Positions 1 to 62,996 of a stretch of DNA of 62,996 bases are shown here, piece by piece. The stretch spans positions 1 to 62,996 of the forward strand of contig WOZP01000044.1 of NCBI GenBank assembly GCA_011620215.1, read 5' to 3'. Positions within the stretch are counted from its first letter, which is position 1; each line of letters begins with the position of its first letter. Made by a program: the position numbers and the translations under genes. The notes beneath the pieces were generated by a model that did no database searches, was not told where the DNA came from, and saw only the letters and a program-made list of their open reading frames with translations. The DNA comes from Rugosibacter sp. (GTDB taxonomy: Bacteria > Pseudomonadota > Gammaproteobacteria > Burkholderiales > Rhodocyclaceae).

Positions 1-66
1 TGAGTTTGTTCATCATGGCTCCATTCTCTTGGAAAAAGGAGCCTCCTCAAAATCCGGGGCGGTTCA
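1..66 (-). mobile_element. Left end (IRL) and start of transposase OrfA of an IS3-family (IS51-group-like) insertion sequence, truncated by the window edge
   Basis: Minus strand from 66 reads TGAACCGCCCCGGATTTTGAGGAGGCTCC...AGAATGGAGCC-ATG ATG AAC AAA. TGAACCGCCCCGG is the typical terminus of IS51-group IS3 elements, followed by an RBS and ATG at 16/13. The rest lies outside the window. Confidence 0.75.
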
Positions 67-103
67 GGCCATGGCTTAAGCTAAAAGCCAACGCTAACTT
101 CAG

Positions 104-127
104 AAAGTCGGCGCTGGCGATACGGCG
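104..127 (+). repeat. Dispersed 24-bp motif, copy 1 (intergenic, between dut 3' end and the IS end)
   Basis: AAAGTCGGCGCTGGCGATACGGCG. Confidence 0.9.
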
Positions 128-148
128 AATAACGATTTATAAGGCTTT

Positions 149-610
149 TTACGCCTTGCCAGTACTACCAAACCCACCAGTTCCACGCTCGCTGGTCACA
201 AACTCATCCACAATATTAAAATTCACTTGCACAACAGGCACAATCACCAACTGCGCCAAACGATCAAGTGGATTAATCGTGAAGGTTTCATGACCGCGAT
301 TCCAGGTTGAAACAAATAACTCACCCTGGTAGTCTGAATCAATTAAGCCCACAAGATTCCCCAGCACAATACCGTGCTTATGCCCCAGACCTGAACGGGG
401 CAGAATCATGGCGGCCAGCGTCGAATCAGCGATATGCATTGCAATGCCTGTTGGGATCAGAATAGTCTCTCCAGGATGAATTTTCATGGCTGCATCAATA
501 CATGCACGCAAATCAATTCCCGCTGAGCCCGGCGTTGCATAATGCGGGGCGTAATGGCCGGAAGCCTCTTTCAGCCGCGCGTCCAACAGTTTCAAATCAA
601 TGGTTGGCAT
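149..610 (-). CDS. dut: dUTP diphosphatase
   Basis: Motifs [38 protein letters not shown]. Start set at MPTID (ORF track extends to 625). Confidence 0.95.
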
Positions 611-1811
611 AGGGTTTCCCATCACATTTCTCCATCAAAGAAGCCAGATGCGCAACTATGCCACGCGCCACAATTATTTTTTTCGCGGGAGGTAGTGGAT
701 AAGCACCCGTTGCGTCAAACAGAGTGACTCGATTAGTCTCTCCACCCAGTCCGTCTTGCACCAGGTTTCCTACAACAAGCGCAAGTTTTTTTGCCTTCCG
801 CTTGGATTCCGCATAAGTTTCCAGATGCTGACTTTCCGCGGCAAAACCAACGCACAGTGGTGCGTCGAGTCGCGTAGCGACTTCTCCAAGAATATCGTCA
901 GTCGCCTCAAGCAGCAAGGTCAGCGACTTTCCATTTTTCTTGATTTTCTCTGCTGACACAGTCTTTGGCCGATAATCCGCCACAGCAGCAACACCAATAA
1001 ACACATCCTGACCCGGTAAATTTTTTAATACAGCCTCTCGCATCTGGGCACTTGTCTGCACATCTATTCTCATTACGTTATGTGGCGTAGGAAGCATCAC
1101 TGGACCAGCAACCATCGTCACTTCTGCTCCTGCCTCAACACACGCTTGTGCAAGCGCGAATCCCATTTTCCCGGAGCTCGAATTCGTTAATCCGCGCACG
1201 GGATCAATCGGCTCAAATGTCGGCCCCGCCGTTAATAAAACGCGCTTACCTGCGAGTAGCTTAGGCTGCAAAAACGCGTAAAGTTCATCAAAAATTGCCT
1301 CCGCTTCAAGCATGCGGCCGTCACCTACTTCGCCGCAGGCTTGATCCCCAGTGGCGGGGCCAAGGATTTTTACGCCATCGTGCCTTAACAAGACCATATT
1401 CCGTTGCGTGGCCGGGTTCTCCCACATTTGTCGATTCATTGCGGGAGCAACAAGCAAAGGGCAATCGCGCGCCAAGCATAAGGTAGACAACAAATCGTCA
1501 CAAACACCGTACGCCAATTTAGCCAGAACGTTAGCCGTTGCCGGAGCTATCAGCACCGCAGCAGCACCCCGCGTCAGGTCAATATGCGCCATGCCATTAC
1601 TCATGCGATCGTCCCATAAGGACTGCCACACAGGACGTCCTGTCAGTGACTGAAATGTCATGGCCCCAACAAATTCACTGCCTGCCTGCGTGAGTACAAC
1701 GTCAACGGTAGCGCCAGCCTTAACCAACAACCGCGAAAGCTCAGCCGCCTTGTAGGCTGCAATTCCTCCGGTGACTCCCAGCACGATACGCTTACCCGCA
1801 AAAGCACCCAT
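597..1811 (-). CDS. coaBC: Bifunctional phosphopantothenoylcysteine decarboxylase / phosphopantothenate--cysteine ligase
   Basis: [54 protein letters not shown]. Start approximate. Confidence 0.95.
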
Positions 1812-1855
1812 GACATTACAATTCATAATTAGACGTTGATAAAGGATTGTAAACC

Positions 1856-2536
1856 ATGGCCATACGAGATTGGCCCGTTGCTGAACGTCCGCGCGAACGA
1901 TTATTGGCAAAAGGTGCGCCAGCGCTTTCTGATGCCGAACTTCTCGCCATCTTTCTGCGCGTGGGTATCCGAGGGAAAAGCGCTGTAGATCTAGCCCGTG
2001 ATTTATTAGCCCAATTCAATGGCGAGCTAGCCGAGTTAGCAGCAGCGAGTACAGCGAGTCTCGCCAAACTGCCTGGCATTGGCCCGGCAAAGGCCGCCCA
2101 ACTCAGTGCTGCGCTTGAATTAGCTCGTCGCTCCCTCATCAATCCTCTCAAGGAGCGCGATGCACTCACCTCGCCTCAAGCGGTGCGTGACTGGTTGCGT
2201 TTATCCTTGGGAGGGTTACAGCACGAGGTATTTGTCGCCCTGTGGCTTGACGCACAAAATCGCCTCATTTCCACTGAAGAACTTTTTCGTGGAACACTAA
2301 CCCAGACCAGCGTATATCCTCGTGAAGTGGTGAAACGCGCACTCGCCAATAATGCGGGTGCCGTCATCTTGGCGCACAACCATCCCTCCGGAGTCACTGA
2401 ACCATCGTCGACCGATATAGCACTCACTTCTACACTGAAGCAGGCACTCGCTTTAATTGAGGTTAAAGTACTCGATCATTTCGTCGTCGCATCGGGCACC
2501 ACACCGCTCTCCTTTGCCGAACGCGGATTAATCTGA
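1856..2536 (+). CDS. radC: RadC/JAB-domain protein (UPF0758)
   Basis: [31 protein letters not shown] motifs; conserved position between coaBC and rpmB. Confidence 0.95.
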
Positions 2537-2610
2537 AAATGAGTGGGCATCTAGCGTATTATTTGGTATACTGTCCAGCTTTGCAGAATCAGCATTCAGG
2601 AGCACTAAAC

Positions 2611-2847
2611 ATGTCGCGCGTATGCCAAGTGACGGGCAAAGCCCCAATGGTGGGAAATAACGTTTCCCATGCTAACAATAAAACCAAACGCCGCTTTCTA
2701 CCCAATCTACATAATCGTCGGTTTTGGGTTGAAGCTGAAAATCGTTTTGTCAGCTTGCGTGTTTCAAACGCAGGTTTACGTACGATTGATAAAAAAGGCA
2801 TCGACGTGATTCTCGCCGAGTTACGTGAACGTGGCGAACGCGCCTAA
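2611..2847 (+). CDS. rpmB: 50S ribosomal protein L28
   Basis: [10 protein letters not shown]...[19 protein letters not shown]; AGGAG RBS before ATG 2611. Confidence 0.97.
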
Positions 2848-2861
2848 TCAGGAGAAAAATC

Positions 2862-3029
2862 ATGGCCAAAGGCGGACGCGAAAAAATTAAATTGGAATCA
2901 ACAGCAGGCACAGGTCACTTTTACACGACCTCAAAAAACAAAAAAACAACTCCAGGCAAGCTAGAGTTTATTAAGTATGATCCAAAGGTGCGCAAGCACG
3001 TAGCTTACAAAGAAGTAAAGCTTAAATAA
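2862..3029 (+). CDS. rpmG: 50S ribosomal protein L33 (absent from the ORF track, 55 aa)
   Basis: Hand translation: [55 protein letters not shown]; AGGAG RBS. Confidence 0.97.
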
Positions 3030-3072
3030 GTCTTATAGACTCGATTATTCATATTGCTTATTTATTCTTGAT

Positions 3073-3113
3073 CGATAAAAAAAAGCCCGCTTTTGGCGGG
3101 CTTTTTTTTATCG
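3073..3113. terminator. Bidirectional intrinsic terminator between rpmG and the desaturase gene
   Basis: A8-GCCCGC-TTTTG-GCGGGC-T8 hairpin between convergent genes. Confidence 0.9.
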
Positions 3114-3140
3114 GAAATTCTCTCTCTTTATCTCTTTATG

Positions 3141-4304
3141 TTATACGGCGTAGGTTCTTAGCCTTGAAGAAAACTCTTCCATTTGCCTAATACCACTTTG
3201 CTCAGCACTTGTAATCCAATCCTCTAACTGCTTAACTAGCTGATCATGTGTAGCGGTTGATCGTCCCCATAAAGCTTCAAGATCTTTTCGCATGGCATAG
3301 ACCCGCGCCAGACGCTCACTCTGCCTTAGCAAGGCTGCCAGTCTCGCATGCTGTGCAATGGGGAGACTGCTTTCTTCTCTGCCCAACAAGTGCTTCATCA
3401 AACGCCCCTCTTTGGCATCGATGCTCAATTGCGTAAATTCCTCAGATGCCAAATGGTGCAAGCTCTTCACATATTTTGCCAATACGTCATACCGATGGGT
3501 AACTACTGCCTGTAACAGATCAAGATCAATGGTCGGCCTTGCCAGGTGAAAGCGAGGTGTCGGAGCAATTTTTTTTACTTTTGCTAGACCAACAATCTCA
3601 AGCAATCGGATATAAAACCAACCAATATCAAATTCATACCACTTGTTGGAAAGCTTTGCCGAAGAAGCAAACGTGTGATGGTTATTGTGCAACTCTTCCC
3701 CGCCAATCAGAATGCCAAGAGGAAAAATATTTGTCGACGCATCAGAACAAGCAAAGTTTCGATATCCCCAATAGTGGCCTATCCCATTAATCACCCCGGC
3801 AGCCCAAAAGGGAATCCAGATCATTTGAATAACCCAAATCAAACCTCCTATCCAGGGACCAAACAAAACGAGATTAATCCCCAGCATGATAAACACGCCT
3901 AGCTTATTTAGTGGGGTATAGATCACACGCTCAAGCCAGTCATCAGGCGTCCCGTGCCCATAATGCATCATGGTTTCAGCATTGCGGGATTCTTTTACAT
4001 AGAAGAAGACGCCTGTCCATAACACCGGCTGAATACCCAGAATCTGCGGGCTGTGTGGATCCTCGACTGTTTCACATTTTGCATGATGTTTCCGATGGAT
4101 TGCAGCCCATTCTTTGGTAACCATACCTGTTGTTAGCCAAAGCCAAAATCGAAAAAAATGGCTGGGTAGAGGCGATAAATCCAACGCACGGTGTGCTTGG
4201 TGTCGATGAAGATATATCGTGACACCAACAATACTAATATGGGTCAGTCCCAAGGTTAAAACAACATATCCCCACCACGACAACTCAATAATTCCAAAAT
4301 ACAT
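3141..4304 (-). CDS. Membrane fatty acid (delta-9 acyl-lipid/CoA) desaturase, DesA-type
   Basis: His boxes HRHQAH, HRKHH, HNNHH plus hydrophobic segments. Confidence 0.9.
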   Translation of the reverse strand: MYFGIIELSWWGYVVLTLGLTHISIVGVTIYLHRHQAHRALDLSPLPSHFFRFWLWLTTGMVTKEWAAIHRKHHAKCETVEDPHSPQILGIQPVLWTGVFFYVKESRNAETMMHYGHGTPDDWLERVIYTPLNKLGVFIMLGINLVLFGPWIGGLIWVIQMIWIPFWAAGVINGIGHYWGYRNFACSDASTNIFPLGILIGGEELHNNHHTFASSAKLSNKWYEFDIGWFYIRLLEIVGLAKVKKIAPTPRFHLARPTIDLDLLQAVVTHRYDVLAKYVKSLHHLASEEFTQLSIDAKEGRLMKHLLGREESSLPIAQHARLAALLRQSERLARVYAMRKDLEALWGRSTATHDQLVKQLEDWITSAEQSGIRQMEEFSSRLRTYAV

Positions 4305-4368
4305 GCAAATGATTCCTTGATAGAAATTTATAGGGGGTGGATATTTCTTAGCATTCTACCTGAGCAAA

Positions 4369-5481
4369 TCAACCACAATTGTTCAGGTAACCACTCATGA
4401 GACGTCTGTAATACTCGTGGAAGTGTTGCATTCCATCTTCCATTGGCGATTGATAAGGACCTATCTCGCTTCGACCTTGCTTCATCAAGGCATATCGACC
4501 TCGATCCATACGCATGGCGATATCGTCATCCTCTAACGCTGTTTCCATATAAGCCGCCTGCTCAGCTTGAATAAATTCTGGTTCAAAGAGCGCAATGTCC
4601 TCAGGATAATAAAACTCAACGACATTAAGCGTTTTATTCACATCCTGTGGGATTAGCCTGGAAACAACGAGTACTTGCGGGTACCACTCCACCATAATAT
4701 TGGGGTAGTAAGTTAACCAAATTGCACCACTCTTTGGCAACTCACCATTATGGTAATCAAGAACGACTTTATGCCACCGCTGATAAATTGCTGAGCCCGG
4801 CTTTGCAAGTGATTGGATGCCCACTTGCTGTACTGAGTACCAATCAGAAAATTGCCAGCTAAGATCATCACACGTTACGAAGCCCCCTAGCCCGGGATGA
4901 TAGGGGGTGACATGATAATCCTCTAAGTAAACCTCAATAAACGTCTTCCAATTGTAGTTGCATTCATGCAACTCAACACGATCTAGCCTGTAGCCCTTAA
5001 AATCAAACATGTTTTTAAAACGCATCCCTGCCAAATCCGCACCGGCAGAGCGGGGGCCCTTGAATAACAAACCTTGCCAATTTTCAAGCTTTTGTTTCTT
5101 CAAGCTTAATGCGGGGTTAGAGAAAAAATGCGGCGCACCGACTAACGTACCACCGCAGTCGTAAGTCCACCGATGAATAGGGCAAACAATATTTTTTGCA
5201 TTTCCTGAGCCTTCGAGCATAATTGCTTGCCGATGACGGCAGACATTTGACATTTCATACATACCATCGGGCTGCTGAATGAGCATCCGTCCGTGGTCAC
5301 TCCATTCTTGTGAGCGATAGTCATTCACGTTTGGTACCATCAACTCATGGCCAACGTAATTCGCCCCTGCCTCAAAAATTACTTTTTGTTCCGACTCGAA
5401 AAGTTTTTCATCAAAATACCATTCCACCGGCAATTGTGGAGCAGCAGGTGACAAAAGAGAATATGGAAGAGTGTCAGACAT
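4369..5481 (-). CDS. Rieske [2Fe-2S] aromatic-ring-hydroxylating-oxygenase-like alpha subunit
   Basis: CRH...CPIH Rieske motif and EDYHVTPYH mononuclear Fe site. Start set at MSDTL. Confidence 0.88.
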   Translation of the reverse strand: MSDTLPYSLLSPAAPQLPVEWYFDEKLFESEQKVIFEAGANYVGHELMVPNVNDYRSQEWSDHGRMLIQQPDGMYEMSNVCRHRQAIMLEGSGNAKNIVCPIHRWTYDCGGTLVGAPHFFSNPALSLKKQKLENWQGLLFKGPRSAGADLAGMRFKNMFDFKGYRLDRVELHECNYNWKTFIEVYLEDYHVTPYHPGLGGFVTCDDLSWQFSDWYSVQQVGIQSLAKPGSAIYQRWHKVVLDYHNGELPKSGAIWLTYYPNIMVEWYPQVLVVSRLIPQDVNKTLNVVEFYYPEDIALFEPEFIQAEQAAYMETALEDDDIAMRMDRGRYALMKQGRSEIGPYQSPMEDGMQHFHEYYRRLMSGYLNNCG

Positions 5482-5686
5482 AGTTTCCAACCACCAAGAA
5501 AAGTTTACGAGGAAACTGAAAACAATTGAGGTAGGTCGAAGTGATTTAATAGCAAAAGAAAATCGGCTCAACGCCGACTGTCGTATTGTAGCGCGTAACG
5601 AATTTGACCGAAAGCCGCCCCTAATCTATTTTTATAACCTTTTCTTGTTATCGACTATTGTCTTTGACTAACACAGCACCCTCATC

Positions 5687-5953
5687 ATGAAAACTACCCC
5701 GAAAAAACCCTCTACGCTGATAGAATCACAGTCCTTTGAAGATGTTCTCACCGAATTGGAAAGCATCATTAGCGCCATGGAAGCTGGTCAAATGCCGCTT
5801 CAAGAAACATTAGATGTCTACAAACGTGGAATGATTTTGCTTCGCCAGTGCCAAGAGACCCTCAATGCAGCTGAGCAGCAAATACGCATCCTTGAAAACA
5901 ACACCCTGCGCCCATTCAAACCAGACACTTTTAGTGAACTGGAAGACAAATAA
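5687..5953 (+). CDS. xseB: Exodeoxyribonuclease VII small subunit
   Basis: SFEDVLTELESII...LQETL...YKRG...CQETLNAAEQQI; xseB-ispA-dxs synteny. Confidence 0.92.
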   Translation: MKTTPKKPSTLIESQSFEDVLTELESIISAMEAGQMPLQETLDVYKRGMILLRQCQETLNAAEQQIRILENNTLRPFKPDTFSELEDK

Positions 5954-5959
5954 ATAACT

Positions 5960-6844
5960 ATGAATTTTCTCGGCTGGGCCGCTAGCATTCAGCAAAGAAC
6001 AGAGGTTGCGCTCGAGTTAGCCCTACCCCCATCACACATTTCACCCACTCGCTTGCACGACGCAATGCGCTATGCCGTACTTGGTGGAGGAAAACGAGTC
6101 AGGCCATTGCTTTGTCATGCTACAGGCGATCTTTTTAAAGCAACATTACATTCTTTGGATATGGCAGCGATTGCCACTGAACTCATTCATGCGTATTCAC
6201 TCATACACGATGACTTACCCTGTATGGACAATGACGTGCTCCGACGTGGCAAACCAACATGCCATATTGAGTTTGATGAAGTAACTGCTCTGCTTGCTGG
6301 TGATGCGCTTCAAGCGCTTGCATTTCACGTACTGTCATCCCACTCACTAGATGTCGATTTATCACATCAGCTTGATATGCTTAACCTTCTGGCCACTGCG
6401 TCGGGATCACGCGGAATGGCTGGCGGTCAAGCGCTTGACATTGCCTCGACGAATCAACAGCTAACCATTGCGGAACTTGAATTGATGCACATTCACAAAA
6501 CGGGGGCATTGATTCGTGCCGCTGTTCTTCTTGGAGCACATTGCGGTAAAGCAACATCAAGCGAATTAGACCAACTAAGCCACTTTGCCACTCGACTCGG
6601 CTTGTTGTTTCAAATTATCGACGATATTCTTGATATAGAAAGTGATACAGCCACGCTTGGGAAAACTGCAGGTAAGGATGTAGCCCAAAACAAATCAACC
6701 TATGTCAGCTTATTGGGAAAAACTCAAGCCAAAGAGCTTGCCGTATGCCTGTTGCATGAATCGCATGCTGCGCTATCCTCATTCGGAGATCGCGCATTAC
6801 GTCTGCATGAATTAACTGACTTCATCGCAGAGCGAAATTTCTAA
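5960..6844 (+). CDS. ispA: Farnesyl diphosphate synthase
   Basis: [36 protein letters not shown]. Confidence 0.95.
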
Positions 6845-8697
6845 TGACACCTTTGCTTGATACGATTCAGTCCCCCACGGACCTTCGATTACTTTCCCCA
6901 CATCAACTACCGCAGTTAGCCGATGAATTACGTCAATTTTTACTTGAGTCTGTCGCAAAAACAGGCGGTCACTTATCTTCCAATCTTGGCACCATCGAAC
7001 TAACGATCGCACTCCACTATGTCTTCAATACACCGGAAGACCGACTAGTCTGGGATGTGGGACATCAAACATACGCCCATAAAGTGCTTACTGGCCGAAG
7101 AGAAGGCATGGCGAGCTTGCGTATGCATAAGGGAATGTCCGGCTTCCCTAAACGGACTGAAAGTATTTACGACTCCTTTGGAGTTGGCCATTCGTCAACA
7201 TCTATCTCTGCTGCGCTTGGTATGGCTGTCGCGGCACGCAATAAGGGGGAAGAGCGTCAGGTTGCTGCCATCATTGGGGATGGTGCCATGTCTGCCGGCC
7301 AGGCATTTGAGGCTCTAAATAATGGCGGCACGCTTGATGCGAACTTACTCGTCATACTAAACGACAATGACATGTCCATTTCGCCACCTGTTGGAGCACT
7401 GAACAAATACCTGGCCCGATTACTCTCTGGTAGAACCTTCAATGCAGCGCGCCGAGCAGGTGGAAAAGTGCTATCGGCTGTGCCTAGTATGCGTGAGTTT
7501 GCTAGCCGAGTTGAAGAGCATGTCAAAGGAATGATTTCGCCAGGCACTTTATTCGAAGAGTTAGGTTTTAACTACATCGGCCCCATCGACGGTCATGATC
7601 TAGATGCATTGATTCCCACTCTACAGAATTTACGTCGGCTCCAAGGGCCTCAGTTTCTACATGTGATCACTAAAAAAGGGCAAGGTTATAAACTTGCAGA
7701 AACTGATCCAGTGCTATATCACGGAGTCAGTAAATTCGATACTACCTGCGGAATCAAGCCCGCAAAAAGCAGCAGCAAGCTAACCTACACACAGGTATTT
7801 AGCGACTGGTTATGCGATCAAGCTGCTAGCGACTCACGCCTCATCGGCATTACCCCTGCCATGCGTGAAGGCTCAGGCTTGTTACGCTTTTCACAGGCTT
7901 TTCCCGATCGCTACTTTGATGTAGGCATTGCTGAGCAACATGCACTGACATTTGCTGCCGGATTGGCATGTGAAGGTATGAAACCAGTCGTTGCAATTTA
8001 CTCGACGTTTTTACAGCGGGCCTATGACCAACTCATCCACGATATTGCCTTGCAAAATTTACCTGTTGTATTTGCGATTGATCGTGGTGGCCTTGTAGGA
8101 GCGGACGGCGCAACACATAATGGGGCTTTTGACCTTTCTTACCTCACCTGTATCCCCAACATGATGGTAATGACGCCGAGTGATGAGGATGAATGTCGAA
8201 AAATGCTCTCTACTGCCTTTTCTGCTGATGGCCCAGTAGCCGTTCGATATCCGCGTGGCAGTGGATCCGGAATAACGGTACAGTCTGATTTATCAACGCT
8301 CGCCATAGGTAAAGGCGAAGTAAAGCGCCAAGGCAAGCACATAGCTCTGCTGGCATTTGGCTCCATGCTAACGCCAGCGCTAGCTGCGGGTGAATTACTT
8401 GATGCCACCGTAGTCAACATGCGATTCGTGAAACCTATTGACCACGAACTTATCGCTACATTGGCCCTAAGTCACGAGTTATTAATATCGGTTGAAGAAA
8501 ATACCATTATCGGTGGTGCCGGGGCTGAAGTAGCCCGCGCCCTTGAAGAGTCAGGAAACAGAGTGCCTCTTTTACGGCTTGGATTACCGGATCACTTCAT
8601 CGATCAAGGAGATAGTGCCACGCTATTATCTGATGTCGGGCTTGATCCTGCAGGTATTGTCAGCGCGGTGTGTAAAAAGCTAGCCGCCAATAGTTGA
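6844..8697 (+). CDS. dxs: 1-deoxy-D-xylulose-5-phosphate synthase
   Basis: [19 protein letters not shown]...LNDN TPP motif, GIAEQHA, DGATH. Confidence 0.97.
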
Positions 8698-8759
8698 CTA
8701 ATTTTGTCGGAAAATATACAGTCCATCACACACTTTTATGTGTTAGATGCTAAAAACTT

Positions 8760-9584
8760 ATGAATTCTAGGATACCTATGCCTGATCAAAATACGGCTGT
8801 CATACCTGATGTACAGGCAAGCGAAGATTTACGCCATTTACCAATCAACCGTGTTGGCATTAAATCAATTCGTCACCCATTCAAAATTCTTGATAAAAGC
8901 GGTGGTATAAGACACACGATCGCTGACTTCAATATGTACGTAGGGCTACCGCATAACTTCAAGGGTACGCATATGTCGCGTTTCGTTGAAATCCTTAACT
9001 CACACGAAGATGAAATTTCGGTTGAAAGTTTTGAAACCATGTTGCGTGAAATGGTAATCCGTTTAGAAGCTCAAATGGGTTATCTTGAAATGCACTTTCC
9101 TTACTTCGTTAACAAAACAGCCCCTGTTTCTGGCGTTAAAAGCCTCATGGACTATGACGTAGCGTTTATCGGTGAAATCCTCTCCAACGGCGAGTACCGA
9201 CAAACCATCAAGGTGTTGGTGCCGGTTACCAGCTTATGCCCTTGCTCCAAGAAAATTTCAGAGCGTGGCGCACACAATCAGCGCTCACACGTGACTATCA
9301 CGGCCACAACCAACACCCTTGTGTGGATTGAGGATTTGATTAATATCGCTGAAAGCCAAGCCTCTTGCGAACTTTACGGTCTACTTAAACGACCTGACGA
9401 GAAATTTGTCACCGAACGCGCATATGATAATCCTAAGTTTGTCGAAGATCTTGTTCGGGACGTTGCCAGCGTATTGAATGCCGATCAGCGCATTGATGCT
9501 TACAGCGTTGAAAGCGAGAACTTCGAATCAATTCACAATCATTCTGCTTATGCGATGATTGAGAAAGATAAAAAAGCTCGCTAA
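8760..9584 (+). CDS. folE2: GTP cyclohydrolase IB (FolE2)
   Basis: [38 protein letters not shown]. Confidence 0.95.
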
Positions 9585-9633
9585 TCCACATCAAGTGCGA
9601 ACTAAAACCTATTTTTATTCTTTGTAAAAATAT

Positions 9634-9671
9634 AAAAAGGGCCGCGCATCATTTGATACGCGGCCCTTTTT
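9634..9671. terminator. Bidirectional intrinsic terminator between folE2 and rplS
   Basis: AAAAAGGGCCGCG...CGCGGCCCTTTTT inverted repeat. Confidence 0.85.
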
Positions 9672-9724
9672 AGCTAATCAATAAAATAATTAACTCAGCA
9701 TCAGCTATGACGCTTTAAAAAACT

Positions 9725-10093
9725 TTAAACGCGCGCCTTTCTCGTCAGTTTTTCCTTAATACGCGCAGACTTCCCTGAGCGATCACGCAAATAATAAAGC
9801 TTGGCACGACGTACATCGCCACGGCGCTTGATCTCAACGCTGGCAATCACTGGGGAGTAGGTTTGAAACGTACGCTCAACGCCTTCGCCTGAAGAAATTT
9901 TACGTACAATGAAATTTGAATTTAAGCCACGATTACGCTTAGCAACAACCACGCCTTCAAAAGCCTGAGTACGCTTTCGATCACCCTCAAACACATTGAC
10001 ATTAACAATGACCGTATCGCCTGGAGCAAAATCAGGAATAACTTTTGCCAACCGCGCAATTTCTTCTTTTTCCAACTGTTCAATCAGATTCAT
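9725..10093 (-). CDS. rplS: 50S ribosomal protein L19
   Basis: [25 protein letters not shown]. Confidence 0.97.
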
Positions 10094-10177
10094 TGATTAC
10101 TCCATTCAATTAATTATGGCTGCAGATCTAGCCTGCCAACCGTTTACAAAGAGCAGAGTCGCCTCTGGTATGTAGTT

Positions 10178-10921
10178 TTATTTACCATTTCGCTGGAACT
10201 CTCTCAGCAATTTGGCCTCTTCTTGGCTCAAAAACCGTTCCTGCAAAAGATCCGGCCGTCTCTGCCATGTTCGCCCTAGCGCTTGTTTCATGCGCCAAAG
10301 ACGAATTTTTTCATGATTCCCTGATAACAAAACATCAGGAACCTCGCATCCCTCGTACACTTCTGGCCGCGTGTAATGTGGCCAGTCTAACAAACCTGAA
10401 GAAAAAGAGTCCTCAACTACCGACGACTCATCACTCAAGGCTTCCGGCAAGTAACGAATACAGGCATCCATCAAGGCCATTGCCGCAATTTCACCACCAG
10501 ATAAAACAAAATCACCGAGTGATAACTCTTCATCAACACATCGGTCAATGAGCCGCTCATCAATCCCTTCATAGCGGCCACACAACAGAATCGCACCCGG
10601 GCCTGCTGCTAGTTCAATCACCCGTTGCTGCTTGATCGGCGCACCCTGCGGAGAAAGATAAATTACTTTCGCCGCATCACCAGCGCCGACTTTTGCCGCC
10701 TGAATTGCACATTCCAATGGACCAGCCATCATGACCATACCGGGCCCGCCACCATAAGGACGATCATCTACTGTTCGATGAATATCATTCGCCCACTGCC
10801 GAGGATTCCAGCACTCTAACTGCCAGAGCTTGCGAGTCAGCGCCCTCCGCGTGATTCCTGATTCGGTAATTGCCGAAAACATTTCAGGAAACAGGGTTAT
10901 GACATCAAATCGCAAGATCAC
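10178..10921 (-). CDS. trmD: tRNA (guanine37-N1)-methyltransferase
   Basis: [36 protein letters not shown]. Start approximate. Confidence 0.97.
10670..10693 (-). repeat. Dispersed 24-bp motif, copy 2 (inside trmD, encodes KVGAGDAA)
   Basis: Minus strand AAAGTCGGCGCTGGTGATGCGGCG. Confidence 0.9.
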
Positions 10922-11424
10922 CAGTCAACATCCCAATCGACGTGGATCATTTTCCCGGGAACATCAACCCGCTTTACTACATGCTCAACAAACGGCAACA
11001 ATCTTTCATTTTTCTCGGATGCAACAACTAAAACATTGTGTGCACCCGTTTCCAGCAGAGATTTCACGTTACCCAGCAACTGCCCTTGCAGGTTTACAAC
11101 ACTTAGGTCTGTCAGATCATCCCAATAATATTCACCGAGCTTAACTGGCGGTAACTCATCACGCAGCACACCAATAAAACAACCATCGATTGACTCCGAC
11201 ATATCGCGGTCCTCGATACCGGCAAGCTTGGCAACCAGGCTATTAGCATGGACTTTAATAGCCTCCGGCACATAAGCCCTCCACTGATCGGGCGGAGCAT
11301 CCGCTGTCAAGGACAGCCACCAATGCGAAATCGTTCCCCATGACAGTGGGTCGTCACCAAATGGGTGTATGCGCAACCAACCCCGAACACCAAACGGGGC
11401 AATAATCCGCCCCAACACAATCAT
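10918..11424 (-). CDS. rimM: Ribosome maturation factor RimM
   Basis: [37 protein letters not shown]; rpsP-rimM-trmD-rplS operon. Confidence 0.95.
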
Positions 11425-11430
11425 GGTATA

Positions 11431-11685
11431 TCAGGCAACTTTTTTCACGCCAGACTGCTTCACTAGGCGCGCAGCAGTAGACGAAAGTTGGGCACCATGC
11501 TGCTGCCAGTAAGCCAAGCGTTCGGCATTGATGACTAAACCTTGCTCTGTTGCCGCAGCAATTGGATTGTAAAAACCAATGCGCTCAATAAAGCGGCCAT
11601 CGCGGCGATTACGCGAATCAGTAACCACCATATTGAAAAACGGACGGTTCTTTGCACCACCTCGGGCTAAACGAATAACTACCAT
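11431..11685 (-). CDS. rpsP: 30S ribosomal protein S16
   Basis: [16 protein letters not shown]...[19 protein letters not shown]. Confidence 0.97.
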
Positions 11686-11785
11686 AGTGTTCTCTTCAAG
11701 TACAGGAAAGCAAAAAATTATAATTCAAACAAGAGGATAAAACAAGGTACTTTCCTTATCACTCCATCCATATCTTGTCGCGTTC

Positions 11786-12541
11786 TTAACAACTCGGGCT
11801 AGTCTGATATTCACCGAAGTGACTGAATAAATGTTGAATAGTCTGCTGAATTTCAATTGCCGCCAAGCGTGGATTGCTAGCCTGACGAATAGGCCGCCCA
11901 ACAACAATGTAATCAGCACCGTTTCGAAACGCTTGCGCGACATCGACAGTTCGCTTTTGGTCATCAACCGATTTGTTTTCAACAGGTCGAATACCTGGCG
12001 TGACCACAAGTAATCTGTCACCAAGCTCAGCACGTATTGACGCTGCTTCCATACCTGAAGATACGACTCCATCGACGCCAGCCTCTAAGGCCCGACGCGC
12101 CCGAGACAACACTAAACTTTCAACGTCACATGAAAACCCCAAGTCATCCAGATCCCCGCGGTCAAGACTCGTCAAGGCAGTTACAGCAAGGATTTTAAGT
12201 GGGCCCTTGTCTTTCACAGCAGCTTCCATAATTGACTGGTTGCCATGAACCGTTGCCAAGGTTGCCCCACTTCCAGCCAATGCACGCACAGCTGAACGCA
12301 CAGTCTCTGGAACATCAAAAAACTTAAGATCAACAAATACTTTTTTTTCCTGTGAAACGAGCCACTTCAGAAAGTCAAAATAGCCCTCTGCCATGAAAAG
12401 CTCCAAGCCAATTTTATAAAAACTAACCACGTCACCCAATGTGGTTACTAAAGCACGTGCCGCACTGACACTTGGAAAATCTAACGCGACAATCAGTCGG
12501 TCACGAGAGTCAATGGCTTTGGTAGAAAGGAAATTTTGCAT
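11786..12541 (-). CDS. pyrF: Orotidine-5'-phosphate decarboxylase
   Basis: LIVALD, KIGLEL, DLKFFDVPET, VTPGIRP, VVGRPI. Confidence 0.95.
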   Translation of the reverse strand: MQNFLSTKAIDSRDRLIVALDFPSVSAARALVTTLGDVVSFYKIGLELFMAEGYFDFLKWLVSQEKKVFVDLKFFDVPETVRSAVRALAGSGATLATVHGNQSIMEAAVKDKGPLKILAVTALTSLDRGDLDDLGFSCDVESLVLSRARRALEAGVDGVVSSGMEAASIRAELGDRLLVVTPGIRPVENKSVDDQKRTVDVAQAFRNGADYIVVGRPIRQASNPRLAAIEIQQTIQHLFSHFGEYQTSPSC

Positions 12542-12622
12542 AAAGACCAGAGGAAAAGTAATTTATCAATGGAAGGGGGGGTATTTTACTTAAGAAAAAA
12601 TCTTCTCGATCAGATCGATTGC

Positions 12623-13441
12623 CTACTTGTGTACATGACCAGGAAGCTCTGCGACGATGAACGCCGACGTTAAAACAATGATCCATGATGTATAAAGCCA
12701 TACTAAAAACACAGGAATAGCAGAAAACACTCCGTAGATTGTGGTATTAGACACAACGCCGGTAATAAACAACGTAAAGAGCTTTTGAACACCCATGAGG
12801 CCGAGTGCTGCAAAAGTTCCTCCAACCACCGCATGTACAGGCAATACAGGCTTATTGGGAACGGCCCAGTAAAGCAAACTGAATAACGTCGCCATGAACA
12901 CCAATGGCAATAAACTGCGAGTAACAAACAAATGCACCCAAAGGGGCTCATTGATCAAGCCAAAAGATAAGCTGGCAACCAAAGCTACCACGATAAGGCT
13001 CCCACCTAACAGCAGCGGCCCGATGGTAATTGCAAGGCCATGCATAGCCAGGCGTCGAAAAATTGGCCGGACTTTTTTGACGTGCCATATCTGATTGAAA
13101 ATACGCTCAATCGTGAGCATTTGCATTACTGCCGTCACACCCAGTGCAAGCGTGCCAAAAAAAGTTACCCGGCCAACTCGCCCTGCAAACTGGCTCACGT
13201 ACTTGGCGATAACAATACCTGCTTTATCTGGTAAAAGATTTGCAAGCAAAAACCTCTCAATGGCATGACCAAGTCCAACACTGGCAGGTATTATGGAAAT
13301 AATCGCAAAGCCAACTGCAATCATTGGAACCAGCCCAAGCAGACTGACAAAAGATAAAGCAGCTGCGGTTTGCGTACATCGCTCTCTGCGAAAACGTTGT
13401 GCAACGCGAAAAAGCAGTCGAAAAGGTAAAGTCAGCCACAT
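12623..13441 (-). CDS. YihY/BrkB-family inner membrane protein
   Basis: AAALSF...LL.LVP, FNQIW, YWAVPN, IYG.FSAIP.FL.W.Y; multiple TM segments; divergent from wrbA. Confidence 0.88.
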   Translation of the reverse strand: MWLTLPFRLLFRVAQRFRRERCTQTAAALSFVSLLGLVPMIAVGFAIISIIPASVGLGHAIERFLLANLLPDKAGIVIAKYVSQFAGRVGRVTFFGTLALGVTAVMQMLTIERIFNQIWHVKKVRPIFRRLAMHGLAITIGPLLLGGSLIVVALVASLSFGLINEPLWVHLFVTRSLLPLVFMATLFSLLYWAVPNKPVLPVHAVVGGTFAALGLMGVQKLFTLFITGVVSNTTIYGVFSAIPVFLVWLYTSWIIVLTSAFIVAELPGHVHK

Positions 13442-13475
13442 ATGTTTTGTATTCTAGCGACGGTAACGATTTTAA

Positions 13476-14444
<969 letters not shown>

Positions 14445-14461
<17 letters not shown>

Positions 14462-15983
14462 GTTTCTCCTTCTTTGAACTCAGCGTATTCAAAGCATGGA
14501 TGTAGGCTTTTGCCGAAGCAACAACAATGTCAGTATCGGCGCCTTGCCCATTGACGATTCGACCATCTTTGGCAAGCCGGACGGTCACTTCGCCTTGCGC
14601 ATCCGTCCCGGTCGTAATTGCAGTTACCGAGTACAACAAGAGCTCAGATCCGCTCGCGGCGATGCTTTCAATCGCCTTGAATGTCGCGTCAACAGGGCCG
14701 CTACCACTAGCCTCAGCCTCTTTTTCAATACCTTCTGTTGAGATAATAAGCCGCGCCAAGGGCACCTCACCTGTCTCAGAATGAAACATGGATGAAACAA
14801 GTCGATAGCGCTCATTCTCTGGCGTAACAGCCTCATCACTCATCAATGCATGTAAGTCCTCATCGAAAATTTCATGTTTCTTATCAGCGAGTTCTTTAAA
14901 TCGCATAAATGCCGTATTCAATACCTGTTCGCTCTCTACCTCAATGCCAAGCTCTTTTAAGCGCGCCCGAAATGCGGTTCGGCCCGAAAGCTTTCCCAAA
15001 ACAAGTTTATTGGCATTCCAGCCAACATCTTCAGCTCGCATGATTTCGTACGTTTCGCGATGCTTCAATACGCCATCTTGATGAATACCTGATTCATGAG
15101 CGAAGGCATTGGCACCAACAATTGCTTTATTGGGTTGAACCGGAAACCCGGTAATGCTGGAAACCATTTTAGAGGCCGGAACAATTTGCGTTGCATCAAT
15201 GCGAGTCTCACACGGGAAAATGTCTTGCCTTGTGCGAACTGCCATAACAATTTCTTCAAGTGAGGCGTTCCCTGCACGCTCACCCAATCCATTGATCGTG
15301 CACTCAACTTGGCGCGCACCAGCCATTACCGCAGCAAGGCTATTGGCGACTGCCAACCCAAGGTCATTGTGGCAATGGACAGACCAAACAACTTTATCTG
15401 AATTGGGAATGCGCGCACGTAATTGCTTTATGCGCTCAGCAAATTGCTCAGGTACGTTATAGCCCACAGTGTCAGGGATATTAATCGTTGTTGCACCTTC
15501 TTTGATCACTGCCTCAATTACTCGACAGAGAAAGTCCAATTCAGAACGACCGGCGTCTTCACATGAAAACTCCACATCATCAATGCCGTTACGTGCAAAA
15601 CGAACGGCGCTTTTTGCGGCCGCAATCACGTCATCTGGCGACATACGCAACTTCTTCTCCATATGGATGGGACTTGTCGCCAAAAATGTGTGGATACGGC
15701 CTGACGCTGCTGGCTTGATGGCCTCTAAAGCCCGCGATATATCCTTATCAAAGGCGCGGCTAAGGGCAGCAACGGTTGAGTCCTTGATTACCTCAGCAAC
15801 GGCTTTAACCGCCGCAAAATCTCCGTTGGAAGCGGCAGGAAATCCGGCCTCAATAACATTCACACGCATACGCTCAAGCTGCCGTGCAATTCTCAACTTC
15901 TCTTCCTTAGTCATCGAGGCGCCAGGGCTTTGCTCACCATCGCGTAATGTAGTATCAAAAATAATCAATTGTTCTTTAGACAT
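14445..15983 (-). CDS. leuA: 2-isopropylmalate synthase
   Basis: [33 protein letters not shown]. Confidence 0.97.
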
Positions 15984-16075
15984 GCTGATCTCCTTTGGGA
16001 CTTCAAGTTAGGCACACGTAACAACGCCTCTCCATTTTGGAGTTGCTTCAAATTAACCGAATTATGGGGGATGGT

Positions 16076-16201
16076 TTATTTATGCGCGTTGCGCAGTAGC
16101 GGCAACGGCTTGGCGCGCAACGACCGGCGCAAGATAAGCGCGCCGAAGAATGCGGAAATCAGCGCAAAAAATGCAAACCGAGAAAATATCGCCAAAACCA
16201 T
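16076..16201 (-). CDS. Candidate Leu-rich leader peptide upstream of leuA (41 aa)
   Basis: Hand translation MVLAIFSRFAFFALISAFFGALILRRSLRAKPLPLLRNAHK*; 8 Leu codons; ends about 90 nt before the leuA start. Confidence 0.45.
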   Translation of the reverse strand: MVLAIFSRFAFFALISAFFGALILRRSLRAKPLPLLRNAHK

Positions 16202-16249
16202 TATCTAACTATAAATGCTTTATTCTTTTGTTGCAATATGTTCGATTGC

Positions 16250-17017
16250 CTAATTTTGTTTATTTTTCCAACGCAGTGCAAACACAATATAACCGGACAC
16301 GGCATAACTCAAAAATAACGCAAACAAAACCCCGGGAGGGTAAAAGGATACGAAGGCAAAACCTAGTGCAATCACAGCAACCATCATGAATGGCACGCTT
16401 TTTTTAAGATTGATTTCCTTCCCAGACCAATACGGAATATTGCTGACCATTGTGATACCTGAGAAAATGGTCAAAATACAGGTGAACCAGCGGGCATCTT
16501 CTCCTGTGACTTCAAGGTCGAGCAATACCCAAACTAAACCAGCAATTAAAGCCGCCGCCGCAGGGCTTGGCAGACCTTGAAAATATCGTTTATCGGTTGT
16601 CCTCAGGTTGGTATTGAATCTGGCTAAACGCAATGCAGCGCCAACGCAATAAATAAAAGCAGCAATCCACCCCAATTTGCCTAAGCCTTTTAATGACCAT
16701 TCGTACACTACTAGTGCTGGAGCGACGCCAAAGGAAACCATGTCAGAAAGTGAATCGTACTCAGCCCCAAATGCACTTTGGGTGTGCGTCATCCGGGCAA
16801 CACGTCCATCCAGGCCATCCAAAACCATGGCAATAAAAATTGCTATGGCAGAGTGTTCAAAACGACCATTCATGGCTTGCACAATGGCATAAAAGCCCGC
16901 AAACAAAGCCGCAGTCGTTAAAAGATTAGGCAGCAAATAGATACCCCGTCGTCGAAGATCAGGAGCCATCAGCATTTTTTCTGGTCGTATGGGTGGGGTG
17001 GGGGGTAATGCGCTCAT
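16250..17017 (-). CDS. pssA: CDP-diacylglycerol--serine O-phosphatidyltransferase
   Basis: DGLDGRVAR...GAEYDSLSD CDP-alcohol phosphotransferase motif; RLARFN; next to psd. Confidence 0.95.
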   Translation of the reverse strand: MSALPPTPPIRPEKMLMAPDLRRRGIYLLPNLLTTAALFAGFYAIVQAMNGRFEHSAIAIFIAMVLDGLDGRVARMTHTQSAFGAEYDSLSDMVSFGVAPALVVYEWSLKGLGKLGWIAAFIYCVGAALRLARFNTNLRTTDKRYFQGLPSPAAAALIAGLVWVLLDLEVTGEDARWFTCILTIFSGITMVSNIPYWSGKEINLKKSVPFMMVAVIALGFAFVSFYPPGVLFALFLSYAVSGYIVFALRWKNKQN

Positions 17018-17037
17018 AATTTTTGCGGGGCAATTTT

Positions 17038-17691
17038 TTAGACAAGTTCTGGCAACTCGGCAAGAACAGTCGACGAGGCTTTCACCGTCTCACCAACGCC
17101 GACTTTTATGTGGGTTTCAGGAGGCAGATAAAGATCAACGCGCGAACCAAAACGAATGAATCCGTAACGCTGACCACGGGTCATTTTTTCTCCAATATCA
17201 ACATAACAAAGTATCCGTCTTGCAATTAATCCCGCAACCTGGACGCACGTGATATCAAACCCGTCACGCGTCCGAAGGTGTAACGCATTGCGTTCATTTT
17301 CAAGCGAAGCCTTATCCAGGGAGGCGTTCAGGAACTTACCCGGATGGTACCAGCGATTCATAATTTCACCATCAACCGGACTGCGATTTGAATGGACGTT
17401 AAAAACATTCATGAAAATGCTTACTTTCACGCACTCTCGATCAAGCCAGGGATCGCGCGCTGGCTCAATGACAACAATGCGGCCATCCGCCGGCGCTAGA
17501 ACACTTTTTTTCCCTTGTGGAATCGGACGCGCAGGATCACGAAAAAATTGCACGCAAAACACGAAAAAAATCCAGGCTGGAATACTCCATGTCCAACCCA
17601 AAAAATACAAACTCGCTATTGCTGCAACAAGCGCAAAGAAGATAAAAGGCCAGCCTTCGCGAGCAAGAATGGGATGTGGGTAATGATTCAT
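17038..17691 (-). CDS. psd: Phosphatidylserine decarboxylase proenzyme
   Basis: [25 protein letters not shown] cleavage motif. Confidence 0.95.
17083..17106 (-). repeat. Dispersed 24-bp motif, copy 3 (inside psd, encodes KVGVGETV)
   Basis: Minus strand AAAGTCGGCGTTGGTGAGACGGTG (two changes at otherwise near-invariant positions). Confidence 0.8.
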
Positions 17692-17760
17692 AAGCGTTGT
17701 TGGGTTGTCGACCGAAGTCGGTATATTAAATGTTTATCAAGCTTCACCAAACCACAGAAG

Positions 17761-17789
17761 AAAAAAGCACAGCATGGCTGTGCTTTTTT
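17761..17789 (-). terminator. Intrinsic terminator after ilvC
   Basis: AAAAAAGCACAGC-ATG-GCTGTGCTTTTTT hairpin. Confidence 0.85.
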
Positions 17790-17812
17790 CTTTTCTTATC
17801 TTTCCAATAAAC

Positions 17813-18832
<1,020 letters not shown>

Positions 18833-18856
18833 TTATTGTTCCTTAGTTTCAAAAAA

Positions 18857-19348
18857 TTAAACCTTGAGAATACGGTCACCACGACCAATACCACAGACGC
18901 CTGTACGCACTGTTTCCAAAACAAGTGAATGCTCTATGACCTCAAGAAAAGCATCCAGTTTAGAACAGTCTCCAGTTAGTTCGATCACGTACGACGACTC
19001 CGTTACATCAACTATTCGTCCCCTGAAAATATCTGCGATGCGCTTCATTTCTTCGCGGTCTTTTCCGGTAGCACGAACTTTAACTAACATCAGCTCACGC
19101 TCAATATGCGGAGCCTCTGATAAATCAACCACTTTAACGACATCGATAAGCTTATTCAGCTGCTTCGTGATTTGCTCAATGACACTATCAGAACCGCTAC
19201 TAACAATGGTCATCCGCGACAACGAGGGGTCTTCCGTTGCTGCAACAGTGAGTGATTCAATATTGAAAGCCCGCGCAGAAAAAAGACCCGATACACGTGA
19301 CAAGGCACCCGCTTCATTTTCAAGAAGAATGGAAATGATATGTCTCAT
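18857..19348 (-). CDS. ilvN: Acetolactate synthase small subunit (IlvN/IlvH)
   Basis: MRHIISILLENEAGALSRV.GLFSAR ACT domain; EQITKQLNKL. Confidence 0.95.
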   Translation of the reverse strand: MRHIISILLENEAGALSRVSGLFSARAFNIESLTVAATEDPSLSRMTIVSSGSDSVIEQITKQLNKLIDVVKVVDLSEAPHIERELMLVKVRATGKDREEMKRIADIFRGRIVDVTESSYVIELTGDCSKLDAFLEVIEHSLVLETVRTGVCGIGRGDRILKV

Positions 19349-19350
19349 GC

Positions 19351-21060
19351 TCACAAATCCTCAGCCAAAATCATGTCTGACAAACCTTTACCAGCTGCAA
19401 TCATTGGATAAACATTCGCTGTTTGATCCGTTATAAAGTCCATGAAAACCAGATCATTTTTGTGCTTAGTAAATGCCTCACGCAATGCTGGCTCGACATC
19501 GGCTGGACGCTCGATCAGCATACCCACATGCCCATAAGCCTCAGCCAACTTCACGAAGTCGGGTAAGGCATTCACGTAGGACTCAGCATGCCGATCACCA
19601 TGAAACATCTGTTGCCATTGGCGAACCATTCCGAGATAACGGTTATTTAAATTAATAATTTTTATGGGCAACCGAAATTGTTTAGCTGTTGACAGCTCTT
19701 GAATATTCATCTGAATTGAGGCTTCGCCAGTAACACAAGCAACCGTTGCCTCCGGGTTGGCAAATCGCACGCCCATGGCGTAAGGCAAACCAACACCCAT
19801 GGTTCCTAGGCCCCCCGAGTTAATCCAACGCCGAGGTTTGTCAAATCTATAATATTGGGCTGCCCACATTTGATGCTGACCAACATCAGACGTAACAAAT
19901 GCATCGCCACCTGTCACTTCATAGAGCTTCTCAATAACGTACTGCGGCATGATGATCTCTTTGCCTTGCTTGTACTTCAGTGAATTCTTGCCTCGCCACG
20001 CATCAATCTGCTTCCACCAAGCAGCTAATGCCTTAGCATCAGGCTTACTTTTCTGTTCATCGAATAACGCCTGCAACTCGCCAAGAACCTCTGGTAAATG
20101 GCCAACGATAGGCACATCCACATCAACCCGCTTGGCAATCGAAGAAGGATCAATGTCGATATGGATAATCTTACGAGGTACTGAACCAAAATCGGCTGGA
20201 TTACCAATCACGCGATCATCAAATCGCGCACCGATGGCCACCAGCACATCACAATGGTGCATTGCCATGTTGGCTTCGTAAGTACCATGCATACCCAGCA
20301 TGCCGACAAACTGCCTATCTGTTGCAGGATATCCACCCAACCCCATTAGCGTATTAGTCACAGGAAAGCCGAGTGAGTGAGCCAGCTTGACTAATTGGCT
20401 TGAAGCGTCGGAAAGGATAACGCCACCACCAGTGTAAAGCATTGGGCGCTTCGCCTCTAGCATCAGTTGCAGCGCTTTTCTTACCTGTCCACTATGACAC
20501 TTCACATTGGGCGCATAAGAGCGCATCGTAATTGTTTTTGGATATTCAAACTCGCAAACATGCGTCGTTATATCTTTTGGAATATCAACAAGCACAGGAC
20601 CCGGCCGACCCGACTGAGCAATATAAAACGCTTTCTTAATCGTTATTGCCAGATCTTTTACGTCCTTGACAAGGAAATTATGTTTCACGCAAGGACGTGT
20701 AATACCCACGGTATCACACTCCTGAAAGGCATCCTGACCAATGTAATGCGTCGGCACTTGTCCACTGATGATGACTAACGGGATTGAATCCATATGCGCT
20801 GTAGCAATTCCCGTCACCGCATTGGTGACACCAGGGCCGGATGTCACCATACAAACACCCACCTTGTTTGACGAACGGGAATAAGCATCCGCAGCATGAA
20901 CTGCGGCCTGTTCATGCCTAACTAGAACATGTTTAAACTTGTCTTGCTTAAAGAATTCATCATAGATATAGAGAACGGATCCCCCAGGATAGCCGAACAC
21001 ATATTCGACCTTTTCTTCCTGGAGACACTTAACTACAATTTCAGCGCCGGTTAGCTGCAT
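19351..21060 (-). CDS. ilvB: Acetolactate synthase large subunit (IlvB/IlvI)
   Basis: FGYPGG, RHEQ, TSGPG, DVGQHQMW, SGGLGTMG, LGMVRQWQ. Confidence 0.96.
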   Translation of the reverse strand: MQLTGAEIVVKCLQEEKVEYVFGYPGGSVLYIYDEFFKQDKFKHVLVRHEQAAVHAADAYSRSSNKVGVCMVTSGPGVTNAVTGIATAHMDSIPLVIISGQVPTHYIGQDAFQECDTVGITRPCVKHNFLVKDVKDLAITIKKAFYIAQSGRPGPVLVDIPKDITTHVCEFEYPKTITMRSYAPNVKCHSGQVRKALQLMLEAKRPMLYTGGGVILSDASSQLVKLAHSLGFPVTNTLMGLGGYPATDRQFVGMLGMHGTYEANMAMHHCDVLVAIGARFDDRVIGNPADFGSVPRKIIHIDIDPSSIAKRVDVDVPIVGHLPEVLGELQALFDEQKSKPDAKALAAWWKQIDAWRGKNSLKYKQGKEIIMPQYVIEKLYEVTGGDAFVTSDVGQHQMWAAQYYRFDKPRRWINSGGLGTMGVGLPYAMGVRFANPEATVACVTGEASIQMNIQELSTAKQFRLPIKIINLNNRYLGMVRQWQQMFHGDRHAESYVNALPDFVKLAEAYGHVGMLIERPADVEPALREAFTKHKNDLVFMDFITDQTANVYPMIAAGKGLSDMILAEDL

Positions 21061-21184
21061 CGATTACACCTGTTGTCACTTTTTTGAGGTAAACGTGTAA
21101 CCTTACTGTTTTGCTGGGAAATGGTCAAGATTTAAAGTAAATTCTAACTACTGCTTTAATGCCTCACGCTCCTATTTTTCTTGC

Positions 21185-21760
21185 ATGAACCCAGTACTCA
21201 ACTCGAGAATTGCTCTTTCGGATTTTCTTGCCAGCATTGAGCGGCGGGCCTTCAAACAAGCTATGTTTGCAGTGAAAAATAGAGAAGTAGCACTAGATGT
21301 CGTGCAAGATGCCATGATGAAATTATCCGAGAAATACAGCGCTCGCCCTGCAAATGAATGGCCGATGCTGTTTCAAAGAATTTTACAAAACACGATTCGA
21401 GATAGCTTTCGTCGCTCAAACGTACGCTCCCTCTGGATGAGCTTATTTTCATCTTTTTTAAGTGATAACGATGATGAAACTGACCCTCTGGACATTATTT
21501 CAGTTACTAGCGAACACAAGGAGTTATCCTCTCCTCAACAGCAAATTGAGCAAACCCAGCTGCTAGGGATTATTGAAGCAGAAATTGAAAAACTGCCTGC
21601 ACGTCAACGCGAAGCCTTCCTGATGCGTTATTGGGAAGAGCTGGATATCAGCGAAACAGCGCTAGCAATGGGCTGTTCAGAAGGCAGCGTCAAAACTCAC
21701 TGCTCACGGGCGACACATACATTGGCCGCCGCGCTAAAAGCTAAGGGCATCGCACTATGA
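21185..21760 (+). CDS. ECF RNA polymerase sigma factor
   Basis: ALDVVQDAM (region 2); LPARQREAF...ETA..MGCSEGSVKTH (region 4). Confidence 0.92.
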   Translation: MNPVLNSRIALSDFLASIERRAFKQAMFAVKNREVALDVVQDAMMKLSEKYSARPANEWPMLFQRILQNTIRDSFRRSNVRSLWMSLFSSFLSDNDDETDPLDIISVTSEHKELSSPQQQIEQTQLLGIIEAEIEKLPARQREAFLMRYWEELDISETALAMGCSEGSVKTHCSRATHTLAAALKAKGIAL

Positions 21761-22137
21761 ATGAAGAAACGGAATTCGCATCTAAAATTTGTAACCAACT
21801 TGAAGCAGGGATGTCAGCACTTGATCCTACTGTGTTGATGCGCCTGCACAAGGCGCGGTGGCGTGCGTTGAATGCTCAAAATGTTCGCAGTCTTAAGTTC
21901 GCAGGTATCGTTGCGGCAGCAGAACAAGAAATTTTAAGTCATGCAAAAACGCTGCTGATCGTTTTAGCCTTGAGTATTGGCACCATAGGTACTTATTACT
22001 GGAATGGTGACGAACAAGCTCATGAACACGACGAAATTGATAGTGCTCTACTGACTGATGAGCTCCCACCTACTGCATACCTTGATCCGGGCTTTCAAGC
22101 ATGGCTCAAACCTTCTGTCGACTTATCCTCGCAATAA
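21757..22137 (+). CDS. DUF3619-like putative anti-sigma membrane protein
   Basis: RL..AR.RAL, one TM segment, DSALLTDELPPTAYLDPGF; follows the ECF sigma gene. Confidence 0.75.
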   Translation: MNEETEFASKICNQLEAGMSALDPTVLMRLHKARWRALNAQNVRSLKFAGIVAAAEQEILSHAKTLLIVLALSIGTIGTYYWNGDEQAHEHDEIDSALLTDELPPTAYLDPGFQAWLKPSVDLSSQ

Positions 22138-22634
22138 CCCTGGTGCTAGCCTCAATACCGGGCTACTCGCTTGACTCATTAAACACTCAGCCAACATGGT
22201 CCGAGTTGAATAGTCAGCAAAAGGTCATCCTCACTCCTTTCTCAAGCTCATGGAATAGCATGGACAATTACAGCCGAAAAAAATGGCTGGCCATTGCCAA
22301 ACGATATCCATCAATGGGGACCGAAGAAAAAGTGCGTACCCAAAACCATATGAAAGAATGGGTAAAGCTCACCCCCCAGGAACGCAAACGCGCACGAGAA
22401 AAGTATAAATCCTTGAGACGCTCATCGCCAAACCAAAAGGCCACCCTCAAGAATAAATGGCAGGAGTACCAAGCGCTTCCGGAAAGCGAAAAAAATCGAT
22501 TGAAATCTGCGGCCAAACGCCAAGACAAGACTCGTCCAGTGCCAAAGTCATCGGCCCTGTCCTTAAAGAAAAAAGCATCCTCACATCCAACTCGTCCATT
22601 AACCAGTCCGCCCCATTTTGTTGACACCCCTTAA
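22101..22634 (+). CDS. DUF3106-like exported protein
   Basis: Signal peptide and repeated W..L...Q/ER helical units; conserved cluster position. Confidence 0.75.
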   Translation: MAQTFCRLILAITLVLASIPGYSLDSLNTQPTWSELNSQQKVILTPFSSSWNSMDNYSRKKWLAIAKRYPSMGTEEKVRTQNHMKEWVKLTPQERKRAREKYKSLRRSSPNQKATLKNKWQEYQALPESEKNRLKSAAKRQDKTRPVPKSSALSLKKKASSHPTRPLTSPPHFVDTP

Positions 22635-23097
22635 TCCAGAGCCCCTATCAGAAGAAGCAGATCGTGCGCATACTCAAAAGATCGTGATGCCAAGCTTGCG
22701 ACGTCGATTTGCGAGCATGGCATATGAATGTTTACTTCTACTCGGTGTTCTTTCCATCACGTTTCTCATTCCCCATCTGCTTCTAGGAATGGCGGCATCC
22801 ATAGTGCTCCCGGGCTGGGCACTTTTACTGCATGTTTTTTTAGTTCTTGGAGCATACTTTATTGGATATTGGCATTTTGGCGGCCAAACTCTTGCAATGC
22901 AAACTTGGCAACTACAAATTGTCACCGAAAACTACGCACGTCCGTCACCTGCTCGGCTCGTGTTGCGCTACCTTTTGGCGTGGCCTAGCATCATTTATTT
23001 TTTTGCAGGGCTTTTATGGGCGTTATTAGATCGTGATCGTCAATTCTTGCATGACCGGCTAGCAAAAACACGGATCATGTTTAAAGCAAAAACATAA
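22618..23097 (+). CDS. RDD-family membrane protein
   Basis: RRFASMAYE, GQTLAMQTW, QFLHDRL. Start uncertain. Confidence 0.85.
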   Translation: MLTPLNPEPLSEEADRAHTQKIVMPSLRRRFASMAYECLLLLGVLSITFLIPHLLLGMAASIVLPGWALLLHVFLVLGAYFIGYWHFGGQTLAMQTWQLQIVTENYARPSPARLVLRYLLAWPSIIYFFAGLLWALLDRDRQFLHDRLAKTRIMFKAKT

Positions 23098-23115
23098 CGG
23101 ACACTAAGCCATCAA

Positions 23116-24195
23116 CTACCGACGTTCAACCCACCACAGCATGCCTGTGGCTGCCAATAAAAATAACAAACTAGGTGTCATGGCAGAAAGAAATGGCGGC
23201 CAGCTATTAATGGCGCCCAAGCTTGAAAATAACCCGTTAAGCATATGAAAGCCAATGCCCAACATGACTCCAGAAAATATACGGATGCTGGTAACACCCG
23301 CACGATCTTGCAAATAAGCAAACGGTAATGCCAGAGCCATCATAACCAGCGGCGCAAAAGGGTAGGTCAGCTTTTTCCACAAGGCAATCTCGTAACGCCC
23401 CGTCTTTTGCTGATTACTTCGCAAATGACGAATATAGCGCGTCAAGTTAAGAAGTGACATACGTCCTGGATCGACCATTAAAACCACCAATAGATCTGGA
23501 TTTAAAGCAGACTTCCATTGAAAGCTCGCCATTCGCTCGACATAGGCAGAATCACCCGAAAAAATGGTACGCACAACATCATCAAGCTTCCACTCGCCTT
23601 CAGAAATGAACCGTCCTTTTTTTGCCTCACTGATAGAGCTTAACTGGAAATTTTTATCGAATTCAAAAATTCTCAAATCTTTAAGCGAGGCATCTGGAAA
23701 AACCTCATTTACATTGATAAACGAAGTTTCATCCTTAACCCATAGACCGGAGCGAAATTCTTTGGCGACGAGCTTACCCATCGCTTTAAGCCGAATCTGC
23801 TGTGCCGATTGCTCCGCAGGGGGTACTAAAAACTCACCCACCGCCAAAGTAAGCATAGTAAAAATAAGACCAATACGGCCTAAAGAAAACAAAAACTCAC
23901 GTGTTGATAAACCAGACGACCTGAGAACTGCAATTTCAGAATGCCGTGCAAGCATCACAAGCGCATATAACGTACCAATCAAGATCCCGATTGGGAATAA
24001 CTCATACAGCCTGCCCGGCAAGGTCAATCCGATATAAATCAAGGCATCCTGAAGGCGGTATCCCCCTTTGCCAATACTCTCCAGCTCATGAATCAAATCA
24101 AAAAAGGCAAATAGCATTAGAAAAGCAAGTAGAACCAACGCCGTTGAAGCATAAATTTCTTTCGCTAAATGACGCTCATAAATTTTTAACGCCAT
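23116..24195 (-). CDS. lptG: LPS export ABC transporter permease LptG
   Basis: LARHSEIAVLRSSGLS, GLWVKD, ALPF; follows lptF. Start set at MALKIY. Confidence 0.93.
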   Translation of the reverse strand: MALKIYERHLAKEIYASTALVLLAFLMLFAFFDLIHELESIGKGGYRLQDALIYIGLTLPGRLYELFPIGILIGTLYALVMLARHSEIAVLRSSGLSTREFLFSLGRIGLIFTMLTLAVGEFLVPPAEQSAQQIRLKAMGKLVAKEFRSGLWVKDETSFINVNEVFPDASLKDLRIFEFDKNFQLSSISEAKKGRFISEGEWKLDDVVRTIFSGDSAYVERMASFQWKSALNPDLLVVLMVDPGRMSLLNLTRYIRHLRSNQQKTGRYEIALWKKLTYPFAPLVMMALALPFAYLQDRAGVTSIRIFSGVMLGIGFHMLNGLFSSLGAINSWPPFLSAMTPSLLFLLAATGMLWWVERR

Positions 24196-25268
24196 CGCAT
24201 TTTTACCCATGAAAATGGATTCTGCCGATAGTAAAAAAGTACCAAAAGCAGTACCAGCATGATTCCATGTATTGCCCACAACCCAATCTCAAAAGGCAAC
24301 TTTCCCTGGGCAACCCAAGCTTGACTAATACTCAATAAATTGCTGTACAACATGTATGCAAGTAATGCAAAGAAAAGGTTATTAGTTCGGCCTGCCCGCG
24401 CATTAACAAAAGAAAGGGGGATCGCTAAGAGCACAAGATTGAGTGCTGCCAGAGGCACGCCCAATCGCCACAATAACTCCGCTTTGTATATAGATTCAGA
24501 TTCTTTGAGCAAATCAAAAAACGGCTTGATGCGTGGAGATGCTTCAAGGCTGTGCGTTTCTTTGGTTTCAATACGTATCGCATAGCGATCAAACTCCATG
24601 ACGCGGTACTCTGGCGTACCTGCAGCGCCTTCATAGCGCCGCCCATTATCAAGCACAAGAAACTTGTCCCCATTCGGCGCATTCTCGGTATGTCCCCTGG
24701 CTGTTGCCATCACGCCCGTACGTCCCTGCTGCACAGAGCTAATGAAAACATTTTTCACAACACCTTCTTGCCCGGCAATGCTCTCGACAAAAAACACGCG
24801 ATCACCAGCCCCAGATTCATTAAACTCACCTGGTGAGACGCGCGCCACGTCGCCACGATCATCTATTTTTTGGCGGTAAAGCTCACCTTGCTGCATCGCC
24901 CAGGGCGCAAGCATTAATGAAAGAAGGGCGATGCCCAGCACCAGCGGAAAAGAAAATTTCAATACAGGTTTGATCCACACCGACAATGGCAAACCCGAAG
25001 CCTGCCAGATGACCATCTCAGAGTCGCGATACCACCGTGACAAGGTTAATAAAACCGAAACGAAAATGGTCAGTGAAAGCAATACGGGAAGATAGCCAAT
25101 CGCCCCAAATACCAAGAGTGCCATCACCGCTTCGGAGGCTAACTTTCCGCCTGCGGCTTGAGCCAGAAGGCGGATCAGTTGCGTCGTTAGTAGAATCGCA
25201 AGTAGCGCAGTAAAAATCGCCGCCGCTGTTTGGGTGAACTCCCTGATTGCGGCGCGTTGATAAATCAT
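24186..25268 (-). CDS. lptF: LPS export ABC transporter permease LptF
   Basis: RWYRDSEMVIW, PGEF, GRRYEG, AELLWRL, YSNLL; divergent from pepA. Confidence 0.94.
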   Translation of the reverse strand: MIYQRAAIREFTQTAAAIFTALLAILLTTQLIRLLAQAAGGKLASEAVMALLVFGAIGYLPVLLSLTIFVSVLLTLSRWYRDSEMVIWQASGLPLSVWIKPVLKFSFPLVLGIALLSLMLAPWAMQQGELYRQKIDDRGDVARVSPGEFNESGAGDRVFFVESIAGQEGVVKNVFISSVQQGRTGVMATARGHTENAPNGDKFLVLDNGRRYEGAAGTPEYRVMEFDRYAIRIETKETHSLEASPRIKPFFDLLKESESIYKAELLWRLGVPLAALNLVLLAIPLSFVNARAGRTNNLFFALLAYMLYSNLLSISQAWVAQGKLPFEIGLWAIHGIMLVLLLVLFYYRQNPFSWVKMRWR

Positions 25269-25375
25269 TGTAGGTGAAGGGTATGTTTTGACTTCTTATG
25301 GAAAGTTAAGGAGAATCGAGCCTTGCACTTTTTTATACGTCAAGTGCCATCCACAGTACATAAGGAGAATCTTTT

Positions 25376-26935
25376 TTGGAATTTAGCATAAAAATCGAAG
25401 GGCCGGAAAAAAGGCGCAGCGCATGCGTGGTCGTGGGTGTTTATCAATCTGGAAAACTCTCCATAAGCGCCAAATTGCTTGATCAAGCGGTTAAACATGC
25501 GCTCAGTGACGTAATCAGCCGAGGCGATATGCAAGGCAAGCTAGGCACAACGCTTTTACTGCAGAAATTACCTGGCGCCCTGGCCGAGCGTGTGCTACTC
25601 GTGGGTTGTGGCAAAGAAGATGAAATGAACGAAAAGAACTATCTATCGGTCATTACCGCCACGCTCAAGTATCTGAATGGAACAGGGACAACTGACGCCA
25701 CCTTATATCTGACAGAACTCGACGTTGCCGAGCAGTCTTTGGCATGGAAAATTCGTCAAGCAACGATTGCGATCCAGGACACAATATACAAATTTGATCA
25801 TCTCAAATCCAAGCCGGAAGATAATCCTCAGGCACTACGAAAAGTCGCCTACGCCCTACCTGACCGTAACGAGTTGGCAACGGCAGAATCAGCCTTAATC
25901 GAAGGCTTGGCAATTGCCGAAGGCATGACGCTGGCCAAGAATCTTGGCAATCTTCCGGGCAACATTTGCACACCAACCTATCTGGCCAATGAAGCCAAAA
26001 AATTAGCTAAAACCCACCAGCTTGCAATTGAAGTGCTTGACAAAAGCGCCATGGAAAAGCTCGGGATGAACACGCTTCTCTCCGTCTCACGCGGCTCGCG
26101 CGAACCACCTAAATTCATTATCGCTCGCTATCAAGGTGGCGCTAAAAAAGAAAATCCTATCGTACTCGTTGGCAAAGGAATTACCTTTGATAGCGGTGGT
26201 ATCTCACTCAAGCCTGGTGCTGAAATGGATGAAATGAAGTACGACATGTCTGGTGCAGCCAGCGTCCTGGGAACACTCAAGGCAGTTGCCCTGCTAAAGC
26301 TACCGCTCAATCTGATTGTCGTCATTCCCGCCAGCGAAAACTTACCTGATGGTGCTGCATCGAAACCCGGGGATATTGTCACCTCCATGTCGGGACAAAC
26401 GGTCGAAATTCTAAATACTGATGCCGAAGGCCGGCTCGTTTTGTGTGACGCCTTGACCTACGTTGAACGATTTAATCCAGAATGCGTAATCGATGTCGCT
26501 ACGTTAACTGGCGCCTGCGTCATTGCCCTCGGCCATGTAACATCAGGACTTTTAGCGAACCATGAAGGCCTAGCCCAGGAGTTGCTGGCTGCAGGGCAAG
26601 CATCCTGCGATCGCGCCTGGCAGCTCCCCTTGTGGGACGACTATCAAGAGCAATTAAAGAGTAACTTTGCCGATATGGCCAATATCGGCGGGCGTGCAGC
26701 TGGTTCAATTACAGCCGCATGCTTTCTTGCCCGCTTTACAAAAAAATATCGCTGGGCACACCTTGATATTGCGGGTACCGCATGGCGCTCAGGCAAAGAA
26801 AAAGGTTCCACCGGTCGACCGGTGCCTTTACTTACCCAGTTTTTGCTTGGGCGTGCAAATCAGGCACACAAGGTTATCGTCAAATCCAAAGTTGCGATCA
26901 AACCCAAACCGACAGCCAAACCCAAGAAACAATGA
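25376..26935 (+). CDS. pepA: Leucyl aminopeptidase (M17)
   Basis: VGKGITFDSGG, MKYDMSG, NTDAEGRL, HLDIAGT; TTG start. Confidence 0.96.
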   Translation: MEFSIKIEGPEKRRSACVVVGVYQSGKLSISAKLLDQAVKHALSDVISRGDMQGKLGTTLLLQKLPGALAERVLLVGCGKEDEMNEKNYLSVITATLKYLNGTGTTDATLYLTELDVAEQSLAWKIRQATIAIQDTIYKFDHLKSKPEDNPQALRKVAYALPDRNELATAESALIEGLAIAEGMTLAKNLGNLPGNICTPTYLANEAKKLAKTHQLAIEVLDKSAMEKLGMNTLLSVSRGSREPPKFIIARYQGGAKKENPIVLVGKGITFDSGGISLKPGAEMDEMKYDMSGAASVLGTLKAVALLKLPLNLIVVIPASENLPDGAASKPGDIVTSMSGQTVEILNTDAEGRLVLCDALTYVERFNPECVIDVATLTGACVIALGHVTSGLLANHEGLAQELLAAGQASCDRAWQLPLWDDYQEQLKSNFADMANIGGRAAGSITAACFLARFTKKYRWAHLDIAGTAWRSGKEKGSTGRPVPLLTQFLLGRANQAHKVIVKSKVAIKPKPTAKPKKQ

Positions 26936-27369
26936 CAAATATCAGCTTTTTTCATGGGGCCAATGATCGGTTGCATGCGGCCGCGCAGTGGGTTGCCGAT
27001 GCCTATCACAAAAGCACGCCTGTGTTGATCTACGCCCCACAGGAAAAGCACGCAGAAACGCTGGATCGTTTGTTATGGACACAGACGGCGCTTGGATTTA
27101 CACCTCACTGTCGCGCCAGCGCTGCGCTTGCCCCTGAAACACCGGTGCTTATCGCCACTCAGCTCGATGATGTTCCAACTGTTCCATCGGATGCACAGGT
27201 GCTCCTCAATCTGTCAGACGAGATTCCTGGGGAATTTGAGCGCTTTTCACATATCGTCGAAATTATTAGCTCGAATGATGAGGTTCGTCTGCCTGGACGC
27301 GATCGTTTTCGGTTTTATCGCGACTGCGGTTGCTCAATCGAGAGTCATGACATTTCAAAAAATGCCTGA
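26932..27369 (+). CDS. holC: DNA polymerase III chi subunit
   Basis: LDRLLW...F.PH, LLNL, FERF...VEI, RDRFRFYR; follows pepA. Confidence 0.9.
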   Translation: MTNISFFHGANDRLHAAAQWVADAYHKSTPVLIYAPQEKHAETLDRLLWTQTALGFTPHCRASAALAPETPVLIATQLDDVPTVPSDAQVLLNLSDEIPGEFERFSHIVEIISSNDEVRLPGRDRFRFYRDCGCSIESHDISKNA

Positions 27370-27829
27370 CCTTATTCCTCCTGACGACACAGCCAAATTG
27401 CTGGCAGATGCGGATCAGCTAATTCAGCGACGGCGTGTATTTATCGCATCTCCATCGCCTCACGCTTCACCGCCCATGCCTGCCCATTTTTTTGAGGCCG
27501 CATCTGAAGCTGCAATTGAACGCACCATTGAAACCGCACCCATCGCGCCAGCAACGCATCTCGCAGAGGACGATGCTGACCATGATCTCCCTCTACTCAC
27601 AGAAAAAGTAACCTCTCTGGCGCCTTCTTTAGCCGACATTCAAGCAGCGCAGCGCGATGCCGTACAAAAAGAATTAATGTGCTGGCTGGAGCAAGAGCTG
27701 CCATTAGCCATACTGAAAATAACTGACGGCATTGCTGATCAGCTGTTGGGCGAACTCACTCGCAAAGCGCAAGAACATTTATTGCCGAACCTGATGATGC
27801 ATCTGGGTGACCTGCCGCCTGATACCTGA
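27362..27829 (+). CDS. Hypothetical protein downstream of holC
   Basis: ATG overlaps the holC end; Pro/Ala-rich; contains DLPLLTE. Confidence 0.65.
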   Translation: MPDLIPPDDTAKLLADADQLIQRRRVFIASPSPHASPPMPAHFFEAASEAAIERTIETAPIAPATHLAEDDADHDLPLLTEKVTSLAPSLADIQAAQRDAVQKELMCWLEQELPLAILKITDGIADQLLGELTRKAQEHLLPNLMMHLGDLPPDT

Positions 27830-27834
27830 CGTAC

Positions 27835-30108
27835 CTAGCGTCGCGCTTTTGATGGTTTTTTCAACGCCGTTTTTGATGGCGCTTTAGGCATCGTTTTGGA
27901 CAACACTCCGGGCGAATCTGCCAACCGAAAATCAATCTTGCTGGCTTCCATATCGACGCGCACCAATTGCACTCGAACTCGGTCTGATAAACGAAAGCGT
28001 CGGCCGCTACGCTCACCCACCATGGTGTGTGTTTTTTCATCAAAGTGGAAGTAGTCCTGCCCGAGTTCTGAAACATGCACCAGGCCTTCGACGAACACGC
28101 CATCCAGTGCGATGAAAATACCGAATGGAACAACAGAAGAAATGCTGCCCTCAAAGATTTCACCAATTCGATCGCGCATATAATAACACTTAAGCCACGA
28201 CTCCACATCGCGCGTGGCTTCATCAGCACGGCGCTCGGTTTTTGAGCAGTGCAGGCCGATTTCTTCCCAGTTACCCGGCTCATATCGCCGTCTTGCCAGC
28301 GCCGACTTTATGGCTCGATGCACGAGCAAATCAGGATAGCGACGAATCGGCGACGTGAAGTGGGTATAGCTGTCATATGCCAAACCAAAATGGCCCACAT
28401 TATCCGGACTGTAAATCGCCTGCCGCAGTGAACGAAGCATCACGGTCTGGAGTAACTGCCGATCTGGCCGTCCGCCGATTTTGTCTATCAGCGCTGCATA
28501 ATCTTTTGCGCTAGGGTCATTTCCACCACCCAATTGCAGCCCAAAAGTTCCCAAAAAATCGCGCAGCTTTTCCAATCGCTCCGGTGTCGGTCCTTCGTGC
28601 ACGCGATACAGCGTCGGATGCTCTTGCTCATGCAAAAACTCTGAGGCGCATACATTAGCTGCCAGCATGCACTCTTCAATCAACCGATGCGCATCATTGC
28701 GCTCATAGGGCTCGATGCGATCAATCTTGCCGTTTTCATCGAACAGCATCCGGGTCTCAACGGTTTCAAAATCAATCGCACCGCGTTTTTCACGCGCCTT
28801 GGCGAGCTGTCGATAAAGCGCCTCCAATGCTTCAAGATGAGGCAGTACAGGAGCCAGTTTCTCGCAGGCACTGGCATCTTTGTCATAGAGTGCTGCAGCC
28901 ACCTCGGTATATGTCAAGCGCGCGTGAGAAAACATCACCGCAGAATAAAACCGATAGCGTGTAATCGTACCTGTCCCACTGATGGCCATGTCACACACCA
29001 TGCACAGCCGCTCAACTTGCGGATTAAGGGAACACAAGCCATTCGATAATTTCTCAGGCAGCATCGGAATCACGCGGCGCGGAAAATACACCGAGTTTCC
29101 ACGCTCATAGGCATCCTGATCTAACGCCCCCTTTTCTGCGACGTAATGCGAAACATCCGCAATGGCGACGACCAGCCGAAACCCCTTGCCTTGTCGCTCG
29201 CAATAAACTGCGTCATCAAAGTCTCTTGCTGTCTCGCTATCAATGGTTACCAGAGGCAAACCCGTAATATCCTCGCGGCCCTTCCAATCCGACTTGCGTA
29301 CCGCATCGGGCAATTTTTTTGTTTCAGCTAACGCCGCATTTGAGAACTCAAAAGGAAGCTCATGTTTTCTCAGTGCAATTTCAATTTCCATACCGGGGTC
29401 AGCATAATTGCCGAGCACTTCGATAATGCGGCCTATTGGCTGCGAATTCTTGCTGGGCTGCTCGATCAACTCGACCATCACAATCTGGCCCGCAACCGGT
29501 TTAGGTAATTTCCTTGCTCCCTTTTCAGCCGGTGCCAGAAAGATATCCTGACTAATGCGCCGGTTTTCAGGCACCACAAACAACACACCATGTTCTTCGA
29601 GCACGCGCCCAACCAAGGTTTTATTGGCGCGCTCGGTAACCTCGACAATCTTTCCCTCGGGACGCCCTTTGCGATCAACACCGATGACGCGAGCGATCAC
29701 TCGGTCGCCATGCAGCACTTTGTCCATTTCCTTGGGCGAAAGGAAAATGTCATCCGAGCCCTCTTCTGGCGACAAAAAGCCAAAACCATCGGGATGCCCA
29801 ATGATGCGGCCACGAACCAAATCCGCCTTATCTGGAATCAGCCAATCGCCCCGACGATTCTGCATGAGCTGCGCATCGCGCGCCATCGCGCCCAAGCGCC
29901 GCCGGAATGGCTCCATTTCGTCTGCATGAATATCCAGCAATTCAACCAGCCGATCAGTACTCAGCGGCGCGCCTTCGGTCACCAGAATTTGCAGTATGTA
30001 CTCGCGGCTGGGGAGTGGATGTTCATATTGCGCCTGCTCGCGTGCGAACTCAGGATCGGCCCGGCGAATTTTAGAAAGTTTAGCAAGTGATTTTGGTTTG
30101 TTTGACAA
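27835..30108 (-). CDS. rnr: Ribonuclease R
   Basis: GHPDGFGF, TIDSETARDFDDA, HFTSPIRRYPDL, C-terminal S1 domain and basic tail; TTG start. Confidence 0.96.
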   Translation of the reverse strand: MSNKPKSLAKLSKIRRADPEFAREQAQYEHPLPSREYILQILVTEGAPLSTDRLVELLDIHADEMEPFRRRLGAMARDAQLMQNRRGDWLIPDKADLVRGRIIGHPDGFGFLSPEEGSDDIFLSPKEMDKVLHGDRVIARVIGVDRKGRPEGKIVEVTERANKTLVGRVLEEHGVLFVVPENRRISQDIFLAPAEKGARKLPKPVAGQIVMVELIEQPSKNSQPIGRIIEVLGNYADPGMEIEIALRKHELPFEFSNAALAETKKLPDAVRKSDWKGREDITGLPLVTIDSETARDFDDAVYCERQGKGFRLVVAIADVSHYVAEKGALDQDAYERGNSVYFPRRVIPMLPEKLSNGLCSLNPQVERLCMVCDMAISGTGTITRYRFYSAVMFSHARLTYTEVAAALYDKDASACEKLAPVLPHLEALEALYRQLAKAREKRGAIDFETVETRMLFDENGKIDRIEPYERNDAHRLIEECMLAANVCASEFLHEQEHPTLYRVHEGPTPERLEKLRDFLGTFGLQLGGGNDPSAKDYAALIDKIGGRPDRQLLQTVMLRSLRQAIYSPDNVGHFGLAYDSYTHFTSPIRRYPDLLVHRAIKSALARRRYEPGNWEEIGLHCSKTERRADEATRDVESWLKCYYMRDRIGEIFEGSISSVVPFGIFIALDGVFVEGLVHVSELGQDYFHFDEKTHTMVGERSGRRFRLSDRVRVQLVRVDMEASKIDFRLADSPGVLSKTMPKAPSKTALKKPSKARR
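28286..28309 (-). repeat. Dispersed 24-bp motif, copy 4 (inside rnr, encodes KSALARR)
   Basis: Minus strand AAAGTCGGCGCTGGCAAGACGGCG. Confidence 0.9.
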
Positions 30109-30136
30109 TCTGACTTTTTCCTATAGAATCCGCGCC
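30102..30136 (+). promoter_or_regulatory. Sigma70 stable-RNA promoter of tRNA-Leu
   Basis: TTGACA (30102-30107), 16 bp spacer, TAGAAT (30124-30129), GC-rich discriminator CCGCGCC. Confidence 0.8.
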
Positions 30137-30150
30137 TCGTTTTGAGTATT

Positions 30151-30237
30151 GCCCAGGTGGCGGAATTGGTAGACGCACTAGGTTCAGGTCCTAGCGGTGG
30201 CAACACTGTGGAGGTTCGAGTCCTCTCCTGGGCACCA
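30151..30237 (+). tRNA. tRNA-Leu(CAG)
   Basis: GCCCAGG/CCTGGGC acceptor stem, anticodon arm CTAGG-TTCAGGT-CCTAG, long variable arm, GTTCGAG T-loop, CCA end. Confidence 0.97.
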
Positions 30238-30377
30238 ACAGTAAATAACGCGATGCAGGCAGTTCTTTACTTCTGGTACGCCATTGGTATGTAATAGTAC
30301 GCGAAACGATCCAATCAAAGAAGCATTTTTCAAAAAAGCCAACAGAAGTTGTGTTGTGCGGTTACAATCTTTCTTGA

Positions 30378-30580
30378 TCGTCGGGAGAGAGTGGCACAAG
30401 TGTCAGACTCAAGACACATTATTGCTGCCACCGCCGAAGGCGCAACCCCCAGGAACCGCTCAGGCAAAAGGGCCGACGACGCAACAAAAATCTGGAGAGT
30501 GGCAGCGCATCGCTCATATAAACAATGAGCGCGCAGTTGCCCACCGACGGAGTAAATCTCTCAGGTGCCAAGGACAGATG
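30378..30580 (+). ncRNA. Tandem glycine riboswitch
   Basis: Two aptamers with GGAGAG...CCGA(A/C)GG...CTCAGG signatures directly upstream of gcvT. Confidence 0.92.
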
Positions 30581-30616
30581 GGGTGTAACGGATGTGCCGT
30601 TACACCCTTTTTTTTT
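30581..30616 (+). terminator. Intrinsic terminator forming the riboswitch expression platform
   Basis: GGGTGTAACGG-ATGTG-CCGTTACACCC followed by a T9 run, between aptamer 2 and the gcvT start. Confidence 0.85.
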
Positions 30617-30631
30617 GCCCAGGAATAGCCC

Positions 30632-31762
30632 ATGCTACAGCGCACCCCGCTCTACGCCGCCCATGTTGCCGCTGGTGCCCGCATCGTCGATTTCGCCGGC
30701 TGGGAAATGCCCATTCATTATGGCTCGCAGATTGAAGAACATCATGCCGTGCGCCGCAATGCCGGTCTGTTCGATGTTTCCCACATGTGCGCGCTGGATT
30801 TGATCGGGCCGGACGCCACACGATTTCTGCGCCGCTTGCTTGCGAATGACGTGGCCAAGCTCACCACCGCAGGGCGGGCGCTGTATTCTTGCATGCTCAA
30901 TGCAGCCGGTGGCGTCATTGATGATCTGATCGTCTATTTTTTCACGCCAACGCGCTACCGTATTGTTGTGAATGCAGGCACGACAGAAAAAGATGTGGCC
31001 TGGATGCAAACGCAACTGGCAGGATTTGATGCAAGGATCACTCCCCGCTGCGATGGCAAAGACGAGAGTCAAACAAAAAACGCCCTCGCCATGCTCGCCG
31101 TACAAGGTCCGCAAGCGCGTGAGCTTTTCTATACGGCCTTCCCCGCCAGTCGCGCTGCCACTGAATCACTCGCGCCATTTCATGCCCGCGAATGGCCAAC
31201 GAATAAAGGTGATTGGCTGATTGCACGGACCGGCTACACCGGCGAGGATGGCTTTGAAATCAGCCTGCCAGTCAGCGCTGTAGCAGAAGTTTGGCAGACG
31301 CTGATTGATATCGGCATCAAACCCTGCGGCCTGGGTGCAAGGGATACCTTGCGTCTTGAGGCCGGCATGAATCTTTATGGTCAGGACATGGATGAAACCA
31401 CTTCGCCGCTCGACACAGGGCTTACCTGGACAGTCGATCTGCGCGACACCAACCGCGACTTCATCGGAAAGTCGGCGCTGGTGACACGGCGACAAAAGCA
31501 CCAGTTCGTCGGCTTGTTGCTGCTCGAGCGTGGCATTTTGCGCGCACACCAGAAAGTGTTCAGTCCGCTGGGTGAAGGTGAGATCACCAGCGGTACATTT
31601 TCGCCTACACTCAACCAATCCATCGCTTTCGCACGTCTGCCTATGAGCATTATTTTGGGCAGCGAAGTCGAGGTCGACATCCGTGACAAACGCCTCAAAG
31701 CCAAAGTTGTCAAACCAGTTTTTGTTCGCAACGGAAAATCTTTACTCGAATTTACAACCTAA
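30632..31762 (+). CDS. gcvT: Glycine cleavage system aminomethyltransferase T
   Basis: [37 protein letters not shown]. Confidence 0.97.
31468..31491 (+). repeat. Dispersed 24-bp motif, copy 5 (inside gcvT, encodes KSALVTR)
   Basis: AAAGTCGGCGCTGGTGACACGGCG. Confidence 0.9.
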
Positions 31763-31784
31763 TTTTCAACTCAGGAAACCCACC

Positions 31785-32159
31785 ATGAACACCCCCACCC
31801 ATTTGAAATACGCCGCATCACACGAGTGGAGCAAAACAGAATCAGACGGCACGATTACCGTCGGCATTACCGATCATGCCCAAGAGGCGCTGGGCGACAT
31901 CGTTTTCATTGAACTACCTGCCATTGGTCGCACGCTCAAGGCAGGCGAGGAATGCGCGGTAGTTGAATCAGTCAAAGCCGCCTCCGATATTTATGCGCCG
32001 ATATCCGGCGAGGTTATCGCCATCAATCAGATGGTGATCGATGCACCAGAGTCGGTAAATAGCGCGCCTTATGACCACTGGCTGTTCCGCATCAAACCCG
32101 CCAACCCTGATGAATTGTCCGCTCTGCTTGACGCAGACGGTTACGCTGCCACGCTATGA
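31785..32159 (+). CDS. gcvH: Glycine cleavage system H protein
   Basis: [25 protein letters not shown] lipoyl-Lys motif. Confidence 0.97.
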
Positions 32160-35005
32160 ATCCTTTGCTTCGCCCGCTTGCCGAGCTCGAACAGCGCGAT
32201 GAATTCGTCGCCCGCCACATCGGACCGGATGAGGATGAAATCGGGCAAATGCTTGCCGTGATCGGCATCGATTCACTGACTGCATTGATTGATGCCACCG
32301 TGCCCGCAGCCATCCGGCTGAATCGTCCGCTGGACTTGCCCGCAGCCATGTCCGAGCAGGCGGCGCTGGCAAAATTACGCACGATTGCTGAAAAAAACAG
32401 TGTCAAGAAATCCTATATCGGCCTTGGCTATTACGGCACGCACACGCCACCGGTGATACTGCGCAACCTGTTTGAAAATCCCGGCTGGTACACCGCCTAC
32501 ACGCCCTATCAAGCAGAAATTTCACAAGGCCGGCTAGAGGCGCTAATCAACTTTCAGCAGATGGTGATTGATCTGACCGGCATGGAAATCAGTAACGCCT
32601 CGCTGCTCGATGAAGCCACCGCAGCGGCTGAAGCCATGGCCATGGCGCGGCGCATTGCCAAGGTGGAGAGCAATGCGTTTTTTGTCGATGAAGGCTGCTT
32701 TCCGCAAACCATTGCCGTGCTCAAAACCCGTGCCGCCGGTTTTGGTTTCGATCTGATCTTCGGCCGCCCGGAAGAGGCTGGCCAGCACAAAGTATTTGGC
32801 GCGCTGCTGCAATATCCGAATGTGCATGGCGCAATCGCCGATCTTTCCGCACCCATCGCCGCGATAAAGAATGCCGGTGGCATCGTGGCCGTTTCCTCCG
32901 ATTTGATGGCGCTGGTGCTGCTCAAGCCACCAGGGGAAATGGGCGCGGACATTGTGCTCGGCTCATCCCAGCGGTTTGGCATACCGATGGGTTACGGTGG
33001 ACCGCATGCCGCGTTTTTCGCCACACGCGAGAACTACGTTCGCGCCATGCCAGGACGCATCATCGGCGTCTCGAAAGATGCCCGCGGAAAACCTGCCTAC
33101 CGCATGGCGCTGCAAACCCGTGAGCAGCATATCCGCCGCGAGAAAGCGAATTCCAACATCTGCACATCGCAAGTCTTGCTCGCCAACATGGCCGGCATGT
33201 ATGCGGTCTGGCACGGACCGCAGGGGCTACGCGCGATTGCCGGCCGTATTCATCGACTGGCGGCATTACTGGCGCAGGCATTGGGCATTGAGGGTGCATT
33301 TTTTGACACGCTCACTGTAAAAGTCGGCGCTGGTGATACGGCGAAGAGTCATGCTGCGGCGGTAGCAGCGGGCTACAACCTGCGTGCAGTCGATGCGACA
33401 ACACTCGCCATCAGCATCGACGAGACCGTCACGCGCGAAGACATCACCTGCCTGTTGGCACTTTTCGGCAAATCGGCTGACCTCGATGCCGTCACGCCAT
33501 GCGCCATTCCCGCTGCACTGCAGCGGACCTCCACCTTCCTCACCCATCCCGTATTTAATTCGCATCACACCGAGCATGGTCTGCTGCGCTATCTCAAGCG
33601 CCTGCAAAATCGCGATCTCGCACTCGATCATTCGATGATCCCGCTCGGTTCCTGCACCATGAAGCTGAATGCCGCTGCCGAAATGATTCCCGTGTCATGG
33701 CCGGAATTCGCGCAGATGCATCCCTTTGCCCCGCGCGAGCAGGCACAAGGTTATGCGCAACTGTTTCATGAGCTTGCAGCGCAACTCATGGCCATCACCG
33801 GTTTTGATGCCATCTCGCTCCAGCCGAATTCCGGCGCGCAGGGCGAGTATGCGGGCCTCACCGCAATCCGCCGCTATCAGGCCAGTTGCGGCGAGGCGCA
33901 CCGCGCCATCTGCCTGATCCCCAAATCAGCGCATGGCACCAACCCAGCCACGGCACAGATGTGTGGCCTCGAGGTAATCGCCGTAGCTTGTGATGCGCAA
34001 GGCAATATCGATCTTCCCGATCTTGAGGCTAAAGCGGCTCAACACGCAACAAAACTTTCCTGCCTGATGCTCACCTACCCTTCTACGCATGGCGTATTCG
34101 AAGAAGCGGTCAAAGATATCTGTGCCATCATTCACGCGCACGGCGGCCAGGTGTATATGGACGGCGCCAATCTCAATGCCCAGGTCGGCCTCACGCGCCC
34201 GGCGGATATTGGCGCCGACGTTGCCCACATCAATCTGCACAAGACCTTCGCCATCCCGCACGGCGGTGGCGGGCCGGGCATGGGGCCGATAGGGGTCAAG
34301 GCCCATCTTGCACTTTTTTTGCCGGGGTATGACTTTTCGCAAAACAATTTTCCGGAAACCAGTACGCAAGGCGCTGTTTCTGCTGCACCATGGGGCTCGG
34401 CCGCCATTCTGCCCATTTCATGGATGTACATTACGCTACTGGGCGCCGCAGGTGTGCAGCGCGCCAGCGAAATCGCCATTCTCAACGCCAACTATATTGC
34501 CGCACGCCTAGCCGAACACTACCCGGTGCTCTATACCGGCACACAGGGTTTTGTGGCGCATGAATGCATTCTGGATATTCGTACGATCAAGAACAGTACC
34601 GGAGTGACTGAAAGCGATATTGCCAAACGCCTGATGGACTATGGCTTTCATGCGCCAACAGTGAGCTTCCCGGTAGCCGGTACGCTGATGGTGGAACCCA
34701 CCGAATCGGAAAATCGGGCTGAGCTAGATCGTTTTTGTGACGCAATGCTATCGATCCGCGAAGAAATTCTCTGCATCGAACGTGGCGAATGGCCGCTGGA
34801 AAACTCGCCACTCAAGCACGCACCGCATACCAGTACCGATCTGGTTGCCGAATGGACGCGGCCTTATACACGCAAAACAGCGGTTTTTCCGCTGCCTTGG
34901 GTAGCGACAAATAAATTCTGGCCATCGGTAAATCGGATTGACGATGCCCATGGGGATCGCGCTTTGTTTTGCGCCTGCGTTCCCCTTGAAGAAAGTATCG
35001 GATAA
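32156..35005 (+). CDS. gcvP: Glycine dehydrogenase (decarboxylating), P protein
   Basis: [49 protein letters not shown]. Confidence 0.97.
33320..33343 (+). repeat. Dispersed 24-bp motif, copy 6 (inside gcvP, encodes KVGAGDTA)
   Basis: AAAGTCGGCGCTGGTGATACGGCG. Confidence 0.9.
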
Positions 35006-35088
35006 TCGCGGTTGCTGCCATTACACGGAACCCTGTCATACAATTCTCGTTCAATCGCTTGTTCAATCCCATTTAACGGAGCTACACC

Positions 35089-35739
35089 ATGATGTCATTG
35101 ATGCGCTTTTTATCCAGCTTGCTGTTTGTCGCCTTTATCGGCAGTACCGCCAGTTGTGCTGACGAACTTCAATCCGGACGTGATTACAGCATCATTGACA
35201 AGCCGCTCGTCACACCAAAAGACAAAATTGAAATAATCGAATTTTTCTCTTATGGCTGCCCTCATTGCAAGGACTTTCATCCGGCACTTGATGCATGGGC
35301 GGCTAAATTGCCCAGTGACGTCACCTTGCGTCGTATACCGGTCAGTTTCAATCGTCCGCCTTGGGCGCGACTGTCGCGTCTGTATTTCGCTCTGGAAGCC
35401 ATGGGCGAGTTGTCGCGCTTGAATGGTGCTGTTTTTAAGGCGTTGCACGAAGATCGTGTCAATTTCAACAGCGACAAAGTTATTATTGAATGGGCGGTTA
35501 GCCATGGCCTGGATGGCAAGAAATTCGAGGATATGCTGAATTCTTTCAGCATTCAAAGCATGGTACCGCGCGCAGATCAAGATGCCGCAGCAGCAGGTAT
35601 CAAAGGGGTTCCCAGCTTAGTGGTTGATGGAAAATACTTGCTAAATAATGACGCAACAACCTCTTTTGGCGGCTTATTGGTCAATGTGGACAAACTTGTT
35701 GCCAAAGTGCGAGCCGAGCGCAAGAGAAAAGCCAAGTGA
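35089..35739 (+). CDS. dsbA: Thiol:disulfide interchange protein DsbA
   Basis: Signal peptide, EFFSYGCPHC, GVP cis-Pro loop. Confidence 0.93.
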   Translation: MMSLMRFLSSLLFVAFIGSTASCADELQSGRDYSIIDKPLVTPKDKIEIIEFFSYGCPHCKDFHPALDAWAAKLPSDVTLRRIPVSFNRPPWARLSRLYFALEAMGELSRLNGAVFKALHEDRVNFNSDKVIIEWAVSHGLDGKKFEDMLNSFSIQSMVPRADQDAAAAGIKGVPSLVVDGKYLLNNDATTSFGGLLVNVDKLVAKVRAERKRKAK

Positions 35740-36233
35740 CGCTGCAGCTCATAGTCTCTCGCCGCTGGCTGTTGGCCGCCATTGGATTGGCGGCTTTCGG
35801 GCTGGTAGCTACAGGCTTGGTCTTGGCACGCACACTTAATCTGGCTGCATGTCCGTTATGCATTCTGCAACGCATGCTTTATCTGGCATTAGCAGTAGAA
35901 GCGGTAGCTGCCTTTTTTCTTGCTCACCGACCTATCGCGGGCCGCTTGACAACAGTGCTTATGAGTCTCACTGCGCTTACGGGCGGCGGCATTGCGGCAT
36001 ATCAAACCTGGCTACAGCGTTTCGCAAAAGACGTCAGTTGCATCGCTGATCAACCATGGTGGGAACGCTTCGTATACTGGGCTGGTGAGCAATGTCCGTG
36101 GCTATTTGAGGCGACAGGACTCTGCTCTGAGGCAGGATGGAAATTTTTAGGCTTATCAATTGCCGAGTGGTCGCTTATTGCATTTGCCACATTCACTATT
36201 GCTACCTTAACCGCCATAAGAAGCAAAAACTGA
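35736..36233 (+). CDS. dsbB: Disulfide bond formation protein DsbB
   Basis: CPLCILQR, second Cys pair, GLSIAEWS; TM helices. Confidence 0.92.
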   Translation: MTLQLIVSRRWLLAAIGLAAFGLVATGLVLARTLNLAACPLCILQRMLYLALAVEAVAAFFLAHRPIAGRLTTVLMSLTALTGGGIAAYQTWLQRFAKDVSCIADQPWWERFVYWAGEQCPWLFEATGLCSEAGWKFLGLSIAEWSLIAFATFTIATLTAIRSKN

Positions 36234-36269
36234 CATTGAGCGGCTAAGGCTCGAAACTGAAATTTGGTG

Positions 36270-37754
36270 CTACGACTTAGCGTCGATCTTCAATTCGCCA
36301 CCCACAGCTAACCACTGCTTTGCCTCTTCCATCAAAGCCGCTGCTGTCAAAGGCAAGAGATCGAGCCCGCCATCGGCTACTCTCAAATGAAAGCCGATTT
36401 TGGTAAACCCAACACCCAACGACGGTAATACCTGATCATCACGTACCCGATGAAGCAGCACCGCAATCCGCAAACAGAAAATCAACGTCCATTCCGGTGC
36501 ATTTTTTTCCAGCACATTCAAACGTTCCAGCTTGCCTCGATGCGCCAGCACAAGGCGCGATAGCCACGCCTGATCACGCCGCGAAAAACCAGGCATGTCA
36601 GCATTCGAAAGAATATAGGCACTATGCTTGTGATAACTCGAATGCGCAACTGAAATGCCCACTTCATGCAGCCTTGCCGCCCACACTAAAAACTGCGCAT
36701 CGGAATTATCGGCTTCGCGCGTTGCGGGCACGAGTTGCTGCAACAAGCTTAAAGCAGTTTTCGCCACTCTTGCTGCCTGACGCCGATCAACTTCATAACG
36801 CTGCATGAAACGATTCACCGTTACCTCACGTGTATCGTGATGATGGTAGCGGCCAAGCTGATCGTACAGCACCCCGAGCCGTAACGCGCCTTCAGAAAAC
36901 ACCATGCGCTCCAGACCAAGCGTATTGAAAATAGCCGACATAATAGCCAAGCCCCCCGGTAGCACGGGGCATCGATCTGCCCGTAACCCTTGCAAACGCA
37001 TACGCGAGGCACTGCCTGCGCGTATCAATTCGGCACACAGGCTATTCAATCCCATCTGGGTGATGCCATAATCCGATAACTTATTCTGTTCCAGCAAATC
37101 CATAATCGCTTTGGCCGTGCCTGATGAGCCAATCGCTTCATCCCATCCCTTTTCACGGTAAGCGTGAACAATACTTTGCAACTCCTGACGAGCAGATAGC
37201 TCTGCTGCGCGAAAGCTGTTTTTATCTACACGTCCATCGGGAAAAAACCGCAAACTATAACTAACACAACCCATATAGAGCGACTCAAGCTCAATGGGTT
37301 CGCCGTTCTGCCCAATAATCAGCTCTGTTGAACCTCCACCAATATCGACTACCAACTGCCTCTGACTAGGGTTAGGCAAAGTATGCGCAACCCCGAGATA
37401 AATAAGCCGCGCTTCTTCTCGACCGGAAATAATCTCAATCGGAAAACCAAGCACTGCTTCGGCCTTTTGCAAAAATACTCTGGCATTTTTTGCCACACGA
37501 AACGTGTTGGTGGCCACAGCACGTACTGCTGTGGCATCAAAATCCCGCAACCGTTCAGCAAAAATAGCCAGAGCCTTAAGGCCTCGCTGCTGTGCCGCGT
37601 TATCCAGCAGCCTGTCCGGGGTCAACCCAGCTGCTAGACGAACCGTCTCTTTTAGCCCATCCAAAGGATAAATCTGGTTATCGACTATGCGTCCAATTTG
37701 CAATCGAAAACTGTTGGACCCAAGATCAACGGCAGCGGTAAATTTGCTTATCAT
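36270..37754 (-). CDS. ppx: Exopolyphosphatase
   Basis: DLGSNSF, GREEARL, DIGGGSTE, ALRLG, LHEVG. Confidence 0.95.
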   Translation of the reverse strand: MISKFTAAVDLGSNSFRLQIGRIVDNQIYPLDGLKETVRLAAGLTPDRLLDNAAQQRGLKALAIFAERLRDFDATAVRAVATNTFRVAKNARVFLQKAEAVLGFPIEIISGREEARLIYLGVAHTLPNPSQRQLVVDIGGGSTELIIGQNGEPIELESLYMGCVSYSLRFFPDGRVDKNSFRAAELSARQELQSIVHAYREKGWDEAIGSSGTAKAIMDLLEQNKLSDYGITQMGLNSLCAELIRAGSASRMRLQGLRADRCPVLPGGLAIMSAIFNTLGLERMVFSEGALRLGVLYDQLGRYHHHDTREVTVNRFMQRYEVDRRQAARVAKTALSLLQQLVPATREADNSDAQFLVWAARLHEVGISVAHSSYHKHSAYILSNADMPGFSRRDQAWLSRLVLAHRGKLERLNVLEKNAPEWTLIFCLRIAVLLHRVRDDQVLPSLGVGFTKIGFHLRVADGGLDLLPLTAAALMEEAKQWLAVGGELKIDAKS

Positions 37755-37807
37755 GGCGCGATTTTAGCAACGATACAGGCAGGAGCACGTGAAAAAAACG
37801 AGAACTG

Positions 37808-37836
37808 TTGTCACACAACAGACACAAAAATGGCAC
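37808..37836 (+). promoter_or_regulatory. Putative PHO box upstream of ppk1
   Basis: TTGTCAC-ACAA-CAGACAC-AAAA-ATGGCAC: three 11-bp-phased repeats resembling CTGTCAY. Confidence 0.5.
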
Positions 37837-37864
37837 ATAATCAAACATCTTTATAAATAGCTGC

Positions 37865-39949
37865 ATGATGAATTTATTACCCCCTACCGAGAGTAATTTC
37901 CTGAATCGCGAACTCTCGCTTCTCGCTTTTAATCGGCGAGTTCTGGCCCAAGCAGCCGATCAGCGTATTCCGTTGCTTGAGCGCTTGCGCTTCCTGTGCA
38001 TTTTTTCTTCAAATCTTGACGAGTTTTTTGAAGTTCGAGTCGCTAGCATACGAGCAAAAATTAAACTGGATAGCCAAGCGACCGAAGCCGATGGCCTGCG
38101 GCCCCAAGAAGTATTTCGCCGTATCACGAGCCAGGCACACGCATTGATTGCGCAGCAATATGCACTGCTGAATGATGAGATTCTTCCCACACTGCAGAAC
38201 GAAGGTATCGCGTTTATTCGACGCAACCAATGGACAGAAGAGCAACGTCAGTGGGTACAGCATTTTTTTCGCAGCGAAGTCATGCCGTTGCTAACACCCA
38301 TCGGACTCGACCCTTCGCACCCCTTTCCTCGTGTGCTAAACAAAAGTCTTAACTTTGCCGTTGAACTCGTCGGCACTGATGCATTTGGCAGAAACTCCGG
38401 GACAGCGATTGTTCAAGCACCACGAGCCCTGCCGCGAGTTATTCGCCTTCCGCCAGATCTTTGTAGCGTAACCGATAGCTTTGTCTTTTTGTCATCCATT
38501 GTGCATCAGCATGTGGGCGAACTTTTTTCAGGCATGGAAGTACTAGGCTGTTATCAATTCCGGGTAACACGCAATTCCGATCTTTTTGTTGATGATGAAG
38601 AAATAAAAAATCTGCGCCTCGCTTTGCAAGGAGAGTTGCCGCAGCGACATTTTGGTGACGCTGTTCGCTTGGAAGTTGCAGACAATTGCTCAGAAAACAT
38701 GACCGACTTTTTGTTACACCAGTTTGAACTGGAACCTAGCGATCTCTATCGCGTTCCGGGTATTGTTAATCTGGTACGACTAATGTCGGTGCCGAACGAG
38801 GTTAACCGACCTGATCTCAAGTACTCTTCTTTTCAACCAGGTATCCCCAAAACACTGGCCAAGCGTGCTGATATCTTCAGCAGTATTCGAAAACAAGATA
38901 TTCTTTTGCATCATCCCTATCAGTCTTTTTCGCCGGTAATCACGCTGCTGCAACAGGCAGCGGATGATCCTCAGGTGGTTGCCATCAAAATGACGGTTTA
39001 TCGGACAGGTACAAATTCCGTACTGATGGAACATCTTTTGCGTGCTGCCCAGAAAGGCAAGGAAGTCACCGTTGTGGTCGAGCTCATGGCGCGGTTTGAT
39101 GAAGAAGCTAACCTGTCTATTGCATCACGACTGGAAGAAGTAGGCGTTCATGTGGTGTATGGCGTTGTTGGCTTTAAGACACACGCCAAAATGCTCATGA
39201 TTTTGCGTCGAGAAGAACAGGGTTATCGCCGCTATATCCATCTGGGCACCGGCAATTATCATCCCGGTACTACACGCATTTATACCGACTTTGGCTTACT
39301 CACCTGTAACCCGGAAATTGGCGAAGATGTTAATGAGGTTTTTAAACAACTCACCGGGTTAGGTAAAGCCAACGCACTAAAGCACTTGTGGCAGGCACCC
39401 TTTTCATTGCACACCAATATGCTCGCCGCCATACATGCGGAAACCGCTGCAGCGCGTGACCAGCAACCAGCACGCATCATCGCCAAGATGAACTCTTTGT
39501 TAGAGCCTAAGATTATCGAAGCGCTGTACGAAGCAAGCCAGGCAGGCGTGACGATCGATTTGATTGTGCGTGGTGTCTGCTCTTTACGCCCGGGGGTCAA
39601 GGGCTTGTCGGAAAATATTCGGGTGCGGTCTATCATCGGCCGCTTTCTGGAGCACCACCGGATTTTTTATTTCCATGCGCAAGGTGCGCAACATATTTAC
39701 CTCTCCAGCGCTGACTGGATGGAGCGTAATTTCTTTCGCCGCATAGAAATCAGCTTTCCGGTATTGGATCCCAAGCTCCGGCGCCGGATATTCAAAGAAG
39801 GATTGCAGCCCTACCTTGCTGACAATACCCAAGCTTGGGAAATGAACAGTCAAGGCGATTACTTAATCAAACCAACCAGGCGTGCCCGCATCTGTGCTCA
39901 AGAGCGTCTGTTAAGCACCCTGCAAGCCCAGCCAATCAATGGAGTGTAA
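37865..39949 (+). CDS. ppk1: Polyphosphate kinase 1
   Basis: NRELS, NLDEFF, LHHPYQSF, ARFDEE, KTHAK, GRFLEH, SSADWM.RN. Confidence 0.97.
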   Translation: MMNLLPPTESNFLNRELSLLAFNRRVLAQAADQRIPLLERLRFLCIFSSNLDEFFEVRVASIRAKIKLDSQATEADGLRPQEVFRRITSQAHALIAQQYALLNDEILPTLQNEGIAFIRRNQWTEEQRQWVQHFFRSEVMPLLTPIGLDPSHPFPRVLNKSLNFAVELVGTDAFGRNSGTAIVQAPRALPRVIRLPPDLCSVTDSFVFLSSIVHQHVGELFSGMEVLGCYQFRVTRNSDLFVDDEEIKNLRLALQGELPQRHFGDAVRLEVADNCSENMTDFLLHQFELEPSDLYRVPGIVNLVRLMSVPNEVNRPDLKYSSFQPGIPKTLAKRADIFSSIRKQDILLHHPYQSFSPVITLLQQAADDPQVVAIKMTVYRTGTNSVLMEHLLRAAQKGKEVTVVVELMARFDEEANLSIASRLEEVGVHVVYGVVGFKTHAKMLMILRREEQGYRRYIHLGTGNYHPGTTRIYTDFGLLTCNPEIGEDVNEVFKQLTGLGKANALKHLWQAPFSLHTNMLAAIHAETAAARDQQPARIIAKMNSLLEPKIIEALYEASQAGVTIDLIVRGVCSLRPGVKGLSENIRVRSIIGRFLEHHRIFYFHAQGAQHIYLSSADWMERNFFRRIEISFPVLDPKLRRRIFKEGLQPYLADNTQAWEMNSQGDYLIKPTRRARICAQERLLSTLQAQPINGV

Positions 39950-40901
39950 CTCGTGACACTGCATTGGCCATTCCTTCAGCCATATCCGCACCAAATCGTT
40001 TAGCAAATTTTTCGGCAATATTAGGCTTCACGGTAAAGTCGTGAATCACTTCAGCTTTGATCACATCACGCGCTACACTTTCTACTGTGCCGTAGCCATC
40101 AGCCAAACCCATCTCGATACTTTTGGCTCCGCTCCACATCAAACCGGAAAAAATTTCTGGTGTTTCTTTCAAACGCTGGCCTCGTCCACGCCGTACAACA
40201 TCAATAAACTGAGCATGAATTTCGCCCAGCATCTTGAGTGCATATTCTTTATGTTGCGGCATCTGAGGCGAGAAAGGATCAAGAAATCCCTTGTTTTCTC
40301 CAGCCGTGAGCAAACGGCGCTCCACGCCCAGCTTGTCCATGATGCCGGTAAATCCAAATCCATCCATCAGTACGCCGATCGAGCCCACGATGCTGGCTTT
40401 ATCAACAAAAATCTTGTCCGCAGCAACGGCGACATAATAGCCACCAGACGCGCATACATCTTCAACCACCACATAAACCGGAATAGTCGGATGCAAGCGC
40501 CGCATCCGATGAATTTCATCGTTCATCATGCCGGCCTGTACAGGGCTACCACCCGGGCTATTGATGCGCAAAATAACGCCTGCCGTATGCTTGTCTTCAT
40601 ACACCTCTTTTAACGCGCTACTCAGGTTTTCCGCACTCGCATCACTGCTATCGATAACGCCAGTCACATTGACTAATGCAGTAATTTTCTGGCCATCGGT
40701 AAAACGTTCGGGTTGTCCCCAATCAATGACAAAAGCAAGAATCAAGGAGAGGTAAGCCAGCCCCAGAAACTTAAAGAAAATACCCCAGCGTCGACTGCGT
40801 TGCTGTTCAGTAATCGCCGCTAAGGCGACATTTTCAAGCGCTTTGCGCTCCCACCGATCATTCTCGGGGGAGGGGGCGGAATCATTATCGATTTGCTGCA
40901 T
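39936..40901 (-). CDS. S49-family signal peptide peptidase (SppA-like)
   Basis: RINSPGGSP, CASGGYY, GSIGV; one N-terminal TM segment. Confidence 0.9.
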   Translation of the reverse strand: MQQIDNDSAPSPENDRWERKALENVALAAITEQQRSRRWGIFFKFLGLAYLSLILAFVIDWGQPERFTDGQKITALVNVTGVIDSSDASAENLSSALKEVYEDKHTAGVILRINSPGGSPVQAGMMNDEIHRMRRLHPTIPVYVVVEDVCASGGYYVAVAADKIFVDKASIVGSIGVLMDGFGFTGIMDKLGVERRLLTAGENKGFLDPFSPQMPQHKEYALKMLGEIHAQFIDVVRRGRGQRLKETPEIFSGLMWSGAKSIEMGLADGYGTVESVARDVIKAEVIHDFTVKPNIAEKFAKRFGADMAEGMANAVSRVTLH

Positions 40902-40929
40902 CCTTAAACTCCCTCAGCTAAAACATTTT

Positions 40930-41388
40930 TCAAGACTCGATACCTTCTTCGCGCAATGCATCCGCCCAACAATTGGGCGTCTCAAACAAGCGTATCCGCT
41001 CCAGACGGATGTGGTTGCCAAACATGCTGTGGTAAATCGGATCAAGTATGGCAAACGCAGTTCGAGCAAGATTTTCAGCCGTTGGCACGGCATCCATCAC
41101 CACCGTTTTATGGTTAGGTAGTGTGGCTAAAAACGCAGCGACGGCATGGTCTTCTCGCCACACCAAAAACGCATGATCCCATGCATCCACTACATGCACT
41201 TTAGCCAGCGTTTTGACATCAGAAAAGTCCATCACCATGCCATTATCAGAGCGTCCAGGTACATTGATCACTTGGCCAACCAAGGTAATCTCAATCGCAT
41301 ATCGATGCCCATGCAGGTGACGACATTGACTTTTGTGGTCAGGAATCCGATGACCTGCATCAAATTCTAAGCGGCGAGTAATTTGCAT
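40930..41388 (-). CDS. queD: 6-carboxy-5,6,7,8-tetrahydropterin synthase
   Basis: FDAGHR, CRHLHGH, GMVMDF, DH, PTAENLA, ETPN. Confidence 0.92.
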   Translation of the reverse strand: MQITRRLEFDAGHRIPDHKSQCRHLHGHRYAIEITLVGQVINVPGRSDNGMVMDFSDVKTLAKVHVVDAWDHAFLVWREDHAVAAFLATLPNHKTVVMDAVPTAENLARTAFAILDPIYHSMFGNHIRLERIRLFETPNCWADALREEGIES

Positions 41389-41450
41389 GGGGGAAGGTAA
41401 CGAAGAAAGTACGCGACATGTGGCAAAGGCTGCATTATAGTGACCCTCGT

Positions 41451-41474
41451 CGCCGTATCGCCAGCGCCGACTTT
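41451..41474 (-). repeat. Dispersed 24-bp motif, copy 7 (between divergent queD and the radical SAM gene)
   Basis: Minus strand AAAGTCGGCGCTGGCGATACGGCG, identical to copy 1. Confidence 0.9.
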
Positions 41475-41486
41475 TTAAATCACGCC

Positions 41487-42338
41487 ATGCATAAAATTTT
41501 ACTCAAGACAGATGATCACGCTCGTGACAGCACAGGTATGCGCTATGTATACCCTGTGCTCTCGCGCCGGGCAGGTGGCATATCCCTAGGCATTAATCTC
41601 AACCCCAACAACGCCTGCAATTGGCGTTGCATCTACTGTCAGGTACCCAACCTAACTCGCGGTGGCCCACCGCCTATTGATCTGGCTTTGCTTGAGCAAG
41701 AACTGACAACATTCCTGGGCTCCATTGCAGACGGAAGCTTGATCATTGATCATGACGCCAAGTCTCATGGCTTACCCGTATTACGGGACATCGCTTTTTC
41801 CGGCAATGGCGAGCCCACCAGTGCAGCAGAATTTCCCTTGGTGGTTTCACTCGTGCGCAACATGTTGCATGCCCATGGGCTGGATCAGCGGGTCATGCTG
41901 CGCCTGATAACCAATGGTAGCCTGCTGGATCGCCGCAGCGTTCAAGCTGGGATAAAAGACATTGGCAACGCATCAGGCGAAGTATGGTTCAAGGTGGATA
42001 GCGCAAGCACCGCTGGACTGGCACTGATCAATGGCATTCACATCAAGATTGAAACTGTCTCGCGACGGCTTGCACGTTGCGCAGCCTTGGCACCCACCTG
42101 GGTACAAACCTGCCTGTTCAGGCTAGATAACACCTTACCTGCGGAAGATGAAGTCACGCGTTATCTTGCTTTACTCGCACCTGTCGCAAAACAACTCAAA
42201 GGCGTTCATCTGTACAGTTTGGCCAGGCCTTCACTACAAAAAGAAGCACCCCGACTGCGACGTCTTGATACCGAGTATCTCGAAAATATCGGACAGAGAA
42301 TTCGACGCCTTGGACTTATTGTCCAAGTCAACGCTTAA
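41487..42338 (+). CDS. Radical SAM protein of unknown function
   Basis: YVYPVLSRRAGG.S.GINL, CNWRCIYC, FSGNGEPT, ITNGS. Start set at MHKIL (ORF track starts at 41418). Confidence 0.88.
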   Translation: MHKILLKTDDHARDSTGMRYVYPVLSRRAGGISLGINLNPNNACNWRCIYCQVPNLTRGGPPPIDLALLEQELTTFLGSIADGSLIIDHDAKSHGLPVLRDIAFSGNGEPTSAAEFPLVVSLVRNMLHAHGLDQRVMLRLITNGSLLDRRSVQAGIKDIGNASGEVWFKVDSASTAGLALINGIHIKIETVSRRLARCAALAPTWVQTCLFRLDNTLPAEDEVTRYLALLAPVAKQLKGVHLYSLARPSLQKEAPRLRRLDTEYLENIGQRIRRLGLIVQVNA

Positions 42339-42409
42339 CCTAGACTGTTAGTCTGAACACTCTGCTTTTGCGCCACACCAGGCAAAACGCTTTGCCTCAG
42401 CGGTCTATC

Positions 42410-42527
42410 CTAGGGAAACGCTGATTAAGTCCTTCGACAGGCTCAGGACGAACGGTAAGCTATTGATTCCGTTCATGGTGAGGTTGTCGAATCATAGATA
42501 AGTACCACTTGTTCAGCGTTTCCCTAG
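42410..42527. mobile_element. Non-autonomous IS5-like MITE (110 bp plus CTAG target duplication) with internal REP-like hairpin
   Basis: CTAG|GGAAACGCTGATTAAG ... CTTGTTCAGCGTTTCC|CTAG; internal inverted repeat TTCGACAGGCTCAGGACGAACGG / CCGTTCATGGTGAGGTTGTCGAA (42433-42491); no ORF. Confidence 0.75.
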
Positions 42528-42832
42528 ACGCCTTTTTTTGCAGCAGCCGCTGCAGCTTTAGCCTCTTTTTTTAGCTCTTTCAAAAAAGCAGGCTTATTGG
42601 CACGCAAATACTCGATAACCTCAAAATCTTCACGTTTAATTTTTTGGATATCAATATTCTCAACATACATCAAGTGTACGAGTTGCTGAACCGGGCGCGG
42701 CATTCGACGTCCATTCTCGTAGCGGGAACCACCGCTCTGGGTAACGCCCAGCCGAGCCCAAAATTGCTGCTGGTTTAAACCCAGTTTCTGGCGGATGGCG
42801 GAAGTATCTATTGATGTGCTTTTTTCTTTCAT
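42524..42832 (-). CDS. Small XRE/Cro-type helix-turn-helix protein
   Basis: IRQKLGLNQQQFWARLGVTQSGGSRYENGR HTH; Ala/Lys-rich tail. Confidence 0.88.
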   Translation of the reverse strand: MKEKSTSIDTSAIRQKLGLNQQQFWARLGVTQSGGSRYENGRRMPRPVQQLVHLMYVENIDIQKIKREDFEVIEYLRANKPAFLKELKKEAKAAAAAAKKGV

Positions 42833-43020
42833 TTTCGAACTCCTTAGAAAAAATGACCAACTGGTTGTTAAAACAACCCTTTAATCTGTATAGCATACAC
42901 CTGAGAATACTCAAACGTGTTACGCCCAAAAAATTTCTCAACAAAGTCTTCAGACAGGTCATGATTAATCACAAGCGGTGCGTCCTTGCTTCCTTGTCTG
43001 GTAGAATGCGACCCCTCGTC

Positions 43021-43108
43021 GGAAGCGTGGCAGAGTGGTCGATTGCACTAGTCTTGAAAACTAGCAAAGGGAAACCTTTCGTGAGTTCGAATCTCACCGC
43101 TTCCGCCA
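43021..43108 (+). tRNA. tRNA-Ser(TGA)
   Basis: GGAAGCG/CGCTTCC acceptor stem, anticodon arm CTAGT-CTTGAAA-ACTAG, long variable arm, GTTCGAA, GCCA end; extended -10 TGgTAGAAT upstream. Confidence 0.97.
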
Positions 43109-43175
43109 GTTTTCATTCGGCTGTCCAGTTTCTGGGTACGTTTGATCGGCGCTCTTGACTTCTCAAGCTACCATA

Positions 43176-44036
43176 ATGAACCCGACAAACCCCTCCCAAA
43201 AAATCGTGACCTTAACCAAAAAGGAACGGCGGGTGATCACACCTGAAATCGGCTTCGCTGAAATCAACGGTACCCGCTTCTACTTTGAGCAAGCAGGATC
43301 AGGTATTCCGCTCATCCTCATCCATGGGCTCGGCTTGAATTTGCATATGTGGGATGATCAATTCACCGCGTTTGCCGCACATTATCGCGTCATTCGTTAT
43401 GATCTTCGTGGATTTGGGCTGTCGCTCCCGGCCACCCCAGCCGCTTTCTCACATGCAGAAGACCTCAAGGGTTTGCTTGACCATTTCAACATTGAACGCG
43501 CTCATGTACTGGGCTTGTCCCTTGGTGGAAGAATTGCGCTCGACTTCTCGCTGATGTATCCAGATTTTCTCGATCGTTTGGTGCTTGTTGATTCGGCACT
43601 GGGCGGTTACCGTTTTTCTGAAGAGTGGCTTGGACTAATGTCGTCCATACTGCAACACGGAAAAAACGGCGACATTGTGGCAGCAAAGCACTTATGGCTG
43701 TCTCATCCGTTGTTCGCACCGATCAGATCGCAAGCGCAAAGCCGACAACGATTTGATCATATTGCCACCAGTGACCCCGGCTGGCATTGGCTGAATCAGG
43801 GATTTGAACAATCACTCAGCCCACCTGCAGCGAAGCGTTTGCAAGACGTTAATGCACCTACTCTAGTCGTTGTTGGCGAACAGGATTTGCCTGATTTTCA
43901 TGTGATTGCCAAACTTTTAAATGAAGCCCTTCCGCATGTCCAAAAAATTGATCTTATGGGTGTGGGTCACATGGCGAACATGGAAGCGCCCGAACAATTC
44001 AATGAGATCGTTTTAAAATTTCTCGAAAGAAAATAA
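43176..44036 (+). CDS. Alpha/beta-fold hydrolase
   Basis: IHGLG, YDLRGFG, GLSLGG nucleophile elbow, GEQD, GH. Start uncertain. Confidence 0.9.
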   Translation: MNPTNPSQKIVTLTKKERRVITPEIGFAEINGTRFYFEQAGSGIPLILIHGLGLNLHMWDDQFTAFAAHYRVIRYDLRGFGLSLPATPAAFSHAEDLKGLLDHFNIERAHVLGLSLGGRIALDFSLMYPDFLDRLVLVDSALGGYRFSEEWLGLMSSILQHGKNGDIVAAKHLWLSHPLFAPIRSQAQSRQRFDHIATSDPGWHWLNQGFEQSLSPPAAKRLQDVNAPTLVVVGEQDLPDFHVIAKLLNEALPHVQKIDLMGVGHMANMEAPEQFNEIVLKFLERK

Positions 44037-44081
44037 TACAGCTTACATTTCCCTACCTATTGGGGTTCCTTCTTCAGGTTT

Positions 44082-45446
44082 TTAGCCCACTTTAGGCAGG
44101 TGTTGCAAAGATGTCTGGATCGCATCCTCTGCATGCACATGGTCTTCCAGTTCACCGTCAAAATAGCGATCATAGGCCGCCATATCAAAATGGCCGTGCC
44201 CCGTCAGATTCACGAAAATTGTCTTCGCTTCGCCACTGGCTTTGCACAGGAGCGCTTCATCAACCGCGGCTCGAATGGCATGATTTGATTCCGGTGCCGG
44301 AATAATGCCTTCGGCGCGGGCAAACATAACCCCGGCTTCAAAGGTGGCCAACTGCGACACAGCGATGGCCTCGATAAGCCCTTCATGGTAAAGCTGCGAA
44401 ACTAAAGGCGAGTCACCGTGATAACGCAAGCCACCGGCGTGAATGCCGGGAGGAATGAAATCATGGCCCAATGTGTACATCTTCATAATCGGCGTAAAGC
44501 CAGAGGCATCGCCATAATCATAGGCATAAGTACCCTTGGTCAATGTAGGACACGAAGCGGGCTCAACCGCCACTAGACGCACCGGCTTGCCATTGTGGCC
44601 GCCAGCCGCATTATCCGCAAAAAATGGAAACGCCGCGCCAGCAAATGATGAACCGCCACCACAAGGCGCAAAAACTACATCCGGCCAATCGCCGGTGAGT
44701 GCAAATTGTTTTTTCGCTTCCAGGCCGATGATGGTTTGATGCAATGCAACGTGATTCAGAACCGAGCCTAGTGCATAGTTGGTATCCGCGCGTGAGGCCG
44801 CTTCTTCAACCGCCTCAGAGATCGCGATCCCCAGCGAACCTGGATTCTCCGGATCTTTCGCTAAATAGTCACGGCCCGTTTGCGTTAGATTCGAAGGGCT
44901 CGCAATCACTTCCGCACCCCAAGTACGCATCATCGAACGACGAAAAGGCTTTTGCTGATAACTGACCTTGACCATGAAAACGCGCACTTCAATGCCAAAC
45001 ATCTGGCCTGCAAATGCAATGGAAGATCCCCATTGACCTGCACCTGTCTCGGTTGTCAACCGGCGAATACCCGCTTCACGATTGTAGTAGGCCTGTGCTA
45101 CTGCAGTATTCGGCTTATGCGACCCAGCCGACGATACGCCTTCGTTCTTGTAATAAATTTTTGCCGGCGTACCTAGCATTTCTTCGAGCCGCTTCGCCCT
45201 GATCAACGGCGTGGGGCGCCACAAGCGATAAATTTCGCGCACGGGTTCCGGTATCGGAATCCATCGTTCGGAAGACATCTCTTGCTCAAGTAACGCCATC
45301 GGGAAAATAGCCGCCATTTTCTCAAGAGGAACGGGCTTGTTATCCGGCCCCAGCGTCGGTGCCGGGGGATGCGGCATATCCGCAACGACGTTGTACCAAT
45401 GGGTAGGTATTTCGGATTGGTCCAACATGAAACGTAGCGGCTCCAT
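44082..45446 (-). CDS. TrpB-like PLP enzyme (stand-alone tryptophan synthase beta, TrpB2 type)
   Basis: GSHKPN (PLP Lys), [33 protein letters not shown]. Confidence 0.92.
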
Positions 45447-45570
45447 GCACTCTCCTGATGATTGACGAATAAAACTACAGGGTTGCTACAACCTGCACAA
45501 ATATACCCATAATGTGCAACAGTACGCTACAGGCATATTCATTGCGCCAAAATCACCCGATAAAACAGAA

Positions 45571-46635
45571 TTAACTGATCGCCTCGGCAATCGCACGCCC
45601 GATATCCTGCGTTGATGCTTTTCCACCCAAGTCTGGCGTTTTCGGTCCCTCTTGGAGCACGGTTTCAATCGCCCGCACAACAGATTCAGCCGCTTCAGTG
45701 TGACCTAGGTGATCAAGCATCATCGCACCGGACCAGATCATGCCAATGGGGTTGGCAATGTTCTGGCCGTAAATATCCGGGGCAGAACCGTGCACGGGCT
45801 CGAACATCGACGGATAAAGACGCTCGGGATTCAGATTGGCTGAGGGCGCAATAGCGATTGTGCCAGTACATGCCGGGCCCAGGTCAGACAAAATGTCGCC
45901 AAAAAGATTAGAGCCGACAACCACATCAAAGCGATCTGGAAAGCGAACAAAGTGCGCCGTCAAGATATCAATATGATATTGATCCGTCGCCACATCGGGA
46001 TAGTCTGCCGCTACTGCCCGGAAACGCTCATCCCAAAACGGCATGGTAATCGAAATACCATTGGATTTAGTAGCCGAGGTGAGGTGTTTGCGCACACGCC
46101 GACGAGTCAGTTCAAAGGCATAGCGCATGATGCGGTCCGTTCCATGGCGTGAAAATATGCTTTCCTGCACAGCAATTTCGCGCTCAGTGCCCTCGTACAT
46201 TCGGCCACCGGCTGAAGAATATTCGCCTTCCGAATTTTCACGCACAATGATGAAGTCAATATCACCCACCTTGCGATTTGCCAGCGGAGAAGCGACGCCG
46301 GGCATGAGTCGCACTGGTCGTACGTTGGCATATTGATCAAATTCACGACGAATCCTGATCAATAAACCCCAGAGCGAAATATGGTCCGGCACGAGTGATG
46401 GTAAACCCACAGCGCCAAGATAAACCGCGTCATGGTGGCGAATTTTCTGCAATCCATCCTCGGGCATCATGCTGCCGTGTTTCACATAGTAATCGCAACT
46501 CCAGGGAAGCTCGTCATACTCAAGGGAAAAGCCATAACGTGAGGCAACAGTATCCAAAACGCGCTGCCCTTCCGGCATCACTTCTTTGCCAATGCCATCG
46601 CCTGCAATAACTGCAATCTTGTGTTTTTTTATCAT
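45571..46635 (-). CDS. Tartrate/D-malate dehydrogenase (decarboxylating), isocitrate/isopropylmalate DH family
   Basis: GDGIGKEV, PDHISLWG, RENSEGEYS, ATKSNG, SNLFGDILSD, FEPVHGSAPDI. Confidence 0.9.
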   Translation of the reverse strand: MIKKHKIAVIAGDGIGKEVMPEGQRVLDTVASRYGFSLEYDELPWSCDYYVKHGSMMPEDGLQKIRHHDAVYLGAVGLPSLVPDHISLWGLLIRIRREFDQYANVRPVRLMPGVASPLANRKVGDIDFIIVRENSEGEYSSAGGRMYEGTEREIAVQESIFSRHGTDRIMRYAFELTRRRVRKHLTSATKSNGISITMPFWDERFRAVAADYPDVATDQYHIDILTAHFVRFPDRFDVVVGSNLFGDILSDLGPACTGTIAIAPSANLNPERLYPSMFEPVHGSAPDIYGQNIANPIGMIWSGAMMLDHLGHTEAAESVVRAIETVLQEGPKTPDLGGKASTQDIGRAIAEAIS

Positions 46636-46656
46636 CAAAATTTTTTCTTCAGCGCG

Positions 46657-47667
46657 TTATTTTGCGTAGGTATCCAGCACGCTCAGTATCCGGTCAGCGG
46701 CCACTAGCGTTGGCACTTGCAAGCCAAACTCATGCGCTTTTTCAATAATCGGCTTAAGAATCCAGGGAGCTTCCGACTTGCGGTGATGCAACACATCATC
46801 ATGCATCGATGTACGGCTGCGAATGCCTTTGGCTTGCAGTTGCTGCGCCATGGACATTATTCCATCACAAGCATCATCAAAGCTTTTTGCTTCGTGAACC
46901 TCTTTTAATCTGGACAGCGGAGCATAAAAGTTTTGTGGGGTATACCCCATGCGGGTGTACACGGAAAGAATCTCGTAACCAAGCGTGACATAATGCTCTG
47001 CCCCCGCCCTCAGTACCGCCCCTTCATTAAAAGTCAGCTCAGGATTGCCTGGCAACGTGCTTGCAGACCAGGCAGAGGCGTTACATATCTGGCAAAGCTT
47101 TTCCCACAATACCTGGCGAATGCAGGTGACTGCTTTCGAGGGTAAGCCGGCGCTATTCATCGCTGCAACGAGCTTTTCAGCACGCGGACTCACGGTACCA
47201 TCCAACTCACCCGCATAAAAAGTAGTGGTGGCGGTAATGTGATTCAAGACAATGCCCGGTGCCTCCAGAGTTCCCCCTTCAATAATGGAAACACCCAAGA
47301 CTTTTGCCTCACCAGCCCATTGTGCCAGCAAACTTTCTTTGACGATATTGTTTTGCAAAGAAACGACCGTCGCACAGCGATCTTTCAGGCGAATAGCATC
47401 GTTAAGGGCTTCTGCTGTATCTTTGGATTTGACAGCAAGTATGAAGTAATCAAACTCACCCATGGCTTGATCCGGATGAGTGACAGCTGTCAGGTTTTCC
47501 TTGATCAGATGCTCTCCGCGACGCTGCCCATGTATCCGCAAACCATTTTTTCGAATAGCCTCTGCATGAGAAGGGCGCGCAATCAGGGTGACGTCAACAC
47601 CTGCTTCTGCAAGATACCCGCCAACGACAGAACCAAGCCCTCCGCCACCTAGAATACATATTCTCAT
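46657..47667 (-). CDS. Ketopantoate-reductase (PanE/ApbA)-like oxidoreductase
   Basis: GGGGLG Rossmann motif, AVKS, SLQN, WEKL, TSMHDD...SE. Confidence 0.82.
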   Translation of the reverse strand: MRICILGGGGLGSVVGGYLAEAGVDVTLIARPSHAEAIRKNGLRIHGQRRGEHLIKENLTAVTHPDQAMGEFDYFILAVKSKDTAEALNDAIRLKDRCATVVSLQNNIVKESLLAQWAGEAKVLGVSIIEGGTLEAPGIVLNHITATTTFYAGELDGTVSPRAEKLVAAMNSAGLPSKAVTCIRQVLWEKLCQICNASAWSASTLPGNPELTFNEGAVLRAGAEHYVTLGYEILSVYTRMGYTPQNFYAPLSRLKEVHEAKSFDDACDGIMSMAQQLQAKGIRSRTSMHDDVLHHRKSEAPWILKPIIEKAHEFGLQVPTLVAADRILSVLDTYAK

Positions 47668-47685
47668 TACGCGCCCCTAGTCGAA

Positions 47686-48648
47686 TTAAGCGACGCCAAG
47701 TTCGCGTAGTTTTGCCGCGACTTGCTCGAACCGCTCCCTGCTGGGGCTGCGCACTGGCGGAATCACCGGGCCCGCTTTTAGACCAATGGCTTCATACCAA
47801 GCTTTCAGCGTGCCAAGTGCACCAGCGTAAGTGGCTGTGGCCGCAATGGTCCACAAAAACTCTTCTTCATAATAAGTACGCACACCCTCCAGCCCGAGCC
47901 ATGCTTGGCGCGCTTCCTCATGCTTGCCTTCAGCCGACAAGCGCACGTAATCTTTAACCAAATGTCGTTTTTTGCCATACAGCATATAGGAGAGCTCGCC
48001 CCACAACACTTGACCACCTGCGCGCTGCTCATCTAGCAACCAGTATTCAGAAGGCTCCATGACGATGAAGTCAGGCCGCATCAAGCGGCGCAGGCGCAGT
48101 GTCACAGCACGGTTGAGCTCGCCTTGTTTGGCTCCAATGACGGTGTCAATATCCGCCAGCCGGTTCATCAGGTCAACACCAAGAACCTTGCCAGAAACCG
48201 GCGTACGGTATAGACAAACGGCCAAGTCAGAGCGGTCGGTGACATATTTGAACCAGTCGAAAATTTCGTCGTCCGTGCGCAACTGGATCACCGGGTTGAT
48301 CACCTCGGCACCGTTGTAGCCGAGCTTTTCAACGAACGCCATTTTCTCAACAGCCACACTCGCTTCCGGGTCAAGAATGATGGTCCATAAATCCATCCGG
48401 CCTTTGACAGCATCAGCAACTACCTCATGATAACGATTCCATTCGGCTGGCTTGACATTCCAGCATTCCGAAATAAAGCCGCCAACGACGAGGCCATCAA
48501 TCCCCATATCCACATATTTTTCAATGTTTTCTCGAAGGCCTGCTTCGTCAAATTTAAAATCCGGCGTGACGGGTGACAGAGGGCACATGTAAAGCCCACG
48601 TACATTCTTCAGCGCCCATTGTTTTGCTTCTTTACGCGTAAATTCCAT
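47686..48648 (-). CDS. DHDPS/NAL-superfamily class I aldolase-like protein (not DapA)
   Basis: DEAGLRENI, GGFISE in place of GTTGE, LYRTP (Tyr), GAKQG (Schiff-base Lys). Confidence 0.82.
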   Translation of the reverse strand: MEFTRKEAKQWALKNVRGLYMCPLSPVTPDFKFDEAGLRENIEKYVDMGIDGLVVGGFISECWNVKPAEWNRYHEVVADAVKGRMDLWTIILDPEASVAVEKMAFVEKLGYNGAEVINPVIQLRTDDEIFDWFKYVTDRSDLAVCLYRTPVSGKVLGVDLMNRLADIDTVIGAKQGELNRAVTLRLRRLMRPDFIVMEPSEYWLLDEQRAGGQVLWGELSYMLYGKKRHLVKDYVRLSAEGKHEEARQAWLGLEGVRTYYEEEFLWTIAATATYAGALGTLKAWYEAIGLKAGPVIPPVRSPSRERFEQVAAKLRELGVA

Positions 48649-48764
48649 AACTACTCTCCTCCGTTAAAAATTTCGACTCCATTGGCCGAAAATAAGTGAA
48701 CCAGAAAAAATGGCAACCTTCACCCACTAACCTGCACCACCGGCAACCTGGCTAATTACCAAAC

Positions 48765-50228
48765 TCAAATACCCACCGGCGATGTTTTTACATCAACAAA
48801 CTCGAACAAGCCTTCAATCCCCCCTTCGCGGCCATAGCCCGATTGCCTCATGCCACCAAACGGTGCCTCAGGTGCGGGGCCAGTGCCGGTATTCCAGGCG
48901 ACATGCTGAAAGTGCAAACCCTCGACAAACCGTTGAGCGCGTGCAGAATTTTGAGTGAAAATATAAGAAGCCAAACCATATTCGGTATCGTTCGCCTTCA
49001 GCATCGCATCATTTTCATCATCAAATTCCGCGATAGGCACCAAAGGCCCAAAGGTTTCCTCATTCCAGCAAGCCATTGTGCGATTAACGCCTGAAATAAC
49101 CGTTGGCGGAAAAAACCCTCCCCATTCTTTCTCCAGTGGCGGCGGCAACGCATCGGCCACCGCACCTGCCACCAACTGTGCGCCTTTTGCCATGGCATCG
49201 GTCAAATGATGACGTACTTTTTCATATCCCGCGCGATCCACCAGTGGCCCAATGTCCGTTTCATCATCCAGGCTATTTCCCAAGCGCAAGGCATTGACCC
49301 GGATTGTCAGTCGTTTGGAAAATTCAGCGGCAATTGAACGTTCAACAAGTATCCGATTAGCGCAAACACAAGTCTGCCCGCTGCCACGAAATTTATTCAC
49401 CATGAGTTGATCAACCGCCTTGTCCATATCCGCATCGGCAAAAACAATATATGGCGCGTTGCCGCCCAATTCGAGCGCAACGCGTTTCACTTGCGCGGCG
49501 CTCTTGACGATGAGCTCCTTGCCCACTTCAGTCGAACCCGTAAAACTAATCACAGCGACATCAGGGTGCGTTAGCAACGCATCGGCGATAGCGCCCGCCG
49601 AACCGGGTACGAGATTGGCCCAACCGGCAGGCAGCTGCACCTCTCGCTCTAGCAACGCAAACAAGGCAATCATTGTCAGCGGCGTTTTAGATGCCGGCTT
49701 GATAATGCTTGCGCATCCGGCCGCCAGTGCGGCTGAAAGTTTCTTGGCGATCATGCCGATAGGAAAGTTCCACGGCACGATAAGACCCACCACACCGGCT
49801 GGACGATACAGCACCCGCCACTCGCAACCACGCGGACGCTCTTCCAGCACCCGTGACTTGAGATGATCAATGTTCGCTGCGCAATAAGTGAAAAATCCTG
49901 CAGCGTAATCAACTTCCGCCTTGCCTTCCCGCCAGGGTTTACCGTGTTCCAGGCAGAGGATACGACCAATTTCATCGCGATTCTTGACAAGCGCCGACGC
50001 AATGTTCTCCAGCCATTCACGACGTTTTTCAATGGTTGGGGTATTCGCCATAGCGCGGCTGGCAGCACTAATCGCGAGCAACGTCTCGTCACCCCCCATG
50101 CGCGCCACTTGCGCGAGCACATCGCCCGTAGCGGGATTGATCACTGGAAAAGTTTGCCCGCCATCGGCCGCACACCAATGGCCGTCAATATAGCCACCGG
50201 CCACGGGGATGAGAGGGGAAGAAATCAT
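48765..50228 (-). CDS. NAD(P)-dependent aldehyde dehydrogenase, succinate-semialdehyde DH (GabD)-like
   Basis: PWNFP, FTGSTEVG, LELGGNAP, GQTCVCANR, EETFGP, PFGG..QSG.GREG. Confidence 0.92.
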   Translation of the reverse strand: MISSPLIPVAGGYIDGHWCAADGGQTFPVINPATGDVLAQVARMGGDETLLAISAASRAMANTPTIEKRREWLENIASALVKNRDEIGRILCLEHGKPWREGKAEVDYAAGFFTYCAANIDHLKSRVLEERPRGCEWRVLYRPAGVVGLIVPWNFPIGMIAKKLSAALAAGCASIIKPASKTPLTMIALFALLEREVQLPAGWANLVPGSAGAIADALLTHPDVAVISFTGSTEVGKELIVKSAAQVKRVALELGGNAPYIVFADADMDKAVDQLMVNKFRGSGQTCVCANRILVERSIAAEFSKRLTIRVNALRLGNSLDDETDIGPLVDRAGYEKVRHHLTDAMAKGAQLVAGAVADALPPPLEKEWGGFFPPTVISGVNRTMACWNEETFGPLVPIAEFDDENDAMLKANDTEYGLASYIFTQNSARAQRFVEGLHFQHVAWNTGTGPAPEAPFGGMRQSGYGREGGIEGLFEFVDVKTSPVGI

Positions 50229-50447
50229 AGATAACTTTAATGAAACCGAAAGGAACTGAAACGAAAAAATACCTGAAAAATATTATGCAATTCAGACAAA
50301 AAATAACATACCGTCACTTATCTGGCTGGCGCTATATATTTGCACTAGGGCTTTACTTTATCATCTGCACAAACCAAATGAACCATTCTTGTATTTAGAT
50401 ATCGAATACACTTTATTATTAACATTAACCAAAAGGAAATGTGCTCT

Positions 50448-51140
50448 ATGGAAACCATAAACACTTACACCCAGACCTCAGCGCAAACGAGAGCTGAAAG
50501 CCAGCATCGAGTGCTCCGCAATACCTATGGCCTGTTGGCGCTTTCCATGGTGCCCACAGTGCTCGGCGCGCTCATCGGCATACAGATGAAAATGGCTTTT
50601 TTCGCCGGCAGCCCCCTTATCAGCTTCCTGGTTTTCATGGGCATCGCCTTTGCCTTCATGTGGGGCATCGAACGCAACAAGAACAGCAGTCTGGGCGTGG
50701 CACTATTGCTGGGCTTTACTTTTTTCATGGGCCTCATGCTCTCGCGCATCCTGCAAGTCGCGCTCGGTTTTGCGAACGGGGGTACGCTGATCGCCATGGC
50801 GGCAGGCGGCACCGGGGCGATTTTCTTTTCCCTGGCAGCCATAGCCTCAACCACGAAACGGGATTTTTCCAATATCGGCAAATTCCTGTTTGCCGGTGTC
50901 GTCCTGTTGCTGGTGGCGATGGTCGCCAATATCTTTTTCCAGATTCCTGCCCTGGCACTCGCCATATCAGCCATCGCCGTGGTGATTTTTTCGGCTTATA
51001 TCCTGTATGACATCAACCGCATCGTGCATGGCGGCGAGACCAATTACATCAGCGCCACACTGGCTGTCTATCTGGACATCTACAACGTGTTCGTCAACTT
51101 GCTGCAACTGTTGATGGCCTTCAGCGGTGACCGCCGGTAA
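50448..51140 (+). CDS. Bax inhibitor-1/YccA-family membrane protein
   Basis: VLRNTY.LL, ILYD, GGETNYI.AT, YLDIYN.F; about 7 TM segments. Alternative start at 50439. Confidence 0.92.
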   Translation: METINTYTQTSAQTRAESQHRVLRNTYGLLALSMVPTVLGALIGIQMKMAFFAGSPLISFLVFMGIAFAFMWGIERNKNSSLGVALLLGFTFFMGLMLSRILQVALGFANGGTLIAMAAGGTGAIFFSLAAIASTTKRDFSNIGKFLFAGVVLLLVAMVANIFFQIPALALAISAIAVVIFSAYILYDINRIVHGGETNYISATLAVYLDIYNVFVNLLQLLMAFSGDRR

Positions 51141-51164
51141 AAAGTCGGCGCTGGTAATACGGCG
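51141..51164 (+). repeat. Dispersed 24-bp motif, copy 8 (directly after the YccA-family stop codon)
   Basis: AAAGTCGGCGCTGGTAATACGGCG. Confidence 0.9.
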
Positions 51165-51181
51165 CAATATTAAAAAGCGTT

Positions 51182-51212
51182 AAAAAAGCGACCCTGCGGG
51201 GCCGCTTTTTTT
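51182..51212. terminator. Bidirectional intrinsic terminator between the YccA-family gene and rlmD
   Basis: AAAAAAGCGACCC-TGCG-GGGCCGCTTTTTTT. Confidence 0.8.
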
Positions 51213-51216
51213 GCCA

Positions 51217-52515
51217 CTATTTTTCAAACACGGCGATCGATTCGACGTGAGCGGTATGCGGAAACATGCTGGCAATGCCCGCTCCGCAGAGCGTGTAGCC
51301 TTTTTCATGCACTAGCACGGCAGCATCTCTTGCCAAGGTTGCGGGATTGCAAGAAACATACACAATCCGCTGCGGCCCACCCTCTGCGGGCAGCGCGTTA
51401 ACCAGGGCAATTGCACCTTCTCGTGGCGGATCGATCAAGAGCTTATCCACCTGACCCAATGCAGCGAAACTGGCTTCAGTCGCTTCGAACAAATTAGCCA
51501 CGGCAAACGTGCACTGAGCCGACAAACCGTTCAGCACCGCATTATCCTGGGCACGATGCACCAGCGCTGAACTGCCCTCGACCCCCACGACTGTCGCCCC
51601 TAGCCGCGCAATCGGCAAGGTGAAGTTGCCCAACCCGCAAAACATATCCACAATGCGCTCGCCTTTTTGCGGTGCCAGCAACGCCATGGCACGGCGCACC
51701 AGCATACGGTTAACGCCTGCATTGACCTGCGTAAATTCTGTCGGCCAGAAACGGAACGTCAGGCCATAGTCAGGCAAGGTGTAAGTCAAAAGAGGCGAGT
51801 TCTCAGGGTAAAACAACTGAACAGTATCCGGCCCCTTGGATTGCAAATACCAAACCACGCCATGTGCATCGGCAAAGCGCCGCAAATGATCTTCATCCTC
51901 ATCGCTCAATGGCGAAAGATGGCGCAGCAACAACACCGTGTGAACTTCGCCAACGGCCACCTCGATCTGCGGAAAGTGTTCCGGCTCAGACATCAATGCG
52001 ATCAACCGCTTTAATTCAGGAATCAATGCCGACACTTCGGGCGGAAACACTGCGCAGGAATCCATGACCGCCACGTAACTGCTGTGCTTTTCACGGAAAC
52101 CAATCAACGCGCCGCCTTTCTTCGCTACCCACCGCGCGGAGAACCTTGCACGATGACGATATCCCCAGGCACTCCCGGCAATGGGTGGATAAATCTGCTC
52201 GGGCTTAAGCCGCCCGATATGCCAGAGCGCATCTTCTACCACGCGTTGCTTGGCGGCGGTTTGGGCGGCAATGTTCAAGTGCTGCAAAGAACACCCGCCA
52301 CACACCCCAAAGTGCGGACAAGCCGGCACCACTCGCTGACTCGACGCACGTAGCACTTTCGTGACCGTCGCCTGCTCATAGCTCGGTTTGCGGCGATAAC
52401 TTGAAAACTCGACTTGCTCCCCTGGCAGTGCCCCTTCGATGAAAATGACTTTGCCGTCCACATGGGCAATGCCTCGTCCTTCATTGTCGAGCGATTCAAT
52501 CGTGACGATGGTCAT
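51217..52515 (-). CDS. rlmD: 23S rRNA (uracil1939-C5)-methyltransferase
   Basis: TRAM domain, [42 protein letters not shown]. Confidence 0.95.
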
Positions 52516-52552
52516 AATGCGATCTGGAAAAACAGATGATTATAATCGGCCC

Positions 52553-53701
52553 ATGATGCCTGAATTATCTACTCTGCTCGGCGGCCTCACGCCTGAACGT
52601 TTTCTTGCCGAATACTGGCAAAAAAAACCCTTGCTGGTGCGCGGTGCCGTACCGGAAATCAACCAACTCATGAGCCGCAATGATCTCTTCCATCTGGCGA
52701 CAGGCGAAGACATTGAATCTCGCCTGATTACTCGCGCTGATGGCTGGCAAATGCACCACGGGCCGTTTTCATTGCGCCAACTCAAGCGTGCCGCGCTGCC
52801 CTGGACTGTGCTGGTGCAAAGCGTCAACCTCGCCCATGCGGCGGGCGATGCGCTTTTGCGACGCTTTGATTTCATCCCCTATGCGCGGCTGGATGACTTG
52901 ATGGTGAGCTACGCCACCGATACTGGCGGCGTCGGCCCGCATTTCGACAATTATGATGTTTTCCTGATTCAAGGCATGGGAAGTCGGCGCTGGCATATCG
53001 GCAAGCAAAAAGATAAAACCCTGATCGACGACCTGCCCATTCGCATCATCAAGGATTTTCGTCCTACGCAAGAATGGCTGCTCAATCCAGGTGACATGCT
53101 CTACCTGCCCCCGCAGTGGGCGCACGATGGCGTCGCCGTCGGCGAGTGCATGACTTTTTCTGTTGGCTTTCGCACCCCCACGGCACAGGAATTAGGCGAG
53201 CAGTTTCTCTCCTTTTTGCAAGAGCGGCTGAGCTTGCCCGGCCGTTACAGCGACCCGGATTTGAAAAAGCCACGGCATGCCGCTGAAATTGGCACGGCCA
53301 TGATAGATCAAGTGGAGACGATGCTTTCCAGCATTCGCTGGAACCGCACCACGGTACGCAACTTCTTGGGAACCTCGCTCACCGAGCCCAAAGCCAACGT
53401 ATTTTTCGACCCACCGGCGCACCCGCTGACCATAGCCCGCTTTGCCGCTGCAGCCAAGCGCAAGGGCGTTGTACTCTCCCCTGCCAGCCAATTGCTGTTT
53501 TCGGGAAACCAGTTTTATCTCAATGGAGAAGACTGGAAAATGCCTGCCCACGTGAAGCCCCTCATACGTGAACTTGCCAACCACCGCACCCTGAAAATAG
53601 CGCAACCAACCGGTGTAGCGCTTGCCAAAGATGTACTTGATGACGCTGTCGGCCTGCTGTATGAAGCCTATTGCGATGGATTTCTCTGGCCAGCATCATG
53701 A
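52553..53701 (+). CDS. JmjC/cupin-4 protein (YcfD/RoxA-like ribosomal oxygenase)
   Basis: WQKKPLL, RLDDLMVS, GGVGPHFDNYDVFL, PGDMLYLPP..AH, SVGFR. Confidence 0.9.
   Translation: MMPELSTLLGGLTPERFLAEYWQKKPLLVRGAVPEINQLMSRNDLFHLATGEDIESRLITRADGWQMHHGPFSLRQLKRAALPWTVLVQSVNLAHAAGDALLRRFDFIPYARLDDLMVSYATDTGGVGPHFDNYDVFLIQGMGSRRWHIGKQKDKTLIDDLPIRIIKDFRPTQEWLLNPGDMLYLPPQWAHDGVAVGECMTFSVGFRTPTAQELGEQFLSFLQERLSLPGRYSDPDLKKPRHAAEIGTAMIDQVETMLSSIRWNRTTVRNFLGTSLTEPKANVFFDPPAHPLTIARFAAAAKRKGVVLSPASQLLFSGNQFYLNGEDWKMPAHVKPLIRELANHRTLKIAQPTGVALAKDVLDDAVGLLYEAYCDGFLWPAS
52980..53003 (+). repeat. Degenerate copy of the 24-bp motif (inside the cupin gene, encodes SRRWHIG)
   Basis: GAAGTCGGCGCTGGCATATCGGCA: left arm and CGGC kept in register, middle diverged. 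Confidence 0.5.
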
Positions 53702-54219
53702 CAGTGACAGCAATCCCTAGCCAATACACCCTGCTAACGGGCGAAAGCGAATACCGCGCGGCGATAGACACAGTGCTCGATAGCGCCATGAGTACTCTTG
53801 CCATCTTGGATCACGATCTGGCTGCACTCCGTTTGGAAGAACCTCAGCGCTTATCCAAACTAGGCAAGTTTCTGCACGCCCAGCATCCCGCCCAGCATCC
53901 GAATGAGCGCACGAAAAAATTACGCATCGTGATTCACCAAACCCATTGGCTGGATAGCCATATGCCACGACTGATGAACCTCTTCACCCGCTATGCGCAT
54001 GCAGTTGACGTGCGCCAAAGCCCAGACAACCTACGCCAGCTTGCCGACACGCATCTGTTAGCTGACGGCTGCCATGGTGTGCGTCGCTTTCATATTGACC
54101 ACGCGCGATGCGCTTTGATACAGGCCGACCCAGCTGCCATTCAACCGTGGCAACGGCGGTTTGAAGAACTCTGGGCACTATCCCTTCCCTGCCTGAAACT
54201 AAATACTACAGGTTTGTAG
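53698..54219 (+). CDS. Conserved-looking hypothetical protein downstream of the cupin gene
   Basis: ATG overlaps the cupin stop; ends with RFEELW...TTGL. Confidence 0.7.
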   Translation: MTVTAIPSQYTLLTGESEYRAAIDTVLDSAMSTLAILDHDLAALRLEEPQRLSKLGKFLHAQHPAQHPNERTKKLRIVIHQTHWLDSHMPRLMNLFTRYAHAVDVRQSPDNLRQLADTHLLADGCHGVRRFHIDHARCALIQADPAAIQPWQRRFEELWALSLPCLKLNTTGL

Positions 54220-54361
54220 TTGAAAGCCAAGGATAAAACCCATGTCACAAATAAAAAAACATCATGCTAGAATCCGCGCTCGATTGGATTGAATTTTGTA
54301 GTTATTCGTCTCGATCGAAACCAATTGGCCTAATAATCCCTAACGTTAAGGAAATAAACAC

Positions 54362-54622
54362 ATGAAACAATCCCTACTGATCGCTGCAATGCTAGCTCTT
54401 GCTATCTCTGGTTGCGCTAAAAAAGAAGAAGCTGCTCCGGCTCCTGCCGCTGAAGCTGCCGCTCCTGCTCCTGCCGCTGCTGAAGCTGCTGCTCCTGCCG
54501 CTGCTGCTGCCGCCGCTCCTGCCGCTGCTGAAGCCGCCGCTCCTGCCGCTGCTGAAGCTGCTGCTCCTGCCGCTGCTGAAGCTGCTGCTCCTGCCGCTGC
54601 TGCCGATGCAGCGAAGAAGTAA
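54362..54622 (+). CDS. Small Ala/Pro/Glu-repeat lipoprotein
   Basis: Lipobox ISGC followed by tandem PAAAEAAA-type repeats; RBS AAGGA; own terminator. Confidence 0.85.
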   Translation: MKQSLLIAAMLALAISGCAKKEEAAPAPAAEAAAPAPAAAEAAAPAAAAAAAPAAAEAAAPAAAEAAAPAAAEAAAPAAAADAAKK

Positions 54623-54632
54623 TTTTCTTCTG

Positions 54633-54670
54633 CAATAAAAAAGCCAGCCTTCGGGCTGGCTTTTTTATTG
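54633..54670 (+). terminator. Intrinsic terminator after the lipoprotein gene
   Basis: CAATAAAAAAGCCAGCC-TTCG-GGCTGGCTTTTTTATTG. Confidence 0.9.
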
Positions 54671-54712
54671 CCTGTTTTTGCCTAGGGACAAGCCAAGGGG
54701 AAATTTCATGTA

Positions 54713-54752
54713 ACAAAACCCCCTTGGCTACCAAAGCACAAGGGGTTTTTGT
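54713..54752. terminator. Second hairpin, possible terminator for dapA-bamC
   Basis: ACAAAACCCCCTTG...CAAGGGGTTTTTGT imperfect inverted repeat. Confidence 0.5.
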
Positions 54753-54811
54753 AAAGTTGCGTGAGGCTACGCAGGCTATGTAGCGTTGCGAAGACTTGCT
54801 ATCGTCACGCG

Positions 54812-55954
54812 TCACTTCAACTGCTCATGCAGCAAGCCAATAATCCGTTTTGAAGTAGTCGAACTATCTACGCCACCCTCACGAGTCAGTAGCTGAACAA
54901 GGTTGGTATCACCTTCTCTTTTAACTTGAATACGATATTGCGCGGCCTGAACCGGCTTGTCCTTGTCTGCATCATGACTCTTCCAGAACATCATTTTGGA
55001 TAAAAAGCCAGGTTCATCTTTTTTCCTGTTATCCGCTTCCGGATCGACATAACGAACATAGTAAAGACCTTGTGAGCGATCGCGATCCTCTACAGTAAAT
55101 CCGATGCGATCCAGCGCCAACCCCACGCGCCGCCAGGCGCGATCAAACGGCTCTTCGAGCACCAAAGCCCCGCTACCATCGGCAGCACGCGAAAGCTTGG
55201 CGCGCTCGGGTGCTTGCTCAGCAGCAATAAGTGTCTTGGCACGCGCTTCTTGCGCGCCCAAACGTACCATCAGTCGACGCAGCATTTCAGCTTCCAGCTC
55301 AGGGTCAGCCGGACGTGGCTGCCAGCGGGTTTCCGTCTTCCCCTCTGAAATATAAACTTCAATCATCCCGCGATGACTGATATAAATCTCGGTAGTATCT
55401 GGCTCGGCACCTTTTTCCAAACGGGTGCGATATTTGTCGCGTTCGGCGGTTGAATAAACATCATCAAACACTTTGCCCAGTGTGCTACGAATAAAATCTT
55501 GCGGCAATTTGGCCCGATTCTCGGCCCAATCGGTCTCCATGATGCCGGCCTCAGGCAATTCAACATTGATGAGCAAGCCCATTTCCTGCCAAAACTCCTT
55601 CACCACAGGCCAGAGTTTTTCCGGACTGCCGGATACGACCAGCCAACGTTGCGTACCCGCCCGCTCGATCCGCATCTTGTCCACTTGCGGCAACACGTCG
55701 GTAGAAGGTTCGGCACGCGCCTCACTACGTTCGTTGGCATAGGCTGAATAGGTTGCAGGGCCTTTGCTGCCGGCCACATCAGGCACGACATAGCGCTCAT
55801 CGCGGCTAGGTTGAGTCAAATCGGGAGGAATCTCCAGCGATGGCAATTTCGCCTTGCCAGCTGATTTGTATTCGATCTTTTTGGTTTCGATCAGCGGGCC
55901 GCTACAGCCAGCCATCACACTGACCAGCAGCAGCAAGAGTAAGAGACGTTTCAT
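54812..55954 (-). CDS. bamC: Outer membrane protein assembly lipoprotein BamC (NlpB/DapX)
   Basis: Lipobox MAGC, LEIPPDL, METDWAENRA, FDRAWRRVGLALDR; follows dapA. Confidence 0.92.
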   Translation of the reverse strand: MKRLLLLLLLVSVMAGCSGPLIETKKIEYKSAGKAKLPSLEIPPDLTQPSRDERYVVPDVAGSKGPATYSAYANERSEARAEPSTDVLPQVDKMRIERAGTQRWLVVSGSPEKLWPVVKEFWQEMGLLINVELPEAGIMETDWAENRAKLPQDFIRSTLGKVFDDVYSTAERDKYRTRLEKGAEPDTTEIYISHRGMIEVYISEGKTETRWQPRPADPELEAEMLRRLMVRLGAQEARAKTLIAAEQAPERAKLSRAADGSGALVLEEPFDRAWRRVGLALDRIGFTVEDRDRSQGLYYVRYVDPEADNRKKDEPGFLSKMMFWKSHDADKDKPVQAAQYRIQVKREGDTNLVQLLTREGGVDSSTTSKRIIGLLHEQLK

Positions 55955-55971
55955 GAGTAGTTAAATCCAGA

Positions 55972-56880
55972 TTAAATGACGATATCCGCTGCACGCAAGG
56001 CAACACGCACACGCTCACAAGATGCTGCAGTAAGCGGCAGAAGGGGCAAACGCAAGGCGCCATCGATCAAACCCATTTGCTGTAGCGCCCACTTGGTCGG
56101 CGCCGGGCTGGGCTCAATAAACAGATCACGATGCAAATCCAGTAACTGAAAATTCAACGCACGCGCTGTAGGCAAATCACCTGCCTGCGCTGCCTGACAC
56201 ATGGCGTGCATTAACCGTGGGGCAACGTTGGCGGTAACTGAAATGGTACCCACCGCTCCCAACAGCATCAACGCCAGGGCAGTTGCATCATCTCCGCTAT
56301 AAACAACAAAACCTTCGGGCACACGACGCAACAAATCCGACCCGCGCTCGATGTCTCCCGTCGCATCCTTGATACCGATAATCCCCGGCACCTCTGCCAA
56401 GCGCAGCGCTGTTTCGTTCGACAAATCGGCTACGGTGCGGCCAGGCACGTTATATACAATCATGGGTAGCGCCACGGCCTCGGCAATCGCCTTGAAATGC
56501 TGAAACAGCCCTTCTTGCGTTGGCTTGTTGTAATAGGGCACGACAGAAAGATGCGCATCCACACCTGCTTGCTGCGCAAACTGCGCCAATTCAATTGCTT
56601 CGCGGGTGGCGTTCGCACCGGTTCCTGCAATGACCGGAACCCGCCCGGCCACGTGCTGCACCGTGGTTTCAATCAATAGGCAATGTTCGGCAAAATCAAC
56701 CGTCGGTGATTCGCCCGTCGTACCCACCACCACAATGCCGTCAGAGCCTGCGGCGATATGCCAGTCGAGTAACCGCCGCAAGGCAGGTATATCAAGGGAT
56801 CCGTCAGCCTGCATGGGGGTAATGATGGCGGGGATTGAACCCTTGATCGAGCCGTGAATATCCGCTTGTGTTGTCTTCAT
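55972..56880 (-). CDS. dapA: 4-hydroxy-tetrahydrodipicolinate synthase
   Basis: GTTGES, PYYNKP, YNVPGRT, GIKDATG, SGDD, SVTANV. Start set at MKTTQ. Confidence 0.96.
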
Positions 56881-56972
56881 GAAAATAAGAAATGTAAGCA
56901 ATACACCAAAAAGGCAATTCTAACCGATGGCCATAGCCAAACGCGGCCATTCATATTCATTGAAACATCCAT

Positions 56973-57896
56973 TTACACATCAGCCAGCACGCGCAGATGG
57001 GCTGCCACGCTGCGCCCCAAAGCCGAAAGCGCATAGCCACCCTCGAGCATCGACACGATCCGCCCATGGGCTGTTGCCGCAGCCACTTGCTTGATCTGCG
57101 TTGTAACCCACGCGTAGTCATCCTCAACCAAACCTAGCGAAGCCATGTCATCTTCGCGATGCGCATCGAAGCCCGCCGAGATAAAAATCATTTCCGGCTG
57201 AAAATCATGCAGCCGGGGCAACCATATATCGGTAACGGCCTGACGAAAGCCCTCCCCCCGCGTACCTGCAGCCAAGGGCACATTGCACATATTGGCGGCG
57301 TGATGCTCCGTGCCGCTGTAGGGATAAAACGGATGCTGAAACGTGCCCACCATCAACACATTTTCATCATTCGAGAAAACCGCTTCGGTGCCATTGCCAT
57401 GATGCACATCAAAATCAACAATTGCCACCCGCGACAATGGCCAAGCGGCCAGCGCATGACGCGCGGCGACAGCAATGTTGTTAAAAAAACAAAACCCCAT
57501 CGCCTGACTCGGACCGGCATGATGCCCGGGCGGGCGCACGGCACAAAATGCATTATCCGCTTCTCCGCGCATGATGCGATCAACGGCATCACACCCCGCG
57601 CCCGCGGCACGCAACGCAGCATGCCACGTACCAGGCGACATCGCCGTATCCGGGTCGAGATGCACAAGGCCCTGCACCGGACTGTTTGCCTGCACGTACT
57701 CAATGTAATCCGCCGGATGCACGCGTTGCAATTGAGCCATGCTGGCTAATGGCGCGTCAAAAAACTCAAGGCTCACATCCAGCCTTGAGGCAATCAGCTG
57801 GTCATGAATGGCATCCAGCCGCGCCGGACATTCGGGGTGCCGAGCACCCATGTCATGCAGCTTGCAATCGCGGTGGGAAATGAAAGCGGTTGTCAT
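56973..57896 (-). CDS. Histone-deacetylase-family (acetylpolyamine amidohydrolase-like) protein
   Basis: HPECPARL, RPPGHHA, GFC.FNN, DFDVHHGNGT, SAGFD, LEGGY. Confidence 0.93.
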   Translation of the reverse strand: MTTAFISHRDCKLHDMGARHPECPARLDAIHDQLIASRLDVSLEFFDAPLASMAQLQRVHPADYIEYVQANSPVQGLVHLDPDTAMSPGTWHAALRAAGAGCDAVDRIMRGEADNAFCAVRPPGHHAGPSQAMGFCFFNNIAVAARHALAAWPLSRVAIVDFDVHHGNGTEAVFSNDENVLMVGTFQHPFYPYSGTEHHAANMCNVPLAAGTRGEGFRQAVTDIWLPRLHDFQPEMIFISAGFDAHREDDMASLGLVEDDYAWVTTQIKQVAAATAHGRIVSMLEGGYALSALGRSVAAHLRVLADV

Positions 57897-57982
57897 AAAA
57901 GGATAGGTAGCCTGATGACTTACAATCGAGACGATAAGTTCCCGCTATTATTGCTCATCCCCTTCATTCTCTCCCTCACCTT

Positions 57983-58915
57983 ATGCAACCCAGCGAACAT
58001 CATTTGCTTTTAACCCAGCTACTGACTGACATTAACCGCATTATTCTTGGTAAAAAAGAACCCGTCCGCATGGCGTTGGCCTGTTTGCTTGCTGGTGGTC
58101 ACTTGCTGGTCGAAGACTTGCCCGGTGTCGGTAAAACAACGCTGGCGCATGTGCTGGCGCGAGTACTGGGGCTCGACTTGCAAAGGATCCAGTTCACCAG
58201 TGACATGCTACCCGCCGACATTATCGGCGTCTCGGTGTTTGATCGGGCCAGTGGGGCATTTCATTTTCACCCCGGCCCGATTTTCACGCAGATGGTGCTG
58301 GCCGACGAACTCAACCGCGCCACACCCAAAGCACAAAGCGCGCTGCTCGAAGCCATGGAAGAACGGCAAGTCACCATCGAAGGAGCAACGCGCGCGTTGC
58401 CCGCGCCTTTTTTTGTCATTGCCACGCAAAACCCGGCGTTTCAAATCGGCACCTTTCCCCTGCCTGAGTCACAACTCGATCGTTTCCTGCTCAAGATTGA
58501 ACTGGGTTATCCCGATGCCGCCGCCGAGCGTGAACTCCTCGCGGGAGCGGACCGCCGCCAGATGGTGGCCGAACTCACCCCGCGCCTTTTGCCGCCCCAA
58601 TTGCTCGAATTACAGCAAAAAACGCGCAGCGTACACGCCTCGCCCGCGCTGATAGCCTACATTCAGGCACTGGCCGCCTTCACGCGCAGCTCGCCGTTAT
58701 GGGTAGCCGGTTTATCCCCGCGAGCAGGCCTCGCTCTGCTCGCCGTTGCCCGTGCCTGGGCGCTGCTTGATGGCCGCGATCACGTGCTGCCGGAAGACGT
58801 TCAAGCAGTGCTCCCTGGCGTTATCGCGCACCGACTGCGCTTTCACGATGACACCAGAAAAGTCGGCGCTGGTGAGACGGCGAACCGGCTTATCGAGGCC
58901 GTGCCACTGCCCTGA
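57983..58915 (+). CDS. MoxR-family AAA+ ATPase
   Basis: PGVGKT Walker A, ADELNR, QSALLEAM, ATQNP, LPESQLDRF, SPR. Confidence 0.94.
   Translation: MQPSEHHLLLTQLLTDINRIILGKKEPVRMALACLLAGGHLLVEDLPGVGKTTLAHVLARVLGLDLQRIQFTSDMLPADIIGVSVFDRASGAFHFHPGPIFTQMVLADELNRATPKAQSALLEAMEERQVTIEGATRALPAPFFVIATQNPAFQIGTFPLPESQLDRFLLKIELGYPDAAAERELLAGADRRQMVAELTPRLLPPQLLELQQKTRSVHASPALIAYIQALAAFTRSSPLWVAGLSPRAGLALLAVARAWALLDGRDHVLPEDVQAVLPGVIAHRLRFHDDTRKVGAGETANRLIEAVPLP
58859..58882 (+). repeat. Dispersed 24-bp motif, copy 9 (inside the MoxR gene, encodes KVGAGETA)
   Basis: AAAGTCGGCGCTGGTGAGACGGCG. Confidence 0.9.
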
Positions 58916-58917
58916 CG

Positions 58918-59928
58918 ATGTGGCACTGGCTGCATCGGCTGCAACGCTTGCTACACGAGCACTTTGTGCGCTGGGCACTGCGCGTGCCAACGCCCGAGCC
59001 CACACCCATCACGCTGGTTCAACGGCGGGTGTATGTGCTGCCCACACGCGTTGGTCTGGCTTTTGCCGTTGCTCTCATCACCATTTTTCTGGGTGCCGTG
59101 AATTACAACCTGAGCCTGGGCCATGCGCTGGTTTTCTGGCTGGCCGGGCTGGGTATTGTGACGATCTTGCATACCTTTCGTAATCTCGTGCAGCTCACCC
59201 TGCGACCAGGGCGCTGCCCGCCGGTATTTGCGGGCGATCTGGCCAGCTTTGATCTGCTGCTGGAAAACACCCGGCGCGATGCGCGCATCAACTTGCAGCT
59301 GTCATTCGCGGGTGAAGCACCTGTCGAGATTGACCTTCCCGCACACACCACCAACACCGCCACGCTCACCCTGCCAACCACCCAGCGTGGCTGGCTGGCC
59401 CTGCCCCGAGTAACCATAGCAACTACCTGGCCGCTGGGTCTGGTGCGTGCGTGGAGCTATATCGCGCCGGATATGCGCTGCCTGGTTTACCCCGCGCCTG
59501 CACGCAACGCACCACCGCTGCCCTGGAGCGGCGAAGCATTTCAGGGCGCAAGCAATGTCGGTCAAGGTGCGGATGATTTTGCCGGCCTGCGCCATCACCA
59601 GCTGACTGACCCGCCGCGTCACGTCGCGTGGAAAGCCGCTGCACGGCAAGACGACGGAAAACTGCAAACCAAACTCTTTAGCGGCCAGTCGGCGCAAGAG
59701 CTCTGGCTAGACTGGGAGGCCGCACCCAGCACCCTCACCACCGAGCAGCGCATCGCGTGCCTTACCCGCTGGTTGCTGGATGCCGATACCGCTGGCCTGC
59801 ACTGGGGTTTACGCCTGCCCACGCTGCGCCTCGCCCCCGCGCAAGGTGCCGCGCATCGTGCCGCCGGATTACAAACCTTGGCTTTATACGCATTGCCTCC
59901 AGTGACAACAAACCATGGCACGTCTTGA
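58918..59928 (+). CDS. DUF58-family protein
   Basis: VYVLPT, two TM segments, TWPLGL, DDFAGLR, DPPRHVAWK; MoxR-DUF58-TgpA synteny. Confidence 0.88.
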   Translation: MWHWLHRLQRLLHEHFVRWALRVPTPEPTPITLVQRRVYVLPTRVGLAFAVALITIFLGAVNYNLSLGHALVFWLAGLGIVTILHTFRNLVQLTLRPGRCPPVFAGDLASFDLLLENTRRDARINLQLSFAGEAPVEIDLPAHTTNTATLTLPTTQRGWLALPRVTIATTWPLGLVRAWSYIAPDMRCLVYPAPARNAPPLPWSGEAFQGASNVGQGADDFAGLRHHQLTDPPRHVAWKAAARQDDGKLQTKLFSGQSAQELWLDWEAAPSTLTTEQRIACLTRWLLDADTAGLHWGLRLPTLRLAPAQGAAHRAAGLQTLALYALPPVTTNHGTS

Positions 59929-61885
59929 CCGCCCGGTAAGCCGCCGCCAAAGCCAGTGGCTTCTGCTGGCTGCTGTCACCGCGTTTGCTCCCTTGGCCAC
60001 GCATATGCCGGTGTGGCTGGCCGTATTCGCTGGTGCGGCCTTTGTCTGGCGTGGCTGGATCATTCAACGCGGTGGACGCTTACCGCCGCGTTGGCTGCTC
60101 GTGTTATTGGTCATCGCCGGTTCGCTGGGTGTCTTTTTTGAATATCGCAGCCTGTTTGGCCGCACGCCGGGCATTGCGCTGCTGCTGATTTTTCTCTCGC
60201 TCAAGCTCATGGAACTCCGCGCCCCACGCGATGCAGTAGTGACCGTGTTGCTGTGTTACTTTTTAATCCTCGGGCAGTTTTTATTTACCCAAACGATCCT
60301 CACCGCCTGCGTCACCTGCCTTGCCGTTGTCATTACCACCGCCGCCTTGCTCGCGGCCAATAATGATCGGCCAACCATCAAGCAACAATTCGAGCACGCA
60401 GGTCGCCTGCTGTTGCAAGCGCTGCCCTTCATGCTGTTGCTGTTTGTTCTTTTCCCTCGCGTGAACGGCCCGTTGTGGGGCCTGCCCGAAGACCGCCGCA
60501 CAGCGCTTTCCGGGCTCACCGATGCCATGGCGCCGGGCACCATTGCACAGCTTTCACAGTCAGACGCCATTGCTTTTCGCGTCGCGTTTACCGGCGCATT
60601 TAAAGGTATAGCCCCCGCGCAATCCAGCCTGTATTGGCGCGGCCTGGTGATGCCTGATTTTGATGGACGCACCTGGCGCGTCTCACAAACCCGTGAGGCC
60701 TACACCACCCCGCCGTATGCTGAAGAAAGCAGGCATAGCAAGCCAATCGACTATGAACTCACCCTCGAGCCGCACGGCAAACGCTGGCTCTTCGCACTGG
60801 AATCCCCCACCACGCTGCCTGCGGAAAGCGGCCTTACCCGCGACTATCAATTGTTATCCCGGCAACCTGTGCGCAGCCGCATGCGCTACACGCAGCGCGC
60901 CGTGCCGGATATCCAAAAAGGCCTGACCGACCCGCCAGAGGTTTTGCAAGAGTCTCTAGCCTTGCCCAAAAACAGCAACCCGCGCACCCGAGCCATAGCG
61001 ATCAGCTGGAGGCAACGTCATGGCGACAATGACGCTGCCATTTTGCAAGCAGCCGAAGATTTTTTTAGTCGCCAGCTGTTGCGCTACACCCTCAACCCGC
61101 CCCTTACCGGCAGCGATAGTGTCGATGAATTCTTGTTCGACAACAAACGGGGCTTTTGCGAGCACTTTGCTTCTGCCTTTGCCTTTGCCCTGCGTGCCGC
61201 CGGTGTCCCCGCGCGCGTCGTGGCCGGGTATCAAGGCGGTGAGATCAACCCCGTCGACGGGTTTCTGGTCGTGCGCCAATATGACGCCCACGCCTGGACG
61301 GAAGTATGGCTGTCCAAACAGGGCTGGGTGCGCGTAGACCCGACCGCCATTGCCGCACCACGGCGCATTGACAGCAGCCTGGCCACCGCCATCCCGGCAA
61401 ATGAAACCCTGCCTTTTTTAGCGCGCAATGACATGGCCTGGCTCAAGGCCATTCGTTACCAGATCGACGCCGTCACCAACGGCTGGAACCAATGGGTGCT
61501 GGGGTATGACCCGCAACGTCAGCGCGATTTATTAACGCGCCTCGGGCTGGATGCCGATTGGCGCAACATGACAGCTCTCTTGACTATCCTCTGCGGCGCG
61601 TCCTTGCTGCTGCTTACCGGCTGGGTGCTGCGCCAGCGCGAGCGTATCGATCCCGTCCGCCGTGCCTGGCAGCGCTTTACCGCCAAACTCGCCAAGCGCG
61701 GCATTGTTTGGCAGCCGTGGGAAGGGCCAGACACCCTGGCTGCACGCGCGGCTAGCCAACTCCCCGCGCACGCGACAAAAATTCACGCCATCGCCCGCAG
61801 TTACGCCCGCCTGCGCTATGCTGCCCACCCGCCCAGCAAGGGCTTGGTCGAACTCAATCAATCCATCCGCGACTTGTCACTATGA
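59915..61885 (+). CDS. TgpA-like transglutaminase-domain membrane protein
   Basis: N-terminal TM domain, YWRG, GFCEHFA, PARVVAGYQGG, AHAW.E, DPT. Confidence 0.92.
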   Translation: MARLDRPVSRRQSQWLLLAAVTAFAPLATHMPVWLAVFAGAAFVWRGWIIQRGGRLPPRWLLVLLVIAGSLGVFFEYRSLFGRTPGIALLLIFLSLKLMELRAPRDAVVTVLLCYFLILGQFLFTQTILTACVTCLAVVITTAALLAANNDRPTIKQQFEHAGRLLLQALPFMLLLFVLFPRVNGPLWGLPEDRRTALSGLTDAMAPGTIAQLSQSDAIAFRVAFTGAFKGIAPAQSSLYWRGLVMPDFDGRTWRVSQTREAYTTPPYAEESRHSKPIDYELTLEPHGKRWLFALESPTTLPAESGLTRDYQLLSRQPVRSRMRYTQRAVPDIQKGLTDPPEVLQESLALPKNSNPRTRAIAISWRQRHGDNDAAILQAAEDFFSRQLLRYTLNPPLTGSDSVDEFLFDNKRGFCEHFASAFAFALRAAGVPARVVAGYQGGEINPVDGFLVVRQYDAHAWTEVWLSKQGWVRVDPTAIAAPRRIDSSLATAIPANETLPFLARNDMAWLKAIRYQIDAVTNGWNQWVLGYDPQRQRDLLTRLGLDADWRNMTALLTILCGASLLLLTGWVLRQRERIDPVRRAWQRFTAKLAKRGIVWQPWEGPDTLAARAASQLPAHATKIHAIARSYARLRYAAHPPSKGLVELNQSIRDLSL

Positions 61886-62943
61886 AATTGAACTACGTGA
61901 AATACCTTTTCCTGCTCTGCCTGTTCTTGACGTTACCTGCGCAGAGTCAAACCAATCACCAAGCCAACAGCTATGCCGAGCGTGAGGATGTCAAAGCATT
62001 CATTGACCAGATGGTCACCGAATACAGTTATGACCGCATGACACTCGATGCACTGTTTCGCGTCACCCAACCCATCGCTTCGGTGTTAAAAGCCATCCGC
62101 CCGCCCGCCGACCCAGGCATCCGTTCATGGCACGCCTACCGCAGCCGCTTTGTCGAGCCCACGCGCATCGCCGCCGGCAAACAATTCATGCAGCGTTACG
62201 CCAGCGAACTGGCTGCCGCGCAAACACGCTTTGGCGTGCCCGCTGAAATCATCACCGCGATCATTGGCATCGAAACGATTTATGGCAAGCACATGGGCAA
62301 CTACACCACCTTTGCCGCCCTCACCACACTGGCTTTTGACTACCCGCCGCGCGCTGAACTCTTCCGCCGCGAGCTGGCCGAATTGCTCCTGCTGGCCAGG
62401 GAAGAAAACCGCCCGATATTGAGTTATACCGGCTCCTATGCAGGCGCCATGGGTTGGCCACAGTTCATGCCATCGTCCATGCGCCAATACGCGCTGGATT
62501 TCGACAACGACGGCAGGATTGATCTCGCCGCCAGCCCCGTGGATGCGATTGGCAGCGCGGCGAATTTTCTGGCCAAACATGGCTGGCAAACGGGCGGCCC
62601 GATTGCTGAAACAATCACCATCAGTGGCGACGGTATTCAAGCCTTGATTGATGAAGGCATCAAGCCGCAACGCCTGCCCCGCGAATTCTCTGCACAGCAG
62701 GTAGAGATACAAAAAGTCGGACAAAAAGTCGGCCAAAAAGTCGGCGATGGTGATACGGCGGCAAATCATCAATTCAGCGACCAACCCGCCGCCTTGATCG
62801 ACCTCATCACCCCCGACGCGCCCACCGAATACCGCCTGGGCTACCAAAACTTCTATGTCATCACCCGCTACAACCGCAGCAGCTTCTACGCCGCTGCGGT
62901 GATGGATCTGGCTGAGGCGTTGAAAGACTCAGCCATTGACTAA
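61882..62943 (+). CDS. mltB: Lytic murein transglycosylase B
   Basis: IIGIET.YG, TLAFDYP.R, GSYAGAMG.PQFMPSS, NFYVITRYNRS..YA. Confidence 0.94.
   Translation: MKLNYVKYLFLLCLFLTLPAQSQTNHQANSYAEREDVKAFIDQMVTEYSYDRMTLDALFRVTQPIASVLKAIRPPADPGIRSWHAYRSRFVEPTRIAAGKQFMQRYASELAAAQTRFGVPAEIITAIIGIETIYGKHMGNYTTFAALTTLAFDYPPRAELFRRELAELLLLAREENRPILSYTGSYAGAMGWPQFMPSSMRQYALDFDNDGRIDLAASPVDAIGSAANFLAKHGWQTGGPIAETITISGDGIQALIDEGIKPQRLPREFSAQQVEIQKVGQKVGQKVGDGDTAANHQFSDQPAALIDLITPDAPTEYRLGYQNFYVITRYNRSSFYAAAVMDLAEALKDSAID
62710..62760 (+). repeat. Dispersed 24-bp motif, copy 10 (62737-62760), whose left arm is part of a 12-bp unit tandemly present three times, inside mltB
   Basis: CAAAAAGTCGGA CAAAAAGTCGGC CAAAAAGTCGGC GATGGTGATACGGCG = QKVGQKVGQKVGDGDTA. 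Confidence 0.9.
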
Positions 62944-62996
62944 TAAAGAAGCCACCGCCCGCATCAAGATCAACAAGCTGCTCGAAACGGCTGGCT

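Follow-up and report, generated by a model that had tools for sequence, protein, structure and literature searches.

A dispersed 25-bp word in Rugosibacter and its relatives as a candidate uptake-type tag of self DNA

A long asymmetric word in unrelated genes and spacers

Why should one long, non-palindromic word recur singly through unrelated genes and spacers of a bacterial chromosome? The question was raised by a Rugosibacter sp. contig (WOZP01000044.1), analysed here over a stretch of 62,996 nucleotides (the window, meaning that whole stretch), for which the original prediction described ten near-identical 24-bp copies, seven of them in housekeeping open reading frames. Both counts were borne out: ten copies, all with 0 mismatches to AAAGTCGGCGNTGGNNANNCGGNG and scoring 38-45 bits, lie in seven genes and three spacers, and none of 100 dinucleotide shuffles of the window contained a match. 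The sites are the following:

104..127, + strand: word copy in the spacer beyond the dut 3' end (41 bits)
10670..10693, - strand: word copy in trmD, sense, KVGAG-type frame
17083..17106, - strand: word copy in psd, sense, KVG-type frame, gap-free against a word-free ortholog
28286..28309, - strand: word copy in rnr (RNase R), sense, reading IKSALARRR
31468..31491, + strand: word copy in gcvT, sense
33320..33343, + strand: word copy in gcvP, sense
41451..41474, - strand: word copy in the spacer 5' of queD
51141..51164, + strand: word copy directly 3' of the yccA stop codon
52979..53003, + strand: weak site (left half only, 17 bits) in a JmjC-domain gene
58859..58882, + strand: word copy, sense, in the 3'-terminal part of a MoxR-type AAA ATPase gene
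62713..62736, + strand: two in-frame 12-nt left-arm repeats directly before the mltB copy
62737..62760, + strand: word copy in mltB, sense

The eleventh, degenerate copy predicted at 52980 is present, but weak (17.0 bits, left half only). The yccA copy adjoins a terminator-like hairpin (51182-51211) and lies outside it. Extended by base 33319, the gcvP copy gives the genome's most frequent 25-mer. A whole-genome motif scan showed that the word extends far beyond the window, with 472 copies in the 2.38-Mb Rugosibacter assembly (G000) versus 2 in a simulated genome, at a mean density of about 1 copy per 5 kb and in genes and spacers alike. Genome-wide, 86% of the copies begin with an additional conserved A, so that the word is 25 bp long and not 24; the predicted core stood, and its 5' end has to be moved by one base. 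The A found after eight of the ten window copies, by contrast, is not part of the word (37% genome-wide).

The word consists of 25 contiguous informative bases, asymmetric and with two GC-rich boxes, whose edges are sharp and whose flanks are not common to the copies. It holds about 36 bits, whereas about 13 would locate the sites. Over 15 core positions, 286 perfect copies were counted against 122 with one mismatch (0 and 2 for a reversed control), with few intermediates. Neither a hairpin nor a stable fold was detected in the word (z -0.45 to -1.37), half-sites are in no excess beside the copies, and no Rfam family matched it, the window yielding only tRNAs and a glycine riboswitch. The window copies are no assembly artefact, because contigs of an independent public run span three of them, one piece each. 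No description of the word was found in the literature searched. As a separate observation, the joints at word copies in the independent-run contigs derive from other copies.

Coding context, spacing and distribution

Of 447 sites, 289 (65%) are in genes. In the window, every one of the seven in-gene copies is on the sense strand; genome-wide, 155 are sense and 134 antisense (P=0.24), and a sense-strand RNA motif was rejected on this count. All six reading frames are used, with a strong preference (116, 78, 45, 36, 11 and 3 copies). Density was 0.14 per kb in coding sequence versus 0.48-1.21 in spacers, on home-made gene calls. Synonymous positions are fixed, as illustrated by GTC in 106/106 Val codons versus 25% genome-wide, a difference to which the score threshold itself contributes.

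The word mostly overwrites coding sequence, and insertion is not its main route. Indeed, 21 of 31 coding sites aligned without gaps to word-free orthologs, and the remaining 10/31 were gapped in all of them. At gap-free sites the word-free orthologs match 13/25 bases on average (about 12/25 differ). The rnr copy, at a site gap-free in 30 alignment rows, is of substitution origin and is present in 13/13 rows of one supported clade. In RNase R, UvrC and LolD the word alters the amino-acid sequence. Between G000 and G010, a relative with a closed chromosome, 34 of 35 gap-free site pairs are kept, with 91% identity versus 84% for aligned blocks.

Scaffold hits are evenly divided between the strands (127/128), and copies avoid each other at short range: 25 gaps are shorter than 1 kb versus 64.5 expected (0/500 shuffles as low), and the pair ratio is 0.20, 0.57 and 0.66 up to 1.5 kb and about 1 beyond. 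Copies are single, as predicted, with only four neighbour pairs within 300 bp among the 447 sites; two of these are inverted, and the frequent inverted pairs expected of pairing in terminators are absent. Tests of origin, terminus and replichore position, proposed along with the original prediction, revealed no ori/ter zone and no strong polarity. In G010, 24 and 21 copies fall within 200 kb of ori and ter, respectively, versus 21.8 expected, and no period was detected between 10 and 117 kb (best P=0.066). Voids of 80-150 kb are tolerated. The G010 leading strand carries 101/160 copies (63%, P=0.001), a weak excess, same-letter control words giving 57% +/- 8%; the corresponding counts are 149/269 in G000 and 21/41 in the closed genome G024.

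Of 61 related genomes, 18 carry the word in abundance, and counts in the other 43 are near zero. G024 has its own dialect, with ends and spacing unchanged, and de novo search of small samples (20-96 kb in each of eight word-free relatives) gave no other dialect. Conjugative and defence islands appear to be avoided: seven 20-kb segments, picked from known gaps where the G010 chromosome has its largest voids, hold 0 copies and have nothing in common with G000, and they encode TraC, TraH, TrbE, Z1, AIPR, restriction and efflux proteins. In an unbiased sample, core and accessory DNA had 2.0 and 1.5 copies per 10 kb, respectively (G000 being 90% complete), a difference short of significance (P=0.14). 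The quintile with the least typical codons has 1.03 copies per 10 kb versus 1.37-1.62 elsewhere.

Competence genes and tiny inserted units

PilQ, PilT-family and DprA proteins were found in 5/5 carriers examined, and full-length comEC in 37/37 genomes of the family, comEC being as common in word-free genomes as in carriers. PF16732 matches occur in 52/61 genomes, independently of the word and with none in G000, and the pilE-fimT clusters of carriers are of two unrelated types, with minor pilins that are not basic; these results give no support to the ComP-like pilin originally proposed as reader. In the ComEC alignment, one column separates six carriers from four non-carriers. A ComEA-sized protein was detected in 9/18 carriers and not in the other nine, including G024, in a search with a lossy first look. 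Thus, among PF16732 proteins, pilE-fimT clusters, major pilins, ComEC and ComEA, no receptor tracking the word was found, and the word is not enriched at pilT (0/4 loci) or dprA (2/5). Of the comP, comEA and type IV pilus genes suggested as companions of the word, pilus genes are present in the carriers examined, as are ComEC and DprA genes, and neither a comP nor a comEA that follows the word was found.

About one in ten word copies carries a tiny insert. Five families of 18-60-nt units were recognised inside the word (at least five exist), each at its own fixed position and ending in short hairpins, and both filled and empty orthologous alleles were seen. The word is also a place where inserts and short duplications are concentrated. 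The split-word scan used only families at inner positions, chance A-runs having swamped the rest, and units were counted by eye, the automatic flank filter being too strict (13/23, 9/14, 0/16, 0/2, 10/20). Units at three loci had no Rfam match, and a plasmid collection gave no match to a 60-nt unit with its flanks. One of the units also lies within two SRM-like repeats of G019, a word-free genome. These units had no place in the original prediction.

Two candidate mobilisers were discarded. A RAYT-like gene, scoring below the NCBIfam cut-off, is present in G010, G022, G002 and G007 and was not found in G000, G001, G005 and G032; it has no flanking units and is not in all carriers. Ssn-like genes are flanked by repeats of their own, have neither word nor units beside them and are likewise missing from some carriers. 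No writer enzyme for the word itself was found.

Known systems and candidate explanations

The closest likeness is to the uptake sequences DUS and USS. The trait lists of Findlay and Redfield (PMC2817400), Treangen et al. (PMC2397512) and Redfield et al. (PMC1626085), together with PMC12616744, describe these as non-palindromic, present in hundreds of copies on both strands and spaced more evenly than chance predicts; sparser in coding sequence, with preferred frames, substitution origin and more perfect than near-perfect copies; and scarce in recently acquired DNA, with lineage dialects that keep the core. The word shares these population traits apart from scarcity in acquired DNA, for which the empty gap-chosen pieces stand beside the non-significant unbiased sample. 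Nevertheless, it is unrelated in sequence, has a quarter of the density (0.2 vs 0.8-0.9 per kb; PMC2817400), is not paired in terminators, has no ComP- or ComN-like receptor among those searched and hosts families of tiny inserts. Counts lend no weight to the loose resemblance of its arms to the DUS and USS cores noted in the original prediction: Neisseriaceae DUS words occur 0-19 times in the genome and Pasteurellaceae USS cores 5 and 30 times. The USS has a 9-bp core followed downstream by two AT-rich segments, and the word logo has no AT-rich flank.

Cyanobacterial HIP1 is an 8-bp palindrome tied to two methyltransferases, periodic at 10-90 kb (PMC5861425), inside which the very small repeat SDR5 inserts precisely (Elhai 2015, PMC4390886, citing Elhai 2008) and for which a role in DNA transfer has been proposed (PMC13756078). 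Both are hyper-abundant conserved words in genes and spacers, of unsettled function and with a tiny insert inside, but the word is 25 bp, asymmetric and aperiodic, and its inserts belong to at least five families that differ in position. NTS are hairpins, 2% of them inside genes (PMC11893778). The tiny units recall NTS/Ssn and REP/RAYT systems in ending in hairpins, and some carriers possess RAYT-like or Ssn-like genes; the word, in contrast, lacks a hairpin, is 65% in genes and does not flank a RAYT or ssn gene. Chi, KOPS, matS and SlmA sites are likewise signals spread through the core DNA of a chromosome, non-palindromic or short, and the word is much longer, with no strong replichore polarity and no ori/ter zone.

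That something sequence-specific maintains the word chromosome-wide, as originally predicted, is supported by its 472 copies, fixed synonymous positions, kept orthologous sites and lack of an Rfam match. On balance, the word is probably a third uptake-type tag of self DNA, distinct from both DUS and USS. Among the readers first suggested, uptake gives the best fit to the population statistics, the ComP-like pilin finds no support, and segregation lost ground (no ori, ter or period). Counting against uptake are the failure to find a receptor among the candidates searched, the nine carriers in which ComEA was not detected, the rarity of paired copies, the lower density, the lack of enrichment at pilT and dprA, the non-significant core-accessory difference, the 10/31 gapped coding sites and the weak leading-strand excess in G010. 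A putative natural-transformation receptor would favour DNA fragments bearing the word, and these would replace the cell's own allele by homologous recombination, so that the word would accumulate, some 470 sites having been written by substitution as a clade-specific 25-bp tag. We infer competence, the receptor and a bias step at the cell surface or in the periplasm. One copy per fragment would then suffice, which would account for the mutual avoidance of copies closer than about 1.5 kb. The roughly 470 copies may also, incidentally, offer a landing strip for tiny units: a unit once in one copy has flanks matching all others, and could thus spread by short-homology exchange at a family-specific position. 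It is conceivable, though we advance it only tentatively, that the word is a third, independently evolved transformation tag, twice the known core length and with a receptor neither ComP nor ComN, as well as a homing platform where enzyme-free units of 18-60 nt move among the copies, writing short peptides into core proteins.

Other explanations account for part of these data. Even spacing, conservation and presence on both strands would also suit the binding site of a cytoplasmic chromosome organiser (nucleoid, condensin loading or segregation) under selection at each site, for which ComEA is not needed and which Xu et al. argue for HIP1 (PMC5861425). This is rather unlikely, since there is no ori/ter bias or 10-117 kb period in G010, 80-150 kb voids are tolerated, 36 bits is far beyond binding-site need, and selection per site would have to outweigh the altered residues of RNase R, UvrC and LolD. 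A receptor-free selfish overwrite, in which ectopic exchange over short homologies lets copies convert one another and near-matches, homogenises the word and carries the units along, draws on the tiny units, each family of which keeps its own position in many unlinked copies, a pattern that needs copy-to-copy exchange or a site-specific step, as well as on whole-lineage dialects and few intermediates. The starting match of 13/25 bases also favours it, being a long walk for point mutation that counts against the uptake reading. We consider it unlikely, because copying gives random or clustered spacing and not exclusion below 1.5 kb, sites are conserved above background between species, and neither a hairpin in the word nor a writer enzyme was found.

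A Chi-like cytoplasmic self-tag or recombination hot spot, where an end-resection or defence nuclease spares or preferentially recombines tagged DNA, would agree with about one copy per 5 kb, absence from foreign islands, thinner occurrence in viruses, the 63% leading-strand share in G010 and the gathering of inserts and short duplications at the word. It seems quite unlikely, given that control words reach 57% +/- 8% leading, that G000 and G024 are far from Chi/KOPS polarity, and that known Chi words are 5-8 nt. Finally, a motif at the RNA or peptide level, or insertion of a short REP-, SRM- or MITE-type repeat, might explain the 7/7 sense copies of the window and the 10/31 coding sites gapped in outgroups, but is highly improbable in view of the genome-wide strand split, the use of all six frames, the lack of an Rfam family or stable fold, the sharp edges without common flanks, and gap-free replacement at most sites.

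A 2025 paper confines sequence-specific uptake to two families, Neisseriaceae and Pasteurellaceae (PMC12616744). Known uptake-bias families are host-associated; the carriers of the word are free-living bacteria of groundwater, soil and wastewater. If the uptake-type tag is real, uptake bias would evolve repeatedly and a new sequence-specific DNA receptor would be expected; the word would offer an independent test of molecular drive, in which the fragment size would follow from the exclusion distance of about 1.5 kb, and a route to transform hydrocarbon-degrading and sulfur-oxidising Sterolibacteriaceae. Should uptake fail as an explanation, a 36-bit word kept at hundreds of in-gene sites would be stranger still. 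Filled and empty alleles make the movement of very small repeats like SDR5 testable. Word dialects also mark host lineages in viral contigs. The word is thinner in viral DNA: 49 viral records (1.55 Mb) gave 77 scaffold hits, 45 of which are expected from record selection, versus 107 per Mb in the host, and 12/49 records contain a tyrosine integrase.

The dispersed word and its distribution

The ten copies claimed for the window in the original prediction were all confirmed at their positions, and none arose in 100 shuffles. The weight-matrix scan beyond the window that it had called for gave 472 sites at ≥16 bits in the source assembly (G000; 2.38 Mb, 220 contigs, 90% complete, 54% G+C), compared with 2 in a fifth-order Markov genome of equal size. 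The window's RNase R groups with proteins of Rugosibacter, a genus assigned to Sterolibacteriaceae by NCBI, in a 90%-identity cluster. Iteration of the matrix led to a 25-bp word, AAAAGTCGGCGCTGGYGANACGGCG, holding 36 bits, against the approximately 13 bits needed to locate 472 sites; its 10-mer core is the commonest 10-mer in G000 (353 copies), and no information was detected in the flanks of the G000 copies. The word is a real, clade-wide and strongly constrained DNA signal of putative function.

At ≥22 bits, and with gene positions from a home-made caller (89% coding), 289 of 447 sites in G000 lay in genes, 148 between genes and 10 across a gene end, the density per kb being 0.14 in genes and 0.48, 0.58 and 1.21 in divergent, co-directional and convergent spacers, respectively. 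In-gene copies (155 sense, 134 antisense) were found in every one of the six frames, with marked preferences (sense 116, 36 and 3; antisense 45, 11 and 78). Synonymous positions of the main frame, KVGAGDTA, were fixed, an outcome partly built in by the score threshold: Val was GTC in 106/106, Ala GCT in 90/90 and Thr ACG in 107/107 cases, whereas the genome shares of these codons are 25, 16 and 29%. It is the DNA that is constrained, rather than a peptide or an RNA. No stable fold is formed by the word, and the Rfam search suggested with the original prediction gave no match to it; the same search returned three features in the window.

Features of the window found by Rfam search
30151-30234, + strand, tRNA gene
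30372-30485, + strand, glycine riboswitch aptamer upstream of gcvTHP
43021-43105, + strand, tRNA gene

Spacing was more even than random, with 25 gaps below 1 kb against 64.5 expected (reached in 0 of 500 shuffles) and only four neighbour pairs within 300 bp among the 447 sites; the pair ratio was 0.20 for distances under 500 bp, then 0.57 (up to 1 kb) and 0.66 (up to 1.5 kb), and about 1 at larger distances. A 9.6-kb region of the window has no copy and includes a minus-strand cluster (44082-50228) encoding a TrpB-like enzyme, tartrate dehydrogenase, a ketopantoate reductase-like protein, a DapA-like protein and aldehyde dehydrogenase. Along the window (1-62996), G+C climbs from 46 to 58%, and GC skew is negative throughout.

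Of 61 genomes, 18 (all 13 of the source genus, the rest from five further genera) had 130-677 occurrences each of the scaffold AAAGTC-N12-ACGGC, and the remaining 43 had 0-6. A 30-row RNase R tree placed the genus with G013, G014 and G022 in a single clade (support 99/98), with G032 near it and G024 outside. The latter has its own dialect, AAAAGTCAGTC-N8-ACGGCG, with ends and spacing as in the word (43 sites in 220 kb). Since word-free genomes are placed between carriers, the reader must have been gained, lost or transferred. Among the matches listed for GTDB (80 of 122 loci), carriers were Sulfuritalea, Sulfurisoma, Rugosibacter, Methyloversatilis and unclassified Rhodocyclaceae, with single matches in Rhodoferax and a gammaproteobacterial bin. 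Four otherwise word-free genomes (G050, G031, G033 and G020, one from another family) hold one to three good copies each, which were probably left behind by DNA transfer from carriers. About 160 viral stretches had the word and 18 the G024 dialect, with one further word copy per 10 kb around the seed match; 49 whole viral records (1.55 Mb) gave 77 scaffold matches, or 32 when one match is discounted for each positive record, against 0 for the reversed control.

Age of the copies and candidate mechanisms

Among 31 coding sites with a word-free ortholog, drawn from the genome stretches compared, 21 were gap-free in at least one alignment and the other 10 had gaps in every one; across the 41 alignments without gaps, 13.0 of 25 bases matched on average, and none scored as a copy. 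The rnr site replaces, without gaps, the codons of a conserved HRAIKA stretch, using the rare Ile codon ATA; in the 30-row RNase R alignment it is confined to the clade, where each of the 13 rows has it. Between G000 and G010, a relative with a closed chromosome, 34 of 35 gap-free site pairs were copies in both, with 91% identity versus 84% for blocks. The copies are therefore ancient, retained and, for the most part, products of overwriting. That the word is an RNA or an inserted repeat seems very improbable.

The best-supported account, to which we give somewhat better than even chances, is molecular drive by biased transformation, following the model of Findlay and Redfield (PMC2817400). 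DNA fragments with a better match would enter and recombine more often, and matches would build up wherever proteins tolerate them. Such drive would account for the excess of information, the use of either strand, the origin by replacement, the lack of copies in conjugative islands, the dialects and the exclusion over distances of about one fragment; Treangen et al. (PMC2397512) give conversion tracts of 1.1-1.7 kb, matching the spacing of DUS, the Neisseriaceae uptake sequence. Missing ComEA matches and 12-base jumps are left unexplained by it alone. A chromosome-organising site is unlikely, if the least so of the alternatives; a selfish overwrite is improbable, and a Chi-like cytoplasmic tag slightly more so.

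The 2.93-Mb chromosome of G010 holds 160 exact matches (76 plus, 84 minus), which show no period between 10 and 117 kb and no ori/ter bias: 24 lie up to 200 kb from the inferred origin and 21 equally close to the inferred terminus, compared with an expectation of 21.8 (the skew switches near 1.55 Mb). Its leading strand carries 101 of the 160 (P = 0.001), control words of the same letters giving 57% ± 8%; the leading-strand counts are 21/41 in G024 and 149/269 in G000. The largest voids of G010 (80-150 kb) were sampled as twelve 20-kb pieces: seven had nothing in common with G000 and 0 copies, and five were 7-99% in common and held 1-4 copies. The empty pieces encode conjugation (TraC, TraH, TrbE), defence (Z1, AIPR, restriction endonuclease) and efflux proteins (Pfam match in 14 of 23 proteins scanned). 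In an unbiased set of twenty evenly spread pieces, density per 10 kb was 2.0 copies for shared and 1.5 for unshared DNA (P = 0.14), a comparison blurred by G000 gaps.

In most of the statistics compared, though not in terminator pairing, the word resembles DUS and the Pasteurellaceae signal USS; Helsem et al. (PMC12616744) name only those two bacterial families. By sequence, length and receptor, the word is a member of neither.

Short units inside the word

Inserts at fixed word positions, about 59 in about 50 copies of G000 (counts read by eye), emerged when flanks were compared and split words were scanned for. Within word copies were 23/23 cases of a 27/45-nt unit with a CCCC-TT-GGGG-type hairpin, the unit being placed in the right box when on the word's strand and in the left box when on the opposite one; 13/14 of a 60-nt unit, after base 12; 15/16 of a 21-nt unit, after the A-run; 2/2 of a 24-nt unit; and 14/20 of an 18-nt unit, in or nested within copies. 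The last is less specific than the others; two 18-nt units lie outside copies in a transposase-like gene (G000:C148:6219 and 6318). Except for two 17-nt variants, lengths are multiples of three, and some units are in frame in core genes, including ComEC. Orthologous filled/empty sites comprised four filled in G000 and two in G010. All copies in the window are free of units; the mltB copy has two 12-nt left-arm repeats.

The 60-nt unit occurred in 16 of 61 genomes, every one a carrier, directly behind the left arm in 128 of 146 matches (by eye). The sole one in G024 (C1:82965) sits in a copy with Rugosibacter-type spelling, and both are perhaps on transferred DNA. Of 65 matches to the 27-nt unit in 11 genomes, 63 were in word copies and two in hairpin repeats of word-free G019 (C35:100756 and C40:154623), which resemble Ssn-related motifs/SRM, judged by the pattern in PMC11893778. 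Every family keeps to a position of its own, and elsewhere one unit uses another abundant repeat; spread by flank homology between copies would fit this better than a single cutter aimed at the word. The arrangement parallels SDR5 inside HIP1 (PMC4390886). No published description of the word was found in literature on uptake sequences and genome screens, most subscription journals being outside coverage. The tiny, putatively homing units add a further layer to the word.

Competence genes and integron-like contexts

Full-length comEC was present in 37/37 family genomes, carriers and non-carriers alike, and PilQ, PilT-family proteins and DprA in 5/5 carriers. A ComEA-sized helix-hairpin-helix protein occurred in 9/18 carriers; the 790-aa matches of that search are presumably Tex, from their length. 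Type IVa pilins were not found in G000, whose contig ends where G010 has pilA, and a pilE cluster was present in 10/12 congeners. Comparison of competence and pilus genes among genomes gave no receptor candidate. Each of four genus comEC loci fetched has two word copies, and one copy often lies upstream of comEA and of pilE; the pilT and dprA loci lack such placement, so no enrichment at competence genes is claimed.

In G010 (C1, about 2049100-2049750; L461:9100-9750, minus), the major pilin consists of an N-terminal pilin of 59 aa; behind it lie genes for a separate secreted protein and an ABC transporter, an arrangement resembling that of Geobacter PilA-N/PilA-C. The pilE-fimT-pilVW clusters (L294-L313) are of two unrelated types, swapped among close relatives of one genus.

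An integron integrase was found in 4/4 congeners searched. In G000, C178:1-5681 (L387) is an integron-like cassette array with attC-like ends, four word copies and one unit-filled copy; it also holds a HigAB pair and an MT-A70-like gene beside a nuclease-like gene, and 75-130 bp pieces of host gene ends with the word are duplicated around cassette blocks. A viral record (G079, L197:2431-4105) contains a tandem run of five non-coding 316-bp cassettes, all of which have an attC-like end and a single word copy.
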